DNA from: a virus
Taxonomy: Duplodnaviria > Caudoviricetes
IMG/VR virus record: IMGVR_UViG_3300029169_000003
Span: 1 to 56,856 of that record
Length of the DNA: 56,856 nucleotides
Strand: one strand, 5' to 3'
Position numbers and translations under genes: made by a program. The notes under the pieces are model-generated. The model was given only the letters and a program-made list of their open reading frames with translations, did not search any database and was not told where the DNA came from. This document shows positions 1 to 56,856 of this stretch, piece by piece. How positions within the stretch are numbered: position 1 is the first letter of the stretch; the number at the start of each line of letters is the position of its first letter.

Positions 1-91
1 TTCCCAGTCACGATCGTGTTTCCCAGTCACGATCGTGTTTCCCAGTCACGATCGTGTTTCCCAGTCACGATCGTGTTTCCCAGTCACGATC
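1..91 (+). repeat. Concatemer of random-amplification primer (GT+GTTTCCCAGTCACGATC, 19-nt unit, 4 full copies plus 1 partial); library artefact
   Basis: Exact tandem copies with no spacers; GTTTCCCAGTCACGATC is the known Round A/B (SISPA) primer tag; its reverse complement ends the contig. Confidence 0.95.
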
Positions 92-1015
92 TATCAATAC
101 AAGTTGATCTTCATTCCAGTAGATGACGAAGCAATTGTTCTGTTTGAGATGCTTACTAAGGAGATAAAGAAAGTTGGGACATTCAAGATACCGAAGGTTA
201 GAGGTAAAGGAGGCATAGGTGTGATTGCCACTGCTGACTTTCACTTTGGTTCTGAGGTAAAGAAGATTCTCAAGACTCCTGACTTCTCCATGAATAAACT
301 GAAAGAGTATCTTCAGCTAATGGCTGTTGAAATAAATTCTCGAAAATACGACGAGGTACATCTGGCTCTTCTGGGAGACTTCATAGAATCCTTTACTGGA
401 TTAAACCACCCTAATACCTGGAAGGAATTAGGTAAGTGGGGAGTCTCGGCTGCAATAGGTGTCTATGAGTTACTTAGAGATAACCTGTTACTTAAAGTGA
501 AGAACCTGAAAAGGATTTACCTTGTGTCCGGAAATCACGACAGAATGTCAAGCAGTAATAAAGAAGACATGGTAGGTGAAGTAGCTTTGTGGCTGTCTTA
601 CATGTTCGAAAACACTCTTGACGTAGAGGTTAAATACAATCCGCTCCTGATTACTGAGGAGATTGATGGAATTGTTTACATCTTTACTCATGGTCATCAG
701 GGAGTTGCCAAGAATACTATTTTTGGATTACTGTTTGACCATGGAGTTCAAGGAAAGTATAATGTTCTGGTTATGGGTCACGACCATACTCGTAAGATGA
801 AGAGGGCAGTTGCCCGCAGAACAACTAAAGCGGTTGACTATTCCGTTGAGGCTGTTATTTACTTTGACTCAATTAATGCAAGGTCAGTAACTATACCTCC
901 TCTATTTACAGGGAATTTTTGGTCAACAGCGGCAGGATGGACTTCAGCAGTAGGTTTCGCAGAGTTCAAGAATAACGGACGAGGCAAACCGACCTATGTC
1001 GATCACTGCTTGTAA
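92..1015 (+). CDS. Calcineurin-like metallophosphoesterase, 5'-truncated (ORF-track N-terminus is translated primer)
   Basis: Motifs in canonical order: ADFHFG, LGDFIES, SGNHDR, FTHGHQ, MGHDHT. Confidence 0.8.
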   Translation, partial: YQYKLIFIPVDDEAIVLFEMLTKEIKKVGTFKIPKVRGKGGIGVIATADFHFGSEVKKILKTPDFSMNKLKEYLQLMAVEINSRKYDEVHLALLGDFIESFTGLNHPNTWKELGKWGVSAAIGVYELLRDNLLLKVKNLKRIYLVSGNHDRMSSSNKEDMVGEVALWLSYMFENTLDVEVKYNPLLITEEIDGIVYIFTHGHQGVAKNTIFGLLFDHGVQGKYNVLVMGHDHTRKMKRAVARRTTKAVDYSVEAVIYFDSINARSVTIPPLFTGNFWSTAAGWTSAVGFAEFKNNGRGKPTYVDHCL

Positions 1016-1042
1016 AATTGGAGATTATAATTTGTTAATATA

Positions 1043-1084
1043 AGGCATTCCCTTTTCTTCGTTTTTAGGGGATGCCTGTTTTTT
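1043..1084 (+). terminator. Probable intrinsic terminator
   Basis: AGGCATTCCCT...AGGGGATGCCT hairpin followed by a T-run, just after the 1015 stop. Confidence 0.65.
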
Positions 1085-1093
1085 ACTTAATCC

Positions 1094-1441
1094 ATGACAC
1101 CCGTATACCTATCATTTACTCGAGATTCAAGAACAAGGAAATTAGAATCCCTTTCATATCCGGAACGAATATTCCACCCTCACAAGAAGTTAGCCTCTAA
1201 GGTAGAAGAGAACGTGCCCTATATATCCACTCGTTATTTTAGAGTTAGAGATTCTGAAGTCTGGATAGCCAACAAATTGATCTTGGCTAAGGAACGCCCA
1301 CTAGCAGTAGCTGCGGTAGTGAAGATGGGCTTAATCCTCATATCCAGAAGTGACCTACCTATCAGGGAATTCTTCCTGAAAGACATTACCATAAACAATA
1401 TATTCAATTGGACCTGGAGGATATACGGAAGTTGTTGTTAG
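1094..1441 (+). CDS. Hypothetical protein, probably cut by a chimeric junction near 1400-1430
   Basis: ATG ORF with the composition of the 92-1015 segment; its C-terminus overlaps the switch in dinucleotide usage. Confidence 0.4.
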   Translation: MTPVYLSFTRDSRTRKLESLSYPERIFHPHKKLASKVEENVPYISTRYFRVRDSEVWIANKLILAKERPLAVAAVVKMGLILISRSDLPIREFFLKDITINNIFNWTWRIYGSCC

Positions 1442-1634
1442 TGATGATGGTGTGTTTGTCGATGAACCCGTTATATATGAAGGAGATGGAATGGTTAACG
1501 ATGGGATGTTGAGTGTATCCAAACCTTCGTTAGATTTATTAGGTCCCGTGTGTACAACATGTGGAGGGTTAACCCAACGAGCCGGAACGTGTTTTACCTG
1601 TACGTCGTGTGGTGATAGTACAGGATGTGGTTGA
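1395..1634 (+). CDS. C-terminal zinc-ribbon fragment resembling the class II (B12) ribonucleotide reductase NrdJ tail; 5' part absent
   Basis: CTTCG-GLTQRAGTCFTCTSCG-DSTGCG at the C-terminus matches the CxxCG...RxGxCxxCxxCGxSxGC end of NrdJ; frame open only from 1395, no RNR core upstream. Confidence 0.65.
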   Translation, partial: TIYSIGPGGYTEVVVSDDGVFVDEPVIYEGDGMVNDGMLSVSKPSLDLLGPVCTTCGGLTQRAGTCFTCTSCGDSTGCG

Positions 1635-1684
1635 AATGAAGTGGGGGACCTTCCCCTACAGTTCATGTAATAAAATTATCCATA

Positions 1685-1930
1685 ATGAAAACAAAAACAT
1701 ATTTACGGTTACAAATATTTAGTAACGGTCATGAAATATACGGTATCAAGTACGAAGAGGATTCCGTTAAAAAGTTCAATCCTGAGTTGTCTCGGACTTT
1801 TGGGGATAATAATTATAGTAGTATAACTTTAAAACGTGGTGGAGACCATGAAACGACTACTACGACCGTTATCGATGGGTATAATTTAACAGTCATTAAA
1901 ACAGTTGTAGAAACAAATGAAGACTTATAA
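1685..1930 (+). CDS. Hypothetical protein (tandem small-ORF family)
   Basis: ATG ORF overlapping the next gene; ends ...VIDGYNLTVI. Confidence 0.7.
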   Translation: MKTKTYLRLQIFSNGHEIYGIKYEEDSVKKFNPELSRTFGDNNYSSITLKRGGDHETTTTTVIDGYNLTVIKTVVETNEDL

Positions 1931-2141
1931 ATACAAATTAGTAGTAAGTGATAGGGATACAATTGTCCTTATTTACGACGACGTTCCGGTAATACATGAA
2001 AAAGAACTCCCAGAAATAACTTATAATGACGATTCAACGTGCGCCGTTGTAAAAACACATGAAATGGTTTACGGGACAACGAAGGTTGTTGAGATTTCTG
2101 GAAATGTTTTATATCACACTTTAATTGAGTATAAAAAATGA
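1917..2141 (+). CDS. Hypothetical protein (tandem small-ORF family)
   Basis: Coupled ORF; ends ...VEISGNVLYH. Confidence 0.7.
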   Translation: MKTYKYKLVVSDRDTIVLIYDDVPVIHEKELPEITYNDDSTCAVVKTHEMVYGTTKVVEISGNVLYHTLIEYKK

Positions 2142-2365
2142 CATATTTTAATATTACAGTATATGATAATTCGAGAATAATTTTTACAGAAGAATTCGAA
2201 GATTTGGATGATGATGATTATTCTATTGTTTTCCAAACGAAGAAATCGTTTTTTGGTGGCATCAAACAAATAGATTTAACTGGAGTTAACGTTGACGGAC
2301 CTTTTACTATAACGGTTGGTGGAAATAATTTAACTTATTTGGTTGATACGGATGAATCAAAATAA
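2138..2365 (+). CDS. Hypothetical protein (tandem small-ORF family)
   Basis: ATGA overlap with previous stop; ends ...ITVGGNNLTYL. Confidence 0.7.
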   Translation: MTYFNITVYDNSRIIFTEEFEDLDDDDYSIVFQTKKSFFGGIKQIDLTGVNVDGPFTITVGGNNLTYLVDTDESK

Positions 2366-2540
2366 ACCAAAACCGAAACCAGGAGAAGGAAAGGTTGTGG
2401 CCGGAGTGATATACGTTGACAACGGAATTAGTTGTAATTGTACGGGTGCCCAAAACTGTAACACATGTCGGGAGAATGTCGTTGGTGTGTGGTATGAACG
2501 AAAGAATAAGAAGATTTTTGAGAAACTAAATGATAAATAA
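2352..2540 (+). CDS. Small Cys-rich hypothetical protein
   Basis: CNC...CNTC cluster; coupled to its neighbours. Confidence 0.55.
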   Translation: MNQNKPKPKPGEGKVVAGVIYVDNGISCNCTGAQNCNTCRENVVGVWYERKNKKIFEKLNDK

Positions 2541-2871
2541 CCATGATGTCATAGTAAACGGGAGCGACAATCAAGAAGAAACGTACCATGGTATAAGTTT
2601 TTTATGTTTACAATATATAGAAAACGGCGAACAAAACGTAAACGTTATCGTCAAATATCATGAGAAATTTCTATGTCAATTAAAACAGGTATTAATACAA
2701 GATTTCTATGAATGGAGTATTGAGGAACATACAGATCGAGGTTATGTTCAAATACAACATGGAAAGATTTTTTTATTTAATTCGTTAAATTATGTTGACA
2801 ATGGTAATATAACTATTACCGACGTTGATGGGTTTGAAAATGTAAACGTAATTAAAATACCGATACTATGA
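2530..2871 (+). CDS. Hypothetical protein
   Basis: Coupled ORF in the operon. Confidence 0.65.
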   Translation: MINNHDVIVNGSDNQEETYHGISFLCLQYIENGEQNVNVIVKYHEKFLCQLKQVLIQDFYEWSIEEHTDRGYVQIQHGKIFLFNSLNYVDNGNITITDVDGFENVNVIKIPIL

Positions 2872-3377
2872 AGTTGTTGGGAATAAATTTACTTATCGTC
2901 GGAAATGATCGTAATATATTTGGGTTATATGTGAATGGATCGTTACACACTGTATGTAATGGTCAAACACATAAACATAAAATCTTAAGTAAAGTACTTA
3001 CTAAAAATCCGGTATATATACCGAACTTCGATTATGTTTATATTAAAGATTTGTATCAGTTCCCAAACAAGCAAAATGATTTAATTAGTATTTATAAACA
3101 AGTACCAATATATCTTCCACCAGACATCGGGTTAGATATGAAAGAACGACCACATGTACGGTGGTTTGTTTGGTTTAACAGTTCTGGGAAGGTTGTAGTT
3201 GTAGGTGATAGAAATAATTATGATAATACACCTTTTGATGAAGTTGAAGAAAAAATAAAAGAAGTAGGTTTAGTAAACGGTGGTGTTCGTTGTACAATGT
3301 ATAACGAAAACAAATACCCAAACATCTCTTCTCTCCATGGTAAGCTGAAATTTGAGGAAACTTATGTGGTGTTATAA
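2868..3377 (+). CDS. Hypothetical protein (169 aa, no alanine)
   Basis: ATGA overlap upstream, TAATG overlap downstream. Confidence 0.7.
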   Translation: MKLLGINLLIVGNDRNIFGLYVNGSLHTVCNGQTHKHKILSKVLTKNPVYIPNFDYVYIKDLYQFPNKQNDLISIYKQVPIYLPPDIGLDMKERPHVRWFVWFNSSGKVVVVGDRNNYDNTPFDEVEEKIKEVGLVNGGVRCTMYNENKYPNISSLHGKLKFEETYVVL

Positions 3378-3898
3378 TGAAATATGTGTTGGGATTAGAT
3401 CCAGGGACGAGAGCGATGGGGATTTCGTTAGTCAAACAAACTGGGAAGGGAAAGAAAAGTAAGATAGAATTGATGGGTGTTACCACGGTTAAACGTGTGG
3501 ACCATACGGAGGAAGGAGTTAACGTTGGAATGAAAGAAGTCGACAGTTTTTTGCGAACACACAAAGTCAAGTGGGGAGACGTTGAGATGATTATAGAATG
3601 TCCAGCACCACGTTGGTATGGTCGTAACAATTCGGTTGCACTCATCAAAATATTCTGGCAAGTTTTATATATTTGTAAATACTTCCAACGTAAAGTAGGG
3701 AACATAGTGTTGATTGATTCATTTGATTGGAATAGGAAAAGAATGCCGGGAGATAATGGAACGTTTTATTATAGTCAGTATGGTGATAAAGAAAAGAAGG
3801 AACGTTTCTTAAAACTGTTTCCGGGTATTAGTAAGGGAAACACGGACACACGGGATGCAACATTAATGTGTATTAAACATATCGAAGGGTACGAATAA
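3377..3898 (+). CDS. RuvC-like Holliday junction resolvase (RNase H fold)
   Basis: VLGLDPGT (first Asp), MIIECP (Glu), C-terminal DTRDA acidic pair. Confidence 0.8.
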   Translation: MKYVLGLDPGTRAMGISLVKQTGKGKKSKIELMGVTTVKRVDHTEEGVNVGMKEVDSFLRTHKVKWGDVEMIIECPAPRWYGRNNSVALIKIFWQVLYICKYFQRKVGNIVLIDSFDWNRKRMPGDNGTFYYSQYGDKEKKERFLKLFPGISKGNTDTRDATLMCIKHIEGYE

Positions 3899-4392
3899 TG
3901 GATAGACGAAGTTTTATATGGAAGACGGCGCAATCAACGGTAATTTTAGGAGTTGCCCCGTTCGTAGGACGGTTGGTAGACAGTACTGTTGAACTAACAC
4001 CCATCGAAATGTTTGTGAAGGGTTTGAAAGAACATGGTGAAGATTATTTAGTATTTGATCCGGATGAAAACGATTTGTTAACGGGTAAGATAGTAATGGT
4101 TGATCTGGGGTTGTTGGAAGAAACTCCTGTCTTGCGAACTCGTTTTGAATTTGTAGGGCCAGATCGAGTTATGTTTTGTAGGAATTCTGACACGTATAAG
4201 ATTGACGTTATAGGTAAATCCAATATAGATGGTATACGTATGGACGACGGGATGATTGCATTGAAAAAAATCAAACTAGATATCATGGATTACTACTTAC
4301 CAGAACGTCGAGATAATGATTACGACGTACCGGAGGGTGCACCATTATATCCGTCAACGTGGGACGATAAACTTAAACGAACAGTTTTGTAA
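3898..4392 (+). CDS. Hypothetical protein with twin-arginine-like N-terminus
   Basis: MDRRSFIWKTAQSTVILGVAP fits the RRxF-phi Tat motif plus a short hydrophobic stretch. Confidence 0.6.
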   Translation: MDRRSFIWKTAQSTVILGVAPFVGRLVDSTVELTPIEMFVKGLKEHGEDYLVFDPDENDLLTGKIVMVDLGLLEETPVLRTRFEFVGPDRVMFCRNSDTYKIDVIGKSNIDGIRMDDGMIALKKIKLDIMDYYLPERRDNDYDVPEGAPLYPSTWDDKLKRTVL

Positions 4393-4441
4393 GTGTAAAA
4401 AAGTTACTTGTAATAATAAATAAAAAAAAGAGATATAAAAG

Positions 4442-4849
4442 ATGGTTAACAAAGTTATTTTAGTTGGACGGTTGGGACAGGATCCAGAGTTGCGTTATAC
4501 TGGTGATGGTACCGCAGTCTGTAATTTTAGTATCGCAACCTCTTCCAAGTACAAAGATAGTAATGGAGAGTGGGTAGAGAACACAGAATGGAACAAGACT
4601 GTTGCTTGGAGCAAGTTGGCAGAAATCTGTGGAGAGTATTTGAAGAAAGGTTCACTCGTTTACGTTGAGGGAAGTCTTCAGACTCGAAAGTACGATGACA
4701 AAGATGGAGTAACGCGATACTCCACTGAAATCAAGATTAAAGAAATGAAAATGTTGGGTAGTAGAGATGGTAGTGATGGTAGTACTACACCAAAACCAAC
4801 ACAAACGAAGTCGGATGATTTCGGCCCCGACGATGATCTGCCATTCTAA
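4442..4849 (+). CDS. ssb: Single-stranded DNA-binding protein, bacterial type
   Basis: [40 protein letters not shown]-terminal DDDLPF. Confidence 0.97.
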
Positions 4850-4870
4850 AACATGATAGTATATTGTTAT

Positions 4871-4907
4871 AATCCCGGTGGTAATAAACAACCACCGGGA
4901 TTTGTTG
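4871..4907 (+). terminator. Hairpin terminator after ssb
   Basis: 12-bp perfect stem AATCCCGGTGGT / ACCACCGGGATT followed by T-rich sequence. Confidence 0.7.
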
Positions 4908-4949
4908 TATAAAATTTGTTTTATAAAATTTGATTTTGTATATTGCGAT

Positions 4950-5246
4950 ATGAATGAAAACAAAATAAAAGTATTAACGACGTTGTTAAAACGTATTATT
5001 GTCCAATACAAAGATCTAAGTAGTATTGCGGATCCGTTGTATGACCTGGATTACGACGGGTGTGTCGTAGAAACTAAAAAAGTTTTGGATGAAAGTTGGG
5101 TTGACGACAACGAAAAGATCGTTTATGGTTGTGTAAAGTTGGTGAAGTTTCTACAAAAACAACAAAATAATATTGATTTAATAACACCCGACAACATTGA
5201 TAATAAGTTTTGGGACTTATTAAACGACATTCCGGAGATAAAATGA
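4950..5246 (+). CDS. Hypothetical protein
   Basis: ATG at 4950; stop overlaps the next start (ATGA). Confidence 0.65.
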   Translation: MNENKIKVLTTLLKRIIVQYKDLSSIADPLYDLDYDGCVVETKKVLDESWVDDNEKIVYGCVKLVKFLQKQQNNIDLITPDNIDNKFWDLLNDIPEIK

Positions 5247-5839
5247 AAATCATAGGAGTTACTGGTAAAAAATTCGCAGGGAAAGACACCATTTGTGATT
5301 ACTTAGAAATTTTATTAAAACGAAAAGGCGTTGAAGTAATTAGAGAAAGTTTCGCCAACGGTTTCAAACCTCACATCCAAAACATGTTTGGATTTACGGA
5401 CCAACAAATGACCGATCCGTTGTTAAAGGAAACAGTGGATGAACGTTGGGGTTTATCTCCTCGTTACATATTACAAACTTTTGGTACAGAGTATGGACGA
5501 ACGTTTCTAAAACCCGATGTTTGGATTAAATCACTACAACTCCGATTAAATGATGGTATCAACAATCTATACAATCCGAGAAATGTTTGGGTGTTGATAT
5601 CGGATTTACGGTTTGACAATGAAGGGGAATATATTGTCGAACGAAGTGGTAATATAATCGAAGTAAAAAGAAATACAGATTATAATGGATACAATAACCA
5701 TCAAAGTGAAAACGGGATTAGTGATAAGTATTCTAGGAACGTAATTAATAATACGGGAACGATAGAAAAATTAAAACAACAAATAGATAACGTGTTTGAA
5801 GAAATTTACATTGAATGGGAGGAAAGAAATGATTATTAA
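5243..5839 (+). CDS. Deoxynucleoside monophosphate kinase (T4 gp1/T5 dNMP kinase type)
   Basis: IIGVTGKKFAGKDT P-loop, SFA, SPRYILQTFGTEYGR, ISDLRFDNE, HQSE. Confidence 0.9.
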   Translation: MKIIGVTGKKFAGKDTICDYLEILLKRKGVEVIRESFANGFKPHIQNMFGFTDQQMTDPLLKETVDERWGLSPRYILQTFGTEYGRTFLKPDVWIKSLQLRLNDGINNLYNPRNVWVLISDLRFDNEGEYIVERSGNIIEVKRNTDYNGYNNHQSENGISDKYSRNVINNTGTIEKLKQQIDNVFEEIYIEWEERNDY

Positions 5840-7748
5840 AACTTTAAAATTATTAATATTGGTTTTGGTAATATTATTTACGTTGGGAAGTAATGTATAT
5901 TCTCAAACAATAACGTTACCGGATAGTGTATTAACACAACAAACTGGTATGGAGTTTAGTATCGATACGGAGTTTAAACAAATAAACTCGACATATTTTG
6001 AATATGTGTATAACCCCACAATTATTCGTATTGATGATATAATACCAACACAGAAGTCATGGAAAGTAGTGTTTGAAGATAATGTGGGTGTAGTGAAAAT
6101 TGCGGCGTTGTCGGATAGTGTAATCGCCCACAACGGTCCATTGTTTGAAATGACTGTAACACCATTACGTGTTGGGAATACCGAATTGAAGTTGGTTGAT
6201 GTTAGTTGGGTTGATTGTCGAGATTTAGTAACGGTAATACCTATTCCGAAACCAGAAGGATATGAAACATTTGTAGAAACTTTTAATGGGGATTTGTATT
6301 GGATTGATCCGGTTTATGGTGTCGATAACAACACTTGTCGTGAATTTGATACACCTTGTTTGACGGACGCACCATTCCAAGATAAACTCCAACCAGGAGA
6401 TGGTGTAATATTGCGTGGCGGTATTCATCGTTTCACTTTAAATCCCGTTGTCTCTGGTTTACCTGATAATTATATAACATACACAAAGTTTCCGGGAGAA
6501 GACGTTGTTATAACCGGGACTGATATATGGGGGGACGATTGGAGCGAAGTAGGGAATAATGTTTGGGTGACGCCATACAATGTTTCCCTACCTCAACATC
6601 CGGCGATAGCTAAACCGCAGAAACAGTGGAGACCCGAAATTGTTGTGGTCGACAACCAAGTTTTAACAACTGTTTATGATGTCAATAACATTAAACCGTA
6701 CTCGTTTTATGTGGAGGGACCATCAACGAATCCTACATATTTATACATAAACTTGGACGGGATCGATCCAAACAATGTTAACGTTGAAGTGGGGAAACGT
6801 CCACACGTATTACTTAGTAATATCGATTACATACATGTAAATAAACTGGTGTTCCAACATGGTGCAAACTCGTTCGGGAAAACAGGATGTGTGGATATAA
6901 GTGGAGACGGTTGGTTGGTTACTTATTCATTAATCGTCGAGTGTAACACCACGGGAATTAAATATACCGGTGATGGTCATGAGTTTGTTGGAGTATCTTC
7001 AAACTATAATGGAACTGTGGGGTGGAATAGTGAAAATTCCACAAACGTTAAGATAATCAACAGTAGTGCAATAGGCAACAACACTAAAGGTTTTCTCCCA
7101 AACTGGCACGCGGGGGGGATGAAAATAACACACGGAACAGACTACACGTTGATATCGAATTTTGAGTCGAAAGACAACAATGGTCCCGGTATATGGTTCG
7201 ACATCCCAACAGGTATTGGAAATGTTATAGAAAATTCATTTATATCGAATAACCAATTATCGGGAATATTTTTGGAACACGGTACGATAAACAGTATTGT
7301 TAGGGATAATGTTGTGTATGGTACGAGGAAGTACAACGGAACTGGTAGTGGGATAAGGTTACAGGCAGCCTCCTCGAACTTGTTGGAAAACAATACAGTG
7401 TATGGCAATAAAGGGTATGGGGTTTTTGAAAAATTTAAAGACAAACGATCTCAACCAGGATATAATGTATTTGTTCGGAACTTTGTGGGACACAATGTCG
7501 ACGGTCAGGTACGAATTGATCGAGACCCCAACGAAACGATAGTTGACTTTTTCCAAAATAATGTGTATGTTGTTGGTGGTAATACGTTTAAAATTGAAAA
7601 CGATTATCAGGGAAATAGTATAACTTCATGGTTATCGCGACAACTACACTCGTATCCTTACGACGAACTGGTTACGGATGGGGTCGAAGACCCGACATCT
7701 GAAGATGGATGGAGAGGATTAATGGATAATGTTGGGGTTAGAAAATGA
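5829..7748 (+). CDS. Secreted protein: Sec signal, cohesin-like domain, right-handed parallel beta-helix (pectin-lyase-like, polysaccharide-acting candidate)
   Basis: Signal ending NVYS-Q; YVYNPTIIRI...VKIAALSDSVIAHNGPLFEMTVTPLRVGNTEL; LQPGDGVILRGG; AGGMK, NNGPGIWFD and GIFLE beta-helix coils. Confidence 0.8.
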   Translation: MIIKTLKLLILVLVILFTLGSNVYSQTITLPDSVLTQQTGMEFSIDTEFKQINSTYFEYVYNPTIIRIDDIIPTQKSWKVVFEDNVGVVKIAALSDSVIAHNGPLFEMTVTPLRVGNTELKLVDVSWVDCRDLVTVIPIPKPEGYETFVETFNGDLYWIDPVYGVDNNTCREFDTPCLTDAPFQDKLQPGDGVILRGGIHRFTLNPVVSGLPDNYITYTKFPGEDVVITGTDIWGDDWSEVGNNVWVTPYNVSLPQHPAIAKPQKQWRPEIVVVDNQVLTTVYDVNNIKPYSFYVEGPSTNPTYLYINLDGIDPNNVNVEVGKRPHVLLSNIDYIHVNKLVFQHGANSFGKTGCVDISGDGWLVTYSLIVECNTTGIKYTGDGHEFVGVSSNYNGTVGWNSENSTNVKIINSSAIGNNTKGFLPNWHAGGMKITHGTDYTLISNFESKDNNGPGIWFDIPTGIGNVIENSFISNNQLSGIFLEHGTINSIVRDNVVYGTRKYNGTGSGIRLQAASSNLLENNTVYGNKGYGVFEKFKDKRSQPGYNVFVRNFVGHNVDGQVRIDRDPNETIVDFFQNNVYVVGGNTFKIENDYQGNSITSWLSRQLHSYPYDELVTDGVEDPTSEDGWRGLMDNVGVRK

Positions 7749-7803
7749 GTGTAGTTATAATTAACTGAAGTCGATAAAAAAAAATACGTAAAGGAGGTAA
7801 ATA

Positions 7804-7956
7804 ATGAATATTGATTTTGGCGTTTTGGAGGGGGAAATATTAACACGGGTTGATAACGGTGTTGTTGAAACCAACAAACATATTGTATCCCTCCGTTGGT
7901 ACGGAACCTCTAACGGGTATTATAGTGAAAAAGTTGATTTTATGGAAATACTGTAA
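7804..7956 (+). CDS. 50-aa ORF missed by the track; resembles a shortened member of a common phage family ending IRWYGxSNGYYSExV
   Basis: AAGGAGGT RBS; MNIDFGVLEGEILTRVDNGVVETNKHIVSLRWYGTSNGYYSEKVDFMEIL; stop abuts the next ATG. Confidence 0.6.
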   Translation: MNIDFGVLEGEILTRVDNGVVETNKHIVSLRWYGTSNGYYSEKVDFMEIL

Positions 7957-8166
7957 ATGGAGCACGAATACGATTTACCCCAAACTATCGACTTAGGTGG
8001 ATTTAGATATAACTGTTTATCAATCAAACCGTGGGGAAACGACTGGTCCTTCTTGTTGGTATTTAAAACACCGATTAGGTTTATATACGATAATAAAAAA
8101 ATCAAGAATAATAAACATTTAAAGGAACTTGTTAACCAATATAAAGAAATGTATGACAACCATTAA
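7957..8166 (+). CDS. Hypothetical protein
   Basis: ATG directly after the previous stop. Confidence 0.55.
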   Translation: MEHEYDLPQTIDLGGFRYNCLSIKPWGNDWSFLLVFKTPIRFIYDNKKIKNNKHLKELVNQYKEMYDNH

Positions 8167-8249
8167 AGTCCCAACGTTGAGCGTTAAAGCGAAAGACCTT
8201 TCAACACATTCCAAAATATTGTTAGAGCACGATTCATGTTTGACATATA

Positions 8250-8603
8250 GTGGAGAACATGGAGCATACTGGGGAGAAGATCATCAAGGTTATACCGAAT
8301 AAAAACTTTTTGTTAAAAATAACAATCGACAAAGGAAAAGACATTCCTTCCGAATATTTACCAGAAGTTGAACACCAAGACTTACTAACATGTATGTTGT
8401 TGGGTTATATGGAATTGTTGAATTACTTGTACCCACCAGTCATCAAGTTTGAAACGGCAGGAGACGTTAAAACATATTTAGAAATCGTTATTGAAGGCAT
8501 GAATGACGAGTTAGATAAAGAAGGTTATAATAATTCTTACGTTGACGGATACACCCAGTGTTTACAAGAATTAACAGAAGTCCTAAAAAATGTGGAAATT
8601 TAA
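8250..8603 (+). CDS. Hypothetical protein (start uncertain)
   Basis: Open frame overlapping the next gene. Confidence 0.5.
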   Translation: MENMEHTGEKIIKVIPNKNFLLKITIDKGKDIPSEYLPEVEHQDLLTCMLLGYMELLNYLYPPVIKFETAGDVKTYLEIVIEGMNDELDKEGYNNSYVDGYTQCLQELTEVLKNVEI

Positions 8604-8934
8604 ACAATTTGTAAAACGGTTATTCCAACTACGAACGTACCGTTTCATCTGGGAGATATTAACTGTTGGATGGACAACAAGTGAAACTTGGAGTTTAGAT
8701 TGCACCCATGCGGAATTCATTCTACCACGGTTGAAAGAATTAAAAAACCAAATGAATGAACGTGTAGTTCCGTCAACTTTAACAAATGAAGAATGGATGG
8801 AATTGCTTAATACCATGATATATAGTTTTGAGTATGCATCCAACCAGTTCAACATTGAAGGTGGTGTCAATCACGATAAGGTTAAACTTGGGTTGGAGAA
8901 TTTCAGTAAATATTATTTTGCGTTATGGTGGTGA
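8590..8934 (+). CDS. Conserved phage hypothetical protein
   Basis: ETWSLD...FILPRLKEL...EEWMELLNTMIYSFE...GLENFSKYYFALWW pattern typical of a widespread phage family. Confidence 0.7.
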   Translation: MWKFKQFVKRLFQLRTYRFIWEILTVGWTTSETWSLDCTHAEFILPRLKELKNQMNERVVPSTLTNEEWMELLNTMIYSFEYASNQFNIEGGVNHDKVKLGLENFSKYYFALWW

Positions 8935-8938
8935 TAAC

Positions 8939-9127
8939 ATGAAGAAAAGATATGTAGAAATACGGAGAGGGGGTGGAGGAAAATTAATGACCGATGATAT
9001 TGGTTTATTGGTTGATGAAGTTACGGAGATGTTTATGGTAGATGAAGTTGGTGAAACGGTTACATTAACCATTGTTGAAATATCCGAAGAAGAATATAAG
9101 AACTTACCAGAATTCGAGGGATGGTAA
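8939..9127 (+). CDS. Hypothetical protein
   Basis: GGTG RBS; ends EEEYKNLPEFEGW. Confidence 0.65.
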   Translation: MKKRYVEIRRGGGGKLMTDDIGLLVDEVTEMFMVDEVGETVTLTIVEISEEEYKNLPEFEGW

Positions 9128-9666
9128 TGAGTAGTTCTATACAAACATATAATAATAAATATTTCGATATTTTCAATCCAGACATTGGTAGTATCAACAT
9201 TGAAGATATTGCCCACAGTTTATCCAACACGTGTAGATTCGGGGGACATACAAACCAATTCTATAGTGTTGCAGAACACTCCGTTTATGTTAGTAATTTG
9301 TGTCAACATCAAAACAAATTATGGGGATTGTTGCACGATGCAGGAGAGGCATACGTCGGAGATATACCCACTCCGATAAAACGACAGTTTCCGTTAATCT
9401 CGCAACTTGAAGATAAAATAATGGAACTTGTGTGCGAGAAGTTTGGTTTAAACAAAAACAAACCAAAAGAAATAAAAGAGAATGACACCATTATGTTAGT
9501 TAGTGAGAGACATAGTTTACTAACTGTTGATGAAGCAAGTAACGATTATTGGGCGGAGCATGACGGCGTCGTAGTGTTACAACTTCCCCGCGACTACGGG
9601 TGGAATCCGGACAAAGCTAGACACATGTTTCTAATGAAATTTGGAAATTTGTATGAAACGGTTTAG
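9121..9666 (+). CDS. HD-domain phosphohydrolase (YfbR/YfdR-like deoxynucleotidase)
   Basis: IEDIAHSLS, CRFGGHT, YSVAEHSV, LLHDAGEAYVGDI, distal D. Confidence 0.9.
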   Translation: MVMSSSIQTYNNKYFDIFNPDIGSINIEDIAHSLSNTCRFGGHTNQFYSVAEHSVYVSNLCQHQNKLWGLLHDAGEAYVGDIPTPIKRQFPLISQLEDKIMELVCEKFGLNKNKPKEIKENDTIMLVSERHSLLTVDEASNDYWAEHDGVVVLQLPRDYGWNPDKARHMFLMKFGNLYETV

Positions 9667-9774
9667 TGAATGGGATAAACACACTAAAGGAGGGGTCGGA
9701 TGTTTGATCATTCTTATAATTCTTTCATTTGTTGTGTTTTTAAGTATTGTTGATATGGTCGTAGGTGGAAATTA

Positions 9775-9960
9775 ATGAAGACTATAGAAGTTACTATAAA
9801 ATGTTCATTGGTGTTTCCAGAAAACGCCACAGATATCGAGGTGAAACATTTTATAGAGAACACAACAACCCGTGTTTTTGAAGATAGTTTATTCGAAGTT
9901 GAACAAGTAAAATATAAAGAAATAAATGTTGATACCGGAAAGTTTAAAACAAAAAGTTAG
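9775..9960 (+). CDS. Hypothetical protein
   Basis: GGTGGA RBS and ATG. Confidence 0.55.
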   Translation: MKTIEVTIKCSLVFPENATDIEVKHFIENTTTRVFEDSLFEVEQVKYKEINVDTGKFKTKS

Positions 9961-10195
9961 AGATCGATGGGAAGAATTTACAACAGATACGGAACGATGG
10001 AATTACGTGATGTATGTACACCCGAACTTATTTACAGTCGTCCTCGACAACGACTGTACTTGGTGTCAGTTTAAGGACGACGAAGGAGACGAAGATGGGG
10101 ATATAGAATTTTTCCATTTCGACGAATTCCTTGGATGGAGCGAAGGGGTGTTTACGTTGTTACACGTATTAAACATCGACGCAGAAGGTTGTTAA
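9926..10195 (+). CDS. Hypothetical protein
   Basis: Coupled acidic ORF. Confidence 0.65.
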   Translation: MLIPESLKQKVRDRWEEFTTDTERWNYVMYVHPNLFTVVLDNDCTWCQFKDDEGDEDGDIEFFHFDEFLGWSEGVFTLLHVLNIDAEGC

Positions 10196-10207
10196 TTGTA
10201 AATAATA

Positions 10208-10280
10208 AGTGCGGTGGTGGAGCTGGCAACACGCGTGGTTTGGGACTACGAGATCGAGGGTTCGAACCCCTCCCGTGCTA
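10208..10280 (+). tRNA. tRNA-Pro(TGG), CCA not encoded
   Basis: Acceptor AGTGCGG/CCGTGCT; D arm GTG...CAC with GG; anticodon stem CGTGG/CTACG with loop TT-TGG-GA; T arm GAGGG-TTCGAAC-CCCTC. Confidence 0.85.
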
Positions 10281-10293
10281 CATAAAAAAATAT

Positions 10294-10677
10294 ATGATTA
10301 ACAAAAACAATATAGAAAAGTTTTTAGACGGTGATGCCAGAAATTGGGAAACCAATCCCGTCTGGGTTGTATTGACGGGGGAAGACTTTAATCCTCTAAA
10401 ACCATTCAAGAAAAAAGGTTTATTATTCCATCCCGTTTTAATAAAAAACAAAAGAGCAAACGAATTGTTGGGGAATATTTATCTGTCGGGAGACTCCGTA
10501 GAACTTGTAACGGATGTTGTCGAATTTGTTACGGGTGGATTGATATATACACGGAATGAGTTTGATCAAAAAACGGAATTAGGTTGGGTGAAACTAGATA
10601 GACCGTTGTATACGGATAATGGTGGAAGTTTTACAATGATACCAAACGAGAAAGGATACATTTATGTCGAACATTAA
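10294..10677 (+). CDS. Hypothetical protein (true start after the tRNA)
   Basis: In-frame ATG at 10294; the track's 5' extension reads through the tRNA. Confidence 0.65.
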   Translation: MINKNNIEKFLDGDARNWETNPVWVVLTGEDFNPLKPFKKKGLLFHPVLIKNKRANELLGNIYLSGDSVELVTDVVEFVTGGLIYTRNEFDQKTELGWVKLDRPLYTDNGGSFTMIPNEKGYIYVEH

Positions 10678-10993
10678 AAACCATCCAGTATGCCATATGG
10701 ATATCTGGATCCATTATACCGAAGAAGGTCAATGGGAGATGATGGATTGCGATTTCACCCCTGATCTATTCTCCGATCCTGAAAGTACTGGATGGTGGAA
10801 GGATGACGCGGAAGACGGGTTATACGACTATCCGTTTGAGAAAGTTTTAAATATTAACGTCGGGTTCGACAAGGTATACAATATTACAGGAAGCGTATAT
10901 CTGACTTACCCGGAACTTGGATTTGAGAATGACGTCGAATGTAATGTAAACAATATTAAATTAGTGGGTGTGTTTCCACTGGACGAATACTAA
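10664..10993 (+). CDS. Hypothetical protein
   Basis: Coupled ORF. Confidence 0.65.
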   Translation: MSNIKNHPVCHMDIWIHYTEEGQWEMMDCDFTPDLFSDPESTGWWKDDAEDGLYDYPFEKVLNINVGFDKVYNITGSVYLTYPELGFENDVECNVNNIKLVGVFPLDEY

Positions 10994-11238
10994 TGGATAC
11001 GGAATTTATAAACGGTATATACCGTTCAATACACTTAATGGGTATGGTGTTGGACAACGATAAAAAATACGTGTTGTATTTGGACCCCCACATTATTATA
11101 ATGTTGAACATGTTTAAACAACAACAAGACCCACTACAAAACACGGCACCCCGTCTAATGGATGTGGGGAATGCGACATTGTTGGGGTACAAAGTTATAC
11201 CAACATTATATTCTTGTAAATTTGTCGAAGTAAAATAA
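10993..11238 (+). CDS. Hypothetical protein
   Basis: TAATG coupling; last gene before the terminator. Confidence 0.6.
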   Translation: MDTEFINGIYRSIHLMGMVLDNDKKYVLYLDPHIIIMLNMFKQQQDPLQNTAPRLMDVGNATLLGYKVIPTLYSCKFVEVK

Positions 11239-11257
11239 TATTATGTACCAATATAAA

Positions 11258-11302
11258 TTAAAAACGGTGTAGGAGTTAATATCTTTCCTACACCGTTTTT
11301 AA
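11258..11302. terminator. Bidirectional terminator between convergent transcription units
   Basis: 17-bp perfect inverted repeat TTAAAAACGGTGTAGGA / TCCTACACCGTTTTTAA. Confidence 0.85.
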
Positions 11303-11304
11303 TA

Positions 11305-12159
11305 TCACACAACAAAGTCCGCATACAACTTACTTAGTTTTTTAACGCGTCGTTTCTTGCCGTCGTGGAAATCGTATATATTCTTACAACTTAAAAACGT
11401 ATTATACAACCGTTCAATACTATACTTAACGCCTAACGATGTTTGGTCCTTCATTACAAACTCTTCACCATCTTTCGGTAGTTGAACGATATAAACTTTG
11501 TCATACGGTTCTTCTCCGTTCTCAATCCCGCCGTAGGCGTACGCACTTCCCTGCAAAAAATGATTCCCGTTAACACTTTTCGATGTTTTCCAATCGATGA
11601 CAGCCCTATATTTTTCTTCCACAATACAACTGAGATCACGTGTTCCGGCCCAACCATGTTTAACACTACAAACAATATCCTCACAAGATAGAAACTCGAC
11701 ATTATATCTGTCAAGCCAGTTTAAAAACGATGTAATACTATTATTGACAGACTCGTTGTTTGTCAACATTGATACACCTTCAACTTCAACACCTTCTCCC
11801 AACATACCAAAATCTACAACTTCAGGAAACTCCCCAGTTTTAATATAGTATTTTATGTGCCTTTCTATCCAGTTATGGACAGTGGATCCTATGTTCATCG
11901 CCTCCTCAGACGTGCGGAACCGGGCGTTAGCTGCGTATTTGAAGATAGCGTTTAACTGTATATCGTTATAAATCCGACCAGGATGAATTTTTTCTTGTAC
12001 ACACTTCAAAGTTTCTTCCGCAGACCAGTAGACCAATCCGGGTTTATCGATAACGTTTAATATTGTTGTTGGGGATGGAATATTTACTCCATCTAAAAAA
12101 TACAAGTGGTCTTCATCGTTATATACTAATGTGTGTTTTCCGAATGTCTCTACTTTCAT
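11305..12159 (-). CDS. PD-(D/E)XK exonuclease (phage Cas4/RecB-like family, no Fe-S cysteines seen)
   Basis: PSPTTIL, GSTVH, AGTRDL, VIDWKTS, FLQGSAY motifs. Confidence 0.85.
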   Translation of the reverse strand: MKVETFGKHTLVYNDEDHLYFLDGVNIPSPTTILNVIDKPGLVYWSAEETLKCVQEKIHPGRIYNDIQLNAIFKYAANARFRTSEEAMNIGSTVHNWIERHIKYYIKTGEFPEVVDFGMLGEGVEVEGVSMLTNNESVNNSITSFLNWLDRYNVEFLSCEDIVCSVKHGWAGTRDLSCIVEEKYRAVIDWKTSKSVNGNHFLQGSAYAYGGIENGEEPYDKVYIVQLPKDGEEFVMKDQTSLGVKYSIERLYNTFLSCKNIYDFHDGKKRRVKKLSKLYADFVV

Positions 12160-12353
12160 ATTCCTCGAATTTTAATAAATTTTTGTCCACTATAAAACAC
12201 GTGTTCAATTCCAACACTCTCCACATTATATAAATCCTCAACCATCGAACAAGCAACATCAAAATTTGTATCATCCAAATCTTGAAACAGTAATGATTTA
12301 TCTTCTTCCATGACAATCATTGTTTTCCGCAACTTTGTTATAATGTCGTTCAT
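12156..12353 (-). CDS. Hypothetical protein
   Basis: ATGA overlaps on both sides. Confidence 0.55.
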   Translation of the reverse strand: MNDIITKLRKTMIVMEEDKSLLFQDLDDTNFDVACSMVEDLYNVESVGIEHVFYSGQKFIKIRGI

Positions 12354-12736
12354 CCCATCTTCTTTATTATGTCCACAACAACTTCTAACCATTTGGGGAT
12401 ATGTTCTAAACCCGTACCACCTAATAACGCCAACACTCCGTAAAAGATCCGTTTGACCCATTTATCCATTTGTGTCCACCGGGCGTTGTTAGTCTTGGTT
12501 ATTCCTTCGACCCTCTCCAGTCTCTCCTCGATATTATCCAACATAGACACAATGGCTTTATCGCCATTATCCTCTACTATTTTTTTTAGATATGCGACGT
12601 CTGAACGTAATATAGTTATAGTTGCAGGACTAACTAAACGTTCTATCTCTAAAACCTTGTTATCCAGATCTAACAACCTTAACATTAACGAACCAACAAC
12701 CGATCTTTCAGTTTGTTCTTGGTCTTTATTTGTCAT
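12350..12736 (-). CDS. Coiled-coil protein with C-terminal TM segment (lysis/holin-like candidate)
   Basis: Heptad-like core then RIFYGVLALLGGTGL; lies just downstream of the virion genes. Confidence 0.5.
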   Translation of the reverse strand: MTNKDQEQTERSVVGSLMLRLLDLDNKVLEIERLVSPATITILRSDVAYLKKIVEDNGDKAIVSMLDNIEERLERVEGITKTNNARWTQMDKWVKRIFYGVLALLGGTGLEHIPKWLEVVVDIIKKMG

Positions 12737-13176
12737 GATTCCAATAATAAACGAGCCAACTCGTTTTCATTTTCTCGTAAAACTTCTTGAGATTTCCGTA
12801 GACGTTCTATTACTTGTTCGTTGTGTTCGTTAATTTCTTTCAATGCTTCCACCGAAACGTATTGTTTCTTGATGGTTTTCTGGAGAGTCTTTTGAGTCGT
12901 GTTCACGCTCCTAACTTCAAATTGAAGATCTTTAACCAACGATTCCAATTCATGGTACGCAAAATCAGTATATGATTTATTTACAACCGGTGCAACAAAT
13001 TTAGATATCACCAAAGAAATTATTGTTATAGCAACAATCCCGATAAGAATATGTACGGGTATGAATAAAGGAGATATAACAAAAACAAAAATGTTGGATA
13101 AGGTGATAACCAAAGTCACAACAATTTTACTATCGTCAAATATCTCCGATATAGGTGTTTTATACGAATAATTCAT
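12733..13176 (-). CDS. Two-TM membrane protein with coiled-coil tail (holin-like candidate)
   Basis: Two hydrophobic stretches at aa ~18-60, charged C-terminus. Confidence 0.5.
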   Translation of the reverse strand: MNYSYKTPISEIFDDSKIVVTLVITLSNIFVFVISPLFIPVHILIGIVAITIISLVISKFVAPVVNKSYTDFAYHELESLVKDLQFEVRSVNTTQKTLQKTIKKQYVSVEALKEINEHNEQVIERLRKSQEVLRENENELARLLLES

Positions 13177-13179
13177 GAA

Positions 13180-16100
13180 TCAGTTCCGTTGTAATGCTTC
13201 TCTCAACCTACCACTCTTACCCATTTGCTTCATCACAACAGACTTCGCTCGACTCCTACCAGTTCGTACGGCCTTCTTAACCTTGTCCATATCTCGTGGT
13301 GTGGGGTTCTCAACATCAAACTTCATTCGTTTAATTATGTTGTAACTAAACTCTCCAGACAATCTTGAGTATTCCTGATACTCTTCATCTGTTAAATCTA
13401 TCTTTTTATTCCGGACAGTAAAGTAGGTTGCAGGAGGTAATGGTGGTTTATTCCCTTCCGTCAACTCCGGATTTTGCCAAAGAAAGTTCATCATCATACG
13501 GTCTACGGGGAGAACGCGGTCTGCATCTGTAACCCTCATCGGACTCATAAAGTCCAATAAAAACCTCGACGGTGTCGGAGGAATAACTCCAAACACTTTA
13601 CTATCTTCAGGCGTTTTCACAACCTCTCTACCCCACAAATCGTACTTCGCTGGTTGTGGTTGTATTAATCCTGGCAACCCTTTCTGTATAATCCTCTTAC
13701 CCATCTCTGTTATATGTTCTTCAAAACTCTCTCCACGAATTTTATTATCACGAACGTTTTGATCAACACTACCCAACCCTCTCCTCACAATGTTAGGACT
13801 AAACGATGAGAAAAAGTTAGGGAAAAACTGTTCACTTGCTCTACCCGGATCTTCAACAAATTCCATCATAGTTGATAATCCCTGGAAAAACGTTTTATCT
13901 CGGAATAATGATGTTAATGTGGACATGACGCGAGAAAGAGCTTCAGCAGGATTCTTACCCTGTTGGCGCACTTGACGCACTTCATCTAACGCGTCTACGG
14001 CAATCGCTAACGATGTCGCAAACGGTTCGATACGTGCGTAGGAATAATAACGGTTCCCCACCCTTACAGATAAAGGTGGAACACCACGGCGTTGTAGTTC
14101 CAATTGTCCTCTATCACTACGGAAGTTTGCTTCACTACCCGTTATCAACGGCAGTTCATCGTCGTCTCCTATATAAAACATAAGAGAGAATAACATTGCA
14201 GATGACATAACCTGTGTAACTATTTCTTCGAAACGTTGTTCGGCGTCATACTTTAAGTGTGTATTGTTATTATTCCACTGGTATCGTATATCCTTCCCCA
14301 TTTTATAGAGGATTGGTAGTGCTCCAATTATTGGTGCCTTCCTAAACCCCTGTTTAAGGATGTTCGTCGGTGTCGTAATAAACGGAATAAAGAATTTTAA
14401 TAAATTGTCGACGAACTTATTCTCCTGGTCTTTCGTTAACCCCTTCAAAAACGCTGTTTCTAACGGATCCTGAAACGCCAGATTTCGTGCCTTCAAATAC
14501 GAGTTATGGAAAATATCGTTGAATGCCTCTGAGTGCGGGTTGGATAAAATATGTGCAACCCTGTTCTCCCTCTGAATACCCGTCAATCCTTCTTCAGACG
14601 CGGCACGATATGCGAGAGAACTTGCCTCCAAGTGGAACGTTATCGACTTCAACAACTCGTCAGTCCATAGCAACCAGCGTGATGGTTGTCTCACAATACG
14701 TCCAGTCTTTCCTCCGATTGCGGCCCTACTACCACGGTCAAGTTTAGATGCCACCTTTTCATCAACCTCGGCTTCCAAAATTGGTCGTTCCAAACGATAC
14801 GCTAAATTCGCACGACGTATCGCACTCTTCATCATTACACCCATAGGTGCTTTACCCATGGCCGTAGGCAACCAACTACGGAAGAAATCACGTCCCTCCT
14901 TACTAACTAACTTTAATATCTGTCCGACTTCGCCCAACGTTGCCCTATTCGTTTTCTTCCCAAACAACTCATTCGCAATTGCTTCTGCCGGACGTTGTAA
15001 ACCGAACTCCCAGAAAGTGTTGGCCGTATTGCCAGCAAAGTTTGCAAGGTGTGTTGTAGGTGCGGACAATATACTATTCATCCAGTATTCGTATATCTTA
15101 TCCCCAAGTGTTGCATTTTTAGACGAAATCGTCCTCATGACAAACGCCAACGTGTCCATTCGTGTAAGGTCTTGTTCCGTCAGATTCAACACATCGATTT
15201 GGTATGACGCCAACCCGTGGATCACATCCTTGATGTCTTTTTGCCATTCGTTCCAAATACTATCAGTTTGTTTTTTTCTTTCTTGCGGACTCAAACTACT
15301 GTCGTTTTTGACTGCATCCAATTTCTTCCGTACTAATGCAGGAGGAGAGAATAGGGCGTTCAATATCATCCTATTCTTTCTTTCACTCGGCGTCAACGTT
15401 GGATCATAACCTGCTGCCAAACTTCGTGCAATATCCCCACGGAAATTACGGACTGCATCGATAGTCTTCATGACATCTGTTAATGAACTATCATCATTAA
15501 TATCAACACTATCAAATTGGCGTGAGAGTATTTCTTGTGCCACCAACTGATCTTCCAACAAATCAGTTAACCCGTGATTTAATAGTTTATTTTTTTCCCC
15601 GTCAAAATCATTGTTAACACGAGAGACGGCAACAGGTTTTTTAGAGGAAATGTCCACCATTATCGGTTCACCAACCTCATTCCGTATATTGTCCACACTA
15701 TCAACAATAATCCTTTCCGTTTCACTCCTACCAAAGTTAGCCAAATCTGGACGACCTTCTGGACGTGGAGATGATCCGTATATACTATTCCTTAGTTCTT
15801 CTGGATCGTACCGTTTATTAAACCTTAACGTTTTAACATCGGTATTGTCATCGATTGTACTCTCCTTTGTTTTATTTATAACAACAGCAAACCCCCCAGA
15901 CAATGGAGTTAAATTTGTTGTGAATCCTTCGCCCAATATATCGTTAACGTATACCAAAAGTTCGTCTGAATCCCAACCTTTAACATATGTATCGTCTGGT
16001 AGTATTTTAACACCGTAACCAAGCCCTTCACCTTTAGACCTATCGACATCTCCCTTCCAACGTCGAACTTTAATTATCGCAGTACCACCAACGTTTAATC

Positions 16101-19100
16101 GTTTTCCGATAACGTCAACAATTTCATCATTGTGTTGTTGTGTGCGATAAGACAACCCGTTATTGTTTATAATGAAATCGTAAGTACTTACCACTTCGTC
16201 GTTAATGGTCGACTCGACGTCAACAATATTTGAATCATCGACAATGTTTAACATCCCGCCAACTTCATCATATTCGTGTACTGTTATATCACCACGACGA
16301 GTAAGAACGTTTATACCTTCAGTTCCGGCACCATCGACGTGGAGTACACGGGAGTTTGTAGGAATTAAATCATTTATAACGTTATAAAATGAGACTCCTT
16401 CTTTTCTAGGTTTTAACGAAACAACATCAACATCATTTAATCCTAAGTCTTCCTTAACGACTCGGCGTTCTCTCCCACTACTGTCAACCCACAATACATT
16501 ATTAACACCACGTTCTTTCCTGTTAAACCTTAATGTTTTCTTTGTAGGTTTCCCCGTGTTATATTCGTTGTACATTTCCGAAACAACGTTTTCAAAATTC
16601 TTAACTCCTGTTGTTTTGGAAAAATTCCCAACAATATCAACAAGTTTTTCTGGAACTCCGACATTATCAAACAAACTCCGAACGAGTTGTTCGTTGCGAT
16701 AAATACTCCACGGTCTGTCTTTAATGTCGACACCCATCTCTGTCAACACTTCTCGTTGTTTGGAAAGTATTCGAGATTGTGTTATTACTGGATTCGGGTG
16801 TGGTTCAACATTTCGTTCACTGATTAATTTACTTACACCCAACAACATACCGCGTTTTTGGTTAGGAACGTTTGTAGTGTTTGGTACATTTACAGTTATA
16901 ACACTCCCTGTAAAACTCCCAACTTCAGACGAAGTGTTTATATCGAACTTAACTTTGAGTCCATAGTTGGAGGCAACGTTAACTAATTCTCTCTTAACGT
17001 CTTTGATGTCGCCAGGAATGTTAATACCTAACGCCTTCCCGTGTCTATCAATACGACCAACAACATCCCCCTTCAATAACTGTGGAGGTGTCGTACCTTG
17101 TCCTCGTTTACCAACTAATACGTTCCCTACATACCACTCTTCAGTGTTGTCGTTGGTAACACTTGGTTCGGCTCCCAACTCGCTCATTCGTTCGTAAAAT
17201 CCTTTTACATTTGTCTGAGTAAATTGTGATACTCCTTTAGTTTTGATTTTTAATTGTGATAAAACGTCAGCGACAAACCCTCGATAATCTTTACTTTTTA
17301 TTTTACTTCTGGTTTTTTCATTGACATTATCGTCGTTACTTTTGGTCTCGGTTTCAAAAAACGGTTTTCCGTTCCCATCATTTTCAACAACTCCTTCGTT
17401 GTTTTGGGTAAGTTTTCTAACTTTTTCATTTTTGACATTCGTTTTATTTGTGTTATCGATAACTTGTGTACTAACTAACTCTGGAGCAAACCTAACAACA
17501 GGTAAGTTTAACTTTTCCATTAACTCTGTTAAACTTTCGTATTGTTGTATAATTTCGTTTAGTTTATTCAGTTTATAACTATCAGTCTGTTCTACTAACG
17601 CGTTATTTAATTCAGGAGTATCAACGTAAGTTATTCCGACAACTTCGGAGTTCTCCGTTTGTAAACTAAAACCCGGAAACTTGTTATTTAAAACACCTAA
17701 CAATTCTCCCATGTTATCCATCGGTACAGGACTTCCGAAATCTATAGAAAATCCTGGACGATCTGTAGGTGTTGACACGTTTGGATCGTGCGTGGTTAAT
17801 ACAACCGCGTCATGTCCGAGTGTTTCTGACAACACGATAACGTCTGAAACGATCTCATCTACATTATTATTGTTTACTTCAAGTTGAACAGAAGAAGTTT
17901 TAACGCCAATCCCTCCAACATAAGTCGTGAAGTTTTGTAAAAATGGATTGGCCCCTAGTTCACTCCACAGGTTAACGCCAAGTTCAAACCCGTTCCCTTC
18001 GGGTTTATTATAATTTACCAACTGTTCTCTATTCCAATTCAATACCTCCCATGTACCAATAAGTCCTCTCACATCATTCGGTGTATACACCCTGTCAGGA
18101 GTTGAGAGATCCTTCGCAACTCTCTCCACCACTTCACCCAACACCTGACTTTCTTCAACCGTAATATCTTTCTCCACTAACGGGTGTAATAACGTGTTCC
18201 CCATCATTCGCTGAATCCCTCTCGCAACCCATCTATCTTCCAGCGATGTGTGGGGAGACCTTCCATCTCCACTATCCTCGTACATCATTACTAAACTTTC
18301 CATGGCAGAAACCTTAGTAGTATAATCCATCTCACCTGGAATCAACAAACCTCCATAACTTCCATCAGGATTGACGATAGTTGGATTGGTTATTAATCGA
18401 TCCCTCAACATTGTATTGACAACGTTGTTCTCTTCTTTTATCTGTTCTATAACATTCAAGAAACCACCAATTGAAGATGATTCATCAGTCAAATCACGGA
18501 TCTTCTGTTCCAATCCTTTATCTTTTGGTTTGGCAGCTTGTTGTTGTTTTAAATCGTTAAGTTCAGTCAACCGTTCGTTCAGTGAATTCAATAACGATAC
18601 ATTATTACCAACACGTTGTGTTAAGACAACATACTTCTGGTAATCACTAAACGATTTTAATTCAACGTCTAAATCTCCCAACACAAAACGTCTAAGAATT
18701 TCGTTTGCCTGTTCTCCTGTTATGTTCGGGGTTGATGAACTATTATACGTTAAACCGTTTATAAAACGTATACCTGGACGACCGTATTTGTTAACGACCG
18801 TACCGTATAATTTTTGTAGTGTAGTTAATAATCCATTATCGTTCGTGTTGATACCACTTCGAACGATGTCCGACACCTCCAACACTTTCTCAGGGGTGGC
18901 ATCTTGAAACACCTCATATCCAACTGGTCTCCAATCAATAACGACTACGCCTTCCTCGGTCCCGACAAAGTCAACTTCTGGTTCGGTAAACTTCATATTC
19001 GAAACTTGTTGTTTCGTAATTTCAGATTTAACAACACCGTAACGTGGGGACTTGGACGACACAACACTTGAAAATGTTGGACGAGTTTTATTATATTTTA

Positions 19101-22100
19101 CTTTTTCTGTTTTATCCGTTGATGGTAACTTATCACCAACAACAGAGTCTTTCCGTGTTGACAATACTGTATTAACCACTTCGTCCTGAACGTTGAGGAT
19201 GGCGTCACCTGTCTTCTCTCCTTTAGTCGGAATCGAATCACCCAATGACGATAACGTTACGTCTCGTGTTTGGTTGACTGTATCTATTGTTTCGTTAACA
19301 ACTTCTTCATCGACTTTCCCGGATGGTTTATTTACATCCACAACGTTATCGACAACAACTAATTCGCTATTCAATCGTCTAAACAACGATAAAGTTTTTA
19401 GTACGTTTTCAGGGCTTAATATTTCGCCACCGGATTGAATTGCGTTTGCCAACCTTGAAGGTATTTCTCCTGATTGGAGTGCCGTCCTCTCAACAGGTAA
19501 TACGACATTATTAAAACTCTTAACAATGTTATATAGTTTATTATCTTTTTCCGTAGCAACACGAAGTCTCACGGTTGCATCTTTGACAACGTTTTCGTTG
19601 ACACTATTACGAAGATTTTCAGCCGATAAGTATAATAAATTCCTTATCTCTTGTTGTGTGGTTCCGACATTGTTTAATCCAATTTTATTTAGAAATACTT
19701 TAATGTCGTCTAAAATCCTCTGTAAGAAATTCCGTTCACTAGGTTTCAGTTGTTCAAAAGACTTTGTTGCCAACTCGCCAAAGTATTCCTCCATTACCAA
19801 CAACTTCGATTCATTATCTAATTCGATCTTCCCATTAATAATACCATTAACGTTGACCAACGAACCGTTTGTTGGTGTCAGTTGATTTAAATATTTTGTT
19901 ATAATATTCTTTAATATTGCCGGATCAGTAATGTCAAAATAGTTAGATAAAGTTGTTTCAAAATCTTTCCCTAACAATTCCCTCAAACCGTAGTGTGTTA
20001 CAACTTCTTCTGCTACCAACTCCTGTACTTCGTTTTTAATATTGTTACCGTCAATCATGTCTGCAAACAATACAACACGATTATCCTCTGCTATAAACAC
20101 AGCAGAAGGACTTAACGCTTTCCCGGACTTGTCGACGTAAATTAAGTTAGATGGATCTACTCCAACCGTAGACGAAACGGTTATACTAGGTAATACGGTT
20201 ATTTGAACTCTACCTGTTGGAATATTTAATTCTGGCAACACGTCATTAACAACATTCTGTACTTCTTCGACTGTGGGCGTAGTCGTTAACGCCCTGTCCT
20301 GTTTTATCTTTGGATTCGTTGTTACCGTCGAACCGTTACGATTGACTGAAATGTTACTATCGCGTCCTACAGCTTGTGATACATCGTTAACAATACGTTT
20401 ACTACTACCTTCTACTTCTTCTCCGACTTGACTTTCGGTTGACTGTCCGACTGTTCCTCCACGTTCGGCGACACCTCCACCTTCAATTTCGCCTTCAGGT
20501 TCCCCATCGCGGTCCTGACCATCCGTTCTCTCTGTATCGGTTCCAGCATTGCCATCTTCATTCGGAGTTTCGCCGGTAATTTCCCCTTCACTAACCCCAT
20601 TAAGCTGTTCTCTCCTAACATCTATTTGTCCTTTTATATTGTTTAATAAACTTTCTAATGGTTCTGAAAATTCTCCAGGGAGTCCATTAATATCATTTAA
20701 TGTGTTTTCTACTACGTTGTTAACGATATCCAGTTCTTCATTACTTACCGTATCGCCATTCTCAATCTTATCTAAAATTTCGGTACTAACGTCGTCAAAC
20801 GTTTCGTCAAAAAAGTTGTTTAATCCTGGATTGTCTTTAAACTGTTCATTGATTTGTTCAGTCAAATCATTAACAAGTATATCAGATTGTTCGTTTGATA
20901 TATCTTGAGGAGTCGATAGTGTGGCACCATCAAGTTCCTCAGACAGACTAAATAACTCAGACATTAAACGGTTTCTGGCAACACGGTCTTCAATTGTGTT
21001 TGCAATCTCCAACCCGCGAAGTACTTGATCTTTCGCGTTTTGAACATCAACGATATCTACCGGTTTGTCTTCAACCAAACGGTTAAATACATTTTCAGTG
21101 TTGTCGTCAAATACGTCAAAAACAGATTGTTCAACAGTAGATCCATTGTTTTCTAAAACCTCTGTAATAAATTCGTTGACGTCATTCTGTAACCCTTCGA
21201 CATTATCTACATTAGTTTCTCCATCCACTTCACTAACGATACGTGTATCACTACCAAAAACATCGATGAAGTTTTGAGCCAACGTGCCGTCACCGACATC
21301 AACAAACTCTCCGTCAGTTTCAAATACCCTCAACGACGAAGGATTTCCCTCATCGTCATATTGTACTAAAACATCTTTCCCTCGAATATGACTTTTAATC
21401 AACGGGTCTTCTACCGTTTCAAGGAAAGTCTCTTCCTCTACTTCTTCCACGGTTTCTGGACCTATCGCCTCTTCAACATCAAACGTTTCTCTAATATCGT
21501 TTATTTTTTTCTGAACTTCAGTCGGTTCGACAACTACTTCCGTGGTGGTCTCTTGATCGGCGGTTCCTTCTTGTCCGGTTGGTTGCAACTGTTCATTTTT
21601 TTCTACTACAGTTTGTTCTTGTTTATTCTCTTCTCTACGCTTTGCGATCTGATCAATCTTTTCGGTCAATGCAGACAAACTCTGTTGCGCCGCACCTTGA
21701 CTACCGGCACTCAACATCTCCTGTGTTGCCTCCAGTAAACTCGCTTCTTCTCCTGCTAACAAATTTCCTGCCTGACCACCTATACCTTCACCTAACGCCT
21801 CATTAACAGTTCCGGCAACACCTTTCCCTACACTACCTAAAGTACTACTATCTATCACTTTCCCTAATCCAAATCCAAACAACCCTTCAACTACGGCAGT
21901 CCCCAACCCTTTTCGTTGCGCCTTGCTCTGCAACTCTTCACGTTTTTCAGGATTCTCCAACATTGTTGTTAATGATGTCGGATCAGTTAAATCCACACCT
22001 TCTTCCTGTAAGAATTGTGCAAACGCACTCTTCTTCTCAGAACTCATGGTACCGATAGCTGTACCTATCGCCATACCCCACGGACCACCCATCTTCTTAC

Positions 22101-22866
22101 CGATGGTCGCACCGATGAATGTAGGGATAGACGATATTAAAGACGATACATTACTTTCCAGTAAACTCGACGGTTGGTTGATCGCAACACTAATTAATTC
22201 TTTAATACTGTCTGGGTTCTGGAAATTCTGGAGTGCCTCACTAATAGGTATTCCCTCGATCTCCGACGTCAACTTAACAACTTTGTCGATCAACTCCCCT
22301 TTCGCTTCCTCATCAAACGCCCTAACGTCGCCAGCAGGAACGAACACGTCACCACCTTCAGACGACAGTTCGTTCATTCGATCTTCCTGTTTGAAGATTT
22401 TATCTAATTCATTCAGTGCATTATCACGACGCATGGACAACACTCCACGACGAGCTTCGTTTGTAATCCCTCCAGATTCATTCAACCCGAAAGTAGAAAA
22501 GAATCCCGCACGATCTTCAGGATCATCTGGAATATCAGAAATGTCTGGTATGATTGTATTGTTTACTATATCTTTGTTTTGACGTTCTTCTTCTCCCTGA
22601 CTACCTAAATCAATTCCGGCAAACGGTCCTGTACTTAAAACCGGATCGTTGTCGTCATCTCCAGGACGGAATATGACGGGGTCAGGATCAGATAAATTAT
22701 TAATACGATCATTAATACCCCCAACATCTAAACCCGTATCAAGTTCAGGGGTAGGCGCTTTCAATCCAGAAATATTTGCATTAATAACATTTGTGTCAAA
22801 TGCACGAGATCGTATTTTTTCTGCAACCTCATTAATTAGTCCAATAGGTTCGTCTGGTGTTTCCAT
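13180..22866 (-). CDS. Giant internal virion (ejection) polyvalent protein, ~3230 aa: zincin-like peptidase module, SAM-methyltransferase-like module, LPD38-like helical C-terminus
   Basis: Last gene of the virion block; AEEVVTHYGLRELLG...EEYFGELA; VLHVDGAGTEG...YDFIINNNGL...RLNVGGTAIIKVR; YEYWMNSILSAPTTHLAN; YSYARIEPF. Confidence 0.8.
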   Translation of the reverse strand: METPDEPIGLINEVAEKIRSRAFDTNVINANISGLKAPTPELDTGLDVGGINDRINNLSDPDPVIFRPGDDDNDPVLSTGPFAGIDLGSQGEEERQNKDIVNNTIIPDISDIPDDPEDRAGFFSTFGLNESGGITNEARRGVLSMRRDNALNELDKIFKQEDRMNELSSEGGDVFVPAGDVRAFDEEAKGELIDKVVKLTSEIEGIPISEALQNFQNPDSIKELISVAINQPSSLLESNVSSLISSIPTFIGATIGKKMGGPWGMAIGTAIGTMSSEKKSAFAQFLQEEGVDLTDPTSLTTMLENPEKREELQSKAQRKGLGTAVVEGLFGFGLGKVIDSSTLGSVGKGVAGTVNEALGEGIGGQAGNLLAGEEASLLEATQEMLSAGSQGAAQQSLSALTEKIDQIAKRREENKQEQTVVEKNEQLQPTGQEGTADQETTTEVVVEPTEVQKKINDIRETFDVEEAIGPETVEEVEEETFLETVEDPLIKSHIRGKDVLVQYDDEGNPSSLRVFETDGEFVDVGDGTLAQNFIDVFGSDTRIVSEVDGETNVDNVEGLQNDVNEFITEVLENNGSTVEQSVFDVFDDNTENVFNRLVEDKPVDIVDVQNAKDQVLRGLEIANTIEDRVARNRLMSELFSLSEELDGATLSTPQDISNEQSDILVNDLTEQINEQFKDNPGLNNFFDETFDDVSTEILDKIENGDTVSNEELDIVNNVVENTLNDINGLPGEFSEPLESLLNNIKGQIDVRREQLNGVSEGEITGETPNEDGNAGTDTERTDGQDRDGEPEGEIEGGGVAERGGTVGQSTESQVGEEVEGSSKRIVNDVSQAVGRDSNISVNRNGSTVTTNPKIKQDRALTTTPTVEEVQNVVNDVLPELNIPTGRVQITVLPSITVSSTVGVDPSNLIYVDKSGKALSPSAVFIAEDNRVVLFADMIDGNNIKNEVQELVAEEVVTHYGLRELLGKDFETTLSNYFDITDPAILKNIITKYLNQLTPTNGSLVNVNGIINGKIELDNESKLLVMEEYFGELATKSFEQLKPSERNFLQRILDDIKVFLNKIGLNNVGTTQQEIRNLLYLSAENLRNSVNENVVKDATVRLRVATEKDNKLYNIVKSFNNVVLPVERTALQSGEIPSRLANAIQSGGEILSPENVLKTLSLFRRLNSELVVVDNVVDVNKPSGKVDEEVVNETIDTVNQTRDVTLSSLGDSIPTKGEKTGDAILNVQDEVVNTVLSTRKDSVVGDKLPSTDKTEKVKYNKTRPTFSSVVSSKSPRYGVVKSEITKQQVSNMKFTEPEVDFVGTEEGVVVIDWRPVGYEVFQDATPEKVLEVSDIVRSGINTNDNGLLTTLQKLYGTVVNKYGRPGIRFINGLTYNSSSTPNITGEQANEILRRFVLGDLDVELKSFSDYQKYVVLTQRVGNNVSLLNSLNERLTELNDLKQQQAAKPKDKGLEQKIRDLTDESSSIGGFLNVIEQIKEENNVVNTMLRDRLITNPTIVNPDGSYGGLLIPGEMDYTTKVSAMESLVMMYEDSGDGRSPHTSLEDRWVARGIQRMMGNTLLHPLVEKDITVEESQVLGEVVERVAKDLSTPDRVYTPNDVRGLIGTWEVLNWNREQLVNYNKPEGNGFELGVNLWSELGANPFLQNFTTYVGGIGVKTSSVQLEVNNNNVDEIVSDVIVLSETLGHDAVVLTTHDPNVSTPTDRPGFSIDFGSPVPMDNMGELLGVLNNKFPGFSLQTENSEVVGITYVDTPELNNALVEQTDSYKLNKLNEIIQQYESLTELMEKLNLPVVRFAPELVSTQVIDNTNKTNVKNEKVRKLTQNNEGVVENDGNGKPFFETETKSNDDNVNEKTRSKIKSKDYRGFVADVLSQLKIKTKGVSQFTQTNVKGFYERMSELGAEPSVTNDNTEEWYVGNVLVGKRGQGTTPPQLLKGDVVGRIDRHGKALGINIPGDIKDVKRELVNVASNYGLKVKFDINTSSEVGSFTGSVITVNVPNTTNVPNQKRGMLLGVSKLISERNVEPHPNPVITQSRILSKQREVLTEMGVDIKDRPWSIYRNEQLVRSLFDNVGVPEKLVDIVGNFSKTTGVKNFENVVSEMYNEYNTGKPTKKTLRFNRKERGVNNVLWVDSSGRERRVVKEDLGLNDVDVVSLKPRKEGVSFYNVINDLIPTNSRVLHVDGAGTEGINVLTRRGDITVHEYDEVGGMLNIVDDSNIVDVESTINDEVVSTYDFIINNNGLSYRTQQHNDEIVDVIGKRLNVGGTAIIKVRRWKGDVDRSKGEGLGYGVKILPDDTYVKGWDSDELLVYVNDILGEGFTTNLTPLSGGFAVVINKTKESTIDDNTDVKTLRFNKRYDPEELRNSIYGSSPRPEGRPDLANFGRSETERIIVDSVDNIRNEVGEPIMVDISSKKPVAVSRVNNDFDGEKNKLLNHGLTDLLEDQLVAQEILSRQFDSVDINDDSSLTDVMKTIDAVRNFRGDIARSLAAGYDPTLTPSERKNRMILNALFSPPALVRKKLDAVKNDSSLSPQERKKQTDSIWNEWQKDIKDVIHGLASYQIDVLNLTEQDLTRMDTLAFVMRTISSKNATLGDKIYEYWMNSILSAPTTHLANFAGNTANTFWEFGLQRPAEAIANELFGKKTNRATLGEVGQILKLVSKEGRDFFRSWLPTAMGKAPMGVMMKSAIRRANLAYRLERPILEAEVDEKVASKLDRGSRAAIGGKTGRIVRQPSRWLLWTDELLKSITFHLEASSLAYRAASEEGLTGIQRENRVAHILSNPHSEAFNDIFHNSYLKARNLAFQDPLETAFLKGLTKDQENKFVDNLLKFFIPFITTPTNILKQGFRKAPIIGALPILYKMGKDIRYQWNNNNTHLKYDAEQRFEEIVTQVMSSAMLFSLMFYIGDDDELPLITGSEANFRSDRGQLELQRRGVPPLSVRVGNRYYSYARIEPFATSLAIAVDALDEVRQVRQQGKNPAEALSRVMSTLTSLFRDKTFFQGLSTMMEFVEDPGRASEQFFPNFFSSFSPNIVRRGLGSVDQNVRDNKIRGESFEEHITEMGKRIIQKGLPGLIQPQPAKYDLWGREVVKTPEDSKVFGVIPPTPSRFLLDFMSPMRVTDADRVLPVDRMMMNFLWQNPELTEGNKPPLPPATYFTVRNKKIDLTDEEYQEYSRLSGEFSYNIIKRMKFDVENPTPRDMDKVKKAVRTGRSRAKSVVMKQMGKSGRLREALQRN

Positions 22867-22879
22867 GTTTATCGTTTTA

Positions 22880-23992
22880 TTATTCTGGTAACAATGTAGA
22901 AAATTGGACATCAGGTGGAAGACGTTTGAACGCTTCTATCTTATCCGGAGTCCATGCCCTAAACGACGAATCTCCTGCATCGCGTCGTCTTTCGATCTCT
23001 GTATATATTAAATCAAGGTCGGTCGGATCCTGACCCACTATGGCTTGCGCTAACTCAGTATAAACCTCATCGGTCTGTGCCCTACGGAACGCCTCAGTAG
23101 CATTCCCTAACAATGTCGCTTCGCCTTGATCCAACTTAAGCCGTTGTGAAGACAAGTTGTCCAACAATTCTCCCGTTGGATCTAAATCTGGGTTGGAACT
23201 CAACTCTCTAATCTGTTGATCTAATACGCTTTTCTGTGCCCTACCATTTCTTAAATCGGTTAACGATTTCGCAACAAACCCTAGATCTCCTGGTTTTTTA
23301 GGAGTTTTCCCAGAGTTTGAAGTAATACGCGCCTGTCTCGCCCTAATCAATGCAGCTTCAGCTTGTACCTGTGTTGATGCAGCGTTTGATGCAGCGATAT
23401 TCGTACGTTGGAGATCTTGGTTACTATCGAACATTTGTTTAGCAACATCCAGCACACTCTCACCCTTTTCTCTTGCAGTCTTCTCCGCAGCACTAATCAA
23501 GTTCTGAAGTTGAATTTTTTGATTACGAATCTCTTGTTCGTTTGCAACTCTACTTTGTTCGGTGTTCTGTGCAACCCTTAATCCTGTCTCGCCTTCAATA
23601 TTACCACGGTTTTGTGCGTGTTGAATTAGTTCACTTGTCAACCTATCCTGCAAACCAAACGCCTGTGGTAATGCGGTGTTATTTCGTTGCCTTAAACCAT
23701 TATTTGTTGGTATTCCTGAAAACGCCTGAGATGCAGCACCACCGGCCCCCAAAACTTGCGATAACAATAACGCTTCCATCTGTTGACCAAATGTACGTTT
23801 CCCCAATTCTTCAGCAGCGGCAACACCCTCCAATCTTGAATTCGCCAACGATTGGATTGCGTCATTAACGACTGTCGGATTTTGAAGTATAGGTTGAACT
23901 AAACTTTCATCGACGGGTGTTGGTTCTGGGGTTACTTCGCGTATACGACGGTCGGCTGAACTTATAAATTCTTCTAACGGATTACTTAACAT
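22880..23992 (-). CDS. Putative internal virion/ejection protein
   Basis: Ala/Gln-rich helical composition; between the nozzle and the giant protein. Confidence 0.6.
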   Translation of the reverse strand: MLSNPLEEFISSADRRIREVTPEPTPVDESLVQPILQNPTVVNDAIQSLANSRLEGVAAAEELGKRTFGQQMEALLLSQVLGAGGAASQAFSGIPTNNGLRQRNNTALPQAFGLQDRLTSELIQHAQNRGNIEGETGLRVAQNTEQSRVANEQEIRNQKIQLQNLISAAEKTAREKGESVLDVAKQMFDSNQDLQRTNIAASNAASTQVQAEAALIRARQARITSNSGKTPKKPGDLGFVAKSLTDLRNGRAQKSVLDQQIRELSSNPDLDPTGELLDNLSSQRLKLDQGEATLLGNATEAFRRAQTDEVYTELAQAIVGQDPTDLDLIYTEIERRRDAGDSSFRAWTPDKIEAFKRLPPDVQFSTLLPE

Positions 23993-24693
23993 TATATATC
24001 AAAGGTTATTCGACCGGTCAATGGGTCTACGGTTGGTGTCAAACGAACAGGAGATGTATTTAGGGCATCATTTGTCCGTCTGACAGCTTCAGGACTTTGA
24101 GACAACAAAGGGAGTTGCTGTGTTGGTGTTGGGGTTGAAGGTGTTAATCCCGATGTTGTATTTTCTAATGACGGATCAGTTATGTTTCTCAAACTAAAAA
24201 TCGTTCCAGCGGCGTTAGTTAAATCGGATATACCCTGTTGTCTTGCTCCAAAACGAGAACGGGCATCACCAAATTCTAACTCTCTTTGTCTATTACCGGC
24301 AGTCGTAATCAAGTCTGCGATAGATGCATCTATATCGGCAAACGCACTCGACGCCGTATTCATCAACGTCTCGCGGTCACGAGCACCACCTGAACCTGTA
24401 GCACCACGGGCCGCTAAATTCGTATTTAAATCCGATAATCTCCTATTCAACATTTCCTCGATACGACTTCTTGACCGTTGACCTTCACGTACAGCCGGAG
24501 TAAAAACGTCTGGGACTGAAGGAGGAGATCCGTTCGCAATTCGATTCGCCAGCGCTCCACCGCCCTGTATTAGTAATGCACCCAACAATGGATCAATACC
24601 CAAAACGTTCGGTAATCGTTTCAACCTAAAATGTTGTATCGTCGATACAAGAACAACGATAAATACACAACTATGTAATAATAAATCAAACAT
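23992..24693 (-). CDS. Putative small ejection/pilot protein
   Basis: DPLLGALLIQGGGALA and LAARGATGSGG Gly/Ala segments typical of podovirus ejection proteins. Confidence 0.6.
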   Translation of the reverse strand: MFDLLLHSCVFIVVLVSTIQHFRLKRLPNVLGIDPLLGALLIQGGGALANRIANGSPPSVPDVFTPAVREGQRSRSRIEEMLNRRLSDLNTNLAARGATGSGGARDRETLMNTASSAFADIDASIADLITTAGNRQRELEFGDARSRFGARQQGISDLTNAAGTIFSLRNITDPSLENTTSGLTPSTPTPTQQLPLLSQSPEAVRRTNDALNTSPVRLTPTVDPLTGRITFDI

Positions 24694-24717
24694 ATGTTTT
24701 TAACTAATTTTTTGTTA

Positions 24718-27189
24718 TTATGATCCGGATTTTCTTATTTTTATTTCGAAACCACGGAACTCGTGAAAGTTGGAAAATTTAAACTTATGACCACGTCCAA
24801 CCAGTGTTGGATATATCGAACGGTTGGATGGAATATTATATTGAACTAATATGTTTCCGTTTCCAGAACCGTACGTTTCCTCAACATCAGAAATCTTTCT
24901 CGATCTTACAGAATGTCGTAATATTCCCCACGTGTCTCGATCTCTATCGTCATACGTTTCGGTTATATAATCAACCTCCATTTGGTCTACAACAAATTCA
25001 GTCCCGTCCTCTCCAAACGGTTGTGTTGTCAACTGTGGACTGTTATGTATATTATCACAATCGTCATCAAAATCCAGGTTATACAACGTTAAGAATTCAT
25101 CACCATATGATGTTAAGACTTTCCTAGTTTTGTTGTAATACAAATTGTAATGTATATAAATCGTGTTGTAATTTTTAACCCATCCTTGTTGTATAAAACT
25201 GTATACCCAGATTGTCGCCGGCCCAACCAGTACCCATAATTCGTCTTTCGACGGATGATATTCTATATCTCTAACGTCAGTCAGAAATAATCCAGGTATC
25301 TCTATATCTAATTGAACTAAATCCCTACCGATCAAACTCCAAACATTTCCATCGGTACCAACAAACGCGATACCAAACCTAGTATTTGTTATTAACGTGT
25401 GTGTGGTTGGATCTTCTCCAGACTTGTGCGTGAAAGTGTTTTGCTCTACACCGAAAGAAGTAGTAACATTGTGTACCGGAAGTATGGTTCTTAAATCGCT
25501 ACCAGTCCGTTTATACAACGTGATACTTTTATCTGTGAAAACGTAAAAGTCGTAATCTCTAATACTTTCATTTTCAGCAAGACGGGCGGCCATAATACTT
25601 CTAACAACTTCGTCAGACTTCAGGAAAAATGAATCGAACGAAATCTCCATACCTCGACCAGACTGAGATAAGAATACTGCATTTGGTTCTGAAATGTAAT
25701 CAGTCAGAGTTGCACCAGGATCTTCATCATAGGTAACAGATGAATTGTCTGCATTAACAATATACGACACTGAAGGAATAAATCCTTCGTCTTGGAGTTC
25801 GTCTTGCTGAAAACTTGTTTTGTAAACACCAGATACGTTTGGTGTTAATCGTTCAAACAAGTCTCCGCCACGAAAGATTAATAACGCGTTCTCTCCTTGC
25901 CATGCGAATTTTATTGATTCTACGGCAGTAAACGTTTCTTTAGGTCCATAATAAACATTTCCATTGTTATCTAAATATTCTAATTGTGCTTCAATATTAC
26001 TAAACGGTATAGTACTTTTATACAACATAAGACCGGTTGTTGGTCTCTTAGTCGGATACTTCACGTCTCCATATAAAACGATGTCACCCTGTGTCGACAT
26101 TACATTACCGACGACTCCATGGTATTGGTAATCTTCGCTTCCCACGTCATCAGTGTGAACACTATTAAAGTTTCTCTGAACATCCAATAATGTCGACGGT
26201 ACTTTTATTACGTTATTTATTGTATTATAAGGGGCTAAAAACGGTAACGCCCAAACCAACCCTTCATCGGTGGTTAAAACATACGCGACTTCATCCTTAA
26301 AAACGGCCATCAAAGTATCATTAATCCACACTTCATCATCACGGAATACCGTTTCTCTCGCACTCGTCGATGAGTTTATAGATGGAGTGAATGTACCAAA
26401 ATAAAAGTAATCATTGTTTTCATAAAACCCGGCAGGAATCTCTCCATCGCCAACAGTTACAGCAGATAATGGGACAGGACCGCCGTGTAAGAAACCACGG
26501 TCGTTAAAGTCCATCGTTCTGTATATATCAACTTTCGTTACATGTTCGTTACAACTAAGTGTAACATCAACCGGTGTTACCAAATTTATAACGGGTGCCC
26601 CTGCGTTAACCTTCTTAACTTCCTTATTAACCGTGAAATGAAACCATGGACCAATCTCTCCGTTTTTATCATACGGTATGGCAATATATCCTGAATGGAT
26701 GTCAACCTCGACGGTTGTGGCATCGACAGACGCCGTAACAAAATCATAATCAGTAAAGTCCTGTATCGTTATTGTTTTGTTGTACACGATTGCCGGTTCA
26801 CCCTGGAATCCATCAGTCGTACTTATATCGACATCATAGTCTGCAAAGTGTTTAACTACACGATAGTTTGTCCCACTACTATCAGTAGATTGTACGGAAC
26901 GGTATAACCGTGCATTCAACGACGCATTATCTAATACTCTTCCTGATACTTGTCCACCATCTTCTTCTTGAGACCACCCCTCTCTATCCAACACTTTCCC
27001 GTTCCATTCGACATACGGTTTAGTTGAACTAACTTCCGGTGTAATCTTATTCGGATCGTTAACACTCCTAACAAATCCGTTAATCATCATTTGACAATTT
27101 TCGAGATTTCTAGGACGGGTTTGAGCTGCATTATGTAAACGACTCACACCACCCTGCAATTGTATCGGCCTTAACTCTTTCTTGCTCAT
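24718..27189 (-). CDS. Putative tail nozzle/hub (tubular protein B or P22 gp10-like)
   Basis: 823-aa beta-rich protein following the adaptors; FYVFTDKSI, IEYHPSKDELWV and WVYSF propeller-like blades. Confidence 0.6.
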   Translation of the reverse strand: MSKKELRPIQLQGGVSRLHNAAQTRPRNLENCQMMINGFVRSVNDPNKITPEVSSTKPYVEWNGKVLDREGWSQEEDGGQVSGRVLDNASLNARLYRSVQSTDSSGTNYRVVKHFADYDVDISTTDGFQGEPAIVYNKTITIQDFTDYDFVTASVDATTVEVDIHSGYIAIPYDKNGEIGPWFHFTVNKEVKKVNAGAPVINLVTPVDVTLSCNEHVTKVDIYRTMDFNDRGFLHGGPVPLSAVTVGDGEIPAGFYENNDYFYFGTFTPSINSSTSARETVFRDDEVWINDTLMAVFKDEVAYVLTTDEGLVWALPFLAPYNTINNVIKVPSTLLDVQRNFNSVHTDDVGSEDYQYHGVVGNVMSTQGDIVLYGDVKYPTKRPTTGLMLYKSTIPFSNIEAQLEYLDNNGNVYYGPKETFTAVESIKFAWQGENALLIFRGGDLFERLTPNVSGVYKTSFQQDELQDEGFIPSVSYIVNADNSSVTYDEDPGATLTDYISEPNAVFLSQSGRGMEISFDSFFLKSDEVVRSIMAARLAENESIRDYDFYVFTDKSITLYKRTGSDLRTILPVHNVTTSFGVEQNTFTHKSGEDPTTHTLITNTRFGIAFVGTDGNVWSLIGRDLVQLDIEIPGLFLTDVRDIEYHPSKDELWVLVGPATIWVYSFIQQGWVKNYNTIYIHYNLYYNKTRKVLTSYGDEFLTLYNLDFDDDCDNIHNSPQLTTQPFGEDGTEFVVDQMEVDYITETYDDRDRDTWGILRHSVRSRKISDVEETYGSGNGNILVQYNIPSNRSIYPTLVGRGHKFKFSNFHEFRGFEIKIRKSGS

Positions 27190-27611
27190 GTACCTAACCT
27201 GTTTGGATCAACACCGAATTCGTTATATCCGTTACCTAACGGGTCTTCGTTATTCCACACGACTCGTGTACGGTTTTCGGGATATTCATTATGTGAGATG
27301 TTAACTTGTGTTGAAGCCACGCCAGCCCAATTCATTCTTTCTTTCTCAAACTGACCTTCGTAATATTGAGCGAGATTTATCAAATCCGGCCTCACGGCGC
27401 AAAATTGCCACATGGCGAAATGTCGTACAGCAAAAGACGACGATGTAACACCGTATTGTTTAGGATCATACGTGTGTTCTTCTTCGAGATAATCGAATCC
27501 CTGTTCAACATAAATGTCCAGTTCGTCGATATCATCCGGCTTAACGTTTACTTTTGAACCTCGTAATCCGGCCAACGCCAACCTAGATATTTGATTTGTT
27601 GTTAATGACAT
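27186..27611 (-). CDS. Head-tail adaptor/ring-like protein
   Basis: DELDIYVEQG...AVRHFAMWQF...AQYYEGQFEKE helical-bundle pattern. Confidence 0.55.
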   Translation of the reverse strand: MSLTTNQISRLALAGLRGSKVNVKPDDIDELDIYVEQGFDYLEEEHTYDPKQYGVTSSSFAVRHFAMWQFCAVRPDLINLAQYYEGQFEKERMNWAGVASTQVNISHNEYPENRTRVVWNNEDPLGNGYNEFGVDPNRLGT

Positions 27612-27612
27612 T

Positions 27613-28218
27613 TTATGGCCCCTCGTTTATTGCTTCGTTTTTAAATCCAGACGTAACGCCAACTCTTTCTCTAACCATCTGTCGAGATTCTCTAACTATT
27701 TCAGTGTTAACACTATCAATCATTTCAGATAATAACACTTGTCTTACTTCATCTTTAGTTGGTAAATGAATCGTTATAGTTGATGTTGTGTTTGGTAACA
27801 CCTTTAAGTCGTCTCCATCTACAAAATATCTATATTTCTCTACACCCGTACCCGTATTTAAAAACCCAGTACCGTCGATATCATCATCGACATTTAAGTG
27901 TATTCCGGTAGAATTAACACACCGGTATAAACATGGTAAATATTCTGTATCGATTGTGCCTACGGCAACATAATTCCCCCCAACAGTGCTTACACTTACT
28001 TTATCAAACTTTAGATCCATGTTTAAAATCTGTTCGTTCGACAACGACTCCATCTTCCTCTCAACCATTTCAGTAACGACGGCCTGTTTCAAATCTATAA
28101 TGTTTTGGAATAATTGATCTGGAACATTAAACTGAGAATTTGGAGACGTAGAAGGCGAACCAGACCGAGCCTTAACATCGTCCAAAGTTATCAATATTCC
28201 TGTAAAGTCTAATGCCAT
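27613..28218 (-). CDS. Tail ring-like virion protein
   Basis: YRYFVDGDDLKVLP resembles YLYNDYELDIYP of the neighbouring gene. Confidence 0.5.
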   Translation of the reverse strand: MALDFTGILITLDDVKARSGSPSTSPNSQFNVPDQLFQNIIDLKQAVVTEMVERKMESLSNEQILNMDLKFDKVSVSTVGGNYVAVGTIDTEYLPCLYRCVNSTGIHLNVDDDIDGTGFLNTGTGVEKYRYFVDGDDLKVLPNTTSTITIHLPTKDEVRQVLLSEMIDSVNTEIVRESRQMVRERVGVTSGFKNEAINEGP

Positions 28219-28220
28219 CT

Positions 28221-28940
28221 TTATTCTACCTCGTTATCTCTCTCGTAAACGTCGTGTGATATAATATGCGTTGAAGGATCACCTATCCTAACCCCAGTTA
28301 AAAACGGTTGTATCTTTCGTTTATATAAATCAAACCAGACTTCACTCATCTCGTCTTCACCCAAAGAACGGAACGCCTTACTTGACACGTATGCCACAAC
28401 TGAAGGTTCAAACCTATCATCAATTGTTAATGTCGCACCCAACACATGTTGTTCTATTGTGATCGTTGGTGGCGTTACAACATATTCCACCACAGTCCCA
28501 TTAGTCGGAGTTGGATAAATATCCAGTTCATAATCATTATACAAATATGCTGGATAATCTTCCGTCGCACTTCTACCGCTCGTCTCTAATGTTTGATGTT
28601 CCGCTAACTCTCTGTACCTAACTCTGACTTTGGTGTCGTCATCTTTTATTCGTTGAATCCGTCCATGTATAACACGACCTGTATTCTCGTCCATCGTTAA
28701 TGATGGTCCCGCTATCGTTGAGATATCTGTTGAACTTTGAAGATGGAATGATTTGCATCCATGAACTATGAGTCTCTGTACTTGGTTTATAAAACGTAGC
28801 AACGTTTCATCTGAAACCGTACGACTTCCAGTATCTACAACATTACTATCTAACAGTGGATTTTCATCAACCGCAGTTGTCAAAAACACAGGACGATTAA
28901 TAACTCCTCTAACTCGTTCTATAATCTTTTCAGTCGTCAT
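28221..28940 (-). CDS. Head-tail adaptor (gatekeeper/tubular A-like)
   Basis: IIERVRGVI, SDETLLRFINQVQ, LDIYPTP, IDDRFEPSVVAYV. Confidence 0.7.
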   Translation of the reverse strand: MTTEKIIERVRGVINRPVFLTTAVDENPLLDSNVVDTGSRTVSDETLLRFINQVQRLIVHGCKSFHLQSSTDISTIAGPSLTMDENTGRVIHGRIQRIKDDDTKVRVRYRELAEHQTLETSGRSATEDYPAYLYNDYELDIYPTPTNGTVVEYVVTPPTITIEQHVLGATLTIDDRFEPSVVAYVSSKAFRSLGEDEMSEVWFDLYKRKIQPFLTGVRIGDPSTHIISHDVYERDNEVE

Positions 28941-29881
28941 GGTTTAGGTTGTTGAAGTTGAAAGAACTGTAATCCAATAACACTCATCTCGTTTTCAAAC
29001 ATGTTTAGGGCGTTCCTCATTGCACCTATATCGGGTAAGGCTGCAAAACAATCTATAGCGGCACAATCACATACAACACTAAACAACGTTTCATGTAAAC
29101 ATGAAAACCCTGGAGTTTGCCATGTGGCAACCATAGGATCGGTGTATGCAAAATTTGTTTCTATATCCAACGTTATAGAGTTTCCACTAACGTTCGTTAT
29201 AATACCATTAACAAAATCTCCAACATTGTTCGTAAGTTTTATTGGCGTTAACGTATGAAAATCCGAATCAAAAGTATCGCCATCAGTTCGTGTTAAAATG
29301 GATGTAGATATATCAAATGTTCCATTACACGTGTAGTTGATAGGTAAAGGTACTTTGATCGTTTGTAGTTCAGACGTTACAGGGTTACGTAATATTGCAC
29401 CATAAACATCAACGTTTCCTCCCTCCATGACAACAACAGGTTCCGTGTCCGTCAACACCGTTCCGTTTGATTGCAAGTCTTCTAACTTATCTCCCGAAAT
29501 TCTTGATGCTCTCCTACTCCCATCAATCTTAACAGTACTACCCAATATTCGTAAATCGTTTGTGAAATCCCATGTTCTCAAACTCGGAAAGTTCTCAACC
29601 TTTAAGCTCGAAAGATATAGTGCTTTAGTTCGCGTCGCAACCGTAATTGCAGAATCGTTTAAAAATCCTATTAATTCTCCAACGCTAAAACGAGACCACG
29701 GACGTCCGGGTCTTTCCCTTATCGTCGGTACTCTCGATGTCTCCAAACTATACCTATCCAATCTTGTCTCCAATGCCGGTATCAAGTTGGATGCAGTCAA
29801 ATACAAATTCGAATCTCCAGAACTATCACCAACAACTGTTAAGTCTGGGGAGTTGACTGGAGTTACGGGATCACATAACAT
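28937..29881 (-). CDS. Adaptor paralog with an inserted beta domain
   Basis: SVGELIGFLNDSA, VMEGGNVDVYG, LHETLFSVVCD parallel the 28221 motifs. Confidence 0.6.
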   Translation of the reverse strand: MLCDPVTPVNSPDLTVVGDSSGDSNLYLTASNLIPALETRLDRYSLETSRVPTIRERPGRPWSRFSVGELIGFLNDSAITVATRTKALYLSSLKVENFPSLRTWDFTNDLRILGSTVKIDGSRRASRISGDKLEDLQSNGTVLTDTEPVVVMEGGNVDVYGAILRNPVTSELQTIKVPLPINYTCNGTFDISTSILTRTDGDTFDSDFHTLTPIKLTNNVGDFVNGIITNVSGNSITLDIETNFAYTDPMVATWQTPGFSCLHETLFSVVCDCAAIDCFAALPDIGAMRNALNMFENEMSVIGLQFFQLQQPKP

Positions 29882-29882
29882 A

Positions 29883-30167
29883 TTATATTACGCCCTTTTC
29901 TTTGGCCTTACTCTTTAATTTATCAACAAAACTTTTTGTCTTTTTCTTTGTTTCGATGACCGGAGCCATCACGTTTCGTCTTGCGTATTCTTTAGACTTC
30001 GTAAACTCAATAACTTGACATCCCCGAATACGAGCGATACGGAACGCCTGTTTATTAGTTAATGGTTCGATAGTCTCACCATCAACCCATTCTAAACCGT
30101 AAAACTTACCAGTTAAAGGTTCATCTTCTTTTACTGTTTTCTTAGTTGTTAATGTATAATACGTCAT
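29883..30167 (-). CDS. Basic hypothetical protein downstream of the capsid gene
   Basis: ATG ORF with a Lys-rich tail. Confidence 0.6.
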   Translation of the reverse strand: MTYYTLTTKKTVKEDEPLTGKFYGLEWVDGETIEPLTNKQAFRIARIRGCQVIEFTKSKEYARRNVMAPVIETKKKTKSFVDKLKSKAKEKGVI

Positions 30168-30190
30168 ATTTTATTACATATTAATTGTAT

Positions 30191-30233
30191 AAAAAAATAT
30201 GGGGAGTGGAGCATTTCAACCACCACTCCCCAT
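30191..30233 (-). terminator. Intrinsic terminator after the major capsid gene
   Basis: ATGGGGAGTGG/CCACTCCCCAT stem; A7 on + strand reads as a U-tract on - strand. Confidence 0.85.
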
Positions 30234-30258
30234 TAAACCTTTTATTCTTCTACACTAC

Positions 30259-31464
30259 TTACGCAGGGAATACAAAGTTACGCAAACGAGCGATAGCGTA
30301 AGGGTTATGGGAAACAAAGTTTCCGAACCAATCCATACGCGTCCGACGAATGTTAGGACCTTGCAGTTCACCTAAGTCGCGAGCCGAGAATCCAGCCATC
30401 GTTCCTAAGAATTCACCAGTATCGGCACCAGGACCATCAGGATTCTGGTGGTAGACAGAAGTAAAACCATCTTCCGTGTCGTACTTGACTGCGTAGATAA
30501 CCCGTTCGTCAGCCTGACCCGAAGTATCAGCACCTTGAAGAGTTAGAGATGCAGCAGTACCATCAGAAAACTCACCACCAGTTGTCAACGTTGCAACACC
30601 AGTAGAGAAGTTAACGGATGCAATAGTATCACTATCAGTTCCGTCAGTGATCGTTTTGTTTACGTCAGCCTGTGAGAACCCACCAAAACCATTATCGGCA
30701 GCAGCTTTAGTTACAGTCGTACCAGTACCACCAACGGTTGCACCAGTCAGAACTTTATCTTCTGCAATGATATCTAAAGTTATCCAAGGTATACCGTTGA
30801 AGGTTAATACCGGACGACCAAAGCGTTCATCCATGATATACTGTGGAGTGTTTCCTGGTAAGTCGGCAAGCAACTCCATAAACTCTACAGTGGTTTTGTT
30901 ATCTGCATATATAACGTCAAAACCGTCATACTTAGTCCGAAGCAGTAAATCATAAAGTAAACCAGCAGAGAACGTTGCACCCGCTGCATCAAAGTCTTGG
31001 TTCGTAAACCCTACACTATTCCAGTAATCTACCCAATAGTCCAAACCATTCGCATGGTTATCGTAACCCATACCGCGAACATACTGTTCTTGGAAATCGA
31101 AAGCCAGCTTTTTCGCAGCGGCCATGATATCGGCGGCTCTCTGACTGTTGATGTTGGATTTGCCTAAGATCGAGATCTTTGGAGTATCTGCGTTGCGAGC
31201 TAACATCCGAGTAGGAATTGCAAGACGCGTACGCGTTCCAACACCTTCTACCAAGTCAGTCGTGGAGAACGGATCTCCAACAGACGCACCGGAAGCAACG
31301 GTTGCTTCGTAGTTAAAATCATAAGTCGTTCCTTCGAACGCCTTGAAAGGTAACTGTGCAAATAAATCACGAGCACCTTTCTTCCGAATTACTTCAACGA
31401 CACCGCGAAGTAATGCGGGTACTGTAAGTTTGTTAGCTTCTGCTAACGAATGAATTGTAGCCAT
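30259..31464 (-). CDS. Major capsid protein (HK97 fold) with ~80-aa inserted beta domain
   Basis: Follows portal and scaffold; GAGGGG RBS; own terminator; LPFKAFEG, FGRPVLTFNGIPW, TRMDWF, AIARLRNF. Confidence 0.85.
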   Translation of the reverse strand: MATIHSLAEANKLTVPALLRGVVEVIRKKGARDLFAQLPFKAFEGTTYDFNYEATVASGASVGDPFSTTDLVEGVGTRTRLAIPTRMLARNADTPKISILGKSNINSQRAADIMAAAKKLAFDFQEQYVRGMGYDNHANGLDYWVDYWNSVGFTNQDFDAAGATFSAGLLYDLLLRTKYDGFDVIYADNKTTVEFMELLADLPGNTPQYIMDERFGRPVLTFNGIPWITLDIIAEDKVLTGATVGGTGTTVTKAAADNGFGGFSQADVNKTITDGTDSDTIASVNFSTGVATLTTGGEFSDGTAASLTLQGADTSGQADERVIYAVKYDTEDGFTSVYHQNPDGPGADTGEFLGTMAGFSARDLGELQGPNIRRTRMDWFGNFVSHNPYAIARLRNFVFPA

Positions 31465-31491
31465 AGCTCCATCCCCTCATTAATTAAATTT

Positions 31492-32589
31492 TTATGATAA
31501 ACCAGCCATAATCATATCTTTGGGATTCTTCCCTTCTAACTGGTCTTTTGGTTTTTGTTGAGGTGCTGGCGTAACGGGAGCCTTCTTAACGTTCTTGACT
31601 TTCTTAACACGTTCTATAACCTTTTTAGCAGGTTGCTTGTGTGTTACCTTTGTCTGATCTTTCCCTTCACTGTCCTCACCTTGGATTCTTAACCGAAGTC
31701 CTTCTAAATACTGTCGACCTGCATCTTTCCCAAAAACTTGAGTTATCAAACTGGCCGTATCCATGGGTGTATACCCACCTTCATTTGTTTCAGACAAAAC
31801 AGTCCTTAACATGTCCTTTTGTTCAAGATTCCTAATACCAAAAAATGACGGTACTGCGATCTCTTTCACAAAATTGTCTGCATCAGTTTTTAAGTCATCT
31901 CGTTTTTTGCTGTTTTCTAACGCGACCTTCTCTGCATCACTCTTCGCTTTCTCTCGGTCAGTCTCAGCTTTAACGCGTGCCCTTAAAAAACTTCTAAACT
32001 TTTCATCATCTTCAAAATCTTCTTCTGTCTTTCCCCTGAACTCTTCTGGGAGCAACGCCTGTATTGCTGCTTCCTCCATCACACTTTCAGGAATAGTGTC
32101 AGTATAAACTTGAAGTTTCTGCGTCACACTAACAAGACTTTCTTTGTGATCTTTAATATCACCTTCCATCTTCTTAATGTACTCATCTTTCGCTTCTACC
32201 CCCTTAAACAACTCTTCTTCTGTTTTGTAAACCGAATGGTTGCCAACATAGAAAAATTCTTTATTTGGTTCTTCATCAACTTCCTCTTCAACGACTTCTG
32301 TATCATCGTCTTCGATTTCATCAACTATCTCCTCGGACTCGTCACCTTCAACAACTTCGATGATTTCTACATCTTCATCATCAACTTCTTCTTCATCGGC
32401 AAACAGCGCTTCTAAACTGTCGTCATCGACGGGGTCAGACTCATCCGTTACTACTACTTCTTCGATTTCCGTATCCAGAGTAAGCTGGTCGGACTGTTCA
32501 GACTCATTTAACGCATCTGCTAAAAAACTCTGAGGGTCGAGGATAACACTTGTGGTATTACTCTCTGTATCTGTTACATCTTTTTTCAT
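31492..32589 (-). CDS. Capsid scaffolding protein
   Basis: Very acidic N-half, coiled coil, basic tail; between portal and capsid genes. Confidence 0.75.
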   Translation of the reverse strand: MKKDVTDTESNTTSVILDPQSFLADALNESEQSDQLTLDTEIEEVVVTDESDPVDDDSLEALFADEEEVDDEDVEIIEVVEGDESEEIVDEIEDDDTEVVEEEVDEEPNKEFFYVGNHSVYKTEEELFKGVEAKDEYIKKMEGDIKDHKESLVSVTQKLQVYTDTIPESVMEEAAIQALLPEEFRGKTEEDFEDDEKFRSFLRARVKAETDREKAKSDAEKVALENSKKRDDLKTDADNFVKEIAVPSFFGIRNLEQKDMLRTVLSETNEGGYTPMDTASLITQVFGKDAGRQYLEGLRLRIQGEDSEGKDQTKVTHKQPAKKVIERVKKVKNVKKAPVTPAPQQKPKDQLEGKNPKDMIMAGLS

Positions 32590-32626
32590 TATAATGTTCC
32601 CAATTATTCTTTATTTTTTCATAAAA

Positions 32627-34705
32627 CTAAAATGGCCGAAGTCCTTGTTGTTCTTGACTTTGCGTTAATTCAGCCCTACCTTGATCTTGGTCGTTCTGTA
32701 CATCTTGCAATAACGTCCCTAACGAATCAGCTCCTTCTAACTTAGGAAACGACGGACTCCCTCCTTGTGGTTGTTGTTGTTGGTTTAATAACAATTGTTG
32801 CTGTTCACTTTCCAACTTCAACCGCTTCTCTCTATAAACATTGTTTATCGCTTTAACATCACGCGGTAACAATAATTCGTACAATGTTTCAGGTTCCAAT
32901 GGTGCGATACCATGGATACCAGATAATATCTGTAATCGTTGTGTAAGGTCGTGCGGTAAATCGTGTCGTCCGTCGGATTCAGCCTTCATCGAAGTTGCTA
33001 CCGAATTCAACGTGAATGTAACTTCAGTCATAGCCAACCCATTCGGGTTGAATAGATTACCAGCCAACTCACGATCTGCAAACACTTCATCAAACACCGG
33101 GTCGCCATTTTCATTAAGTATTGGTACAACTCGCGTCACTCTTAAATTCAACGGTATCGACTGTTTACCTTGTCCTGGTACATCAATTGGTACGTTGACA
33201 TAATCGTTGTGATATATCTGTACTAAATTGTATACAGCTTCATATACTAATTCTTCAGCAGTTGCAAGGTATGCCAACGATGCAGACTTCGGACGATCTG
33301 TTGCCGTAATCTCCGCACGTTTACCCGAACCAGATTTGGCACGAGAGATTGCTGCGGCGTTTGGTGTTCCACTAATCTGACCGAATGCCGCTTCCTCGTT
33401 GCGTACTGCCTCAATAATAGATACCGGGAGTTGCGCGTTGTATGGGTTGAGCGGTTGAACAACTTTAGACAAATCAGGATTTTGAGATTGAGCCTGATTA
33501 CCTGAGATTACTGCAACCCCACCATCGTCTAACATCTGTTGTATTTTGAAAATATCTCCATCTCCCAACATCGACCCGTTAATAATCAATCCTTGATTCG
33601 ATGCAGCCTTTCTTGCAGACTTGTACATTATCAAGTACATCTTATTAATGAAGTCCTCGCTCACTGACATTTGTTGTGGTATCGAATACCCGTACGGATG
33701 ATCTTCACTTTTCTGAATGTAGTATGGAATGATCGGAAGTTGGATTGAACCAATTTGGATACCGCTTTCTTCGTCCTCGAAATTACCAGTAATAGTCTTT
33801 TCAACCAACTGTCCACCAACGATAACGGTCTTAATCATCACCCACTCAGTAGTGGTGGTCTCCATTACGATTTCGCCATCTTCAGCTTCCAAACTTCTTT
33901 CAACCATTACGGGTTCGATTTCCCATGTGGTTAGTATTGCGGTCAATGTCCCATCGTTGTCTGGGTCTTCATCTATTTCGTGAGGAAACTGTCCTGTTCT
34001 AATTTCCGGATTGTCATATATTCTACGTAAAGTATTTACGTCTCCACGTTCGACTAAAGAAACTCGTACCATGGTTTTGTCTAACTGACGAATACCGTGT
34101 TGCCAAAAGACATCGGGTGCATTAACGTTACACACGTCCACACGATTCGATAGAAAATCATAAGTTGCAGAATCTTGTTCGGTCCATTCCCACAAAGGTT
34201 TACGTTGTAAGTAACGTAATGCAGAACTGAAACGAGTGTCTGTCGTTTGATCTATATCAACTTTAACGTAACCGACGCCATAGATTGCTGCGTGTTTTAA
34301 TGCAGAATTTCGTACATCAGGAAAACGGTTGTCTGTTAAAATGTTTTCAACATGTCCATTAAGTACATCCTGTGTTTGGTAAGCTACCGCCGAATCTATA
34401 TACTTTTCTACGAAAGTCTTAGTATGATCGACATCGATGTTTGCAACCAACTTGGTCTTTGGTACATTTATGATAGAAAGCGCATGACGATCATCGACGG
34501 CGCGTTTAATTAAATTACGCGTAGGTATTCCAGGTTCAGAGTTACCTGAACCGGTACGACGTTCATATAAACGTTTTGAGGCATCAAAACTTGTGTGTTG
34601 ATCTCTCCAATCTTTATCTTCCTTAAAAACCGCCAACTGTCTCATGACCAAATGGTCGTCAGACATTTCAGACAATCTTTCTTCAGGTATCGCTATCGAT
34701 AACAT
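32627..34705 (-). CDS. Portal protein (P22-like podoviral)
   Basis: 692 aa after terL; RNLIKRAVD, AAIYGVGYVKV, PIIPY...PYGYS, Gln-rich C-terminal barrel. Confidence 0.85.
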   Translation of the reverse strand: MLSIAIPEERLSEMSDDHLVMRQLAVFKEDKDWRDQHTSFDASKRLYERRTGSGNSEPGIPTRNLIKRAVDDRHALSIINVPKTKLVANIDVDHTKTFVEKYIDSAVAYQTQDVLNGHVENILTDNRFPDVRNSALKHAAIYGVGYVKVDIDQTTDTRFSSALRYLQRKPLWEWTEQDSATYDFLSNRVDVCNVNAPDVFWQHGIRQLDKTMVRVSLVERGDVNTLRRIYDNPEIRTGQFPHEIDEDPDNDGTLTAILTTWEIEPVMVERSLEAEDGEIVMETTTTEWVMIKTVIVGGQLVEKTITGNFEDEESGIQIGSIQLPIIPYYIQKSEDHPYGYSIPQQMSVSEDFINKMYLIMYKSARKAASNQGLIINGSMLGDGDIFKIQQMLDDGGVAVISGNQAQSQNPDLSKVVQPLNPYNAQLPVSIIEAVRNEEAAFGQISGTPNAAAISRAKSGSGKRAEITATDRPKSASLAYLATAEELVYEAVYNLVQIYHNDYVNVPIDVPGQGKQSIPLNLRVTRVVPILNENGDPVFDEVFADRELAGNLFNPNGLAMTEVTFTLNSVATSMKAESDGRHDLPHDLTQRLQILSGIHGIAPLEPETLYELLLPRDVKAINNVYREKRLKLESEQQQLLLNQQQQPQGGSPSFPKLEGADSLGTLLQDVQNDQDQGRAELTQSQEQQGLRPF

Positions 34706-34895
34706 TTACTTCCTCTTTTTCTACTTCTATATTATGTTCACCCTCTCCAACCCCGCCAAGGATGTAGTATGCAATCTCTACTAATCTTTGTCTATAATCA
34801 AACATTGCCATATCATCTTCTTTAGTAGTTTCAAATGGTATCGTAAATTCTTTAACTAAAAAATTTTCACTTGCTTTCTTTAATCTTTCATTCAT
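34683..34895 (-). CDS. Hypothetical protein between terL and portal
   Basis: ATG 10 nt after the terL stop. Confidence 0.5.
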   Translation of the reverse strand: MNERLKKASENFLVKEFTIPFETTKEDDMAMFDYRQRLVEIAYYILGGVGEGEHNIEVEKEEVNVIDSDT

Positions 34896-34905
34896 ATTTA
34901 CATCC

Positions 34906-36726
34906 TCACATTCTTGGCAATGCTGCATTATTCCATTCGTCTTCATTAAACCCTTTAATCCATGGATCTCCGTCGTCAGGGTTTGATCTGTACGACACCA
35001 CTTTCTTAAAATGATTATCATGTATTGTCGGTACAACTTCTGGTGGTTTCTCCTGAATCTCCGGATGTGGTATTAGTTTATGGATAGCTAAACTACCGCC
35101 CAAACTCATAACCAAATCATCACGGTGCGGATCACCTTTTATATCCGTTCCTTTTTGTGCCTCATATCTACCATTGTTTCCTCGACTTATCCAGACAAAC
35201 GTAGAACATTCTTTATACAACGTTTTATCTTTCAGTCTCCACGGTTTGTGTCTTAAATCTAATCCCCACTCCTGTAACTCGTCGCACATCACCTTACGAC
35301 TTTTAGATGTTGTATCCCATCCAACACTCTGTTGAATGTTAGGATTTAACACATCCATGTTTCGTTTATGATATAAGTTGGGATAATTCTTTATTCGTGG
35401 ATCCATGATCAAGGCACCTACACCGGTCTTCTCCCACGATAATAGCGGATACCAATACCGTTGTTCGAAACTCTGTCTTGTCATTTGTGTCCATCGTATT
35501 CGATATAAATCGCATACATCCAACAATGCAGTAACATAATCTTCTCTCGGACCCCTCATGTGTACTATTGCTGCGGGTTCCATTTTAAGACGGTCGAGAA
35601 CGATTGCGGCATGCCAATCACCACGACCACCATCACCTGCGACATCACCAAAAACAATGTACCGGTTCAAGTGTGTGTGCTTAACTTCAGAATATATCCT
35701 TATACCACCCTCACTATAAACAGAAGACGATGGTATAACTTTCAATGGATCAACTAAATTCCCTTCCGCAGCCATCAAATCTTCATTTCTGAACAACCCT
35801 GTATTTGAAATGTTAGGACAAATACCTCTAACCATTCCCAAAAATAATGGATCGTTCGGACCATAACGTGCTAACCGTTTATCGATACTCTTCTGACTTA
35901 CGGCTCCCGGTATTACTGAGTGACCCGCAACAACGTTCACATGGTCGTACGAAGATATCCTCACGGACTTCGTCGATGGTAAACTTGTAAACATATGAAG
36001 ACCGTCATAAACACTCTGAGGGTTTCCCACGGCCAGTATAATATTTGTTTCTTCAATGCACGTATTAACTACTGCCTCAATAACTGGATTAGGAATACCA
36101 GGACATTCTTCCAAAATATATAACATGTATGGATCGTGGTAGCCAGCAGCCTTTGTTGCAGAGCCTTCCTCGGCCCCAACACCAACTGATAATCCTTTTG
36201 CTCTCCATGCCGGTATCTCTGGATCCATACGAATTTCAAGAGAAAGGAGTTCAGCCTTCGGATGTAACTTCTTAAAATTCTCCCAATGACCACCTACTTC
36301 CTTCCACAAATTAGATTTTAGTGATTCTTCTTTTGGTCCCAATGTTAGCACAGAACATCCGAGATATTTGTCCGCAACATCAACTTTTTTACCGTTCCGG
36401 TATTTGGCGTCAGTCTTAACTTTTTGTCCACCGTGTACCGATAAAAACCATAACAACACCCCGGCGCATAAATACGTCTTGCCCGTACCTGTACTACTTT
36501 CGACTGCGGTGTCTTCCCACTCTGCAATACTCTTCAATATAGAATACAACGGGTCGGGTGTTCCATCCCACGCGTCTGTATAGTTTCCATCTTCGTCCGT
36601 ATATATTCCTTCATACGCTGGATGCATACTCCATTTCAAAGTTTCCACCGGGATATGTAGATAATCCCTCAACCAGAACTCTGGATGTTTCTTATAATAT
36701 TTTCTCTGTAGTGGCGTTAAACCCAT
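34906..36726 (-). CDS. terL: Terminase large subunit
   Basis: Walker A VESSTGTGKT, Walker B LYILEE, coupling motif VGNP, nuclease FGDVAGDGGRGD and RDDLVMS. Confidence 0.92.
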   Translation of the reverse strand: MGLTPLQRKYYKKHPEFWLRDYLHIPVETLKWSMHPAYEGIYTDEDGNYTDAWDGTPDPLYSILKSIAEWEDTAVESSTGTGKTYLCAGVLLWFLSVHGGQKVKTDAKYRNGKKVDVADKYLGCSVLTLGPKEESLKSNLWKEVGGHWENFKKLHPKAELLSLEIRMDPEIPAWRAKGLSVGVGAEEGSATKAAGYHDPYMLYILEECPGIPNPVIEAVVNTCIEETNIILAVGNPQSVYDGLHMFTSLPSTKSVRISSYDHVNVVAGHSVIPGAVSQKSIDKRLARYGPNDPLFLGMVRGICPNISNTGLFRNEDLMAAEGNLVDPLKVIPSSSVYSEGGIRIYSEVKHTHLNRYIVFGDVAGDGGRGDWHAAIVLDRLKMEPAAIVHMRGPREDYVTALLDVCDLYRIRWTQMTRQSFEQRYWYPLLSWEKTGVGALIMDPRIKNYPNLYHKRNMDVLNPNIQQSVGWDTTSKSRKVMCDELQEWGLDLRHKPWRLKDKTLYKECSTFVWISRGNNGRYEAQKGTDIKGDPHRDDLVMSLGGSLAIHKLIPHPEIQEKPPEVVPTIHDNHFKKVVSYRSNPDDGDPWIKGFNEDEWNNAALPRM

Positions 36727-36806
36727 GTTTCTAAATTTTATTTTATATGTTTACAATGAATATATTGTTAAGTTCCTGTTAATCTACAACATATATATTG
36801 TAAAGT

Positions 36807-38198
36807 TTACCATGCTTCCACGATGTTTACCCCATAACTCCCCATGTCTGCCGTGGTGATCAACGTATCAGTTCCAGGTTTTTTAACTTGTGGTTCGTAA
36901 TACACATCATATACCCCTTCTTCGTTGTACGTCATGGGATTACCACCACGATATAGACGTCCGTTGGATGGGGAATATGTCGCTTTCTCTCCACCCCAAC
37001 CATAAGATTGTTTAACGTCGGCGTTTCCATCTTCGTCTTGGATAATCACCTTACCGCCGCTTCCTGCTTGATCATACAATATTTTATCAGTTCTTTCATG
37101 GTGAATGAATGCAGGGCCGAACGAACTTCCGAACTGCGAATCAATCAACGTTGTCTGTGCTCCATCATCCGCTTCAAACAATCGTACCTGAAAATATGTA
37201 GAACTACACCCGTACACTTGTTGAGTCTCTTCGCGACATACGGCAATTCTATCTGTTTGAGCTAAAAAATATCCAAGATTAGTTACAGTGTCGTCCAAAT
37301 TCAACCTAAACATGTCTGTACTTGTACTACCGAACGCATACACAAAGAATATGTATCCACCATAAGTCCCGGTCTCCATGACATCAAATCGAGGTATTTC
37401 GTTGGGTAATGTCGGAAACGTATAATATTCGGAATGAACGCCAGTCTTTAGATCGTATACATATAATTCGTTCCCTTCATACAACAAGTATAGTTTAAAT
37501 CTAGGACGATCTAATACCATCCACTTAAGCTCTGTACCGTCTCCCCAGAAGTCTGCAAAATCAAACAATTCAGTAATCGTTCCATCTGGATCAATTTGAT
37601 ATATACGTTCCGATTCGAACACGTCTCCTTCTCCAATAGTAACATCCGTACCACCACCAAGATTACGACCGTTAGGCGATGTTGCCATGAATAACGTTTC
37701 ATCTTCAAAATCAAATTCCATTGCCTCAACACCGGCAAAGGTAAACGACGGCGTTGTGCTAACATACCCCTGATTCACGGTCGGTTCGACACCAACAAAC
37801 GTGAACGATGGTGTTACACCTTGTAATGTTCCTCTCGTTGCTTCAATACCAATAAACGTAAACGACGGAGTTGAACCTATCCCATCAACAACGGGAAACG
37901 GTGGAGTATTTCTTATCTCCAACTTTTTTACGTTAAACGTTTTCTCTGATATAACGGTACCATCCGTACTCTGGAATTGATAGGAATATTTCCCGAATTT
38001 AGCCGGATAGTATTCGTATTGGTAAACACCTTTACTACTACGCGTTGCGGAGAACGGACCAACGGTAACACGTTCAGGTGTTAAAATATACACCACGACA
38101 CCACCGTCGACATTGACTGGTACTCTTTCACCATCTTTATATTCAGATTCCAGAATTACCTTTTCCGTTTCGTTAACAACTCGTCCTCCTACACTCAT
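36807..38198 (-). CDS. Virion fibre/decoration protein: Ig-like domain, TPSF repeats, C-terminal beta-propeller-like region
   Basis: Three TPSFTFxG(V/I)E repeats; IYQIDPDGTIT, LYVYDLKTG and MFRLNLDDTVT blades. Confidence 0.65.
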   Translation of the reverse strand: MSVGGRVVNETEKVILESEYKDGERVPVNVDGGVVVYILTPERVTVGPFSATRSSKGVYQYEYYPAKFGKYSYQFQSTDGTVISEKTFNVKKLEIRNTPPFPVVDGIGSTPSFTFIGIEATRGTLQGVTPSFTFVGVEPTVNQGYVSTTPSFTFAGVEAMEFDFEDETLFMATSPNGRNLGGGTDVTIGEGDVFESERIYQIDPDGTITELFDFADFWGDGTELKWMVLDRPRFKLYLLYEGNELYVYDLKTGVHSEYYTFPTLPNEIPRFDVMETGTYGGYIFFVYAFGSTSTDMFRLNLDDTVTNLGYFLAQTDRIAVCREETQQVYGCSSTYFQVRLFEADDGAQTTLIDSQFGSSFGPAFIHHERTDKILYDQAGSGGKVIIQDEDGNADVKQSYGWGGEKATYSPSNGRLYRGGNPMTYNEEGVYDVYYEPQVKKPGTDTLITTADMGSYGVNIVEAW

Positions 38199-38200
38199 CT

Positions 38201-41200
38201 TTATATCACCGTTCTCGATTTTCTCACAACAAACTTGTGTTCTTCCAAGACGTCTAACGCAACGTTTTGGAAACGTATATAATATTCTCCATCAACATCA
38301 AATGATGTTATATAGTCGTACACTCCAACAACATCATTAGTCATCTCAAATGGTCCTAACACTGTCTTATCTGGTTTTTTAATGAAAACAAATCCGGCAC
38401 CAGGAACGTTAGACTCATCTCCTGTTTTGTTGCTTAACGTCTTTACTCTCACCCTAATGTTTTCACCAACATGGTTTATTCCATCGAACACGACTGGAGT
38501 TACAGTAATCTTCGCAGCAAACTCGCTATAACTTTCAAGTTTAACAGAGGTAGGAGTACCAAACGATTCTTCATCTCCGTTGTTTGCCACAAACGTTATG
38601 ATTGGTGTGGATCCAACTCCGACTAATACACTGTTAGATATTTCAGACGTAAACGTTATCGTTGGGGTCAAACCCAAACCAACAACGACCCCACTACTTA
38701 CAACACCATCAACACCAACAAATGTTATGATCGGATTGATACCTGTTTGTGTTATTACTCCAAGATCTCCGACTCCGTCTTCACTGGTAAAACTAAACGA
38801 CGGTGTAAAACTGTAACCGTAGTCTGCCGTAGATGTGGGTATGCCCAAAACACCATTAAAACTAAATGATGGTGTTATACCATTAAATAACGCAGACCCG
38901 TTCACCCCACGGAATACGATATTGGGAGGCAATCCAGGATTATCCTGAATAATGATTAACGAATCTTGTGTACTACTTGTTGGGGTATCGTCGTTCCAAG
39001 TAAAGTTGTCGAATGTTAATAATGAAGAAGCTATACCAGATGGTACAGGAAGGGCTTGAAAAACCATTTCAAACAATCCACCACTACTAGATATTGGTGA
39101 AGCTGACGCCCACGCAACTACGATCTCTCCCGGTGTTGTTAAATTAACCGTTAAAGATTCTCCTGCCAACACCCCGATAGGGTTCACGGACAACGCCGAA
39201 ACCACTGTAGCTTCGTATAAAATCTTTGTTTGGAAGGATACACATCCTTGTCCTGTCGTATCGCTAGTCGTCACGTCTACCGAAAATATATCATTTTCAT
39301 AATGATTGTTCGGAAATTCGATACTGACATTTACGTCCGTTAGAAGTCCGACAGCAACCGGTAATCTAAATGATATTTCCGCCGTTTGTCCAAACCCTGA
39401 AACAATGTTTGATATGCCGTCTTCAGATGTAAACGAGATAACACCCGTTGTTGAAACTTTAGTTATCGATCCAAGAGTTATGGAGGGAGTTACTCCAACA
39501 AATGGTACTTCTGCCGTACCACCAACAACCGTTAAGTCGTCAAGTACAAACGTTCCGTCTTCACTACTAAAACTAAACGATGGCGTTGTAGCCGTTTCGG
39601 AAAATGAAATAAAATCAAAAAACCTAACAGTTGTTGGTTCAACTATATCTGTAATGTATGACGTTAGATTACTTCCGTCATAATCAGACTTATGTACAAT
39701 GTCTGTTGTATGGTCCGTGAAAAACAATTCTTCCGTACTTTCCTTAAAAGTAATGAAAGCCATTTCCGACCCACCAGTAAACACGGAGATATTGTTTGTA
39801 TTATCGTTATCTCTCCTACCAACGTTTCCTGTAGAAAAAGAAGTATACCAAAAATATGTACCATCAGAGACAACCGATACTGCATTAGTTTCCGTCAAAA
39901 GTAACGTATCGTTTGTACCATCACTATCGATTCTCCGATGTCCGTCGTCTGTACTCCAATAAATCTTATCTTCAGATTCGGAATAAAATATTCTTAATCC
40001 TGGCGTTGTATCGTTTCGTAGTGTTACCGGGTTATCGAAACCTGGGAGGTCTCGTTGTATTAAATCTGCATCATTAAATCCCTGATATAATATTTTATTA
40101 GTTGATGGTATTATTTCAACACCAATAACAACACTAATACCTGTCCCCACGGTTGAAATATTTTCACCGTATTTATCAAACTTAACAATGTTGTTTAACG
40201 CCGCAGAACATACATAAAATTCTTCATCGATAGTGTGGATAGCATGGGACGTGATTTCATCGTTGTTTATATATATCACTTCAGACGTATCATCGTCTAA
40301 ATCAATATACCTCAAACTTCCGTCACTCGTCGACGCCAACGTTAAACCTTTAAAAACTAAATCTGTCTTATCTAAAAATAACCCGACGACTCCGTCATAT
40401 CCAACACCAACGGTATCTATATCTAAATTATACGTACCAGCAATACATGAAACACTAATACCAAATGTACCAGAAGTGTGAGTGGTGTCCGTCATCTCTG
40501 CGTTCCAAACAGACGGTTCGTTATCTGTGTCTTCCCATATTCTCGCATACAACGTTGTACCTATCATTCGAATTCGAATTCGATAATAGGTGTCTGCGAG
40601 TCTAGTAAATGTTGTCCCCGTGTCTTTTAACGTGTAAGATCCTGAGTTTGCTTCGTATAGGTTAAAACCCGTATTGGAATTTAGAACAACGAGATATCCT
40701 GATTCTGTTCCTTCTCCACCAGACGCCCTCACCCAAAAACTATATTCAACATCGGTTGAAACATCGTCCTGTTTAAAACGATATGTGATATCTATATCAT
40801 CTTTATTTATAATATCGTTTTCAAGAACGACTCGGCGTGTGGTTGTTGCGACCGTTTGTAATTGAAATGATTTTCCGTCCGTAGCACCAACATCCGTTAC
40901 AACTTGTTGTGTTGTTTCTGAAGACGGGTTAGACAGAAAACTCCAATCTGGATGTTCTGTACTTACCGTACGGTCCCCAAAAGTCTCAAAATATCTTTCA
41001 GAATTATCGCCATTACCAGTCACGCCGGAAAAACTGAATGTCGGAGTCGTACCCGTTCCTACCGTTGGAGTAATCGGTATAACACCGACACCATCCACAC
41101 CCGTTAAAACAAACGACGGTGTTCTGGAAATGATATCAATACTACCACTATCTGAAGTGTTTGAAGGTGTACCCTCATTATATGTAACGTTCTCTAACGT

Positions 41201-41527
41201 TAAAACAGACGAACCTATCCCTACACTATCACCTTGAATCGTGAACAGTGTGCCAGAACCTATCAACGCAGAAACACCGGCCCACGATATTCGTATCGTA
41301 TCACCGGTTCCGCCAAAATCTGTATTAACTGTGAAACTTAACCCAGATGTGATATCTTGAGGGGTTGCCCCTGTTATGTCGACAACTGTATCGTCATATT
41401 GTATATCTATAGTGAACGACACAACTCCTTGACCCGTTAGGTCATTGACCGTAATAGGAATCGAGAAGTTGGTTGCAAGTTCATCCTGGGTAATGTTGTC
41501 GGCAATTGTCGTAGTGACAGCCATCAA
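38201..41527 (-). CDS. Multidomain virion protein: cohesin-like 1, lectin-like jelly roll, YWTD-like propeller, TPSF repeats, cohesin-like 2, Ig-like C-terminus
   Basis: Two internally homologous domains FSIPITVNDLTGQGVVSF..YD..IRISWAG..GTLF..YNEGTP and FSVDVTTSDTTGQGCVSF..YE..IVVAWAS..GGLF..WNDDTP; KIYWST and LFFTD...KSDYDGSN. Confidence 0.75.
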   Translation of the reverse strand: MMAVTTTIADNITQDELATNFSIPITVNDLTGQGVVSFTIDIQYDDTVVDITGATPQDITSGLSFTVNTDFGGTGDTIRISWAGVSALIGSGTLFTIQGDSVGIGSSVLTLENVTYNEGTPSNTSDSGSIDIISRTPSFVLTGVDGVGVIPITPTVGTGTTPTFSFSGVTGNGDNSERYFETFGDRTVSTEHPDWSFLSNPSSETTQQVVTDVGATDGKSFQLQTVATTTRRVVLENDIINKDDIDITYRFKQDDVSTDVEYSFWVRASGGEGTESGYLVVLNSNTGFNLYEANSGSYTLKDTGTTFTRLADTYYRIRIRMIGTTLYARIWEDTDNEPSVWNAEMTDTTHTSGTFGISVSCIAGTYNLDIDTVGVGYDGVVGLFLDKTDLVFKGLTLASTSDGSLRYIDLDDDTSEVIYINNDEITSHAIHTIDEEFYVCSAALNNIVKFDKYGENISTVGTGISVVIGVEIIPSTNKILYQGFNDADLIQRDLPGFDNPVTLRNDTTPGLRIFYSESEDKIYWSTDDGHRRIDSDGTNDTLLLTETNAVSVVSDGTYFWYTSFSTGNVGRRDNDNTNNISVFTGGSEMAFITFKESTEELFFTDHTTDIVHKSDYDGSNLTSYITDIVEPTTVRFFDFISFSETATTPSFSFSSEDGTFVLDDLTVVGGTAEVPFVGVTPSITLGSITKVSTTGVISFTSEDGISNIVSGFGQTAEISFRLPVAVGLLTDVNVSIEFPNNHYENDIFSVDVTTSDTTGQGCVSFQTKILYEATVVSALSVNPIGVLAGESLTVNLTTPGEIVVAWASASPISSSGGLFEMVFQALPVPSGIASSLLTFDNFTWNDDTPTSSTQDSLIIIQDNPGLPPNIVFRGVNGSALFNGITPSFSFNGVLGIPTSTADYGYSFTPSFSFTSEDGVGDLGVITQTGINPIITFVGVDGVVSSGVVVGLGLTPTITFTSEISNSVLVGVGSTPIITFVANNGDEESFGTPTSVKLESYSEFAAKITVTPVVFDGINHVGENIRVRVKTLSNKTGDESNVPGAGFVFIKKPDKTVLGPFEMTNDVVGVYDYITSFDVDGEYYIRFQNVALDVLEEHKFVVRKSRTVI

Positions 41528-41541
41528 TCAATCCCCATTTA

Positions 41542-41949
41542 TTAAGTTGCTTTAAAACATCCGTCAGCTCCAAACTGGAACGTAAAGTCTCCACCATTCG
41601 TTACTGCCGGTGAGCTAAGTTCAACGTAAGCAATCAATTCTGAATCAGTGTCATCAACAACTTCTTTGTAGATTACCATGGCATTCACGGTACCGAAATC
41701 GGCACCCGTCCAAGTAATGTCGGCTGCATCCCAACGAACTTCATCCGCCGTATCGTCAACCGTTAATGTTTTGGATGCCAACGTCTTCCGGACATATCCG
41801 GTACCAGACAGTTCATTCGTGTCTGCGTCGTCGACAAAGTCATGATCGGCATTAAATGTATAAGACGCCGATACTAAGAACGCCTTAATAGTGTCAGTAG
41901 CCCAATCAAAACTTACTTGTTTTCCTTTATTATAAACAGCACTTGCCAT
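41542..41949 (-). CDS. Conserved small virion structural protein
   Basis: Strong GAGGAG RBS; ELSGTGYVR, WDAADITWT and TNGGDFTFQF motifs common in phage structural genes. Confidence 0.7.
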   Translation of the reverse strand: MASAVYNKGKQVSFDWATDTIKAFLVSASYTFNADHDFVDDADTNELSGTGYVRKTLASKTLTVDDTADEVRWDAADITWTGADFGTVNAMVIYKEVVDDTDSELIAYVELSSPAVTNGGDFTFQFGADGCFKAT

Positions 41950-42019
41950 TTCCTTCTCCTCGTTAAATTAAAAATCTTGTTATATTATATGTGAATTTTT
42001 TGTTAATGTTCCGCACCTG

Positions 42020-42397
42020 TTAAGGTTTAAGGAACTTATACGTAATACTCTTACTAATCGGTACATGTGTATCTGTACCTTTCATATCGATATATAATGG
42101 TTGAAGTCGTGCATTCGTTTGGTAGTCTGTAGTCCAAACGTTGTCAGCCAATCTCACAGTTTGGTTAACTGGAAAATTAATAACAATCGTTGTTCCGTTT
42201 CTCGTTATCCTAACATCCGACACGATAGTCGGAGTTGTTGTCCCGCTAACCCAACTTCCACCAGTATTTTTAAATTCTATAACACCCTGAGTTATAAACG
42301 CGACATCTAAATCATCTGTAGTGTATTGTGAAACGTTTTTCCTTAAAAATGTATCGAAGTAAGTATTGTCGTAACTATTCAAAAAAAACTCCGGCAC
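42020..42397 (-). CDS. Hypothetical protein
   Basis: Overlaps the end of the LamG gene. Confidence 0.55.
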   Translation of the reverse strand: MPEFFLNSYDNTYFDTFLRKNVSQYTTDDLDVAFITQGVIEFKNTGGSWVSGTTTPTIVSDVRITRNGTTIVINFPVNQTVRLADNVWTTDYQTNARLQPLYIDMKGTDTHVPISKSITYKFLKP

Positions 42398-43955
42398 CGG
42401 AATTATAATAAAACGCTTCCTCTGACGGTGTTAACAATCCTCCACGACGGAAACCCATACCATCAAATACCGCATCTGCATAATTTGCCGTTGCGATGCC
42501 GCCAATACGTAAAGGTATTGTGTTAGGAAGAAGAACATCTCCGCTTGTCGTTAAGGTTTCGGCAGTACCACCATTTATAGATAAACTTATTAGGTCGTTG
42601 TCTTTATCGTGTTTGAACACATAGAAGTACCATGTAGAGATTGATAATGTATCACCATGTGTTAATATTTTGGCACCCCCATCTGTGTTTATTCTGAACC
42701 GTAGTTTATCAGATGATAGTACATGAAGGTGATAGGAACTTGTCGACTGTCCCGTGATACCATGGTTTTGACCCACACTGTTTAACTTAAACCAACCCCA
42801 ACCGCAAAAATCTTCATCTTCTATATTTTTGTAAATTAGAGATTCACTCGTTAACAATTGGGAGGATGCAGTAACAAAGTTCGCACCGTTCCCGTTTTTA
42901 CCTGTAACGAACGTAACACCGTTAACATTAGTTAATGGGGCCAACCCGTTCTCTTCCGTCAAATCGGAAAGGTTGTACTGAGTTTCAGCACCCTTCTGAT
43001 TAAATAGTTCTGCATACGTCGTACCAAACCCGTCGTTGTAGAAATCATTTATCTCGTCTTCCGTCAACACTCTATCCCACATTGCAAAATTATCTACGCG
43101 AGAATCAGATGATGTTAGATTATACGTGGCACCAATAATAAAATCTTGAGATGGTTGAATGTCGGCAGCAGACAATGCAGAAATGCTAGATGAACCAATA
43201 CTTGTAAACCCGTTTTTATAACAGGTCATATTACCGGATCTATCGTATGTTATGACTAAACAGCCCCACTCATTGTCCGTCAAACTGGATGCATCCGTAC
43301 TAAGTTTGATCTGTGTTGTATCGTCTTGGAACAATAACTCCCATTTATCTGTCTGTGGTGTTATCTTAAACCCTTCTTCGCCACCGCCAAAGTTTCCACC
43401 AAAGGTCACTAATCCGCTTCCGCTAGAATTTGTTGATTCGATGTAATAGAAAAACGCTACAGTCATGTCGGACAACCCTGGACTTAAGATGGGTGCCGCG
43501 TTTGCATTCAATACCCTGTAATAATTTCCACCGCTTGTCGTGTAGATTGCATCTCCGTTATTTCCCGTAGAATGGGTTGGAGTTCCTACTGCAACCAAAT
43601 CTAACCCATTCGTGTGGGAATCGGTATTATCTTCACCTTCATAAAACACCAACATGTCAGTCATTAGGGAACTAGGTATGTTAGATACCGGGACTGTACC
43701 ACTACCGTCTACACCACTCATACTAACAGATGGAGTAGACCCTACACCACTAATAGTTCCTAACACAATGGAAGGCGCACCACCTACAAACGCCATAGAA
43801 GACGTTGCAGACGTTTCACTAATACTTCCGAAAGTTGTTGACGGGATAACACCCATAAAGTCTATACTTGGCGTAACACCACGAAAGACAGGTTCTCCAC
43901 CGAATAGAGCTGTACCTGTCTTACCCGTCATACCCATACTCAAAGTTAAAGCCAT
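42375..43955 (-). CDS. Virion protein with two LamG/concanavalin-like domains and N-terminal TPS repeats
   Basis: DNEWGCLVITYDR...VDNFAMWDRVLTEDEI..FYNDG; STWYFYVFKHD...LTPSEEAFYYNSG. Confidence 0.8.
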   Translation of the reverse strand: MALTLSMGMTGKTGTALFGGEPVFRGVTPSIDFMGVIPSTTFGSISETSATSSMAFVGGAPSIVLGTISGVGSTPSVSMSGVDGSGTVPVSNIPSSLMTDMLVFYEGEDNTDSHTNGLDLVAVGTPTHSTGNNGDAIYTTSGGNYYRVLNANAAPILSPGLSDMTVAFFYYIESTNSSGSGLVTFGGNFGGGEEGFKITPQTDKWELLFQDDTTQIKLSTDASSLTDNEWGCLVITYDRSGNMTCYKNGFTSIGSSSISALSAADIQPSQDFIIGATYNLTSSDSRVDNFAMWDRVLTEDEINDFYNDGFGTTYAELFNQKGAETQYNLSDLTEENGLAPLTNVNGVTFVTGKNGNGANFVTASSQLLTSESLIYKNIEDEDFCGWGWFKLNSVGQNHGITGQSTSSYHLHVLSSDKLRFRINTDGGAKILTHGDTLSISTWYFYVFKHDKDNDLISLSINGGTAETLTTSGDVLLPNTIPLRIGGIATANYADAVFDGMGFRRGGLLTPSEEAFYYNSGAGVFFE

Positions 43956-43956
43956 G

Positions 43957-44283
43957 TTAACCTCCTATGTATGCGTATGCCTTTCCCGCCGATAACTTAA
44001 TTTTCTTAAACGGTCCCCAGATTATATCACCATCGACTTGTATGTCGGCGCTGTTCGGTGTGTCGCCAGCGGCCATAACCGTTCCGTTATGATCTATAGT
44101 TCCGCCTTCCAAAATCTTTACTGCGACCCATTTTTTTATATCTGGATGATACGTATTGCTTCCATCACTTGTACCACCATTACCGTCTTGACTTTCTTCA
44201 AAATCTGCATGATGGATCACGGTGCCCGTAATGCGCGTCATCCCGTACTGACCCATCTCTCCTGAATATTTCCCACTCATCAA
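43957..44283 (-). CDS. Small virion/hypothetical protein
   Basis: AGGAG RBS; GDIIWGPFKKIKLSAGKAYAY C-terminus. Confidence 0.6.
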   Translation of the reverse strand: MMSGKYSGEMGQYGMTRITGTVIHHADFEESQDGNGGTSDGSNTYHPDIKKWVAVKILEGGTIDHNGTVMAAGDTPNSADIQVDGDIIWGPFKKIKLSAGKAYAYIGG

Positions 44284-44294
44284 TCAATCTCCTT

Positions 44295-44792
44295 TTATTC
44301 GTCTTCTTCGTCGTCAACAACAAGTACGTCTGACAACACAACCACGAGTTTACTCATATCCATCTCGACCATGTCCTCATGTTCCAACATTTCCATTGCA
44401 ACAAATTCTATCATCTCAGGACTCATTGACTCCATCCCGTCAGTGTTTGTAACGTTGTGTTGAACCTGTGATTTGGGTAAGTATTCACCCAACAATTCCA
44501 TTAGGAATTTAGCTTCACCCAACTCTCCGGCCTCAGCTTTGTCGCCGAGGGCGTTAATAATATTTGTTAAACGGTCTTCAACTCCGCCTAAACGTTTCTT
44601 AAAAACCAACGCCTTAAAGTCTGCATCCTGTCTCCACCTATAAGTTGTGGGTTGTGTTGTACCGTACTGTTCGCAGAATTCGTTAAGGAATCTAGGTATA
44701 CGTTGTTCTTTAGGTGACGCCAACCATGTGGCAAACGTCTCCCTCACTTCGTTGTTACGGGGTCTCCCCATCTGTGTCTTCTTTTTCGCCAT
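44295..44792 (-). CDS. Putative terminase small subunit (HTH)
   Basis: FATWLASP...EFCEQYGTTQPTTYRWRQDADF HTH; ALGDKAEAG...AKFLMELLGEY. Confidence 0.7.
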   Translation of the reverse strand: MAKKKTQMGRPRNNEVRETFATWLASPKEQRIPRFLNEFCEQYGTTQPTTYRWRQDADFKALVFKKRLGGVEDRLTNIINALGDKAEAGELGEAKFLMELLGEYLPKSQVQHNVTNTDGMESMSPEMIEFVAMEMLEHEDMVEMDMSKLVVVLSDVLVVDDEEDE

Positions 44793-44877
44793 AACCTGTA
44801 ATATTGTTGATAGTTAGGTTATTAACGAAATCTTCACAAACAATGTTCCTCATTATGTATTATATTTAAAATAAAAA

Positions 44878-45210
44878 ATGAAATTTATACTTTCCATATC
44901 GAATGGTTTCGCTTCGTTGTATAAACACGAATACGGGTTTTTGCTTTGGAGGGATGATACTGGGTCAGAAAGAAAAACTATGTTAGAATGGACTATAGAT
45001 GAATCTACGGCAAAGCTATACAACTATCAGGATAACACAAAGTCGTGGAAGGAAGGTGATGTAACTATGAGGTTTAAGAGTAAGGAGGACGTAATCACCG
45101 CAGCAAAACGTATGTGTTTTATATTGGGGTTTAAATATCGTAATGAAAAGCCTTACCTCGAATACAATGGTGAAGTGTTATGGAAATACGGTAACGTAAC
45201 GACCAGATAG
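44878..45210 (+). CDS. Hypothetical protein, lone opposite-strand gene
   Basis: ATG after an AT-rich gap; followed by a long inverted repeat. Confidence 0.65.
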   Translation: MKFILSISNGFASLYKHEYGFLLWRDDTGSERKTMLEWTIDESTAKLYNYQDNTKSWKEGDVTMRFKSKEDVITAAKRMCFILGFKYRNEKPYLEYNGEVLWKYGNVTTR

Positions 45211-45214
45211 TATT

Positions 45215-45265
45215 GTATACGTATACGTTGACTGGAAGTAATAATGTGTCAACGTATACGTATAC
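45215..45265. terminator. 18-bp perfect inverted repeat between convergent genes
   Basis: GTATACGTATACGTTGAC / GTCAACGTATACGTATAC, 15-nt loop. Confidence 0.7.
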
Positions 45266-45267
45266 TT

Positions 45268-45612
45268 TTAAACTTTGAACATTGAATCTACAAACACGTC
45301 CATCTCCGAACTACTTAACTCTTCTCCTTTCTCCAACTTGTTCAACCCCAACGTGTAGTAATCCGGTTCTTCGTTGCCGAAACTATACGTACTTCCTTTG
45401 AACGTTTTAAATTGAAGTTTTTCTATAATCCTGGGACACCCTCGACTTATTATCCCCTCTATAACGTGTCGTTGTAGGAGAGGAACTGTTAATTTGTCGA
45501 CATGGATAGAGGAAGGGAGTACCAGTTCAGGTATCTTTATATATGGCGATAAAACCGTTCCGGCCAAACCTCCGGCCAATGTTTTAAAGAAACGCCGTCT
45601 ACTTAAACTCAT
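45268..45612 (-). CDS. Tat-signal protein containing a copy of the major capsid N-terminal segment
   Basis: SRRRFFKTLAGGLAG; 20/42 ungapped identity to capsid KLTVP...FNYE by hand alignment. Confidence 0.75.
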   Translation of the reverse strand: MSLSRRRFFKTLAGGLAGTVLSPYIKIPELVLPSSIHVDKLTVPLLQRHVIEGIISRGCPRIIEKLQFKTFKGSTYSFGNEEPDYYTLGLNKLEKGEELSSSEMDVFVDSMFKV

Positions 45613-46013
45613 GTCACCGTTATATTTGTTTTTTGGATATCGCTATATAGACATTGAGGTTCATCATGTTTATTATCGTCTAAGATTTCCATGAACTTTT
45701 CAATAGTCGTTTCGTCACTTAAAACATCTTTTATTTCTTTGTATGTTATAATGGGTGTTCCAACCTTCATGTCCCATTTTGGGTACTTCGGATTGAACGT
45801 ACCAAGTACGATCTTTTGCTGTTCTTCTAACTGTTCTGGTTTTGGCGGCTTATCAAACAGCGTTATGTGAATAAGATAGTCTACCCTCATATCACGGTTT
45901 AAATAATTATCGACTCCGAACATTTCAAAACTTTCATATAAATTCTCCAACCCTTTGTTTACGTACCGATAATTTACATTATATGGAGTTTCAACCTGGA
46001 CTATATGTTTCAT
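45609..46013 (-). CDS. Hypothetical protein
   Basis: Coupled ORF. Confidence 0.65.
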   Translation of the reverse strand: MKHIVQVETPYNVNYRYVNKGLENLYESFEMFGVDNYLNRDMRVDYLIHITLFDKPPKPEQLEEQQKIVLGTFNPKYPKWDMKVGTPIITYKEIKDVLSDETTIEKFMEILDDNKHDEPQCLYSDIQKTNITVT

Positions 46014-46446
46014 AACTTTCTTCCGATAAATCTGAAATTCTTCGATATGGTTTATGGTGGGGTTTTAGAAAATTCCCAGACCATTCACTTTTCTTACTAT
46101 ACATTTCCGCAAATCCTCCCTCAACCAACGCCGTGTGAACTTCCTTTTCTTCCGGATCGTCTTTATTGTATCGATACGTACGGATATTATCTCTCAGTTC
46201 GTCGTATTTGTGTTTATTTTCTTCCCACGATTTCTCTCGTTCGTTAAACCAATTCAACCAAGAATAAATACCTCCAGATTGTTTTACTTTAACTACCCCT
46301 CCATTCAACACTTTCTCGTACTCCCCACGTTCAACCAACTCCTGTCTTTCATTTTGTTCTAACGACTCCACCCACCAATCATTATCACTCTCCGTCACCA
46401 TAAACCAATCATACAACCATCTTAAAAACTTCATTAATTTCTTCAC
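45991..46446 (-). CDS. Hypothetical protein
   Basis: Coupled ORF. Confidence 0.65.
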   Translation of the reverse strand: MKKLMKFLRWLYDWFMVTESDNDWWVESLEQNERQELVERGEYEKVLNGGVVKVKQSGGIYSWLNWFNEREKSWEENKHKYDELRDNIRTYRYNKDDPEEKEVHTALVEGGFAEMYSKKSEWSGNFLKPHHKPYRRISDLSEESYETYSPG

Positions 46447-46732
46447 GGTTTAACTTGATAATACGGCGTGTATAATATTCAGTGTAGTATGATGGACCCG
46501 ATTCATACGTTGAATCGTCTTTCGTTATCAATTCTCCTTCCCATCGATAAATCCCTGGTTGTCGAAACTTTTCTTCATAATCAACACCTATCAAGTCTTC
46601 AACAAAAAAATCACCACAATTCTCGATATCCTCCAATATAAACGGTTCATCAGTATGTAATACTATTGATTGGCGTATACCTGTAACGAAAATGAATGAG
46701 GTTAAATTATCTTCACGTTTATCAAACAACAT
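46409..46732 (-). CDS. Hypothetical protein
   Basis: ATG at 46732 downstream of AGGGG. Confidence 0.6.
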   Translation of the reverse strand: MLFDKREDNLTSFIFVTGIRQSIVLHTDEPFILEDIENCGDFFVEDLIGVDYEEKFRQPGIYRWEGELITKDDSTYESGPSYYTEYYTRRIIKLNREEINEVFKMVV

Positions 46733-47093
46733 ATTGTTTTTCCCCTGGTAAAATAAAATCATCAACATTAAAACGCATGTTAAACAATTCGGTCAACTCT
46801 TCCCATATATCATCGGTCCATGAATTCGTTATAATGTTTAGTAACATGTAAAAAACGTCAAAAGTTGTATCGTTAATATAAAACAATCCTGTATTTTTTA
46901 ACAATACATGTTTACTATTTAAATCTATATTTAAATACGTGTCTTTAAAATAATCATCTCCATCATAACCAACAACAAACCCGTCTTTATATCTAACGAT
47001 ATTCCAAACAAAATCGTTTAAATCTTGGACGTCCAACGTTTCGATGTTAACGGCAGCAGGATATTTGTTTATAAGGTAAATCATTTTTAACAA
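46722..47093 (-). CDS. Hypothetical protein
   Basis: Coupled ORF. Confidence 0.6.
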   Translation of the reverse strand: MLKMIYLINKYPAAVNIETLDVQDLNDFVWNIVRYKDGFVVGYDGDDYFKDTYLNIDLNSKHVLLKNTGLFYINDTTFDVFYMLLNIITNSWTDDIWEELTELFNMRFNVDDFILPGEKQYVV

Positions 47094-47458
47094 CTTTTTA
47101 CGTTACGTACACCATACAAACAAGTACAACAATCTCTCCCAACGTCGTCATCGTGTTTCTTATGATGATAATTATGAAATGTCTTAAAATCTTTATATTG
47201 GTGAGAGACAGTCTCCGTCTTACTAACTTCGCCGGATATGGTTTGTCGTACCACATAATATTCGTACGTAGTGTATAACGGTGTGGTGTCAACAACAGTA
47301 TAATTCAACCGTACAAAGTCTCCACCACTCCTCCAACTACAATGATTGTATGGAGTAACAAAAGTCATTAACAACACCAATATTATAAACATGATAATAA
47401 CAATATTAATAATATTAAGTAAAAGATATATTTGGGGTCGGAGGTATTCATAAAACAA
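47087..47458 (-). CDS. Membrane-anchored hypothetical protein
   Basis: N-terminal hydrophobic segment; His/Cys-rich tail (HNYHH..H, CCTC). Confidence 0.5.
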   Translation of the reverse strand: MFYEYLRPQIYLLLNIINIVIIMFIILVLLMTFVTPYNHCSWRSGGDFVRLNYTVVDTTPLYTTYEYYVVRQTISGEVSKTETVSHQYKDFKTFHNYHHKKHDDDVGRDCCTCLYGVRNVKSC

Positions 47459-47502
47459 TATACATATTATAACAACAATATGTTTTAACCGTTACAAAAA
47501 TG

Positions 47503-47907
47503 TTACAAAGTTTTGGTAATGGTAATATAACTTTCTTGGTCTTTCAAACTACATTCCAAAAACGGGTAGACGCGACGTACATCATACTGTGCCTTCTCCA
47601 CTACATATTCCACAGGGAAACGTTTTAGAAACCATGTGGGGAATAAATCCCGTTTCACTCTATCCCACCACGTTTTACATATTTTGGATTGGAAGTAAAC
47701 GGTATCCACGTCCTCCCCAACCATACAAGTTTCAATAAACATACGGATTTCGTTTTCAGTGATATCACGAACTTGATGAACACTTATTCGATCACGATTA
47801 AAACTAAAGTATTTAGTATAACGATGGATCGGTAGTTGTATACTTTCCGATTTATACAACGGACCCGCATTATAACCGTTGTAGGCTTCTGGATAATCGT
47901 TCGCCAT
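47503..47907 (-). CDS. Hypothetical protein
   Basis: TWWDRVKRDLFPTWFLKRFPV motif; TAATG coupling. Confidence 0.65.
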   Translation of the reverse strand: MANDYPEAYNGYNAGPLYKSESIQLPIHRYTKYFSFNRDRISVHQVRDITENEIRMFIETCMVGEDVDTVYFQSKICKTWWDRVKRDLFPTWFLKRFPVEYVVEKAQYDVRRVYPFLECSLKDQESYITITKTL

Positions 47908-48218
47908 TATACACCTTTCATTATTAAATAACTTATAACTGTAAGTATATCATCAATACCGAACGTTTTTACAGTTACTCGATTGTTCTTTTTATCGACT
48001 ACAACAATACTATCATCGTTCAATATTTCAACTAAAGTACGTTGTTCGTAATTGGTATACTCCAACGATACACCACCGTTTGGTGCTGGATTGATAATTT
48101 GAGGAATAAACGATGTAGTTACATCATACGCAACATCTATTGTTTTTTCAGTAGGTAACGGATAACCATCAACACGCACCAATCGTATAGATTGCAACCG
48201 TTCGTGGACTTTACTCAT
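47907..48218 (-). CDS. Hypothetical protein
   Basis: PAPNGGVSLEY motif; coupled. Confidence 0.65.
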   Translation of the reverse strand: MSKVHERLQSIRLVRVDGYPLPTEKTIDVAYDVTTSFIPQIINPAPNGGVSLEYTNYEQRTLVEILNDDSIVVVDKKNNRVTVKTFGIDDILTVISYLIMKGV

Positions 48219-48457
48219 TTATACACCTCAATATTAACACGTTTGTTTTTGTATATCACGCAATATAAATCCCAGATCGTTCTCATAAACTGTTTAAACT
48301 TTCTCCATTTTCCCAACCCTCCAAAGTCCACAGTCTTTAGTTCGTAATTAACTTCAGTGTTGTTTAGTTCAGTAACGATTTCGTGGAAAATCTCGTCCTC
48401 ATCCAACTCAATCCTACCATCAAAAGTATTCTCATATATCTCGTTCAGTGTACTCAT
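48215..48457 (-). CDS. Hypothetical protein
   Basis: ATGA coupling. Confidence 0.6.
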   Translation of the reverse strand: MSTLNEIYENTFDGRIELDEDEIFHEIVTELNNTEVNYELKTVDFGGLGKWRKFKQFMRTIWDLYCVIYKNKRVNIEVYK

Positions 48458-48717
48458 TTTAATATTTCTCCTAATCCATTACATATTGGACATTCGTACG
48501 TCATATCACTCTCTATATAAACGGTTCCGTCATCACATTCATCACACTTCACATACACATCAATCATAACTCCATAATGAATTACTAAAAAATCATCTAA
48601 TGCTTCATCGTCTGACTTATATTTACCAAATTGTCTTTGATGTTTGATTGCGTCTTCTTCAGTTATATGGATAGTTGAAGTTCCTCCCGTAATATGGGGT
48701 TCCATAAATTCGATCAT
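48454..48717 (-). CDS. Small protein with C-terminal Zn finger
   Basis: CDECDDG...CPICNGLG. Confidence 0.65.
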   Translation of the reverse strand: MIEFMEPHITGGTSTIHITEEDAIKHQRQFGKYKSDDEALDDFLVIHYGVMIDVYVKCDECDDGTVYIESDMTYECPICNGLGEILK

Positions 48718-49463
48718 ACTACCACCACTGATTTAACAATTTTCGTAGTGTTACCTATAACTCTTAAAATATACATACCTGGACTCAACGTATCAACATT
48801 GAAGTGTAATCGATTCGTGTTGACCAATACTCCGTTGTATAAATTTAATACTTCCCGTCCCAAATTATCGTACAGTATAATCGTTATTACTTCCGGATTC
48901 GGTATTTGAATATCCAAATTAACAATATTATTTAATACGGGATTTGGGAAAATTGTTACACTACCGGATTTAGTGTATACTGGTTTTTCGTTTGGGATCG
49001 GAGACACTATCGTTCCCGACTTGGTAACTATTGTCGGTTGCGATATCTCGTTAAATTTAAACGTCCCTACAACATCAAAATCGCTTAAAATGTTTTTAGT
49101 ACGTAACGTTATGTTCCCCATAGTGCTATCACCTGACAGTGTTGACAACATCTTTAACGGATTTACACCGGCAGTCGCAAAGTTCAAAACCCCGCTATCA
49201 ACACCATTTTCATTCGTCAAAACTAAATGTCCCGTGTCGAAAAAATGGGAGGCGGCATTAAACTCGACAAAGTCAAACAACAAACTATCCCAAACTATAC
49301 TCCCCTCAACCGCCCGTATTTCCTCGTTGTATATTCCATTATAATCCACATAATACGTAAACGTTGTATCGGAATTCGTCTCTACCTGTCCATGGACATT
49401 GTTTATTGTAACAAAAAACAACAACATAAATGAAATAACAACATACCAGTATTTTATTAACAT
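48714..49463 (-). CDS. Secreted protein: Sec signal, cohesin-like domain, type IX secretion (Por) C-terminal sorting domain
   Basis: Signal ending VHG-Q; IVWDSLLFDF...GVLNFATAGVNPL...FKFNE; CTD IFPNPV...LYDNLGREV...LSPGMYILRV...KSVVVV. Confidence 0.85.
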   Translation of the reverse strand: MLIKYWYVVISFMLLFFVTINNVHGQVETNSDTTFTYYVDYNGIYNEEIRAVEGSIVWDSLLFDFVEFNAASHFFDTGHLVLTNENGVDSGVLNFATAGVNPLKMLSTLSGDSTMGNITLRTKNILSDFDVVGTFKFNEISQPTIVTKSGTIVSPIPNEKPVYTKSGSVTIFPNPVLNNIVNLDIQIPNPEVITIILYDNLGREVLNLYNGVLVNTNRLHFNVDTLSPGMYILRVIGNTTKIVKSVVVV

Positions 49464-49930
49464 AACAACTCTCCTATATTTTTTAAATTGTGTCCATATT
49501 CAAATCGTCGTTCCATCTTCAGTTTATCGTGGAACTTCGGTACTTTCAAATTCTCTTTTTCCTCATACCCAACAACAGTATACGGATTTGTTTTACCAGT
49601 TACAAGTACGTAGATGTCGGCCATGTCTTCCTCCTTCACGTGTGGGGGTATCAACAACGAACCATTTTTGTACTTCGTGTGTTTGACATCAACCGTCCGT
49701 CCATCCTCCAAAACAAAATCGTATTTATCAACACGGTCCACATCGTTGTTGGTGTCGTGACGTGTTAACACATAATATACGACTTCTCCCAATATCCCGT
49801 AATAGTGACTTTCCTTATTCGTATACCCACTTACTTTCCTTTCCCTACACCGTTTACTGTTCTCTACTCGTTTGTTGGATAACTCATCAACCAAACGGAT
49901 GAACCTATCACTCAAAAATACATCCACCAT
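49457..49930 (-). CDS. PD-(D/E)XK restriction-endonuclease-like protein
   Basis: GILGEVV (motif I), YDF (II), VDVKHT (III), DIYVLV. Confidence 0.75.
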   Translation of the reverse strand: MVDVFLSDRFIRLVDELSNKRVENSKRCRERKVSGYTNKESHYYGILGEVVYYVLTRHDTNNDVDRVDKYDFVLEDGRTVDVKHTKYKNGSLLIPPHVKEEDMADIYVLVTGKTNPYTVVGYEEKENLKVPKFHDKLKMERRFEYGHNLKNIGELLC

Positions 49931-50157
49931 TACTGACCATCCTCGAACATGATACAACGGTAGAAGGATGGATCTCCTTTAATTTTATATGTTTTAAAAA
50001 TTTTAGTAAAATCCTTCCCCTTTAACTCGTAAAATTTATCCACTAATGTTTCGGGAATGAAGTACCAAACATGATTCCCCGACTCCTTATCGACTTTCCT
50101 AAAATATCCACTATTCATGATCGCCTTACAATTGAACTGTTGATATGAAATAAACAT
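49930..50157 (-). CDS. Hypothetical protein (start uncertain)
   Basis: Fills the gap in the operon. Confidence 0.45.
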   Translation of the reverse strand: MFISYQQFNCKAIMNSGYFRKVDKESGNHVWYFIPETLVDKFYELKGKDFTKIFKTYKIKGDPSFYRCIMFEDGQ

Positions 50158-50324
50158 TCTTCCAGTTTAGAAAACGCCATACTTTTCTCCCTACTTTCGG
50201 GACACACTTCGTTAATTAGGTATCCCAACTCTTTCACTTTACTTCTCATCAACTCAAACAATTCAACATGTTCAGATGTTGGCGAATGATAACTAAAACG
50301 TGTTTCTATTTCTTCTTTACTCAT
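50115..50324 (-). CDS. Acb2/Tad1-hairpin-like protein (candidate immune-signal sponge)
   Basis: RFSYHSP...MRSKVKELGYLINEVCPESREKSMAFSKLEECLFHINSSIVR helical hairpin. Confidence 0.6.
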   Translation of the reverse strand: MSKEEIETRFSYHSPTSEHVELFELMRSKVKELGYLINEVCPESREKSMAFSKLEECLFHINSSIVRRS

Positions 50325-50592
50325 ATTCATCATATCCTTCCTCGTCTTCAACCCATTCAGTTTCGTCCCAGATGTCCCCATCTCCATCTATAACGGGCGA
50401 CAAGTAATCAACAAATTCGCAATTTTCGTAATCATACAACGGGTCAGTGTTGAACGTACCACCGTCTATTTGACTTTGAGTCCAACTGTGGTATTCACCT
50501 TCCCCGCTCTCACTCAACCATAACACAAAGTTTCGACGTTGTTGTTTATCATCGAAATTAATTTTTAGCGTCGTCACTTTCTTCTTCTCCAT
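50317..50592 (-). CDS. Acidic hypothetical protein
   Basis: FVLWLSESGEGEYHSW motif. Confidence 0.6.
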   Translation of the reverse strand: MEKKKVTTLKINFDDKQQRRNFVLWLSESGEGEYHSWTQSQIDGGTFNTDPLYDYENCEFVDYLSPVIDGDGDIWDETEWVEDEEGYDEYE

Positions 50593-50779
50593 TTAATAAA
50601 TTATACAGTTCCATATATTCATGTTCAATCCCGTCTCCTTCATAATATATCCCGTGTTTTGCACTCATCACAAACACCGATTGGTATGTCGGATCTTCAA
50701 ACATTGTTGTTAAACAATCTAACAAATTCATACTACACAATAATAATTTATCTCCATCAATTTCCATATTATACTCCAT
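50558..50779 (-). CDS. Hypothetical protein
   Basis: First ORF downstream of the tRNA-like element. Confidence 0.6.
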   Translation of the reverse strand: MEYNMEIDGDKLLLCSMNLLDCLTTMFEDPTYQSVFVMSAKHGIYYEGDGIEHEYMELYNLLNGEEESDDAKN

Positions 50780-50831
50780 AATTAGTTCGTGACCACATCG
50801 TTATACCACATACATAACACTGGGTCACAAG

Positions 50832-50904
50832 TTCCGACCGTGGGATTCGAAGTCACATCCTCTTGATTCGTAGTCAAGTGTTCTTCCATTTGAACTTCGT
50901 CGAA
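50832..50904 (-). tRNA. Degenerate tRNA-Arg(ACG), probable pseudo-tRNA
   Basis: Minus strand: TTCGACG-AA-GTTC..GG..GAAC-A-CTTGA-CT ACG AA-TCAAG-AGGAT-GTGAC TTCGAAT CCCAC-GGTCGGA-A; perfect D and anticodon arms, two T-stem mismatches, one acceptor mismatch, A at position 8. Confidence 0.7.
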
Positions 50905-51035
50905 ATATATACCGGTTAAAATAATAATACCGTATTTCCAACACCATGTTCCATGTTCACACGAACTTGATAATTGTGAACATACTGTTATTTATGTTGT
51001 ATAAATATTTTATCACTTAAAAATATACGGATATT

Positions 51036-53252
51036 ATGAAACTTAAACAAACATTATTTACATTATTATTATTGTTAATCCCATTATTAACGGTTCATTC
51101 ACAAACAGTAACATATCCCGTGGAAGTAGTTGGTGCAACACTAACTACCGATACACGTACCGTCACTGTTCCTGACGTAACCGGTATCACCCGTCTATGG
51201 ATGAAGGTACATAACTTGTCGTACGACGGTAAGATGTCCGTACGGGTCAATTCTGGGACATGGTTTACACCAGAAAACGCCAACACCGAAGTTGCCGATC
51301 CTGAATATAGATATGGTGGCATCGGTGGTGCGTGGGATGTGATTCGGATCGAAGTCCCCCTCTCAGGTTTCACAGATGGAAGTAACACTATCGAATGGAG
51401 ATTTAATGGCACGGATGGATTGTCGTCTGGTTTTCGGGTATTGGACTGGAAGTTCATGACCAGCGATAGTACAGAAGTACCGTTTACTGAAACGATGGTA
51501 GAAGATGATCCGGACTTGTGGACACCTTTTACTACTCATGTCGACAGTTTGAGCGAGGGGGCAACATTATTCACCACCGGAACGATCACAACACCGTTGG
51601 GAAATCCGTCGTCTGTGAGTTGTGCCGACTGTCATAGTAATGGAGGGGAAGATTTAAAGTACTTTAATATGAGTAATAATTCTATCGTCCAACGGTCCAT
51701 ACAACACGGGTTAACGGTGAGTCAGGGGAGGAATATTGCATCATGGATCCGGAACTTGGATTTACCAAATCCTGGACGTGTATGGAATCCCCCGTTCCAA
51801 CCAGGACCAGGACAAGATTTGGTAACACCCGAAGACTGGAGTGCCGGTACTGGGTTAACGTATGTTTTGGATACTGACCAACAAATGAAAGATTACTTAT
51901 TTCCAGACGGAATCAACGACAACGGGTGGATCGATACCGATAGTTTACTTAACATGAGGGAACTCCCGACGAATATGATGATGCCCGACTGGTTTAATTG
52001 GTTGCCACGAGTTCACCCGATAGACTCATGGGGTACAACGTTTACCAACAGTCCTGCATGGGACGAATACATTAATGAGTGGCCGAGTTTAATATCACTT
52101 GGATCTTCTGTATACCTCGCCAAATCTCGTATACCTCGTCAGTTTGAGGGGATGAATTCTGCGGTTGATGACTTTAGGGAGGATACACCACCCGAATCTG
52201 GTTGGACCGATAAAGATCAAGCCGATGCAAATTTATCCCTACAGTTGTGGAACATTACTAAACATTGGGAAATAATGAGACAGTTGGAGTTGGAAGGATT
52301 AGTGTCCACATTTTACCCCACGTCTAAAGAAAAATATTCATGGTTTGGACAGGATAGAGGAATATTCAATACAGCTCCACACATCTCAGGCGTCGGGGGA
52401 CAAAGTAATTCGTACGACGGGTTTATTGAGGCCAAATATCGTTCGGCCCAGTGGTATCACCTCCAAATCATCGTTAACAATGGGAATTGCGATCCATTAA
52501 CCATTAAACCTGTAGATTGGAAATACACTTATGGTCATACGACCGACATCACTAATAATGGTGGAGGACCTGTCGGTTCACTACTTATCTCAGAGTTTGT
52601 GAAGGGTATGGAAGTTATGGATTGCGCCAATAGTGTCGGAGAACGAGGTTGGTATGCACGCCACGTCAACCCATACTGGTGGAGACAACTCAACGACGAA
52701 GGACTCACACAAACTATCCATTTCGACGGATGGAGCGATGTTGATTTAAACAACCTACGAACTACGATGTTCAGGAGTTTTATGGAAGCTAACGTAAGTT
52801 ATCCGGTGTCGTCATGGGAACGGGGTGACGACAATCACATGTTAGAGGAAGACGATTACATAACATCTCCGGACAGTTCATGGGGGAGTAGTATTCGTTT
52901 TGACTATGCCTCGTCTCTCCATACGTTATTACAGTTGAGTGATGTGAGAGGAGTACCCACTACTGCAATCGATTCGCTAGCGCGTTGGGCCGAGGAAGCA
53001 TGGCCCCTAAACAACTTCGAAGAGTTTTTTATTACAACAACGTACGGAGATGTGAGCGGGAATGGAAGTGTGACGTCTTTTGATGCTTCCCAAATACTCC
53101 AATACAATTCTGGATTAATCACTTTAACGGGAGAACAGTTGATTGCCGCAGATGTGAGTGGTAATGGGAGTGTATCGTCGTATGATGCCTCTTTAGTCCT
53201 ACAGTTTATTGCTGAATTAATCACATGTTTTCCGGTGGAAAATGGTTGTTAA
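51036..53252 (+). CDS. Secreted protein with a c-type heme motif (CADCH) and a C-terminal dockerin
   Basis: Signal ending VHS-Q; CADCH at 51621-51635; duplicated Ca-loop GDVSGNGSVTSFDASQILQY...ADVSGNGSVSSYDASLVLQF at ~53043-53240. Confidence 0.88.
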   Translation: MKLKQTLFTLLLLLIPLLTVHSQTVTYPVEVVGATLTTDTRTVTVPDVTGITRLWMKVHNLSYDGKMSVRVNSGTWFTPENANTEVADPEYRYGGIGGAWDVIRIEVPLSGFTDGSNTIEWRFNGTDGLSSGFRVLDWKFMTSDSTEVPFTETMVEDDPDLWTPFTTHVDSLSEGATLFTTGTITTPLGNPSSVSCADCHSNGGEDLKYFNMSNNSIVQRSIQHGLTVSQGRNIASWIRNLDLPNPGRVWNPPFQPGPGQDLVTPEDWSAGTGLTYVLDTDQQMKDYLFPDGINDNGWIDTDSLLNMRELPTNMMMPDWFNWLPRVHPIDSWGTTFTNSPAWDEYINEWPSLISLGSSVYLAKSRIPRQFEGMNSAVDDFREDTPPESGWTDKDQADANLSLQLWNITKHWEIMRQLELEGLVSTFYPTSKEKYSWFGQDRGIFNTAPHISGVGGQSNSYDGFIEAKYRSAQWYHLQIIVNNGNCDPLTIKPVDWKYTYGHTTDITNNGGGPVGSLLISEFVKGMEVMDCANSVGERGWYARHVNPYWWRQLNDEGLTQTIHFDGWSDVDLNNLRTTMFRSFMEANVSYPVSSWERGDDNHMLEEDDYITSPDSSWGSSIRFDYASSLHTLLQLSDVRGVPTTAIDSLARWAEEAWPLNNFEEFFITTTYGDVSGNGSVTSFDASQILQYNSGLITLTGEQLIAADVSGNGSVSSYDASLVLQFIAELITCFPVENGC

Positions 53253-53255
53253 AAC

Positions 53256-53298
53256 ATAAAATTGGGAATGGAAGTTCGTCAACCATTCCCAATTTTAT
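53256..53298. terminator. Bidirectional terminator
   Basis: 16-bp perfect inverted repeat ATAAAATTGGGAATGG / CCATTCCCAATTTTAT directly after the stop. Confidence 0.85.
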
Positions 53299-53485
53299 TA
53301 TAACATGGACATTTATAACTCGGAACAAAGAGTGGTAGTAATACGTACAAGAAGGTAACTTCTTTTAGTTATCCTTACCCAGTGTGTCGCGATGAATTTA
53401 AAAAAACAGTGTTTACGGTATCAAAAACGCAGGTGTTAATTCAAAACCAGTATTTTACCATTCGTCGTCCTAAATACTATACACA

Positions 53486-53791
53486 TTACAACGGCATCCA
53501 ACGTAAATTATTTTCATTTTTTAAATCTTTTTTTGTTAACTTATACACCGTTAATATATCATCAACCCAGTCTCCATTTCTAAACATCAACAACTCGTCG
53601 TCATCATCTATTTCCATTGTTTTCACTCCTTCCCATTCAACGTATGTAATATGGTGTTTATACCCAATAAACAAATTACGGTTGTATAAATGAGGAACGC
53701 TTAACCTGTTTCTGCTTAACCAATTAACAACATGTATCAATTCCAATCGTTCGACAACCATTCGGGCCACATCTTCCCCCGTATTACCCAT
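53486..53791 (-). CDS. Hypothetical protein
   Basis: GGAGG RBS; coupled. Confidence 0.6.
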   Translation of the reverse strand: MGNTGEDVARMVVERLELIHVVNWLSRNRLSVPHLYNRNLFIGYKHHITYVEWEGVKTMEIDDDDELLMFRNGDWVDDILTVYKLTKKDLKNENNLRWMPL

Positions 53792-54008
53792 CGTATTCCT
53801 CCAGTATGCACTGTAACGAATTCACGTGTACCAACACTACGTCTCCCGTCTGTGTGGTGATTTTAACGTTGTTGTTCGTTGTGTTTGTACTCACGGTCCA
53901 AAATACTTCTTCATCCACCTCTTTGTTATTTGTTTTAGTTCGAAGTACAGGTATTGTTATATTTACAATTTTGTTTTTCACACACGGTTTTTCAATATGG
54001 TTACTCAT
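53784..54008 (-). CDS. Hypothetical protein
   Basis: GGGGG RBS before ATG at 54008. Confidence 0.55.
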   Translation of the reverse strand: MSNHIEKPCVKNKIVNITIPVLRTKTNNKEVDEEVFWTVSTNTTNNNVKITTQTGDVVLVHVNSLQCILEEYDG

Positions 54009-54057
54009 GTTACGACCCCCGATTTTTTTTAATAAACATCTAATTAATGTTATTCCT

Positions 54058-54585
54058 TTATTCCCTACCATCCATTTCAAAACTTTTCACTGTTTTCATC
54101 AACTCGTGATATCTGGTGGCGACATCCAAATCCGTAAACACTATATTATCTACCCAACCCATCTCTGGTTTGATGTAAGTGTAACGATGGGTAGGGTGGT
54201 CACTATCTATCCCTTCTGGTTTATCTTGAGGATTTACCATCCAACTAAATTCCCGTTTGTTATATATGTAATATTTTTGTCGAAATACTGGTAAAAACAA
54301 AACAGAGGAAACGCCAACTTTAACACACTTCACTTCGTTTACAAATACAATATCTATTCCCCATTCACCGTTTTTACCGTAAAATAGTTTTTTGTCCGTA
54401 TTATACACCACTACTGGTTCGTCAAACAAAAAAGTAATATCGTCGTAGTCTGAAGTTAGGAAGTCTTCATTGACCGTGGTTAAGTTAAACAGTGCCGCCT
54501 CTTCCACGTCTACCGTATACCCGTAACCGTGTTCCAAGTAGTAGTCTTTTTCTCCACTCTTAATCTTAAATGTTACTTCTTTCAT
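54058..54585 (-). CDS. Hypothetical protein (right-end paralog array)
   Basis: VVYNTDKKLFYGKNGEWG module. Confidence 0.65.
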   Translation of the reverse strand: MKEVTFKIKSGEKDYYLEHGYGYTVDVEEAALFNLTTVNEDFLTSDYDDITFLFDEPVVVYNTDKKLFYGKNGEWGIDIVFVNEVKCVKVGVSSVLFLPVFRQKYYIYNKREFSWMVNPQDKPEGIDSDHPTHRYTYIKPEMGWVDNIVFTDLDVATRYHELMKTVKSFEMDGRE

Positions 54586-54866
54586 TATATTGAATCTCCG
54601 TTTAAAAAAACATAATCGTCTATATTGCCAATCAACTCAAACTCCGTATACTTATACGGATTCATTCCCCAGGAACCATCGTTTTGGTAAAATTGTGCCC
54701 GACATTTACTAAAGATATATGATGGTTGTTCGAAATGAAGATGTATATCTCTTTCTGGTAAATCTTCATATGGTAAATCCGAAACGGTGAATGTTTGATA
54801 ACCTCTTACGCCCCATCCACCTTCTCCGTTATACCATAAATCGTGGTACTTAATTTTAAATAACAT
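54585..54866 (-). CDS. Hypothetical protein (right-end array)
   Basis: FKIKYHDLWYNGEGGWG; TAATG coupling. Confidence 0.6.
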   Translation of the reverse strand: MLFKIKYHDLWYNGEGGWGVRGYQTFTVSDLPYEDLPERDIHLHFEQPSYIFSKCRAQFYQNDGSWGMNPYKYTEFELIGNIDDYVFLNGDSI

Positions 54867-54867
54867 A

Positions 54868-55377
54868 TTATCTACTTTCTCCGTTTTTAGTCCAACGTGG
54901 AATTTGTTTAATTTCGTCGAATACTTTATTTAAACGTGTTTGTAAAATTCCATATAACTCGTTTTTTCCTATAAAAATATCTCTATCTTCTTCTGTGTAA
55001 AATACTAAACAGTCGGGGTTTGACTCAGGCGACGTCGCCGTAAATTCCTTTTTAGTTTTTGGGTCGTACACATAATATGATATAGGTTGAACAACATCTT
55101 CAACATTTTTTATAACGGCAATATCATAGTGGTTTAACAATACCAACGGTATGTGGTCAAATATAACATTTCTACTTCCCCATTCATACTCTCCGTCCCA
55201 TCCCCAGGACGTCAAAAACCTAGAATTATTAACGTCATACACCGAGAACGAAAATCCTTCACTTTCAACGATACTATCTTTATCGTCGATGGGTGGTAGT
55301 GGACCGTTGCTTAAACTTTTCAACGTGTTGTCCTCTAACCAAACGACACCGTCTTTATCTTCTACATTAAACTTCAT
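54868..55377 (-). CDS. Hypothetical protein (right-end paralog array)
   Basis: FSVYDVNNSRFLT...EWG and YYVYD...VFYTEEDR modules. Confidence 0.65.
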   Translation of the reverse strand: MKFNVEDKDGVVWLEDNTLKSLSNGPLPPIDDKDSIVESEGFSFSVYDVNNSRFLTSWGWDGEYEWGSRNVIFDHIPLVLLNHYDIAVIKNVEDVVQPISYYVYDPKTKKEFTATSPESNPDCLVFYTEEDRDIFIGKNELYGILQTRLNKVFDEIKQIPRWTKNGESR

Positions 55378-55609
55378 AATAATACTCTTCTTTATCTATG
55401 ATTGGGATATCTTCTAACTCATGATTTAATAATTCTATTTCCTCTAGTTTGTTTTTATACAACAACCTGTTTTCCTCGGTATCGAAAAATACATATTCAT
55501 AATCACAAAAACTTTGTATATTATCTTCCGTTACTTCAAACGTTGATATATCGGTACAATCTATTCCGTAAAATATTTTATCACCCGTGGACATTTTTAT
55601 ACACCTCAT
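55367..55609 (-). CDS. Hypothetical protein (right-end paralog array)
   Basis: FYGID..TFEV...FFDTEENR module. Confidence 0.6.
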   Translation of the reverse strand: MRCIKMSTGDKIFYGIDCTDISTFEVTEDNIQSFCDYEYVFFDTEENRLLYKNKLEEIELLNHELEDIPIIDKEEYYYEV

Positions 55610-55814
55610 CTTTATCTATAAATTTTACTTGACCTTCTAACTCATACAACGTTTCCCTCATGTTCTCAATCAATTCATATTGTCTACGAGTTGTGGGAGA
55701 ATCAAAAACCATATAACATTCATGTTTCCGAATTGAATCTATATCATGTTGTTTTATTTCAAAGGTGGTACCATCGTGAATATTATATACATATAACATC
55801 TTATCTTCGTTCAT
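55581..55814 (-). CDS. Hypothetical protein (right-end paralog array)
   Basis: LYVYN..TFEI...VFDSPTTR module. Confidence 0.6.
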   Translation of the reverse strand: MNEDKMLYVYNIHDGTTFEIKQHDIDSIRKHECYMVFDSPTTRRQYELIENMRETLYELEGQVKFIDKDEVYKNVHG

Positions 55815-55883
55815 GGTCTATCTGGTGTTTATACAACTGGTTGAAAATATCTTCTTTATTTACCGTTATCGTACCGTACATCA

Positions 55884-56372
55884 TTATTCTACCATCCGTA
55901 TTTTATACAAATCTTCCTCAAATGACTTTCTGCTTTCTTCCATGTCTGAAATAATGTTAATATAGTTCACTCTATCACCTTCACTATAAAAACAGAGAAC
56001 ACCGTCTTGTTTTTTGTACTTGGTTGATTCTATCTCATACAAATTACTAACATTCCGATCCCAACAGTAGTATGTTGTATTTGGAATTGGTAGTAACGTA
56101 ACATTGTTGTTCAGCACAATATCGAATATGACTGATTCAAATTTGAATGGAGTATCTACCCATTGGTTTAAAGTGTTCGTCAAAAACAAACCGGTATTGT
56201 TATTATAAACAAAAAATCTTTGACCATTGATATTTTTTATAGTCCATGGTAGATCACGTTGGATAGTTCCACCTACTTTGTTAATTTTCCTTTTCGCCCA
56301 CCATCGTTGTAACTCGTCCAACGTTCCGGTGTCCAACGATACTCCTTCAAAATTTAGTAAATCAAATAACAT
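55884..56372 (-). CDS. Hypothetical protein (right-end paralog array)
   Basis: MLFD; FFVYNNNTGLFLT; YYCWD...CFYSEGDR. Confidence 0.65.
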   Translation of the reverse strand: MLFDLLNFEGVSLDTGTLDELQRWWAKRKINKVGGTIQRDLPWTIKNINGQRFFVYNNNTGLFLTNTLNQWVDTPFKFESVIFDIVLNNNVTLLPIPNTTYYCWDRNVSNLYEIESTKYKKQDGVLCFYSEGDRVNYINIISDMEESRKSFEEDLYKIRMVE

Positions 56373-56386
56373 AATTTACACCTTTT

Positions 56387-56698
56387 TTATATTTGTTTAA
56401 CTTCAATATCGTAGTCGACAACAATCTCCAATAACAACTGATCGAATGCTACTGGATACTCACCCCACTCGTCTTCATCCGTTCTCCAATTACAGTATAA
56501 TCCAGTACTTTTGTTTTTTATCACAAACTTTACGTTTTCGACAGGATGAATAATAAACGGGAAACATGAAGTATGTTTATACCTCCACCCCCTCCTATAT
56601 ATTTCTTTACCTTTATCTTTATACTTTTCTTTAATTTGGTCCAACGTTACGTTTTTATCTATAACGCCGTTCCACATACTTCTAACATCAAATAACAT
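56387..56698 (-). CDS. Hypothetical protein (right-end paralog array)
   Basis: MLFD; FVIKNKSTGLYC...EWG. Confidence 0.65.
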   Translation of the reverse strand: MLFDVRSMWNGVIDKNVTLDQIKEKYKDKGKEIYRRGWRYKHTSCFPFIIHPVENVKFVIKNKSTGLYCNWRTDEDEWGEYPVAFDQLLLEIVVDYDIEVKQI

Positions 56699-56839
56699 GA
56701 TTTTAATTATTGTAAGTTTTTGTAAATACAAACGGAATTTTTATAACTTCGTAATAAACCCCGACACCATTCTCGATATCATTATATACCAATTTAAGTT
56801 GTGTCTCGATATAACATATCAGGAATATCACCCCCCAGA

Positions 56840-56856
56840 GATCGTGACTGGGAAAC
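56840..56856 (-). other. Reverse-complement random-amplification primer; library artefact
   Basis: GATCGTGACTGGGAAAC is the reverse complement of GTTTCCCAGTCACGATC. Confidence 0.95.

Follow-up and report, generated by a model that had tools for sequence, protein, structure and literature searches.

Loss of About Half of the GpC Steps from the Genome of an Uncultured Aquatic Tailed Phage

Why should a tailed phage have so many proteins without a single alanine? IMG/VR record IMGVR_UViG_3300029169_000003 (56,856 nucleotides, analyzed over its full length and referred to here as the window) comes from an uncultured aquatic tailed phage (Caudoviricetes) and is ca. 52% complete. A preliminary description of the sequence had pointed to a strong shortage of GpC from position 1430 to 56839 and attributed it to long-term methylation of GpC (or of RGCY-type sites) by a phage or host enzyme or to avoidance of a GC-cutting defense. 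The questions are whether the deficit is real, at which level it acts, and what may have caused it.

RESULTS AND DISCUSSION

Size and extent of the GpC deficit

The GpC depletion of the phage DNA is real. Positions 1444 to 56839 hold 1,017 GpC versus 2,081 expected, and 200 mononucleotide shuffles of the same DNA gave a mean of 2,080 (standard deviation, 37; minimum, 1,977). The odds ratio is about 0.48 to 0.49 (0.49 for the whole window, symmetrized); that is, ca. half of the G-then-C steps are gone, and one GpC per 54 bp is left. The hand counts made previously were exact, with 0 GpC versus 17 CpG at 1681 to 2040 and 2 versus 10 at 55861 to 56220. In the same genome, CpG is in excess (about 1.23 to 1.26), and AG/CT is mildly depleted (0.73 to 0.75).

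Table 1 Features of the window
Coordinates	Strand	Feature	Evidence
1..91	+	Amplification-primer concatemer (artifact)	19-base unit 4.8 times, 100% match
92..1443	+	Segment of other composition	Dinucleotide ratios, separate contigs
1444..56839	.	GpC-depleted phage DNA, all of the usable record	1,017 GpC vs 2,081 expected
1444..13500	.	Most depleted block 1	GpC odds ratio 0.19-0.44 in 1.5-kb windows
2868..3377	+	Largest Ala-free ORF, 169 aa	0 Ala
4442..4849	+	SSB	PF00436 3.5e-40
5210..5839	+	dNMP kinase, ordinary T4/T5 type	PF21448 5.9e-14; phrog_139 2.7e-43
9121..9666	+	HD-domain deoxyribonucleoside 5'-monophosphate phosphatase	phrog_318 1.4e-62; PF12917 7.6e-06
13180..44792	-	Structural block	PHROG and Pfam matches
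45001..56839	.	Most depleted block 2	GpC odds ratio 0.17-0.45 in 1.5-kb windows
48714..49463	-	Secreted protein with type IX secretion C-terminal sorting domain	PF18962 2e-09; six-frame match 40.4 bits
56840..56856	-	Amplification primer (artifact)	Reverse complement of 17-mer

Depletion was strongest in two blocks (Table 1), which together had an odds ratio of 0.32. The genes of block 1 are small and mostly of unknown function, together with those for SSB, a RuvC-like protein, the dNMP kinase, the dNMP phosphatase, and an exonuclease, while block 2 contains small genes, the type IX secretion (T9SS) protein, and a dockerin protein. The structural block (odds ratio, 0.58) encodes a 3,243-aa internal virion protein, the major capsid protein, the portal, the large terminase, and, somewhere within it, an SU10-type adaptor. 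It is less depleted because alanine is retained there. Its windows 22501 to 24000 and 30001 to 31500 reach values of up to 0.87 to 0.90; their genes contain 9 to 12.6% Ala, and depletion at their silent sites is unchanged (C share of NGY codons, 0.12).

Integrity of the record

The record derives from primer-tagged random amplification, and the primer is found at both ends, with four copies of a 17-mer in the first 91 positions and one reverse complement in the last 17. The end primers indicate that the available sequencing runs, present as contigs, come from amplified DNA, in which base modifications would have been erased. The segment that follows the first primer copies is probably a chimeric join, foreign to this phage. 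Its GpC, CpG, and AG ratios are 0.60, 0.69, and 1.12, versus 0.19 to 0.45, 1.1 to 1.6, and 0.53 to 0.8 in the adjoining DNA. Among the independent contigs of one sequencing run (X1), positions 89 to 1443 form a separate contig of 1,355 bases with a depth of 15.5 versus 73.6, and in a second run (X2), their depth is about 0 to 3 versus 25. To the left of 1414, both runs carry a different sequence, and one X2 record (record 10) of 6,623 bases has only 598 on the window. The limits given in the preliminary description were nevertheless sensible, since the depleted signature begins at ca. 1444 and positions 56840 to 56856 are primer.

Given the primer ends and the probable chimera in the first 1.4 kb, an artifact of amplification, sequencing, or assembly might be suspected, but we regard it as extremely improbable. 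The two runs, assembled independently, agree letter for letter, no difference being listed for positions 1 to 20000; ORFs are intact, up to the 3,243 aa mentioned above; and conserved alanines are kept in the capsid protein and SSB. Conversion, moreover, would be expected to produce two strand-specific versions and not one coherent contig.

Silent sites, intergenic DNA, and the GT/AC excess

The depletion acts at the DNA level and survives correction for codon usage, as the preliminary description had supposed. It was strongest where coding constraint is least, with GpC odds ratios of 0.57 at codon positions 1-2, 0.43 at positions 2-3, and 0.32 at positions 3-1, and the intergenic DNA (4.5 kb) gave 0.43. 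At codon junctions, we counted 151 GpC versus 440 ± 15 (minimum, 399) in 300 synonymous shuffles. Codon choice told the same story, the share of C being 0.10 to 0.15 in NGY codons versus 0.22 to 0.53 in other NNY codons, and the share of NNR codons ending in G being 12% before C versus 38 to 50% before other bases. This silent-site depletion was uniform across gene classes (Ala-rich, other structural, and small), with C shares of 0.11 to 0.14 in NGY codons versus 0.33 to 0.35 in other Y-ending codons. As in methylation-type depletion, the target dinucleotide is thus short at silent and noncoding sites beyond what composition and codon usage account for.

A matching rise in GT and AC, on which the preliminary description had staked its reading in advance, was present: the surplus of GT plus AC was +1,347, versus a GC shortfall of -1,064, and the GT/AC odds ratio was about 1.19 to 1.21. 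At codon position 3-1, GT reached 1.48 and AC 1.46, so the rise is symmetric at silent sites. Such a strand-symmetric excess of both transition products is a further feature of methylation-type depletion.

A possible explanation, which we favor tentatively, is cytosine methylation of GpC by a phage enzyme from the missing half of the genome, followed by decay through deamination; methylation, enzyme, and deamination route are what we infer. The phage's own DNA would be under GpC-specific C-to-T mutation pressure. The cytosine of GpC would be methylated at position 5, and possibly elaborated to 5hmC or sugars, by a methyltransferase encoded in the roughly one-half of the genome missing from the record. 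5-Methylcytosine would deaminate to thymine, which, unlike uracil, would escape uracil-DNA glycosylase after injection; because the thymine would not be removed, GC would decay to GT on one strand, which reads AC on the other. At silent sites, the GC deficit would come to about four-fold relative to GT. Wherever the protein can accept the change, alanine (GCN) would be eroded at codon positions 1-2, partly into valine and threonine; major structural proteins would keep their alanine, and the loss of GpC would leave many small proteins without any.

Identical GC loss with GT/AC gain would be expected from a DNA cytosine deaminase with a 5'-GC preference, of host or phage, that edits the phage DNA over generations. 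APOBEC enzymes edit some animal viruses in such a way, and bacterial double-strand DNA deaminases with a GC preference exist, although we know of no precedent for editing of this kind in phages. We consider this improbable, given that GT and AC are equal at silent sites, a symmetry that a one-strand deaminase should not give, and that 0 of 72 ORFs matched a deaminase family in Pfam. A preprint (10.1101/2024.12.05.627091) reports DNA cytosine deaminases that phages carry and that are linked to the modification of cytosine.

A phage replication machinery whose errors or repair are biased by sequence context, with no base modification involved, would fit an effect that is genome-wide, uniform at silent sites, and lineage-specific, and the replication genes are in the half of the genome outside the record. 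However, the symmetric transition pattern is the one that base deamination gives, and to our knowledge, no polymerase bias removes one self-complementary dinucleotide four-fold. Such a bias therefore seems to us to have little chance of being the cause.

Sequence context of the depletion

Depletion affected every context. All 10 NGCN classes were depleted after flank correction (0.13 to 0.56 in the small-gene blocks), and tetranucleotide Markov residuals ranged from 0.68 to 1.41; the unit is therefore the dinucleotide, and no 4-base site explains the depletion. Depletion peaked in RGCY contexts, but those of the YGCR type (TGCA and CGCG) came close to the same level. Hence, of the reading in the preliminary description, the GpC-specific effect on DNA with its GT/AC excess stands, while RGCY as the target unit is not supported.

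Restriction-site avoidance in phages concerns specific words of 4 to 6 bases, mostly palindromic. The likeness is that short words are underrepresented, and CTAG behaves in this way here, being strongly avoided (0.12 at zero order and 0.38 of the Markov expectation). The difference lies in the GC-core palindromes (Markov residuals of 1.26 for AGCT, 1.04 for TGCA, 0.78 for GCGC, and 0.68 for GGCC), which need no explanation beyond the dinucleotide deficit. Excess loss in specific palindromes beyond lower-order composition was absent among these words and was seen only for CTAG.

Selection against GpC as such could operate through density-dependent host-defense sensing of GpC or modified GpC, through the phage's own nuclease against host DNA, or through a per-site cost. 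It also predicts the strongest depletion where change is free, and CTAG shows that site avoidance operates in this genome. Genes for a dNMP kinase and a dNMP phosphatase are found in phages that degrade the DNA of their host, and both are present here. We nevertheless judge selection unlikely, since the GC palindromes are not specially depleted, nonpalindromic contexts are depleted as much, and our literature search found no 2-base-specific bacterial nuclease or sensor, nor do we know of any. The 1,017 remaining sites would give no escape from a cutter, as halving their number would not protect the DNA, which makes avoidance of a GC-cutting defense, the other earlier proposal, unlikely by inference; a residue of this size fits mutation-selection balance better. 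There is a slim chance that GpC suppression was selected because bacteria of the host group possess a density-dependent sensor or effector of GpC (or modified GpC) for incoming DNA or transcripts. If this is true, prokaryotes would have an equivalent of ZAP or TLR9, which sense CpG, and the phage would have recoded itself below the sensor threshold, up to the point of alanine-free proteins.

Alanine and its replacements

Of the 74 ORFs with 40 aa or more, 18 lack alanine, versus 0.36 expected if alanine has its typical share of 6.5% and 2.0 if it has the 3.8% of this genome. All 11 ORFs previously named as alanine-free are so, including the largest one (Table 1), which had no Pfam or PHROG match, and in the small-gene blocks, alanine makes up 1.8% of residues. 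Valine and threonine, which had been said to look abundant, indeed account for 8.4% and 7.7% of residues (73 ORFs), versus medians of 6.3% and 6.0% in 38 viral loci with a comparable G+C content. Restricted to ORFs of at least 150 aa, the values were 8.5% and 7.7%, this valine content being above the maximum of 7.6% among the same loci.

The proposed bias from alanine to valine or threonine appeared weakly in a seven-orthologue family. There was a net loss, with alanine in the relative and another residue in the window 209 times versus 98 for the reverse, but the residues opposite the relatives' alanines were mixed (S, 42; V, 26; G, 25; T, 20; P, 18), Val and Thr together making up 22%. Alanine conservation was slightly below the BLOSUM62 prediction (ratios of 0.88 and 0.95); these ratios and the mixed partners weigh against decay by methylation.

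Comparison with candidate hosts and other viruses

The T9SS domain, SSB (best bacterial relatives in Rhodothermales, Rhodothermia, Balneolales, and "Bacteroidetes" MAGs, with 53 to 65% identity), and weak matches of the terminase to Salinibacter phages give hints about the host. The comparison covered 118 viral loci from IMG/VR, 74 loci from bacteria, 40 genomes sampled from the phylum in which the host probably falls, and five distant relatives. GpC odds ratios across all of this DNA were 0.72 to 1.64, none near the 0.49 of the phage. The phage GT/AC value also lay above the highest value in each set compared, other than the short metagenome loci (0.95 for L003, of 5.6 kb; 1.11 for L001, of 1.9 kb).

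The base composition of a phage is often similar to that of its host, and a signature mirrored from the host or inherited from the clade might be considered, all the more since AG/CT (0.73 to 0.75) and CpG (1.23) were counted as falling inside the limits of Rhodothermales-type loci (AG, 0.79 to 0.97; CG, 1.12 to 1.43). For GpC, however, this is very improbable: the signature is absent from candidate host lineages and distant relatives. The 74 bacterial loci (>5 kb, including the best SSB relatives) had GpC values of 0.72 to 1.26 and a GT/AC maximum of 0.97, so none was below 0.72; the 40 phylum genomes all had GpC values of 0.92 to 1.53, none below 0.92, with a GT/AC maximum of 1.03; and the distant relatives gave 0.85 to 1.21 and 0.96, the host itself being only hinted at.

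The 118 IMG/VR loci were carriers of a C5-methyltransferase-like motif, with specificities that may lie elsewhere than at GpC. None was GpC depleted (minimum, 0.77; GT/AC maximum, 1.12), and carriage of the motif alone therefore predicts nothing.

Modification genes and known systems

In keeping with the earlier remark that no C5-methyltransferase was visible, a six-frame search of the window with PF00145 was negative at E ≤ 1 (the control was positive in 12 of 14 genomes), and Pfam scans found none in 72 ORFs; no other modification gene was present in the window either, the record being ca. 52% complete. Tet_JBP (PF12851) likewise had no match in the window at E ≤ 1, in a search without any positive control (over the cutoff in 0 of 401 genomes, 0 of 47 viral records, and no control genome). 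The only nucleotide metabolism genes of the window are those for the dNMP kinase and the dNMP phosphatase. The kinase matches 1,455 phage records by tblastn, called dNMP kinase where annotated, and is no evidence of base modification; such kinase and phosphatase genes occur in phages with unmodified DNA, such as T5. A window with no C5-methyltransferase and only these ordinary genes speaks against methylation.

Uncultured viromes do contain phage C5-methyltransferases with GpC as their target. According to the available portions of the sources, C5-methyltransferases from metaviromes methylate GpC[C/T], one clade methylating any GpC (Burke et al. 2021, PMC8256090), and thousands of such gene clusters belong to uncultured phages in all cases (preprint 10.1101/2023.12.21.572611). 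Like our phage, the carriers of these C5-methyltransferase/TET (5mYOX)/glycosyltransferase clusters are uncultured metavirome tailed phages, and the GpC dinucleotide is the unit of the enzyme there and of the depletion here; our window, in contrast, has no such gene. A strict GpC[C/T] enzyme would be insufficient, because YGCR contexts are depleted too. GpC depletion is not mentioned in the portions available of either source, and neither "depleted" nor "underrepresent(ed)" appears in the two texts. M.CviPI is cited in PMC8256090 as a GpC methyltransferase. This chlorella virus enzyme methylates any GpC, a specificity that would fit depletion in all contexts, but its source is a virus of a eukaryotic alga and ours is a tailed phage.

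In vertebrates and in mollicutes with CpG methyltransferases, CpG is lost through methylation and deamination. The likeness to our phage is that a self-complementary dinucleotide is lost, both transition products are raised, and the encoded amino acid becomes rarer. The difference is that, in this phage genome, GpC is the one lost while CpG is in excess, and the amino acid affected is alanine and not arginine.

Extent and sequence context of the GpC depletion

In the usable phage DNA (1444-56839), GpC occurred 1,017 times versus 2,081 expected (200 shuffles; standard deviation, 37; minimum, 1,977), giving a symmetrised odds ratio (observed/expected, ca. 1 if there is no bias) of 0.49. The preliminary description had reported strong GpC depletion over 1430-56839, an interval that agrees with the usable part of the record, and its hand counts of GpC were exact on recount. 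The depletion is therefore confirmed, and it is extreme. It was found at all codon positions (ratios of 0.57 at positions 1-2, 0.43 at 2-3, and 0.32 at 3-1) and in the 4.5 kb of intergenic DNA (0.43). C-ending codons made up only 10 to 15% of NGY, versus 22 to 53% of the other NNY pairs, and G-ending codons amounted to 12% before C versus 38 to 50% before other bases. Across codon junctions, we counted 151 GpC versus 440 ± 15 in 300 synonymous shuffles. Coding is not the cause of the depletion.

Local odds ratios ranged from 0.17 to 0.45 in the small-gene blocks (1444-13500 and 45001-56839) and reached 0.87 to 0.90 in two alanine-rich structural stretches. At silent sites, the C share of NGY was 0.12, 0.14, and 0.11 in three gene classes, with values of 0.33 to 0.35 for other Y-ending codons. 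This equal deficit in all gene classes indicates that the pressure on GpC is uniform along the genome; the regional differences mirror the amount of alanine that each protein must keep.

All 10 classes of NGCN context were depleted after correction for flanking dinucleotides, with a range of 0.13 to 0.56 in the small-gene blocks. The lowest values there were those of RGCY (0.13, 0.23, and 0.32), with TGCA (0.28) and CGCG (0.23) being similar, and the least depleted context was CGCC/GGCG (0.56); tetranucleotide Markov residuals were 0.68 to 1.41. Thus, of the two targets proposed initially, GpC or an RGCY-type site, the dinucleotide stands and a four-base unit does not. Avoidance of a GC-cutting defence had been offered as an alternative explanation of the depletion. 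It is unlikely, given that palindromes with a GC core had no deficit of their own and that ca. 1,000 GpC are still present.

The products of C-to-T transition at GC on either strand, GT and AC, were in excess, as anticipated, by an amount similar to the loss (GT+AC, +1,347; GC, -1,064), and the two excesses were symmetric at silent sites.

Comparison with other viruses and bacteria

In order to put these values into perspective, we set them beside viral and bacterial comparison sets, and the signature of this phage is unusual. The 118 IMG/VR loci (107 of them of at least 4 kb) had been fetched with a degenerate C5-methyltransferase motif and were used as a baseline only.

Dinucleotide odds ratios of the phage and the comparison sets
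Set	GpC	GT/AC
This phage	0.49	1.19-1.21
118 IMG/VR loci	0.77-1.64 (median, 1.11)	maximum, 1.12
74 bacterial loci of >5 kb	0.72-1.26	0.69-0.97
40 genomes taken at even spacing from the phylum to which the best SSB relative belongs	0.92-1.53	maximum, 1.03
Four metagenome loci (29-44% identity in the capsid protein)	0.85-1.21	0.92-1.11
IMG/VR relative L205	0.96	0.96

The depletion of AG/CT (0.73 to 0.75) was discarded as part of the finding, being inside the comparison range of 0.55 to 1.29. Other compositional oddities were noted in passing. CTAG was nearly absent from the window, with 50 occurrences over both strands (0.12 of those expected at zero order, 0.38 of those expected under a Markov model), and AAGCTT, ACTAGT, and TCTAGA did not occur at all (expected, 18 at zero order and 1.5 to 4.4 under Markov models). 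A 4.4-kb contig of a Caldimicrobium MAG in genome_contigs had an unrelated, strong CpG depletion (CpG, 0.30; GG/CC, 1.49).

Alanine content

All 11 ORFs initially named as alanine-free were indeed so, and the total was 18 of 74 ORFs versus 0.36 expected at 6.5% alanine. Alanine accounted for 3.7% of all residues, a share that fell to 1.8% in the small-gene blocks. Compared with 38 viral loci of similar G+C, valine was high (8.5% versus a maximum of 7.6%), and alanine in ORFs of 150 aa or more (4.3%) was under the median of 5.9% and within the range of those loci. Among seven orthologues of an 823-aa protein, the one in the window had the least alanine (3.6% versus 4.4 to 7.7%), and alanine in a relative opposite another residue in the window was found 209 times versus 98 for the reverse. 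The residues facing the relatives' alanines were mainly S (42), V (26), G (25), T (20), and P (18), so that of the suggested shift from alanine to valine or threonine, the net loss of alanine holds in this family and the tilt towards valine and threonine is modest. The capsid protein retained its alanine (11.2%, second highest among its relatives), as did the SSB at four of five conserved positions. A crude test on protein alignments gave alanine conservation slightly below the BLOSUM62 prediction (0.88 and 0.95), without a clear signal, and no population variants were listed in the contigs of the two sequencing runs containing this phage. This lineage seems to show the effect most strongly, with perhaps a gradation among its kin, which are known from proteins.

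Possible origin of the signature

At silent sites, C/T was 0.12/0.88 after G versus 0.34/0.66 elsewhere, which translates into a net C-to-T flux ca. four-fold higher at GpC. A host uracil glycosylase is unable to reverse a change from 5mC to T. We tentatively favour, as a reading somewhat short of probable, GpC methylation followed by deamination: GpC would be methylated by an enzyme encoded in the missing half of the genome, 5mC would deaminate to T, and the resulting T would in this phage be beyond repair by the glycosylase of the host.

Family searches of the window, in a record ca. 52% complete, matched no methyltransferase, dioxygenase, or deaminase family, bearing out the earlier remark that no C5-methyltransferase was visible. 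We judge a GC-preferring deaminase improbable as the source of the signature, and a bias of the polymerase or a density-dependent sensor likewise. The kinase and the HD protein, considered as modification genes, turned out to be an ordinary phage dNMP kinase and dNMP phosphatase. PF12851 (TET/JBP dioxygenase) gave no match in 5 MAGs, 401 phylum genomes, and the 47 IMG/VR records lowest in GpC, in searches run without a positive control.

According to PMC8256090, metavirome phage C5-methyltransferases whose genes adjoin TET-like dioxygenases have GpC[C/T] as their target, except for one clade that, like M.CviPI, acts on GpC in any context; a preprint (10.1101/2023.12.21.572611) reports thousands of such clusters, all in uncultured phages. 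GpC depletion is not mentioned in the searched text of either source. Methylation as initially interpreted is thus plausible and has known enzymology behind it; the enzyme, if any, lies off the record.

We found no earlier description of GpC suppression with amino acid loss in a phage in the searchable papers. In animals, dinucleotide suppression with secondary amino acid loss is a classic signature of DNA methylation. If the GpC methylation and hypermodification chemistry recently discovered in uncultured phages is at work here, the GpC odds ratio would offer a marker that costs nothing and is read from sequence alone, with which to find GpC-modifying phages in viromes and to gauge the time over which a lineage has borne the modification. 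A protective DNA mark would then come at a heavy mutational price, one that remodels the proteome (alanine at 1.8% of residues in accessory genes and 18 proteins without it). If methylation is not the cause, the signature implies a GpC-directed mutator or defence of a kind not known before.

Hints of the host

The protein at 48714-49463 suggests, judging from its domain, a Bacteroidota/FCB host whose type IX secretion system would export this phage protein. The SSB was closest to MAGs of Rhodothermales, Rhodothermia, Balneolales, and "Bacteroidetes" (53 to 65% identity), and the terminase matched Salinibacter phages at 28% identity. These three clues are concordant, if weak, hints. The dockerin protein was uninformative in this respect (protein atlas scores of <0.9; commonest taxa, Myxococcota and Acidobacteriota). 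The depletion could in principle mirror a signature of the putative host; this is unlikely, since the signature was absent from all sampled genomes of the candidate-host phylum.

Content and integrity of the record

The record is a linear IMG/VR virus of 56,856 bases with a CheckV completeness estimate of 52%.

Features of the record
Feature	Coordinates	Strand	Remarks
Tandem repeat	1-91		19-base unit, 4.8 copies, each with a 17-base word
Metallophosphoesterase	35-1015		in the segment 92-1443, with a 115-aa ORF
Segment of distinct composition	92-1443		GpC 0.60, CpG 0.69, AG 1.12
ORF	10135-10677		contains the tRNA
tRNA-Pro (TGG)	10208-10281	+	one recognised in the record
3243-aa internal virion protein	13180-22911	-	ca. 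17% of the record
1108-aa structural-block protein	38201-41527	-	cohesin (PF00963, 5.9e-09)
Type IX secretion protein	48714-49463	-	C-terminal sorting domain; N-terminal signal-like stretch by eye
738-aa protein	51036-53252	+	C-terminal dockerin (PF00404, 2.2e-10); N-terminal signal-like stretch and CXXCH by eye
17-base word, reverse complement	56840-56856		closes the record
Major capsid protein, portal, large terminase			recognisable genes
SU10-type adaptor			recognisable gene
SSB, RuvC-like protein, dNMP kinase, dNMP phosphatase, exonuclease			recognisable genes

The 17-base word is presumably a random-amplification (SISPA-type) primer, and the public record is contaminated with primer at both ends. 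The segment 92-1443, unlike the rest in composition, had a ca. 5-fold lower depth. In the independent Logan assemblies of both runs, 89-1443 was a separate contig (depth of 15.5 versus 73.6 in X1 and ca. 0 to 3 versus 25 in X2), linked to the rest by a 30-base overlap only, and in both runs the sequence leftward of 1414 was another than that of the record, in X2 on a contig of 6.6 kb. The stretch 92-1413 is probably a chimeric assembly join. A 30-letter loose end left of 1414 retrieved nothing of the missing genome half from IMG/VR. The X1 contigs also break at the tRNA-Pro, and the start of the ORF that contains this tRNA is probably wrong.

The virus is a tailed phage that lacks a close cultured relative. 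Megablast of 20 kb of the window against the phage collection gave no match, and identities to phage records were only 23 to 35% for the capsid protein and the large terminase. No relatives were found in IMG/VR with the capsid protein alone or with alignment A1, nor with A1 in genome_contigs; another alignment (A3) retrieved a single distant IMG/VR locus, L205, and a JGI metagenome scan retrieved only four loci, short and distant. The close relatives (62 to 72% identity in the capsid, 46 to 55% in the 823-aa protein) are protein entries only, from Logan, ENA, or JGI. Given that relatives of the capsid protein lie on contigs of up to 88 to 96 kb and that an 80-kb distant relative was rated 66% complete, the full genome probably measures ca. 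110 to 120 kb.

The 3243-aa ORF matched only the PHROG "internal virion protein" (residues 2568-3039), and a search of 5.8 billion proteins returned no homologue of similar length besides itself. The cohesin and dockerin proteins could, from their domains, dock with each other, forming an unusual decoration of the virion or cell surface.

Follow-up and report, generated by a model that had tools for sequence, protein, structure and literature searches.

Read from its sequence, P0001 is a real accessory gene with an intact reading frame, carried by an uncultured tailed phage of Bacteroidota. The mini-protein it encodes consists of a leader of the twin-arginine (Tat) type, an anciently duplicated copy of the N-terminal arm (N-arm) of the phage's own major capsid protein and an unrelated helical tail. 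It is considered highly probable that this architecture is correct and that it is under selection. A previous sequence-only reading of the same DNA had proposed that P0001 joins a leader to a copy of the capsid N-terminus, and this architectural view is supported by the present analysis; a second gene of the same design, P0018, had been missed. P0018 carries two other pieces of the capsid protein behind a leader of the same type, and its presence indicates that the design represents a small gene family in this genome rather than a one-off.

The window analysed here is the whole stretch of 56,856 nucleotides, which corresponds to an entire, linear IMG/VR record with a CheckV-estimated completeness of 52%. 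Its annotated phage genes include those for a portal protein, the large terminase and a virion structural protein, and a protein of 3243 amino acids matches 'internal virion protein'. Further genes encode SSB, a RuvC-like protein, a dNMP kinase, an HD-domain protein and a beta-helix protein, the N-terminus of which resembles a signal peptide when read by eye; one tRNA-Pro is located in the window, and the scaffold is placed at 31492-32589. The phage is remote from cultured phages. Among 50,697 phage records, the best matches of its capsid protein, which belong to SSU5-like and other phages, are 26-35% identical, and a search of a protein collection revealed uncultured relatives with capsids of 39-72% identity. 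Since the phage encodes a protein with a T9SS C-terminal sorting domain (Table 1), its sequence points to a host within the Bacteroidota. The T9SS-sorted protein, the beta-helix protein and the 3243-amino-acid internal virion protein may be additional means by which this phage targets the cell envelope. One further sequencing run from the same study also contains the phage; the three pieces compared show 0 differences, and the second run therefore provides no polymorphism that could be used for testing selection.

Table 1. Features of the window discussed in the text, with their coordinates, strand and the evidence on which they were assigned.
Feature	Position	Strand	Evidence
P0018, 164 aa, twin-arginine-type leader and two capsid pieces	3898..4392	+	Leader scan, BLASTP, hhalign, capsid profile
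P0018 residues 69-87, copy of the capsid C-terminal motif (capsid 363-381)	4102..4158	+	BLASTP 8/19 identical, E 0.093; capsid-profile domain at 362-380
P0018 residues 92-139, copy of capsid 87-134 (strand and long spine helix)	4171..4314	+	BLASTP E 1e-10; hhalign probability 96.6%, E 6e-10; profile 31.4 bits
P0002, 401 aa, gene for the major capsid protein from which the pieces were copied	30259..31464	-	phrog_212 major head protein, E 9.7e-18
Capsid residues 9-53 (N-arm helix and next strand), counterpart of the P0001 piece	31306..31440	-	BLASTP, capsid profile
Perfect inverted repeat, 18 nt, loop 15 nt	45215..45265	.	Between the convergent stops of P0001 and ORF 44878-45210
P0001, 114-aa mini-protein gene	45268..45612	-	ORF list and translation; ATG start, intact
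P0001 C-terminal tail, residues 82-114: acidic, predicted helical, not capsid-like	45271..45369	-	Shuffles; AF2 helices 84-94, 101-112
P0001 capsid N-arm copy, residues 37-81	45370..45504	-	Capsid profile, BLASTP, shuffles
P0001 leader, residues 1-33: SRRRFFK, 15-residue uncharged h-region, linker with motif S-P-Y-I	45514..45612	-	Pfam TAT_signal residues 3-21, regex scan, AF2 helix 5-20, alignment to P0004 leader
Upstream ORF, 134 aa, function unknown; stop overlaps P0001 start	45609..46013	-	Sequence
249-aa protein with T9SS C-terminal sorting domain	48714..49463	-	Pfam Por_Secre_tail E 2e-9, 38 bits, above cut-off of 27

P0001 is the final gene in a minus-strand run of small ORFs of unknown function. 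Its start codon overlaps the stop codon of the upstream ORF in the sequence ATGA, and this ORF has no family match in Pfam, NCBIfam or PADLOC. An inverted repeat starts three bases past the P0001 stop codon; the ORF at 44878-45210 is encoded on the plus strand, converges with P0001 and has its stop beyond the repeat, which is a candidate two-way terminator. P0018 is located between the RuvC-like gene (ORF 3377-3898) and SSB; in the sequence TAATG, its start codon overlaps with the stop codon of the former. Both mini-genes thus overlap the stop of the preceding gene, which suggests coupled translation. As judged from their neighbours, they appear to occupy early or accessory positions, P0001 at the end of a small-ORF run and P0018 next to RuvC-like and SSB genes. 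The distance between P0001 and the capsid gene is ~13.8 kb, in line with the earlier description of P0001 as lying about 14 kb away in an accessory region.

The capsid protein P0002 was identified by its match to the phrog_212 major head proteins and also matches the NCBIfam model MCP_gp7_epsi_15 (NF045672) with an E-value of 2.4e-12, although the match stays short of the model cut-off. Translation of P0001 and its ungapped alignment to capsid residues 12-53 confirmed the reported identity of 20/42 residues, and BLASTP aligned the two proteins with 42 bits and an E-value of 5e-10. The significance of this pair had been left to be established: the Smith-Waterman score of 96 contrasts with a mean of 29 for shuffled sequences (sd 4.3, maximum 62-63) and was reached by 0/5000 shuffles, irrespective of which of the two sequences was shuffled. 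A profile built from 13 capsids matches P0001 residues 37-81 over its positions 9-53 with 37.3 bits and an E-value of 1e-13 when P0001 is searched as a single sequence, and of 5e-11 when the profile is run over all frames of the window. The tail of P0001 gave no comparable signal. Its best capsid-profile score was reached by 745/2000 shuffles, and a capsid-like remnant in this region was rejected; a match of the tail to the RiPP leader model TIGR04149 (E 0.059, 13.3 bits versus a cut-off of 25) was taken as chance.

The leader and the capsid-derived piece were then considered separately across the whole window, which contains 564 stop-to-stop frames of at least 40 amino acids. A leader scan (regex and hydropathy) required, close to a start codon, two arginines, then two hydrophobic residues and then an uncharged stretch; it was passed by 2/564 frames, P0001 and P0018. 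The capsid profile likewise recovered, besides the capsid protein itself, only P0018 (E 4.7e-11) and P0001, the next frame having an E-value of 1.6. The frames bearing the leader are thus the frames resembling the capsid, which indicates that leader and capsid pieces belong together; by arithmetic on the 564 frames, the chance of such a coincidence is ~1 in 158,766. When 18 large ORFs were compared with the 546 small frames, no other fragment pair was found, save for a repeat artefact at the start of the window.

P0018 is a mosaic, since its two capsid pieces stand in reverse order compared with the capsid protein. The longer piece, which contains the spine helix, is the better match (Table 1). 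For the region which contains the shorter, C-terminal motif (residues 30-91), 1/2000 shuffles reaches the capsid-profile score, and residues 30-68 have no capsid-profile domain match. A capsid-like remnant in the tail of P0018 was considered and rejected, as its score is reached by 477/2000 shuffles. P0001 and P0018 gave no BLASTP alignment with each other.

Both mini-proteins show significant homology to capsid segments, but neither contains the full HK97 fold with its A and P domains, E-loop, N-arm and capacity to form capsomers: the capsid profile covers only positions 9-53 in P0001 and only positions 362-380 and 87-134 in P0018. The copied pieces sit in better-conserved stretches of the capsid, which contain invariant and near-invariant alignment columns. 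In the capsid model, helices are predicted at residues 16-29 and 107-130. A Foldseek search with this model returned only weak HK97-type matches (encapsulins and phage capsids, best E 3.7e-3), and comparing the capsid profile with PDB sequences yielded no usable match. Because the N-terminal 118 residues of the model have pLDDT values below 50, the structural roles assigned to the copied pieces are derived from secondary structure together with what is generally known about the fold. An AF2 model of P0001, for which the alignment included capsid N-termini, has a pLDDT of 58 and a pTM of 0.29 and consists of separate helices at residues 5-20, 43-56, 60-65, 84-94 and 101-112, and the Atlas models of the mini-proteins have pLDDT values of 0.44 and 0.34. 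These models suggest that the mini-proteins have no compact fold and are not autonomous capsid domains. Complex prediction for the capsid protein and P0001 residues 31-114 gave an ipSAE of 0.00 in both runs, which were done without controls, a result that speaks neither for nor against binding.

An exhaustive HMMER search of 1.84 billion representatives identified a sole relative of P0001, the 98-amino-acid protein P0004 (E 5.4e-6), which is encoded on another contig of 1239 bases. The two proteins align from the RR motif through the N-arm copy with 28/74 identical residues (38%; pairwise E 2e-15), and the capsid-like part of P0004 matches the capsid profile with 35.3 bits. Its tail is unlike that of P0001, being short and Cys-rich. 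As the alignment spans both leader and N-arm, the leader-plus-N-arm layout has a single origin and is conserved; the sequence-only reading had named the recurrence of this architecture in relatives as a way of checking its proposal. The leader of P0004 can also be aligned weakly to that of P0018 (9/23 identical, E 0.01). A word-based protein search of 5.8 billion clusters with P0001 retrieved only P0001 itself among 9 candidates, and only P0001 and P0004 were found among 150 candidates when a profile of the two was used.

At the nucleotide level, tblastn and blastn searches of the 50,697 phage records with P0001, its 3-kb region and P0018 were empty or nearly so. The same was true of locus scans for P0004 in viral, metagenome and genome contigs, for the capsid protein and capsid profile in viral and genome contigs, and for P0018 in viral contigs. 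A metagenome scan with the capsid profile identified four short loci (L003-L006), which hold capsid N-termini only, and no ORF with an RR leader was present among their 30, 42, 73 and 98 frames. The protein collection contains seven capsid relatives with 62-72% identity on contigs of 4-88 kb. With P0004 as the only homologue of P0001 found in the exhaustive search despite these seven capsid relatives, the distribution of the gene looks sporadic, on what is indirect evidence.

The DNA of the copied segment is identical to the capsid gene at 66/126 positions, with 24/42, 27/42 and 15/42 identities at codon positions 1, 2 and 3, respectively. Third-position identity is therefore 36%, compared with 29% expected between random capsid codons. 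For the P0001 copy and the capsid, dN is 0.50, and dS is saturated and not computable. The duplication of the N-arm must thus be old, because silent sites have been randomised while 20/42 residues were kept. The retained amino-acid similarity argues against neutral decay, the outcome that would have spoken against the earlier proposal, although a comparison of one pair cannot apportion the constraint between mini-gene and capsid. The N-arm copies of P0001 and P0004 share 18/41 residues with each other and 20-23/41 with capsid N-termini. Concerted evolution with the phage's own capsid was considered and not concluded, as these identities equally fit slowly evolving capsids and fast-evolving mini-proteins.

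The assignment of the leader to the Tat pathway, which had been made in the sequence-only reading, stands in part. In P0001, the motif SRRRFFK at residues 4-10 and the 15 uncharged residues that follow are present; however, the only Pfam match of the protein, TAT_signal (PF10518), has an E-value of 0.032 and a score of 14.6 bits, which is below the cut-off of 22.7, and TIGR01409 gave no match at E <= 1. The motif agrees with the twin-arginine consensus S/T-R-R-x-F-L-K, and the 15-residue h-region falls within the ~12-20 uncharged, weakly hydrophobic residues expected; P0004 and P0018 likewise have RR with two hydrophobic residues behind it. RR is invariant in all three leaders, each of which continues with two hydrophobic residues, a Lys, ~15 uncharged residues rich in Gly/Ala/Ser/Thr and then the motif [S/A]-P-[Y/H/F]-[I/V]. 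P0004 and P0018 have no Pfam match even at E <= 10, and no canonical AxA-type signal-peptidase site was seen by eye in the three leaders. Among the neighbours of P0001 in the Atlas language model, which serve as leads only, are the Fe-hydrogenase small subunit, TAT_signal-only proteins and the Rieske Tat-signal domain (scores 0.82-0.88); those of both mini-proteins score 0.77-0.90 overall, and the nearest cluster to P0001 is a family of viral hypothetical proteins of 98 amino acids. The Rieske anchor PF10399 appears solely as an Atlas neighbour (scores 0.82 and 0.77), without a Pfam match and with an h-region of only 15 residues in the mini-protein, which by its length seems short for a stable anchor. 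'Tat-type leader' would therefore be the best description of these sequences, as distinct from proven membership.

The leader could instead be a generic N-terminal membrane anchor, a Sec-type signal with an incidental RR or a tag for some other machinery, an idea that is compatible with the other readings and would leave a capsid mimic at the membrane unchanged. The sub-threshold Pfam score and the missing TIGR01409 match fit this idea, as does the additional motif shared by the leaders after the h-region, which a generic Tat signal does not need. It is nevertheless judged unlikely, because the RR is invariant in three leaders and is followed in each by two hydrophobic residues and Lys. Moreover, short h-regions rich in Gly/Ala/Ser/Thr are typical of Tat and not of Sec signals, and the Atlas neighbours, again as leads only, are Tat-signal proteins.

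According to a review, the Tat system tolerates unstructured hydrophilic passengers of 100-120 amino acids, and a short hydrophobic stretch within an unstructured passenger halts export (PMC6708511). The N-arm copy of P0001 contains short hydrophobic stretches; export of the mini-protein is thus possible, but not assured.

The preferred explanation, which is put forward tentatively as a real possibility, is that the mini-proteins are capsid mimics acting at the membrane or in the periplasm. The leader would target the mini-protein to the inner membrane, where the Tat receptor is located, and would probably take it through this membrane; the mini-protein may stay tethered there, because no canonical AxA site was seen. 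The passenger would serve as a peptide-like mimic of capsid elements, namely the N-arm and the P-domain strands with the spine helix, and could compete at the envelope for a partner that normally recognises these elements. The favoured partner would be a component of incoming related phages, for example ejected internal virion proteins that dock on the inner face of the capsid, and superinfecting kin would thereby be excluded, or sensed. Next in preference comes a host sensor that is associated with the envelope and detects the capsid protein. The superinfection reading accounts for the presence of a leader, for genes placed early and for sequence taken from the phage itself; in this specific form, however, it is itself rather improbable. 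All capsid partners known to us, that is scaffold, capsid neighbours and cytoplasmic immune sensors, are cytoplasmic, which counts against an action at the envelope.

Alternatively, the mini-proteins might work in the cytoplasm as immune decoys: a capsid-like peptide made early would occupy a host capsid sensor of the CapRel, Lit/Gol or PifA type without triggering it, and the leader would only hold the peptide at the membrane or serve its later disposal. The early or accessory positions of both genes would be expected of such a decoy, and so would their sporadic distribution and fast divergence and the origin of the copied pieces from better-conserved capsid stretches. A Tat-type leader, however, would take the mini-protein out of the very compartment in which the known sensors work, and a copy of the epitope might trigger a sensor as readily as block it. 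The PADLOC-DB 2.0 profiles of defence and counter-defence families gave no match to P0001, P0018 or P0004 at E <= 0.1, and none to the neighbours of the mini-proteins. Furthermore, we know of no capsid sensor in this host, which also counts against a decoy. For these reasons the idea is regarded as doubtful.

It was also considered that the mini-proteins are assembly modulators or dominant-negative fragments. The N-arm copy would bind scaffold or capsid neighbours and the P0018 pieces would bind capsomer contacts. Such binding would adjust how the phage's own heads assemble at the membrane, or would poison head assembly in related competitors, much like the assembly blockers Tab and Tai. The copied elements are capsid contact elements, including the N-arm helix (16-29) and the spine helix (107-130) of the model, and in P22-type phages the N-arm docks the scaffold, which counts in favour of this role. 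Defence by blocking virion assembly also has precedent in the published descriptions available in part (PMC10884400, PMC11364771). Such a role would, however, leave the leader unexplained, and the genes are placed with early and replication genes outside the head module. In addition, and as indirect evidence, P0004 is the only homologue found in the exhaustive protein search despite seven capsid relatives at 62-72% identity, and a fragment directed against kin would strike the phage's own capsid too; an assembly role is thus judged distinctly unlikely. That the two genes are decaying leftovers of partial capsid-gene duplications without present function is very improbable, since the tiny size of the family, the lack of a confident fold and the want of polymorphism or expression evidence (the other run being identical) are outweighed by the fact that both ORFs are intact despite saturated synonymous sites, that both starts overlap the stop of the preceding gene, suggesting coupled translation, that one leader type is present on both fragments and on no other frame of the window, and that P0004 keeps the whole layout, with 38% of the 74 aligned residues identical.

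Should the leader function as its sequence suggests, phages would be directing parts of a structural protein that is strictly cytoplasmic towards the cell envelope, and they would join the users of the Tat pathway. We know of no current model, be it of phage assembly, of exclusion or of immune evasion, that predicts such a behaviour. The partner of the mimic, whether an incoming virion protein, a sensor of the host or the scaffold of the phage itself, would then define a new level at which phages interact with one another or with their hosts. It is conceivable, though improbable on present grounds, that many phage lineages share an undescribed device in which Tat-type leaders carry short mimics of the phages' own virion proteins to or beyond the inner membrane. 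There, the mimics would capture components ejected by superinfecting kin, leading to exclusion or sensing, or, through Tat 'hitchhiking', they would remove from the cytoplasm those host immune proteins that sense capsids and are bound to them; in the present phage, two paralogues would display different capsid faces. The two paralogues would offer different capsid surfaces as baits, the genes are small and the leader comes with the classical RR-to-KK control, which makes the proposal directly testable.

A search of full-text literature found no description of a phage gene in which an export leader is fused to part of the phage's own capsid protein, and the design appears to lie outside any described family found. 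The leaders resemble Tat signal peptides (PF10518, TIGR01409, PF10399 and the Fe-hydrogenase small subunit) in the arrangement S-R-R-x-F-F-K, a weakly hydrophobic, Gly/Ala-rich stretch of 15 residues and then Pro. They differ from these signals in that the mini-protein is phage-encoded and scores below both curated cut-offs, and the passenger is a fragment of a cytoplasmic virion protein, unlike the cofactor enzymes among Tat substrates. Rieske anchors, which remain uncleaved, have no obvious signal-peptidase site, and none was seen by eye in the mini-protein leaders; a Rieske-type anchor is longer than the mini-protein h-region. In the available text of a 2026 review of Tat evolution, the word 'phage' occurs 4 times, none of them concerning phage-encoded Tat substrates (PMC13673990). 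With regard to the passenger, the closest known proteins are the HK97-fold capsids of the SSU5/epsilon15 gp7-like group (phrog_212, NF045672): P0001 residues 37-81 are homologous to their N-arm, and P0018 carries their C-terminal motif and their strand-plus-spine-helix segment. In contrast to these capsids, the mini-proteins keep only 45 to 67 of ~400 residues, which are out of order in P0018, and they thus cannot form the fold or a shell; conversely, every capsid of the aligned set lacks the leader.

Two known systems come close in their use of virion proteins. Tab of phage JBD26 and the Tai systems are, to our knowledge, neither copies of their targets nor carriers of an export leader. In the parts of their descriptions that are available, they resemble the mini-proteins in being small accessory proteins of mobile elements aimed at the virion proteins of related phages, and they are set apart by acting on tails (PMC10884400, PMC11364771). 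The likeness of the mini-proteins to the second system lies in the shortness of the capsid stretch involved. In the Lit/EF-Tu exclusion, the Gol peptide is sufficient for recognition by a host factor, and this peptide is a short stretch inside the N-terminal third of T4 gp23, a major capsid protein. Gol, however, lies within the capsid protein and activates a protease of the host, whereas in the present phage the capsid stretch has a gene of its own and is tagged with a leader.

Several secreted or surface proteins appear to be encoded by the phage, judging by their domains and sorting signals: a protein of 738 amino acids, one of 650 amino acids, and the protein encoded at 48714-49463 (minus strand), which carries a C-terminal domain for type IX secretion (T9SS) sorting. 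In addition to its dockerin domain, the 738-residue protein has a weak match to a carbohydrate-binding module (CBM)-like domain, and the N-terminus of the 650-residue protein looks like a signal peptide when judged by eye.

Features of the phage sequence in window coordinates
Feature	Position	Strand	Description
19-nt tandem repeat	1-91		4.8 copies, all perfect
650-aa protein	5796-7748	+	Right-handed beta-helix / NosD repeats
tRNA-Pro	10208-10281	+	Anticodon TGG; early region
3243-aa protein	13180-22911	-	Single ORF; part matches phrog_6651
Large putative tail/fibre protein, first	38201-41527	-	
Large putative tail/fibre protein, second	36807-38198	-	
Large putative tail/fibre protein, third	42375-43955	-	
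738-aa protein	51036-53252	+	Dockerin type I domain, E 2.2e-10

Among the putative virion proteins, the 3243-residue protein matches phrog_6651, annotated as 'internal virion protein', over residues 2568-3039 (E 3.3e-15), and no family was found for the rest of its length. The second putative tail or fibre protein matches the C-terminal end of the first (E 2.9e-5), and the third matches a virion structural protein family; short repeated segments are common to all three. A listed ORF of 180 amino acids (10135-10677) encloses the tRNA-Pro gene and is therefore probably not a gene.

The 19-nt unit at the window start, which we take to match a common random-amplification (SISPA-type) primer, also forms a loose contig end at 30331 in X2, a second sequencing run of the same study. 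Bases 1-91 of the window probably represent concatenated primer and not phage DNA. The X2 contigs are interrupted at window positions 44820-45203 and 47140-47254, on both sides of the neighbourhood of P0001, the mini-protein with the capsid N-arm copy; outside these two breaks, they are identical to the window. One possible cause is assembly trouble at repeats, e.g., the hairpin downstream of P0001.

The tails of P0001 (45271-45369, minus strand) and of P0004 (residues 79-98), the one relative found among 1.84 billion protein representatives, are unlike each other, the latter being cysteine-rich. It is conceivable that a peptide-like payload lies behind the capsid piece. In P0001, the tail shows a weak similarity to the leader peptide of an rSAM-modified peptide family from Bacteroidota (TIGR04149, E 0.059, below the cut-off), a likeness that is probably due to chance.
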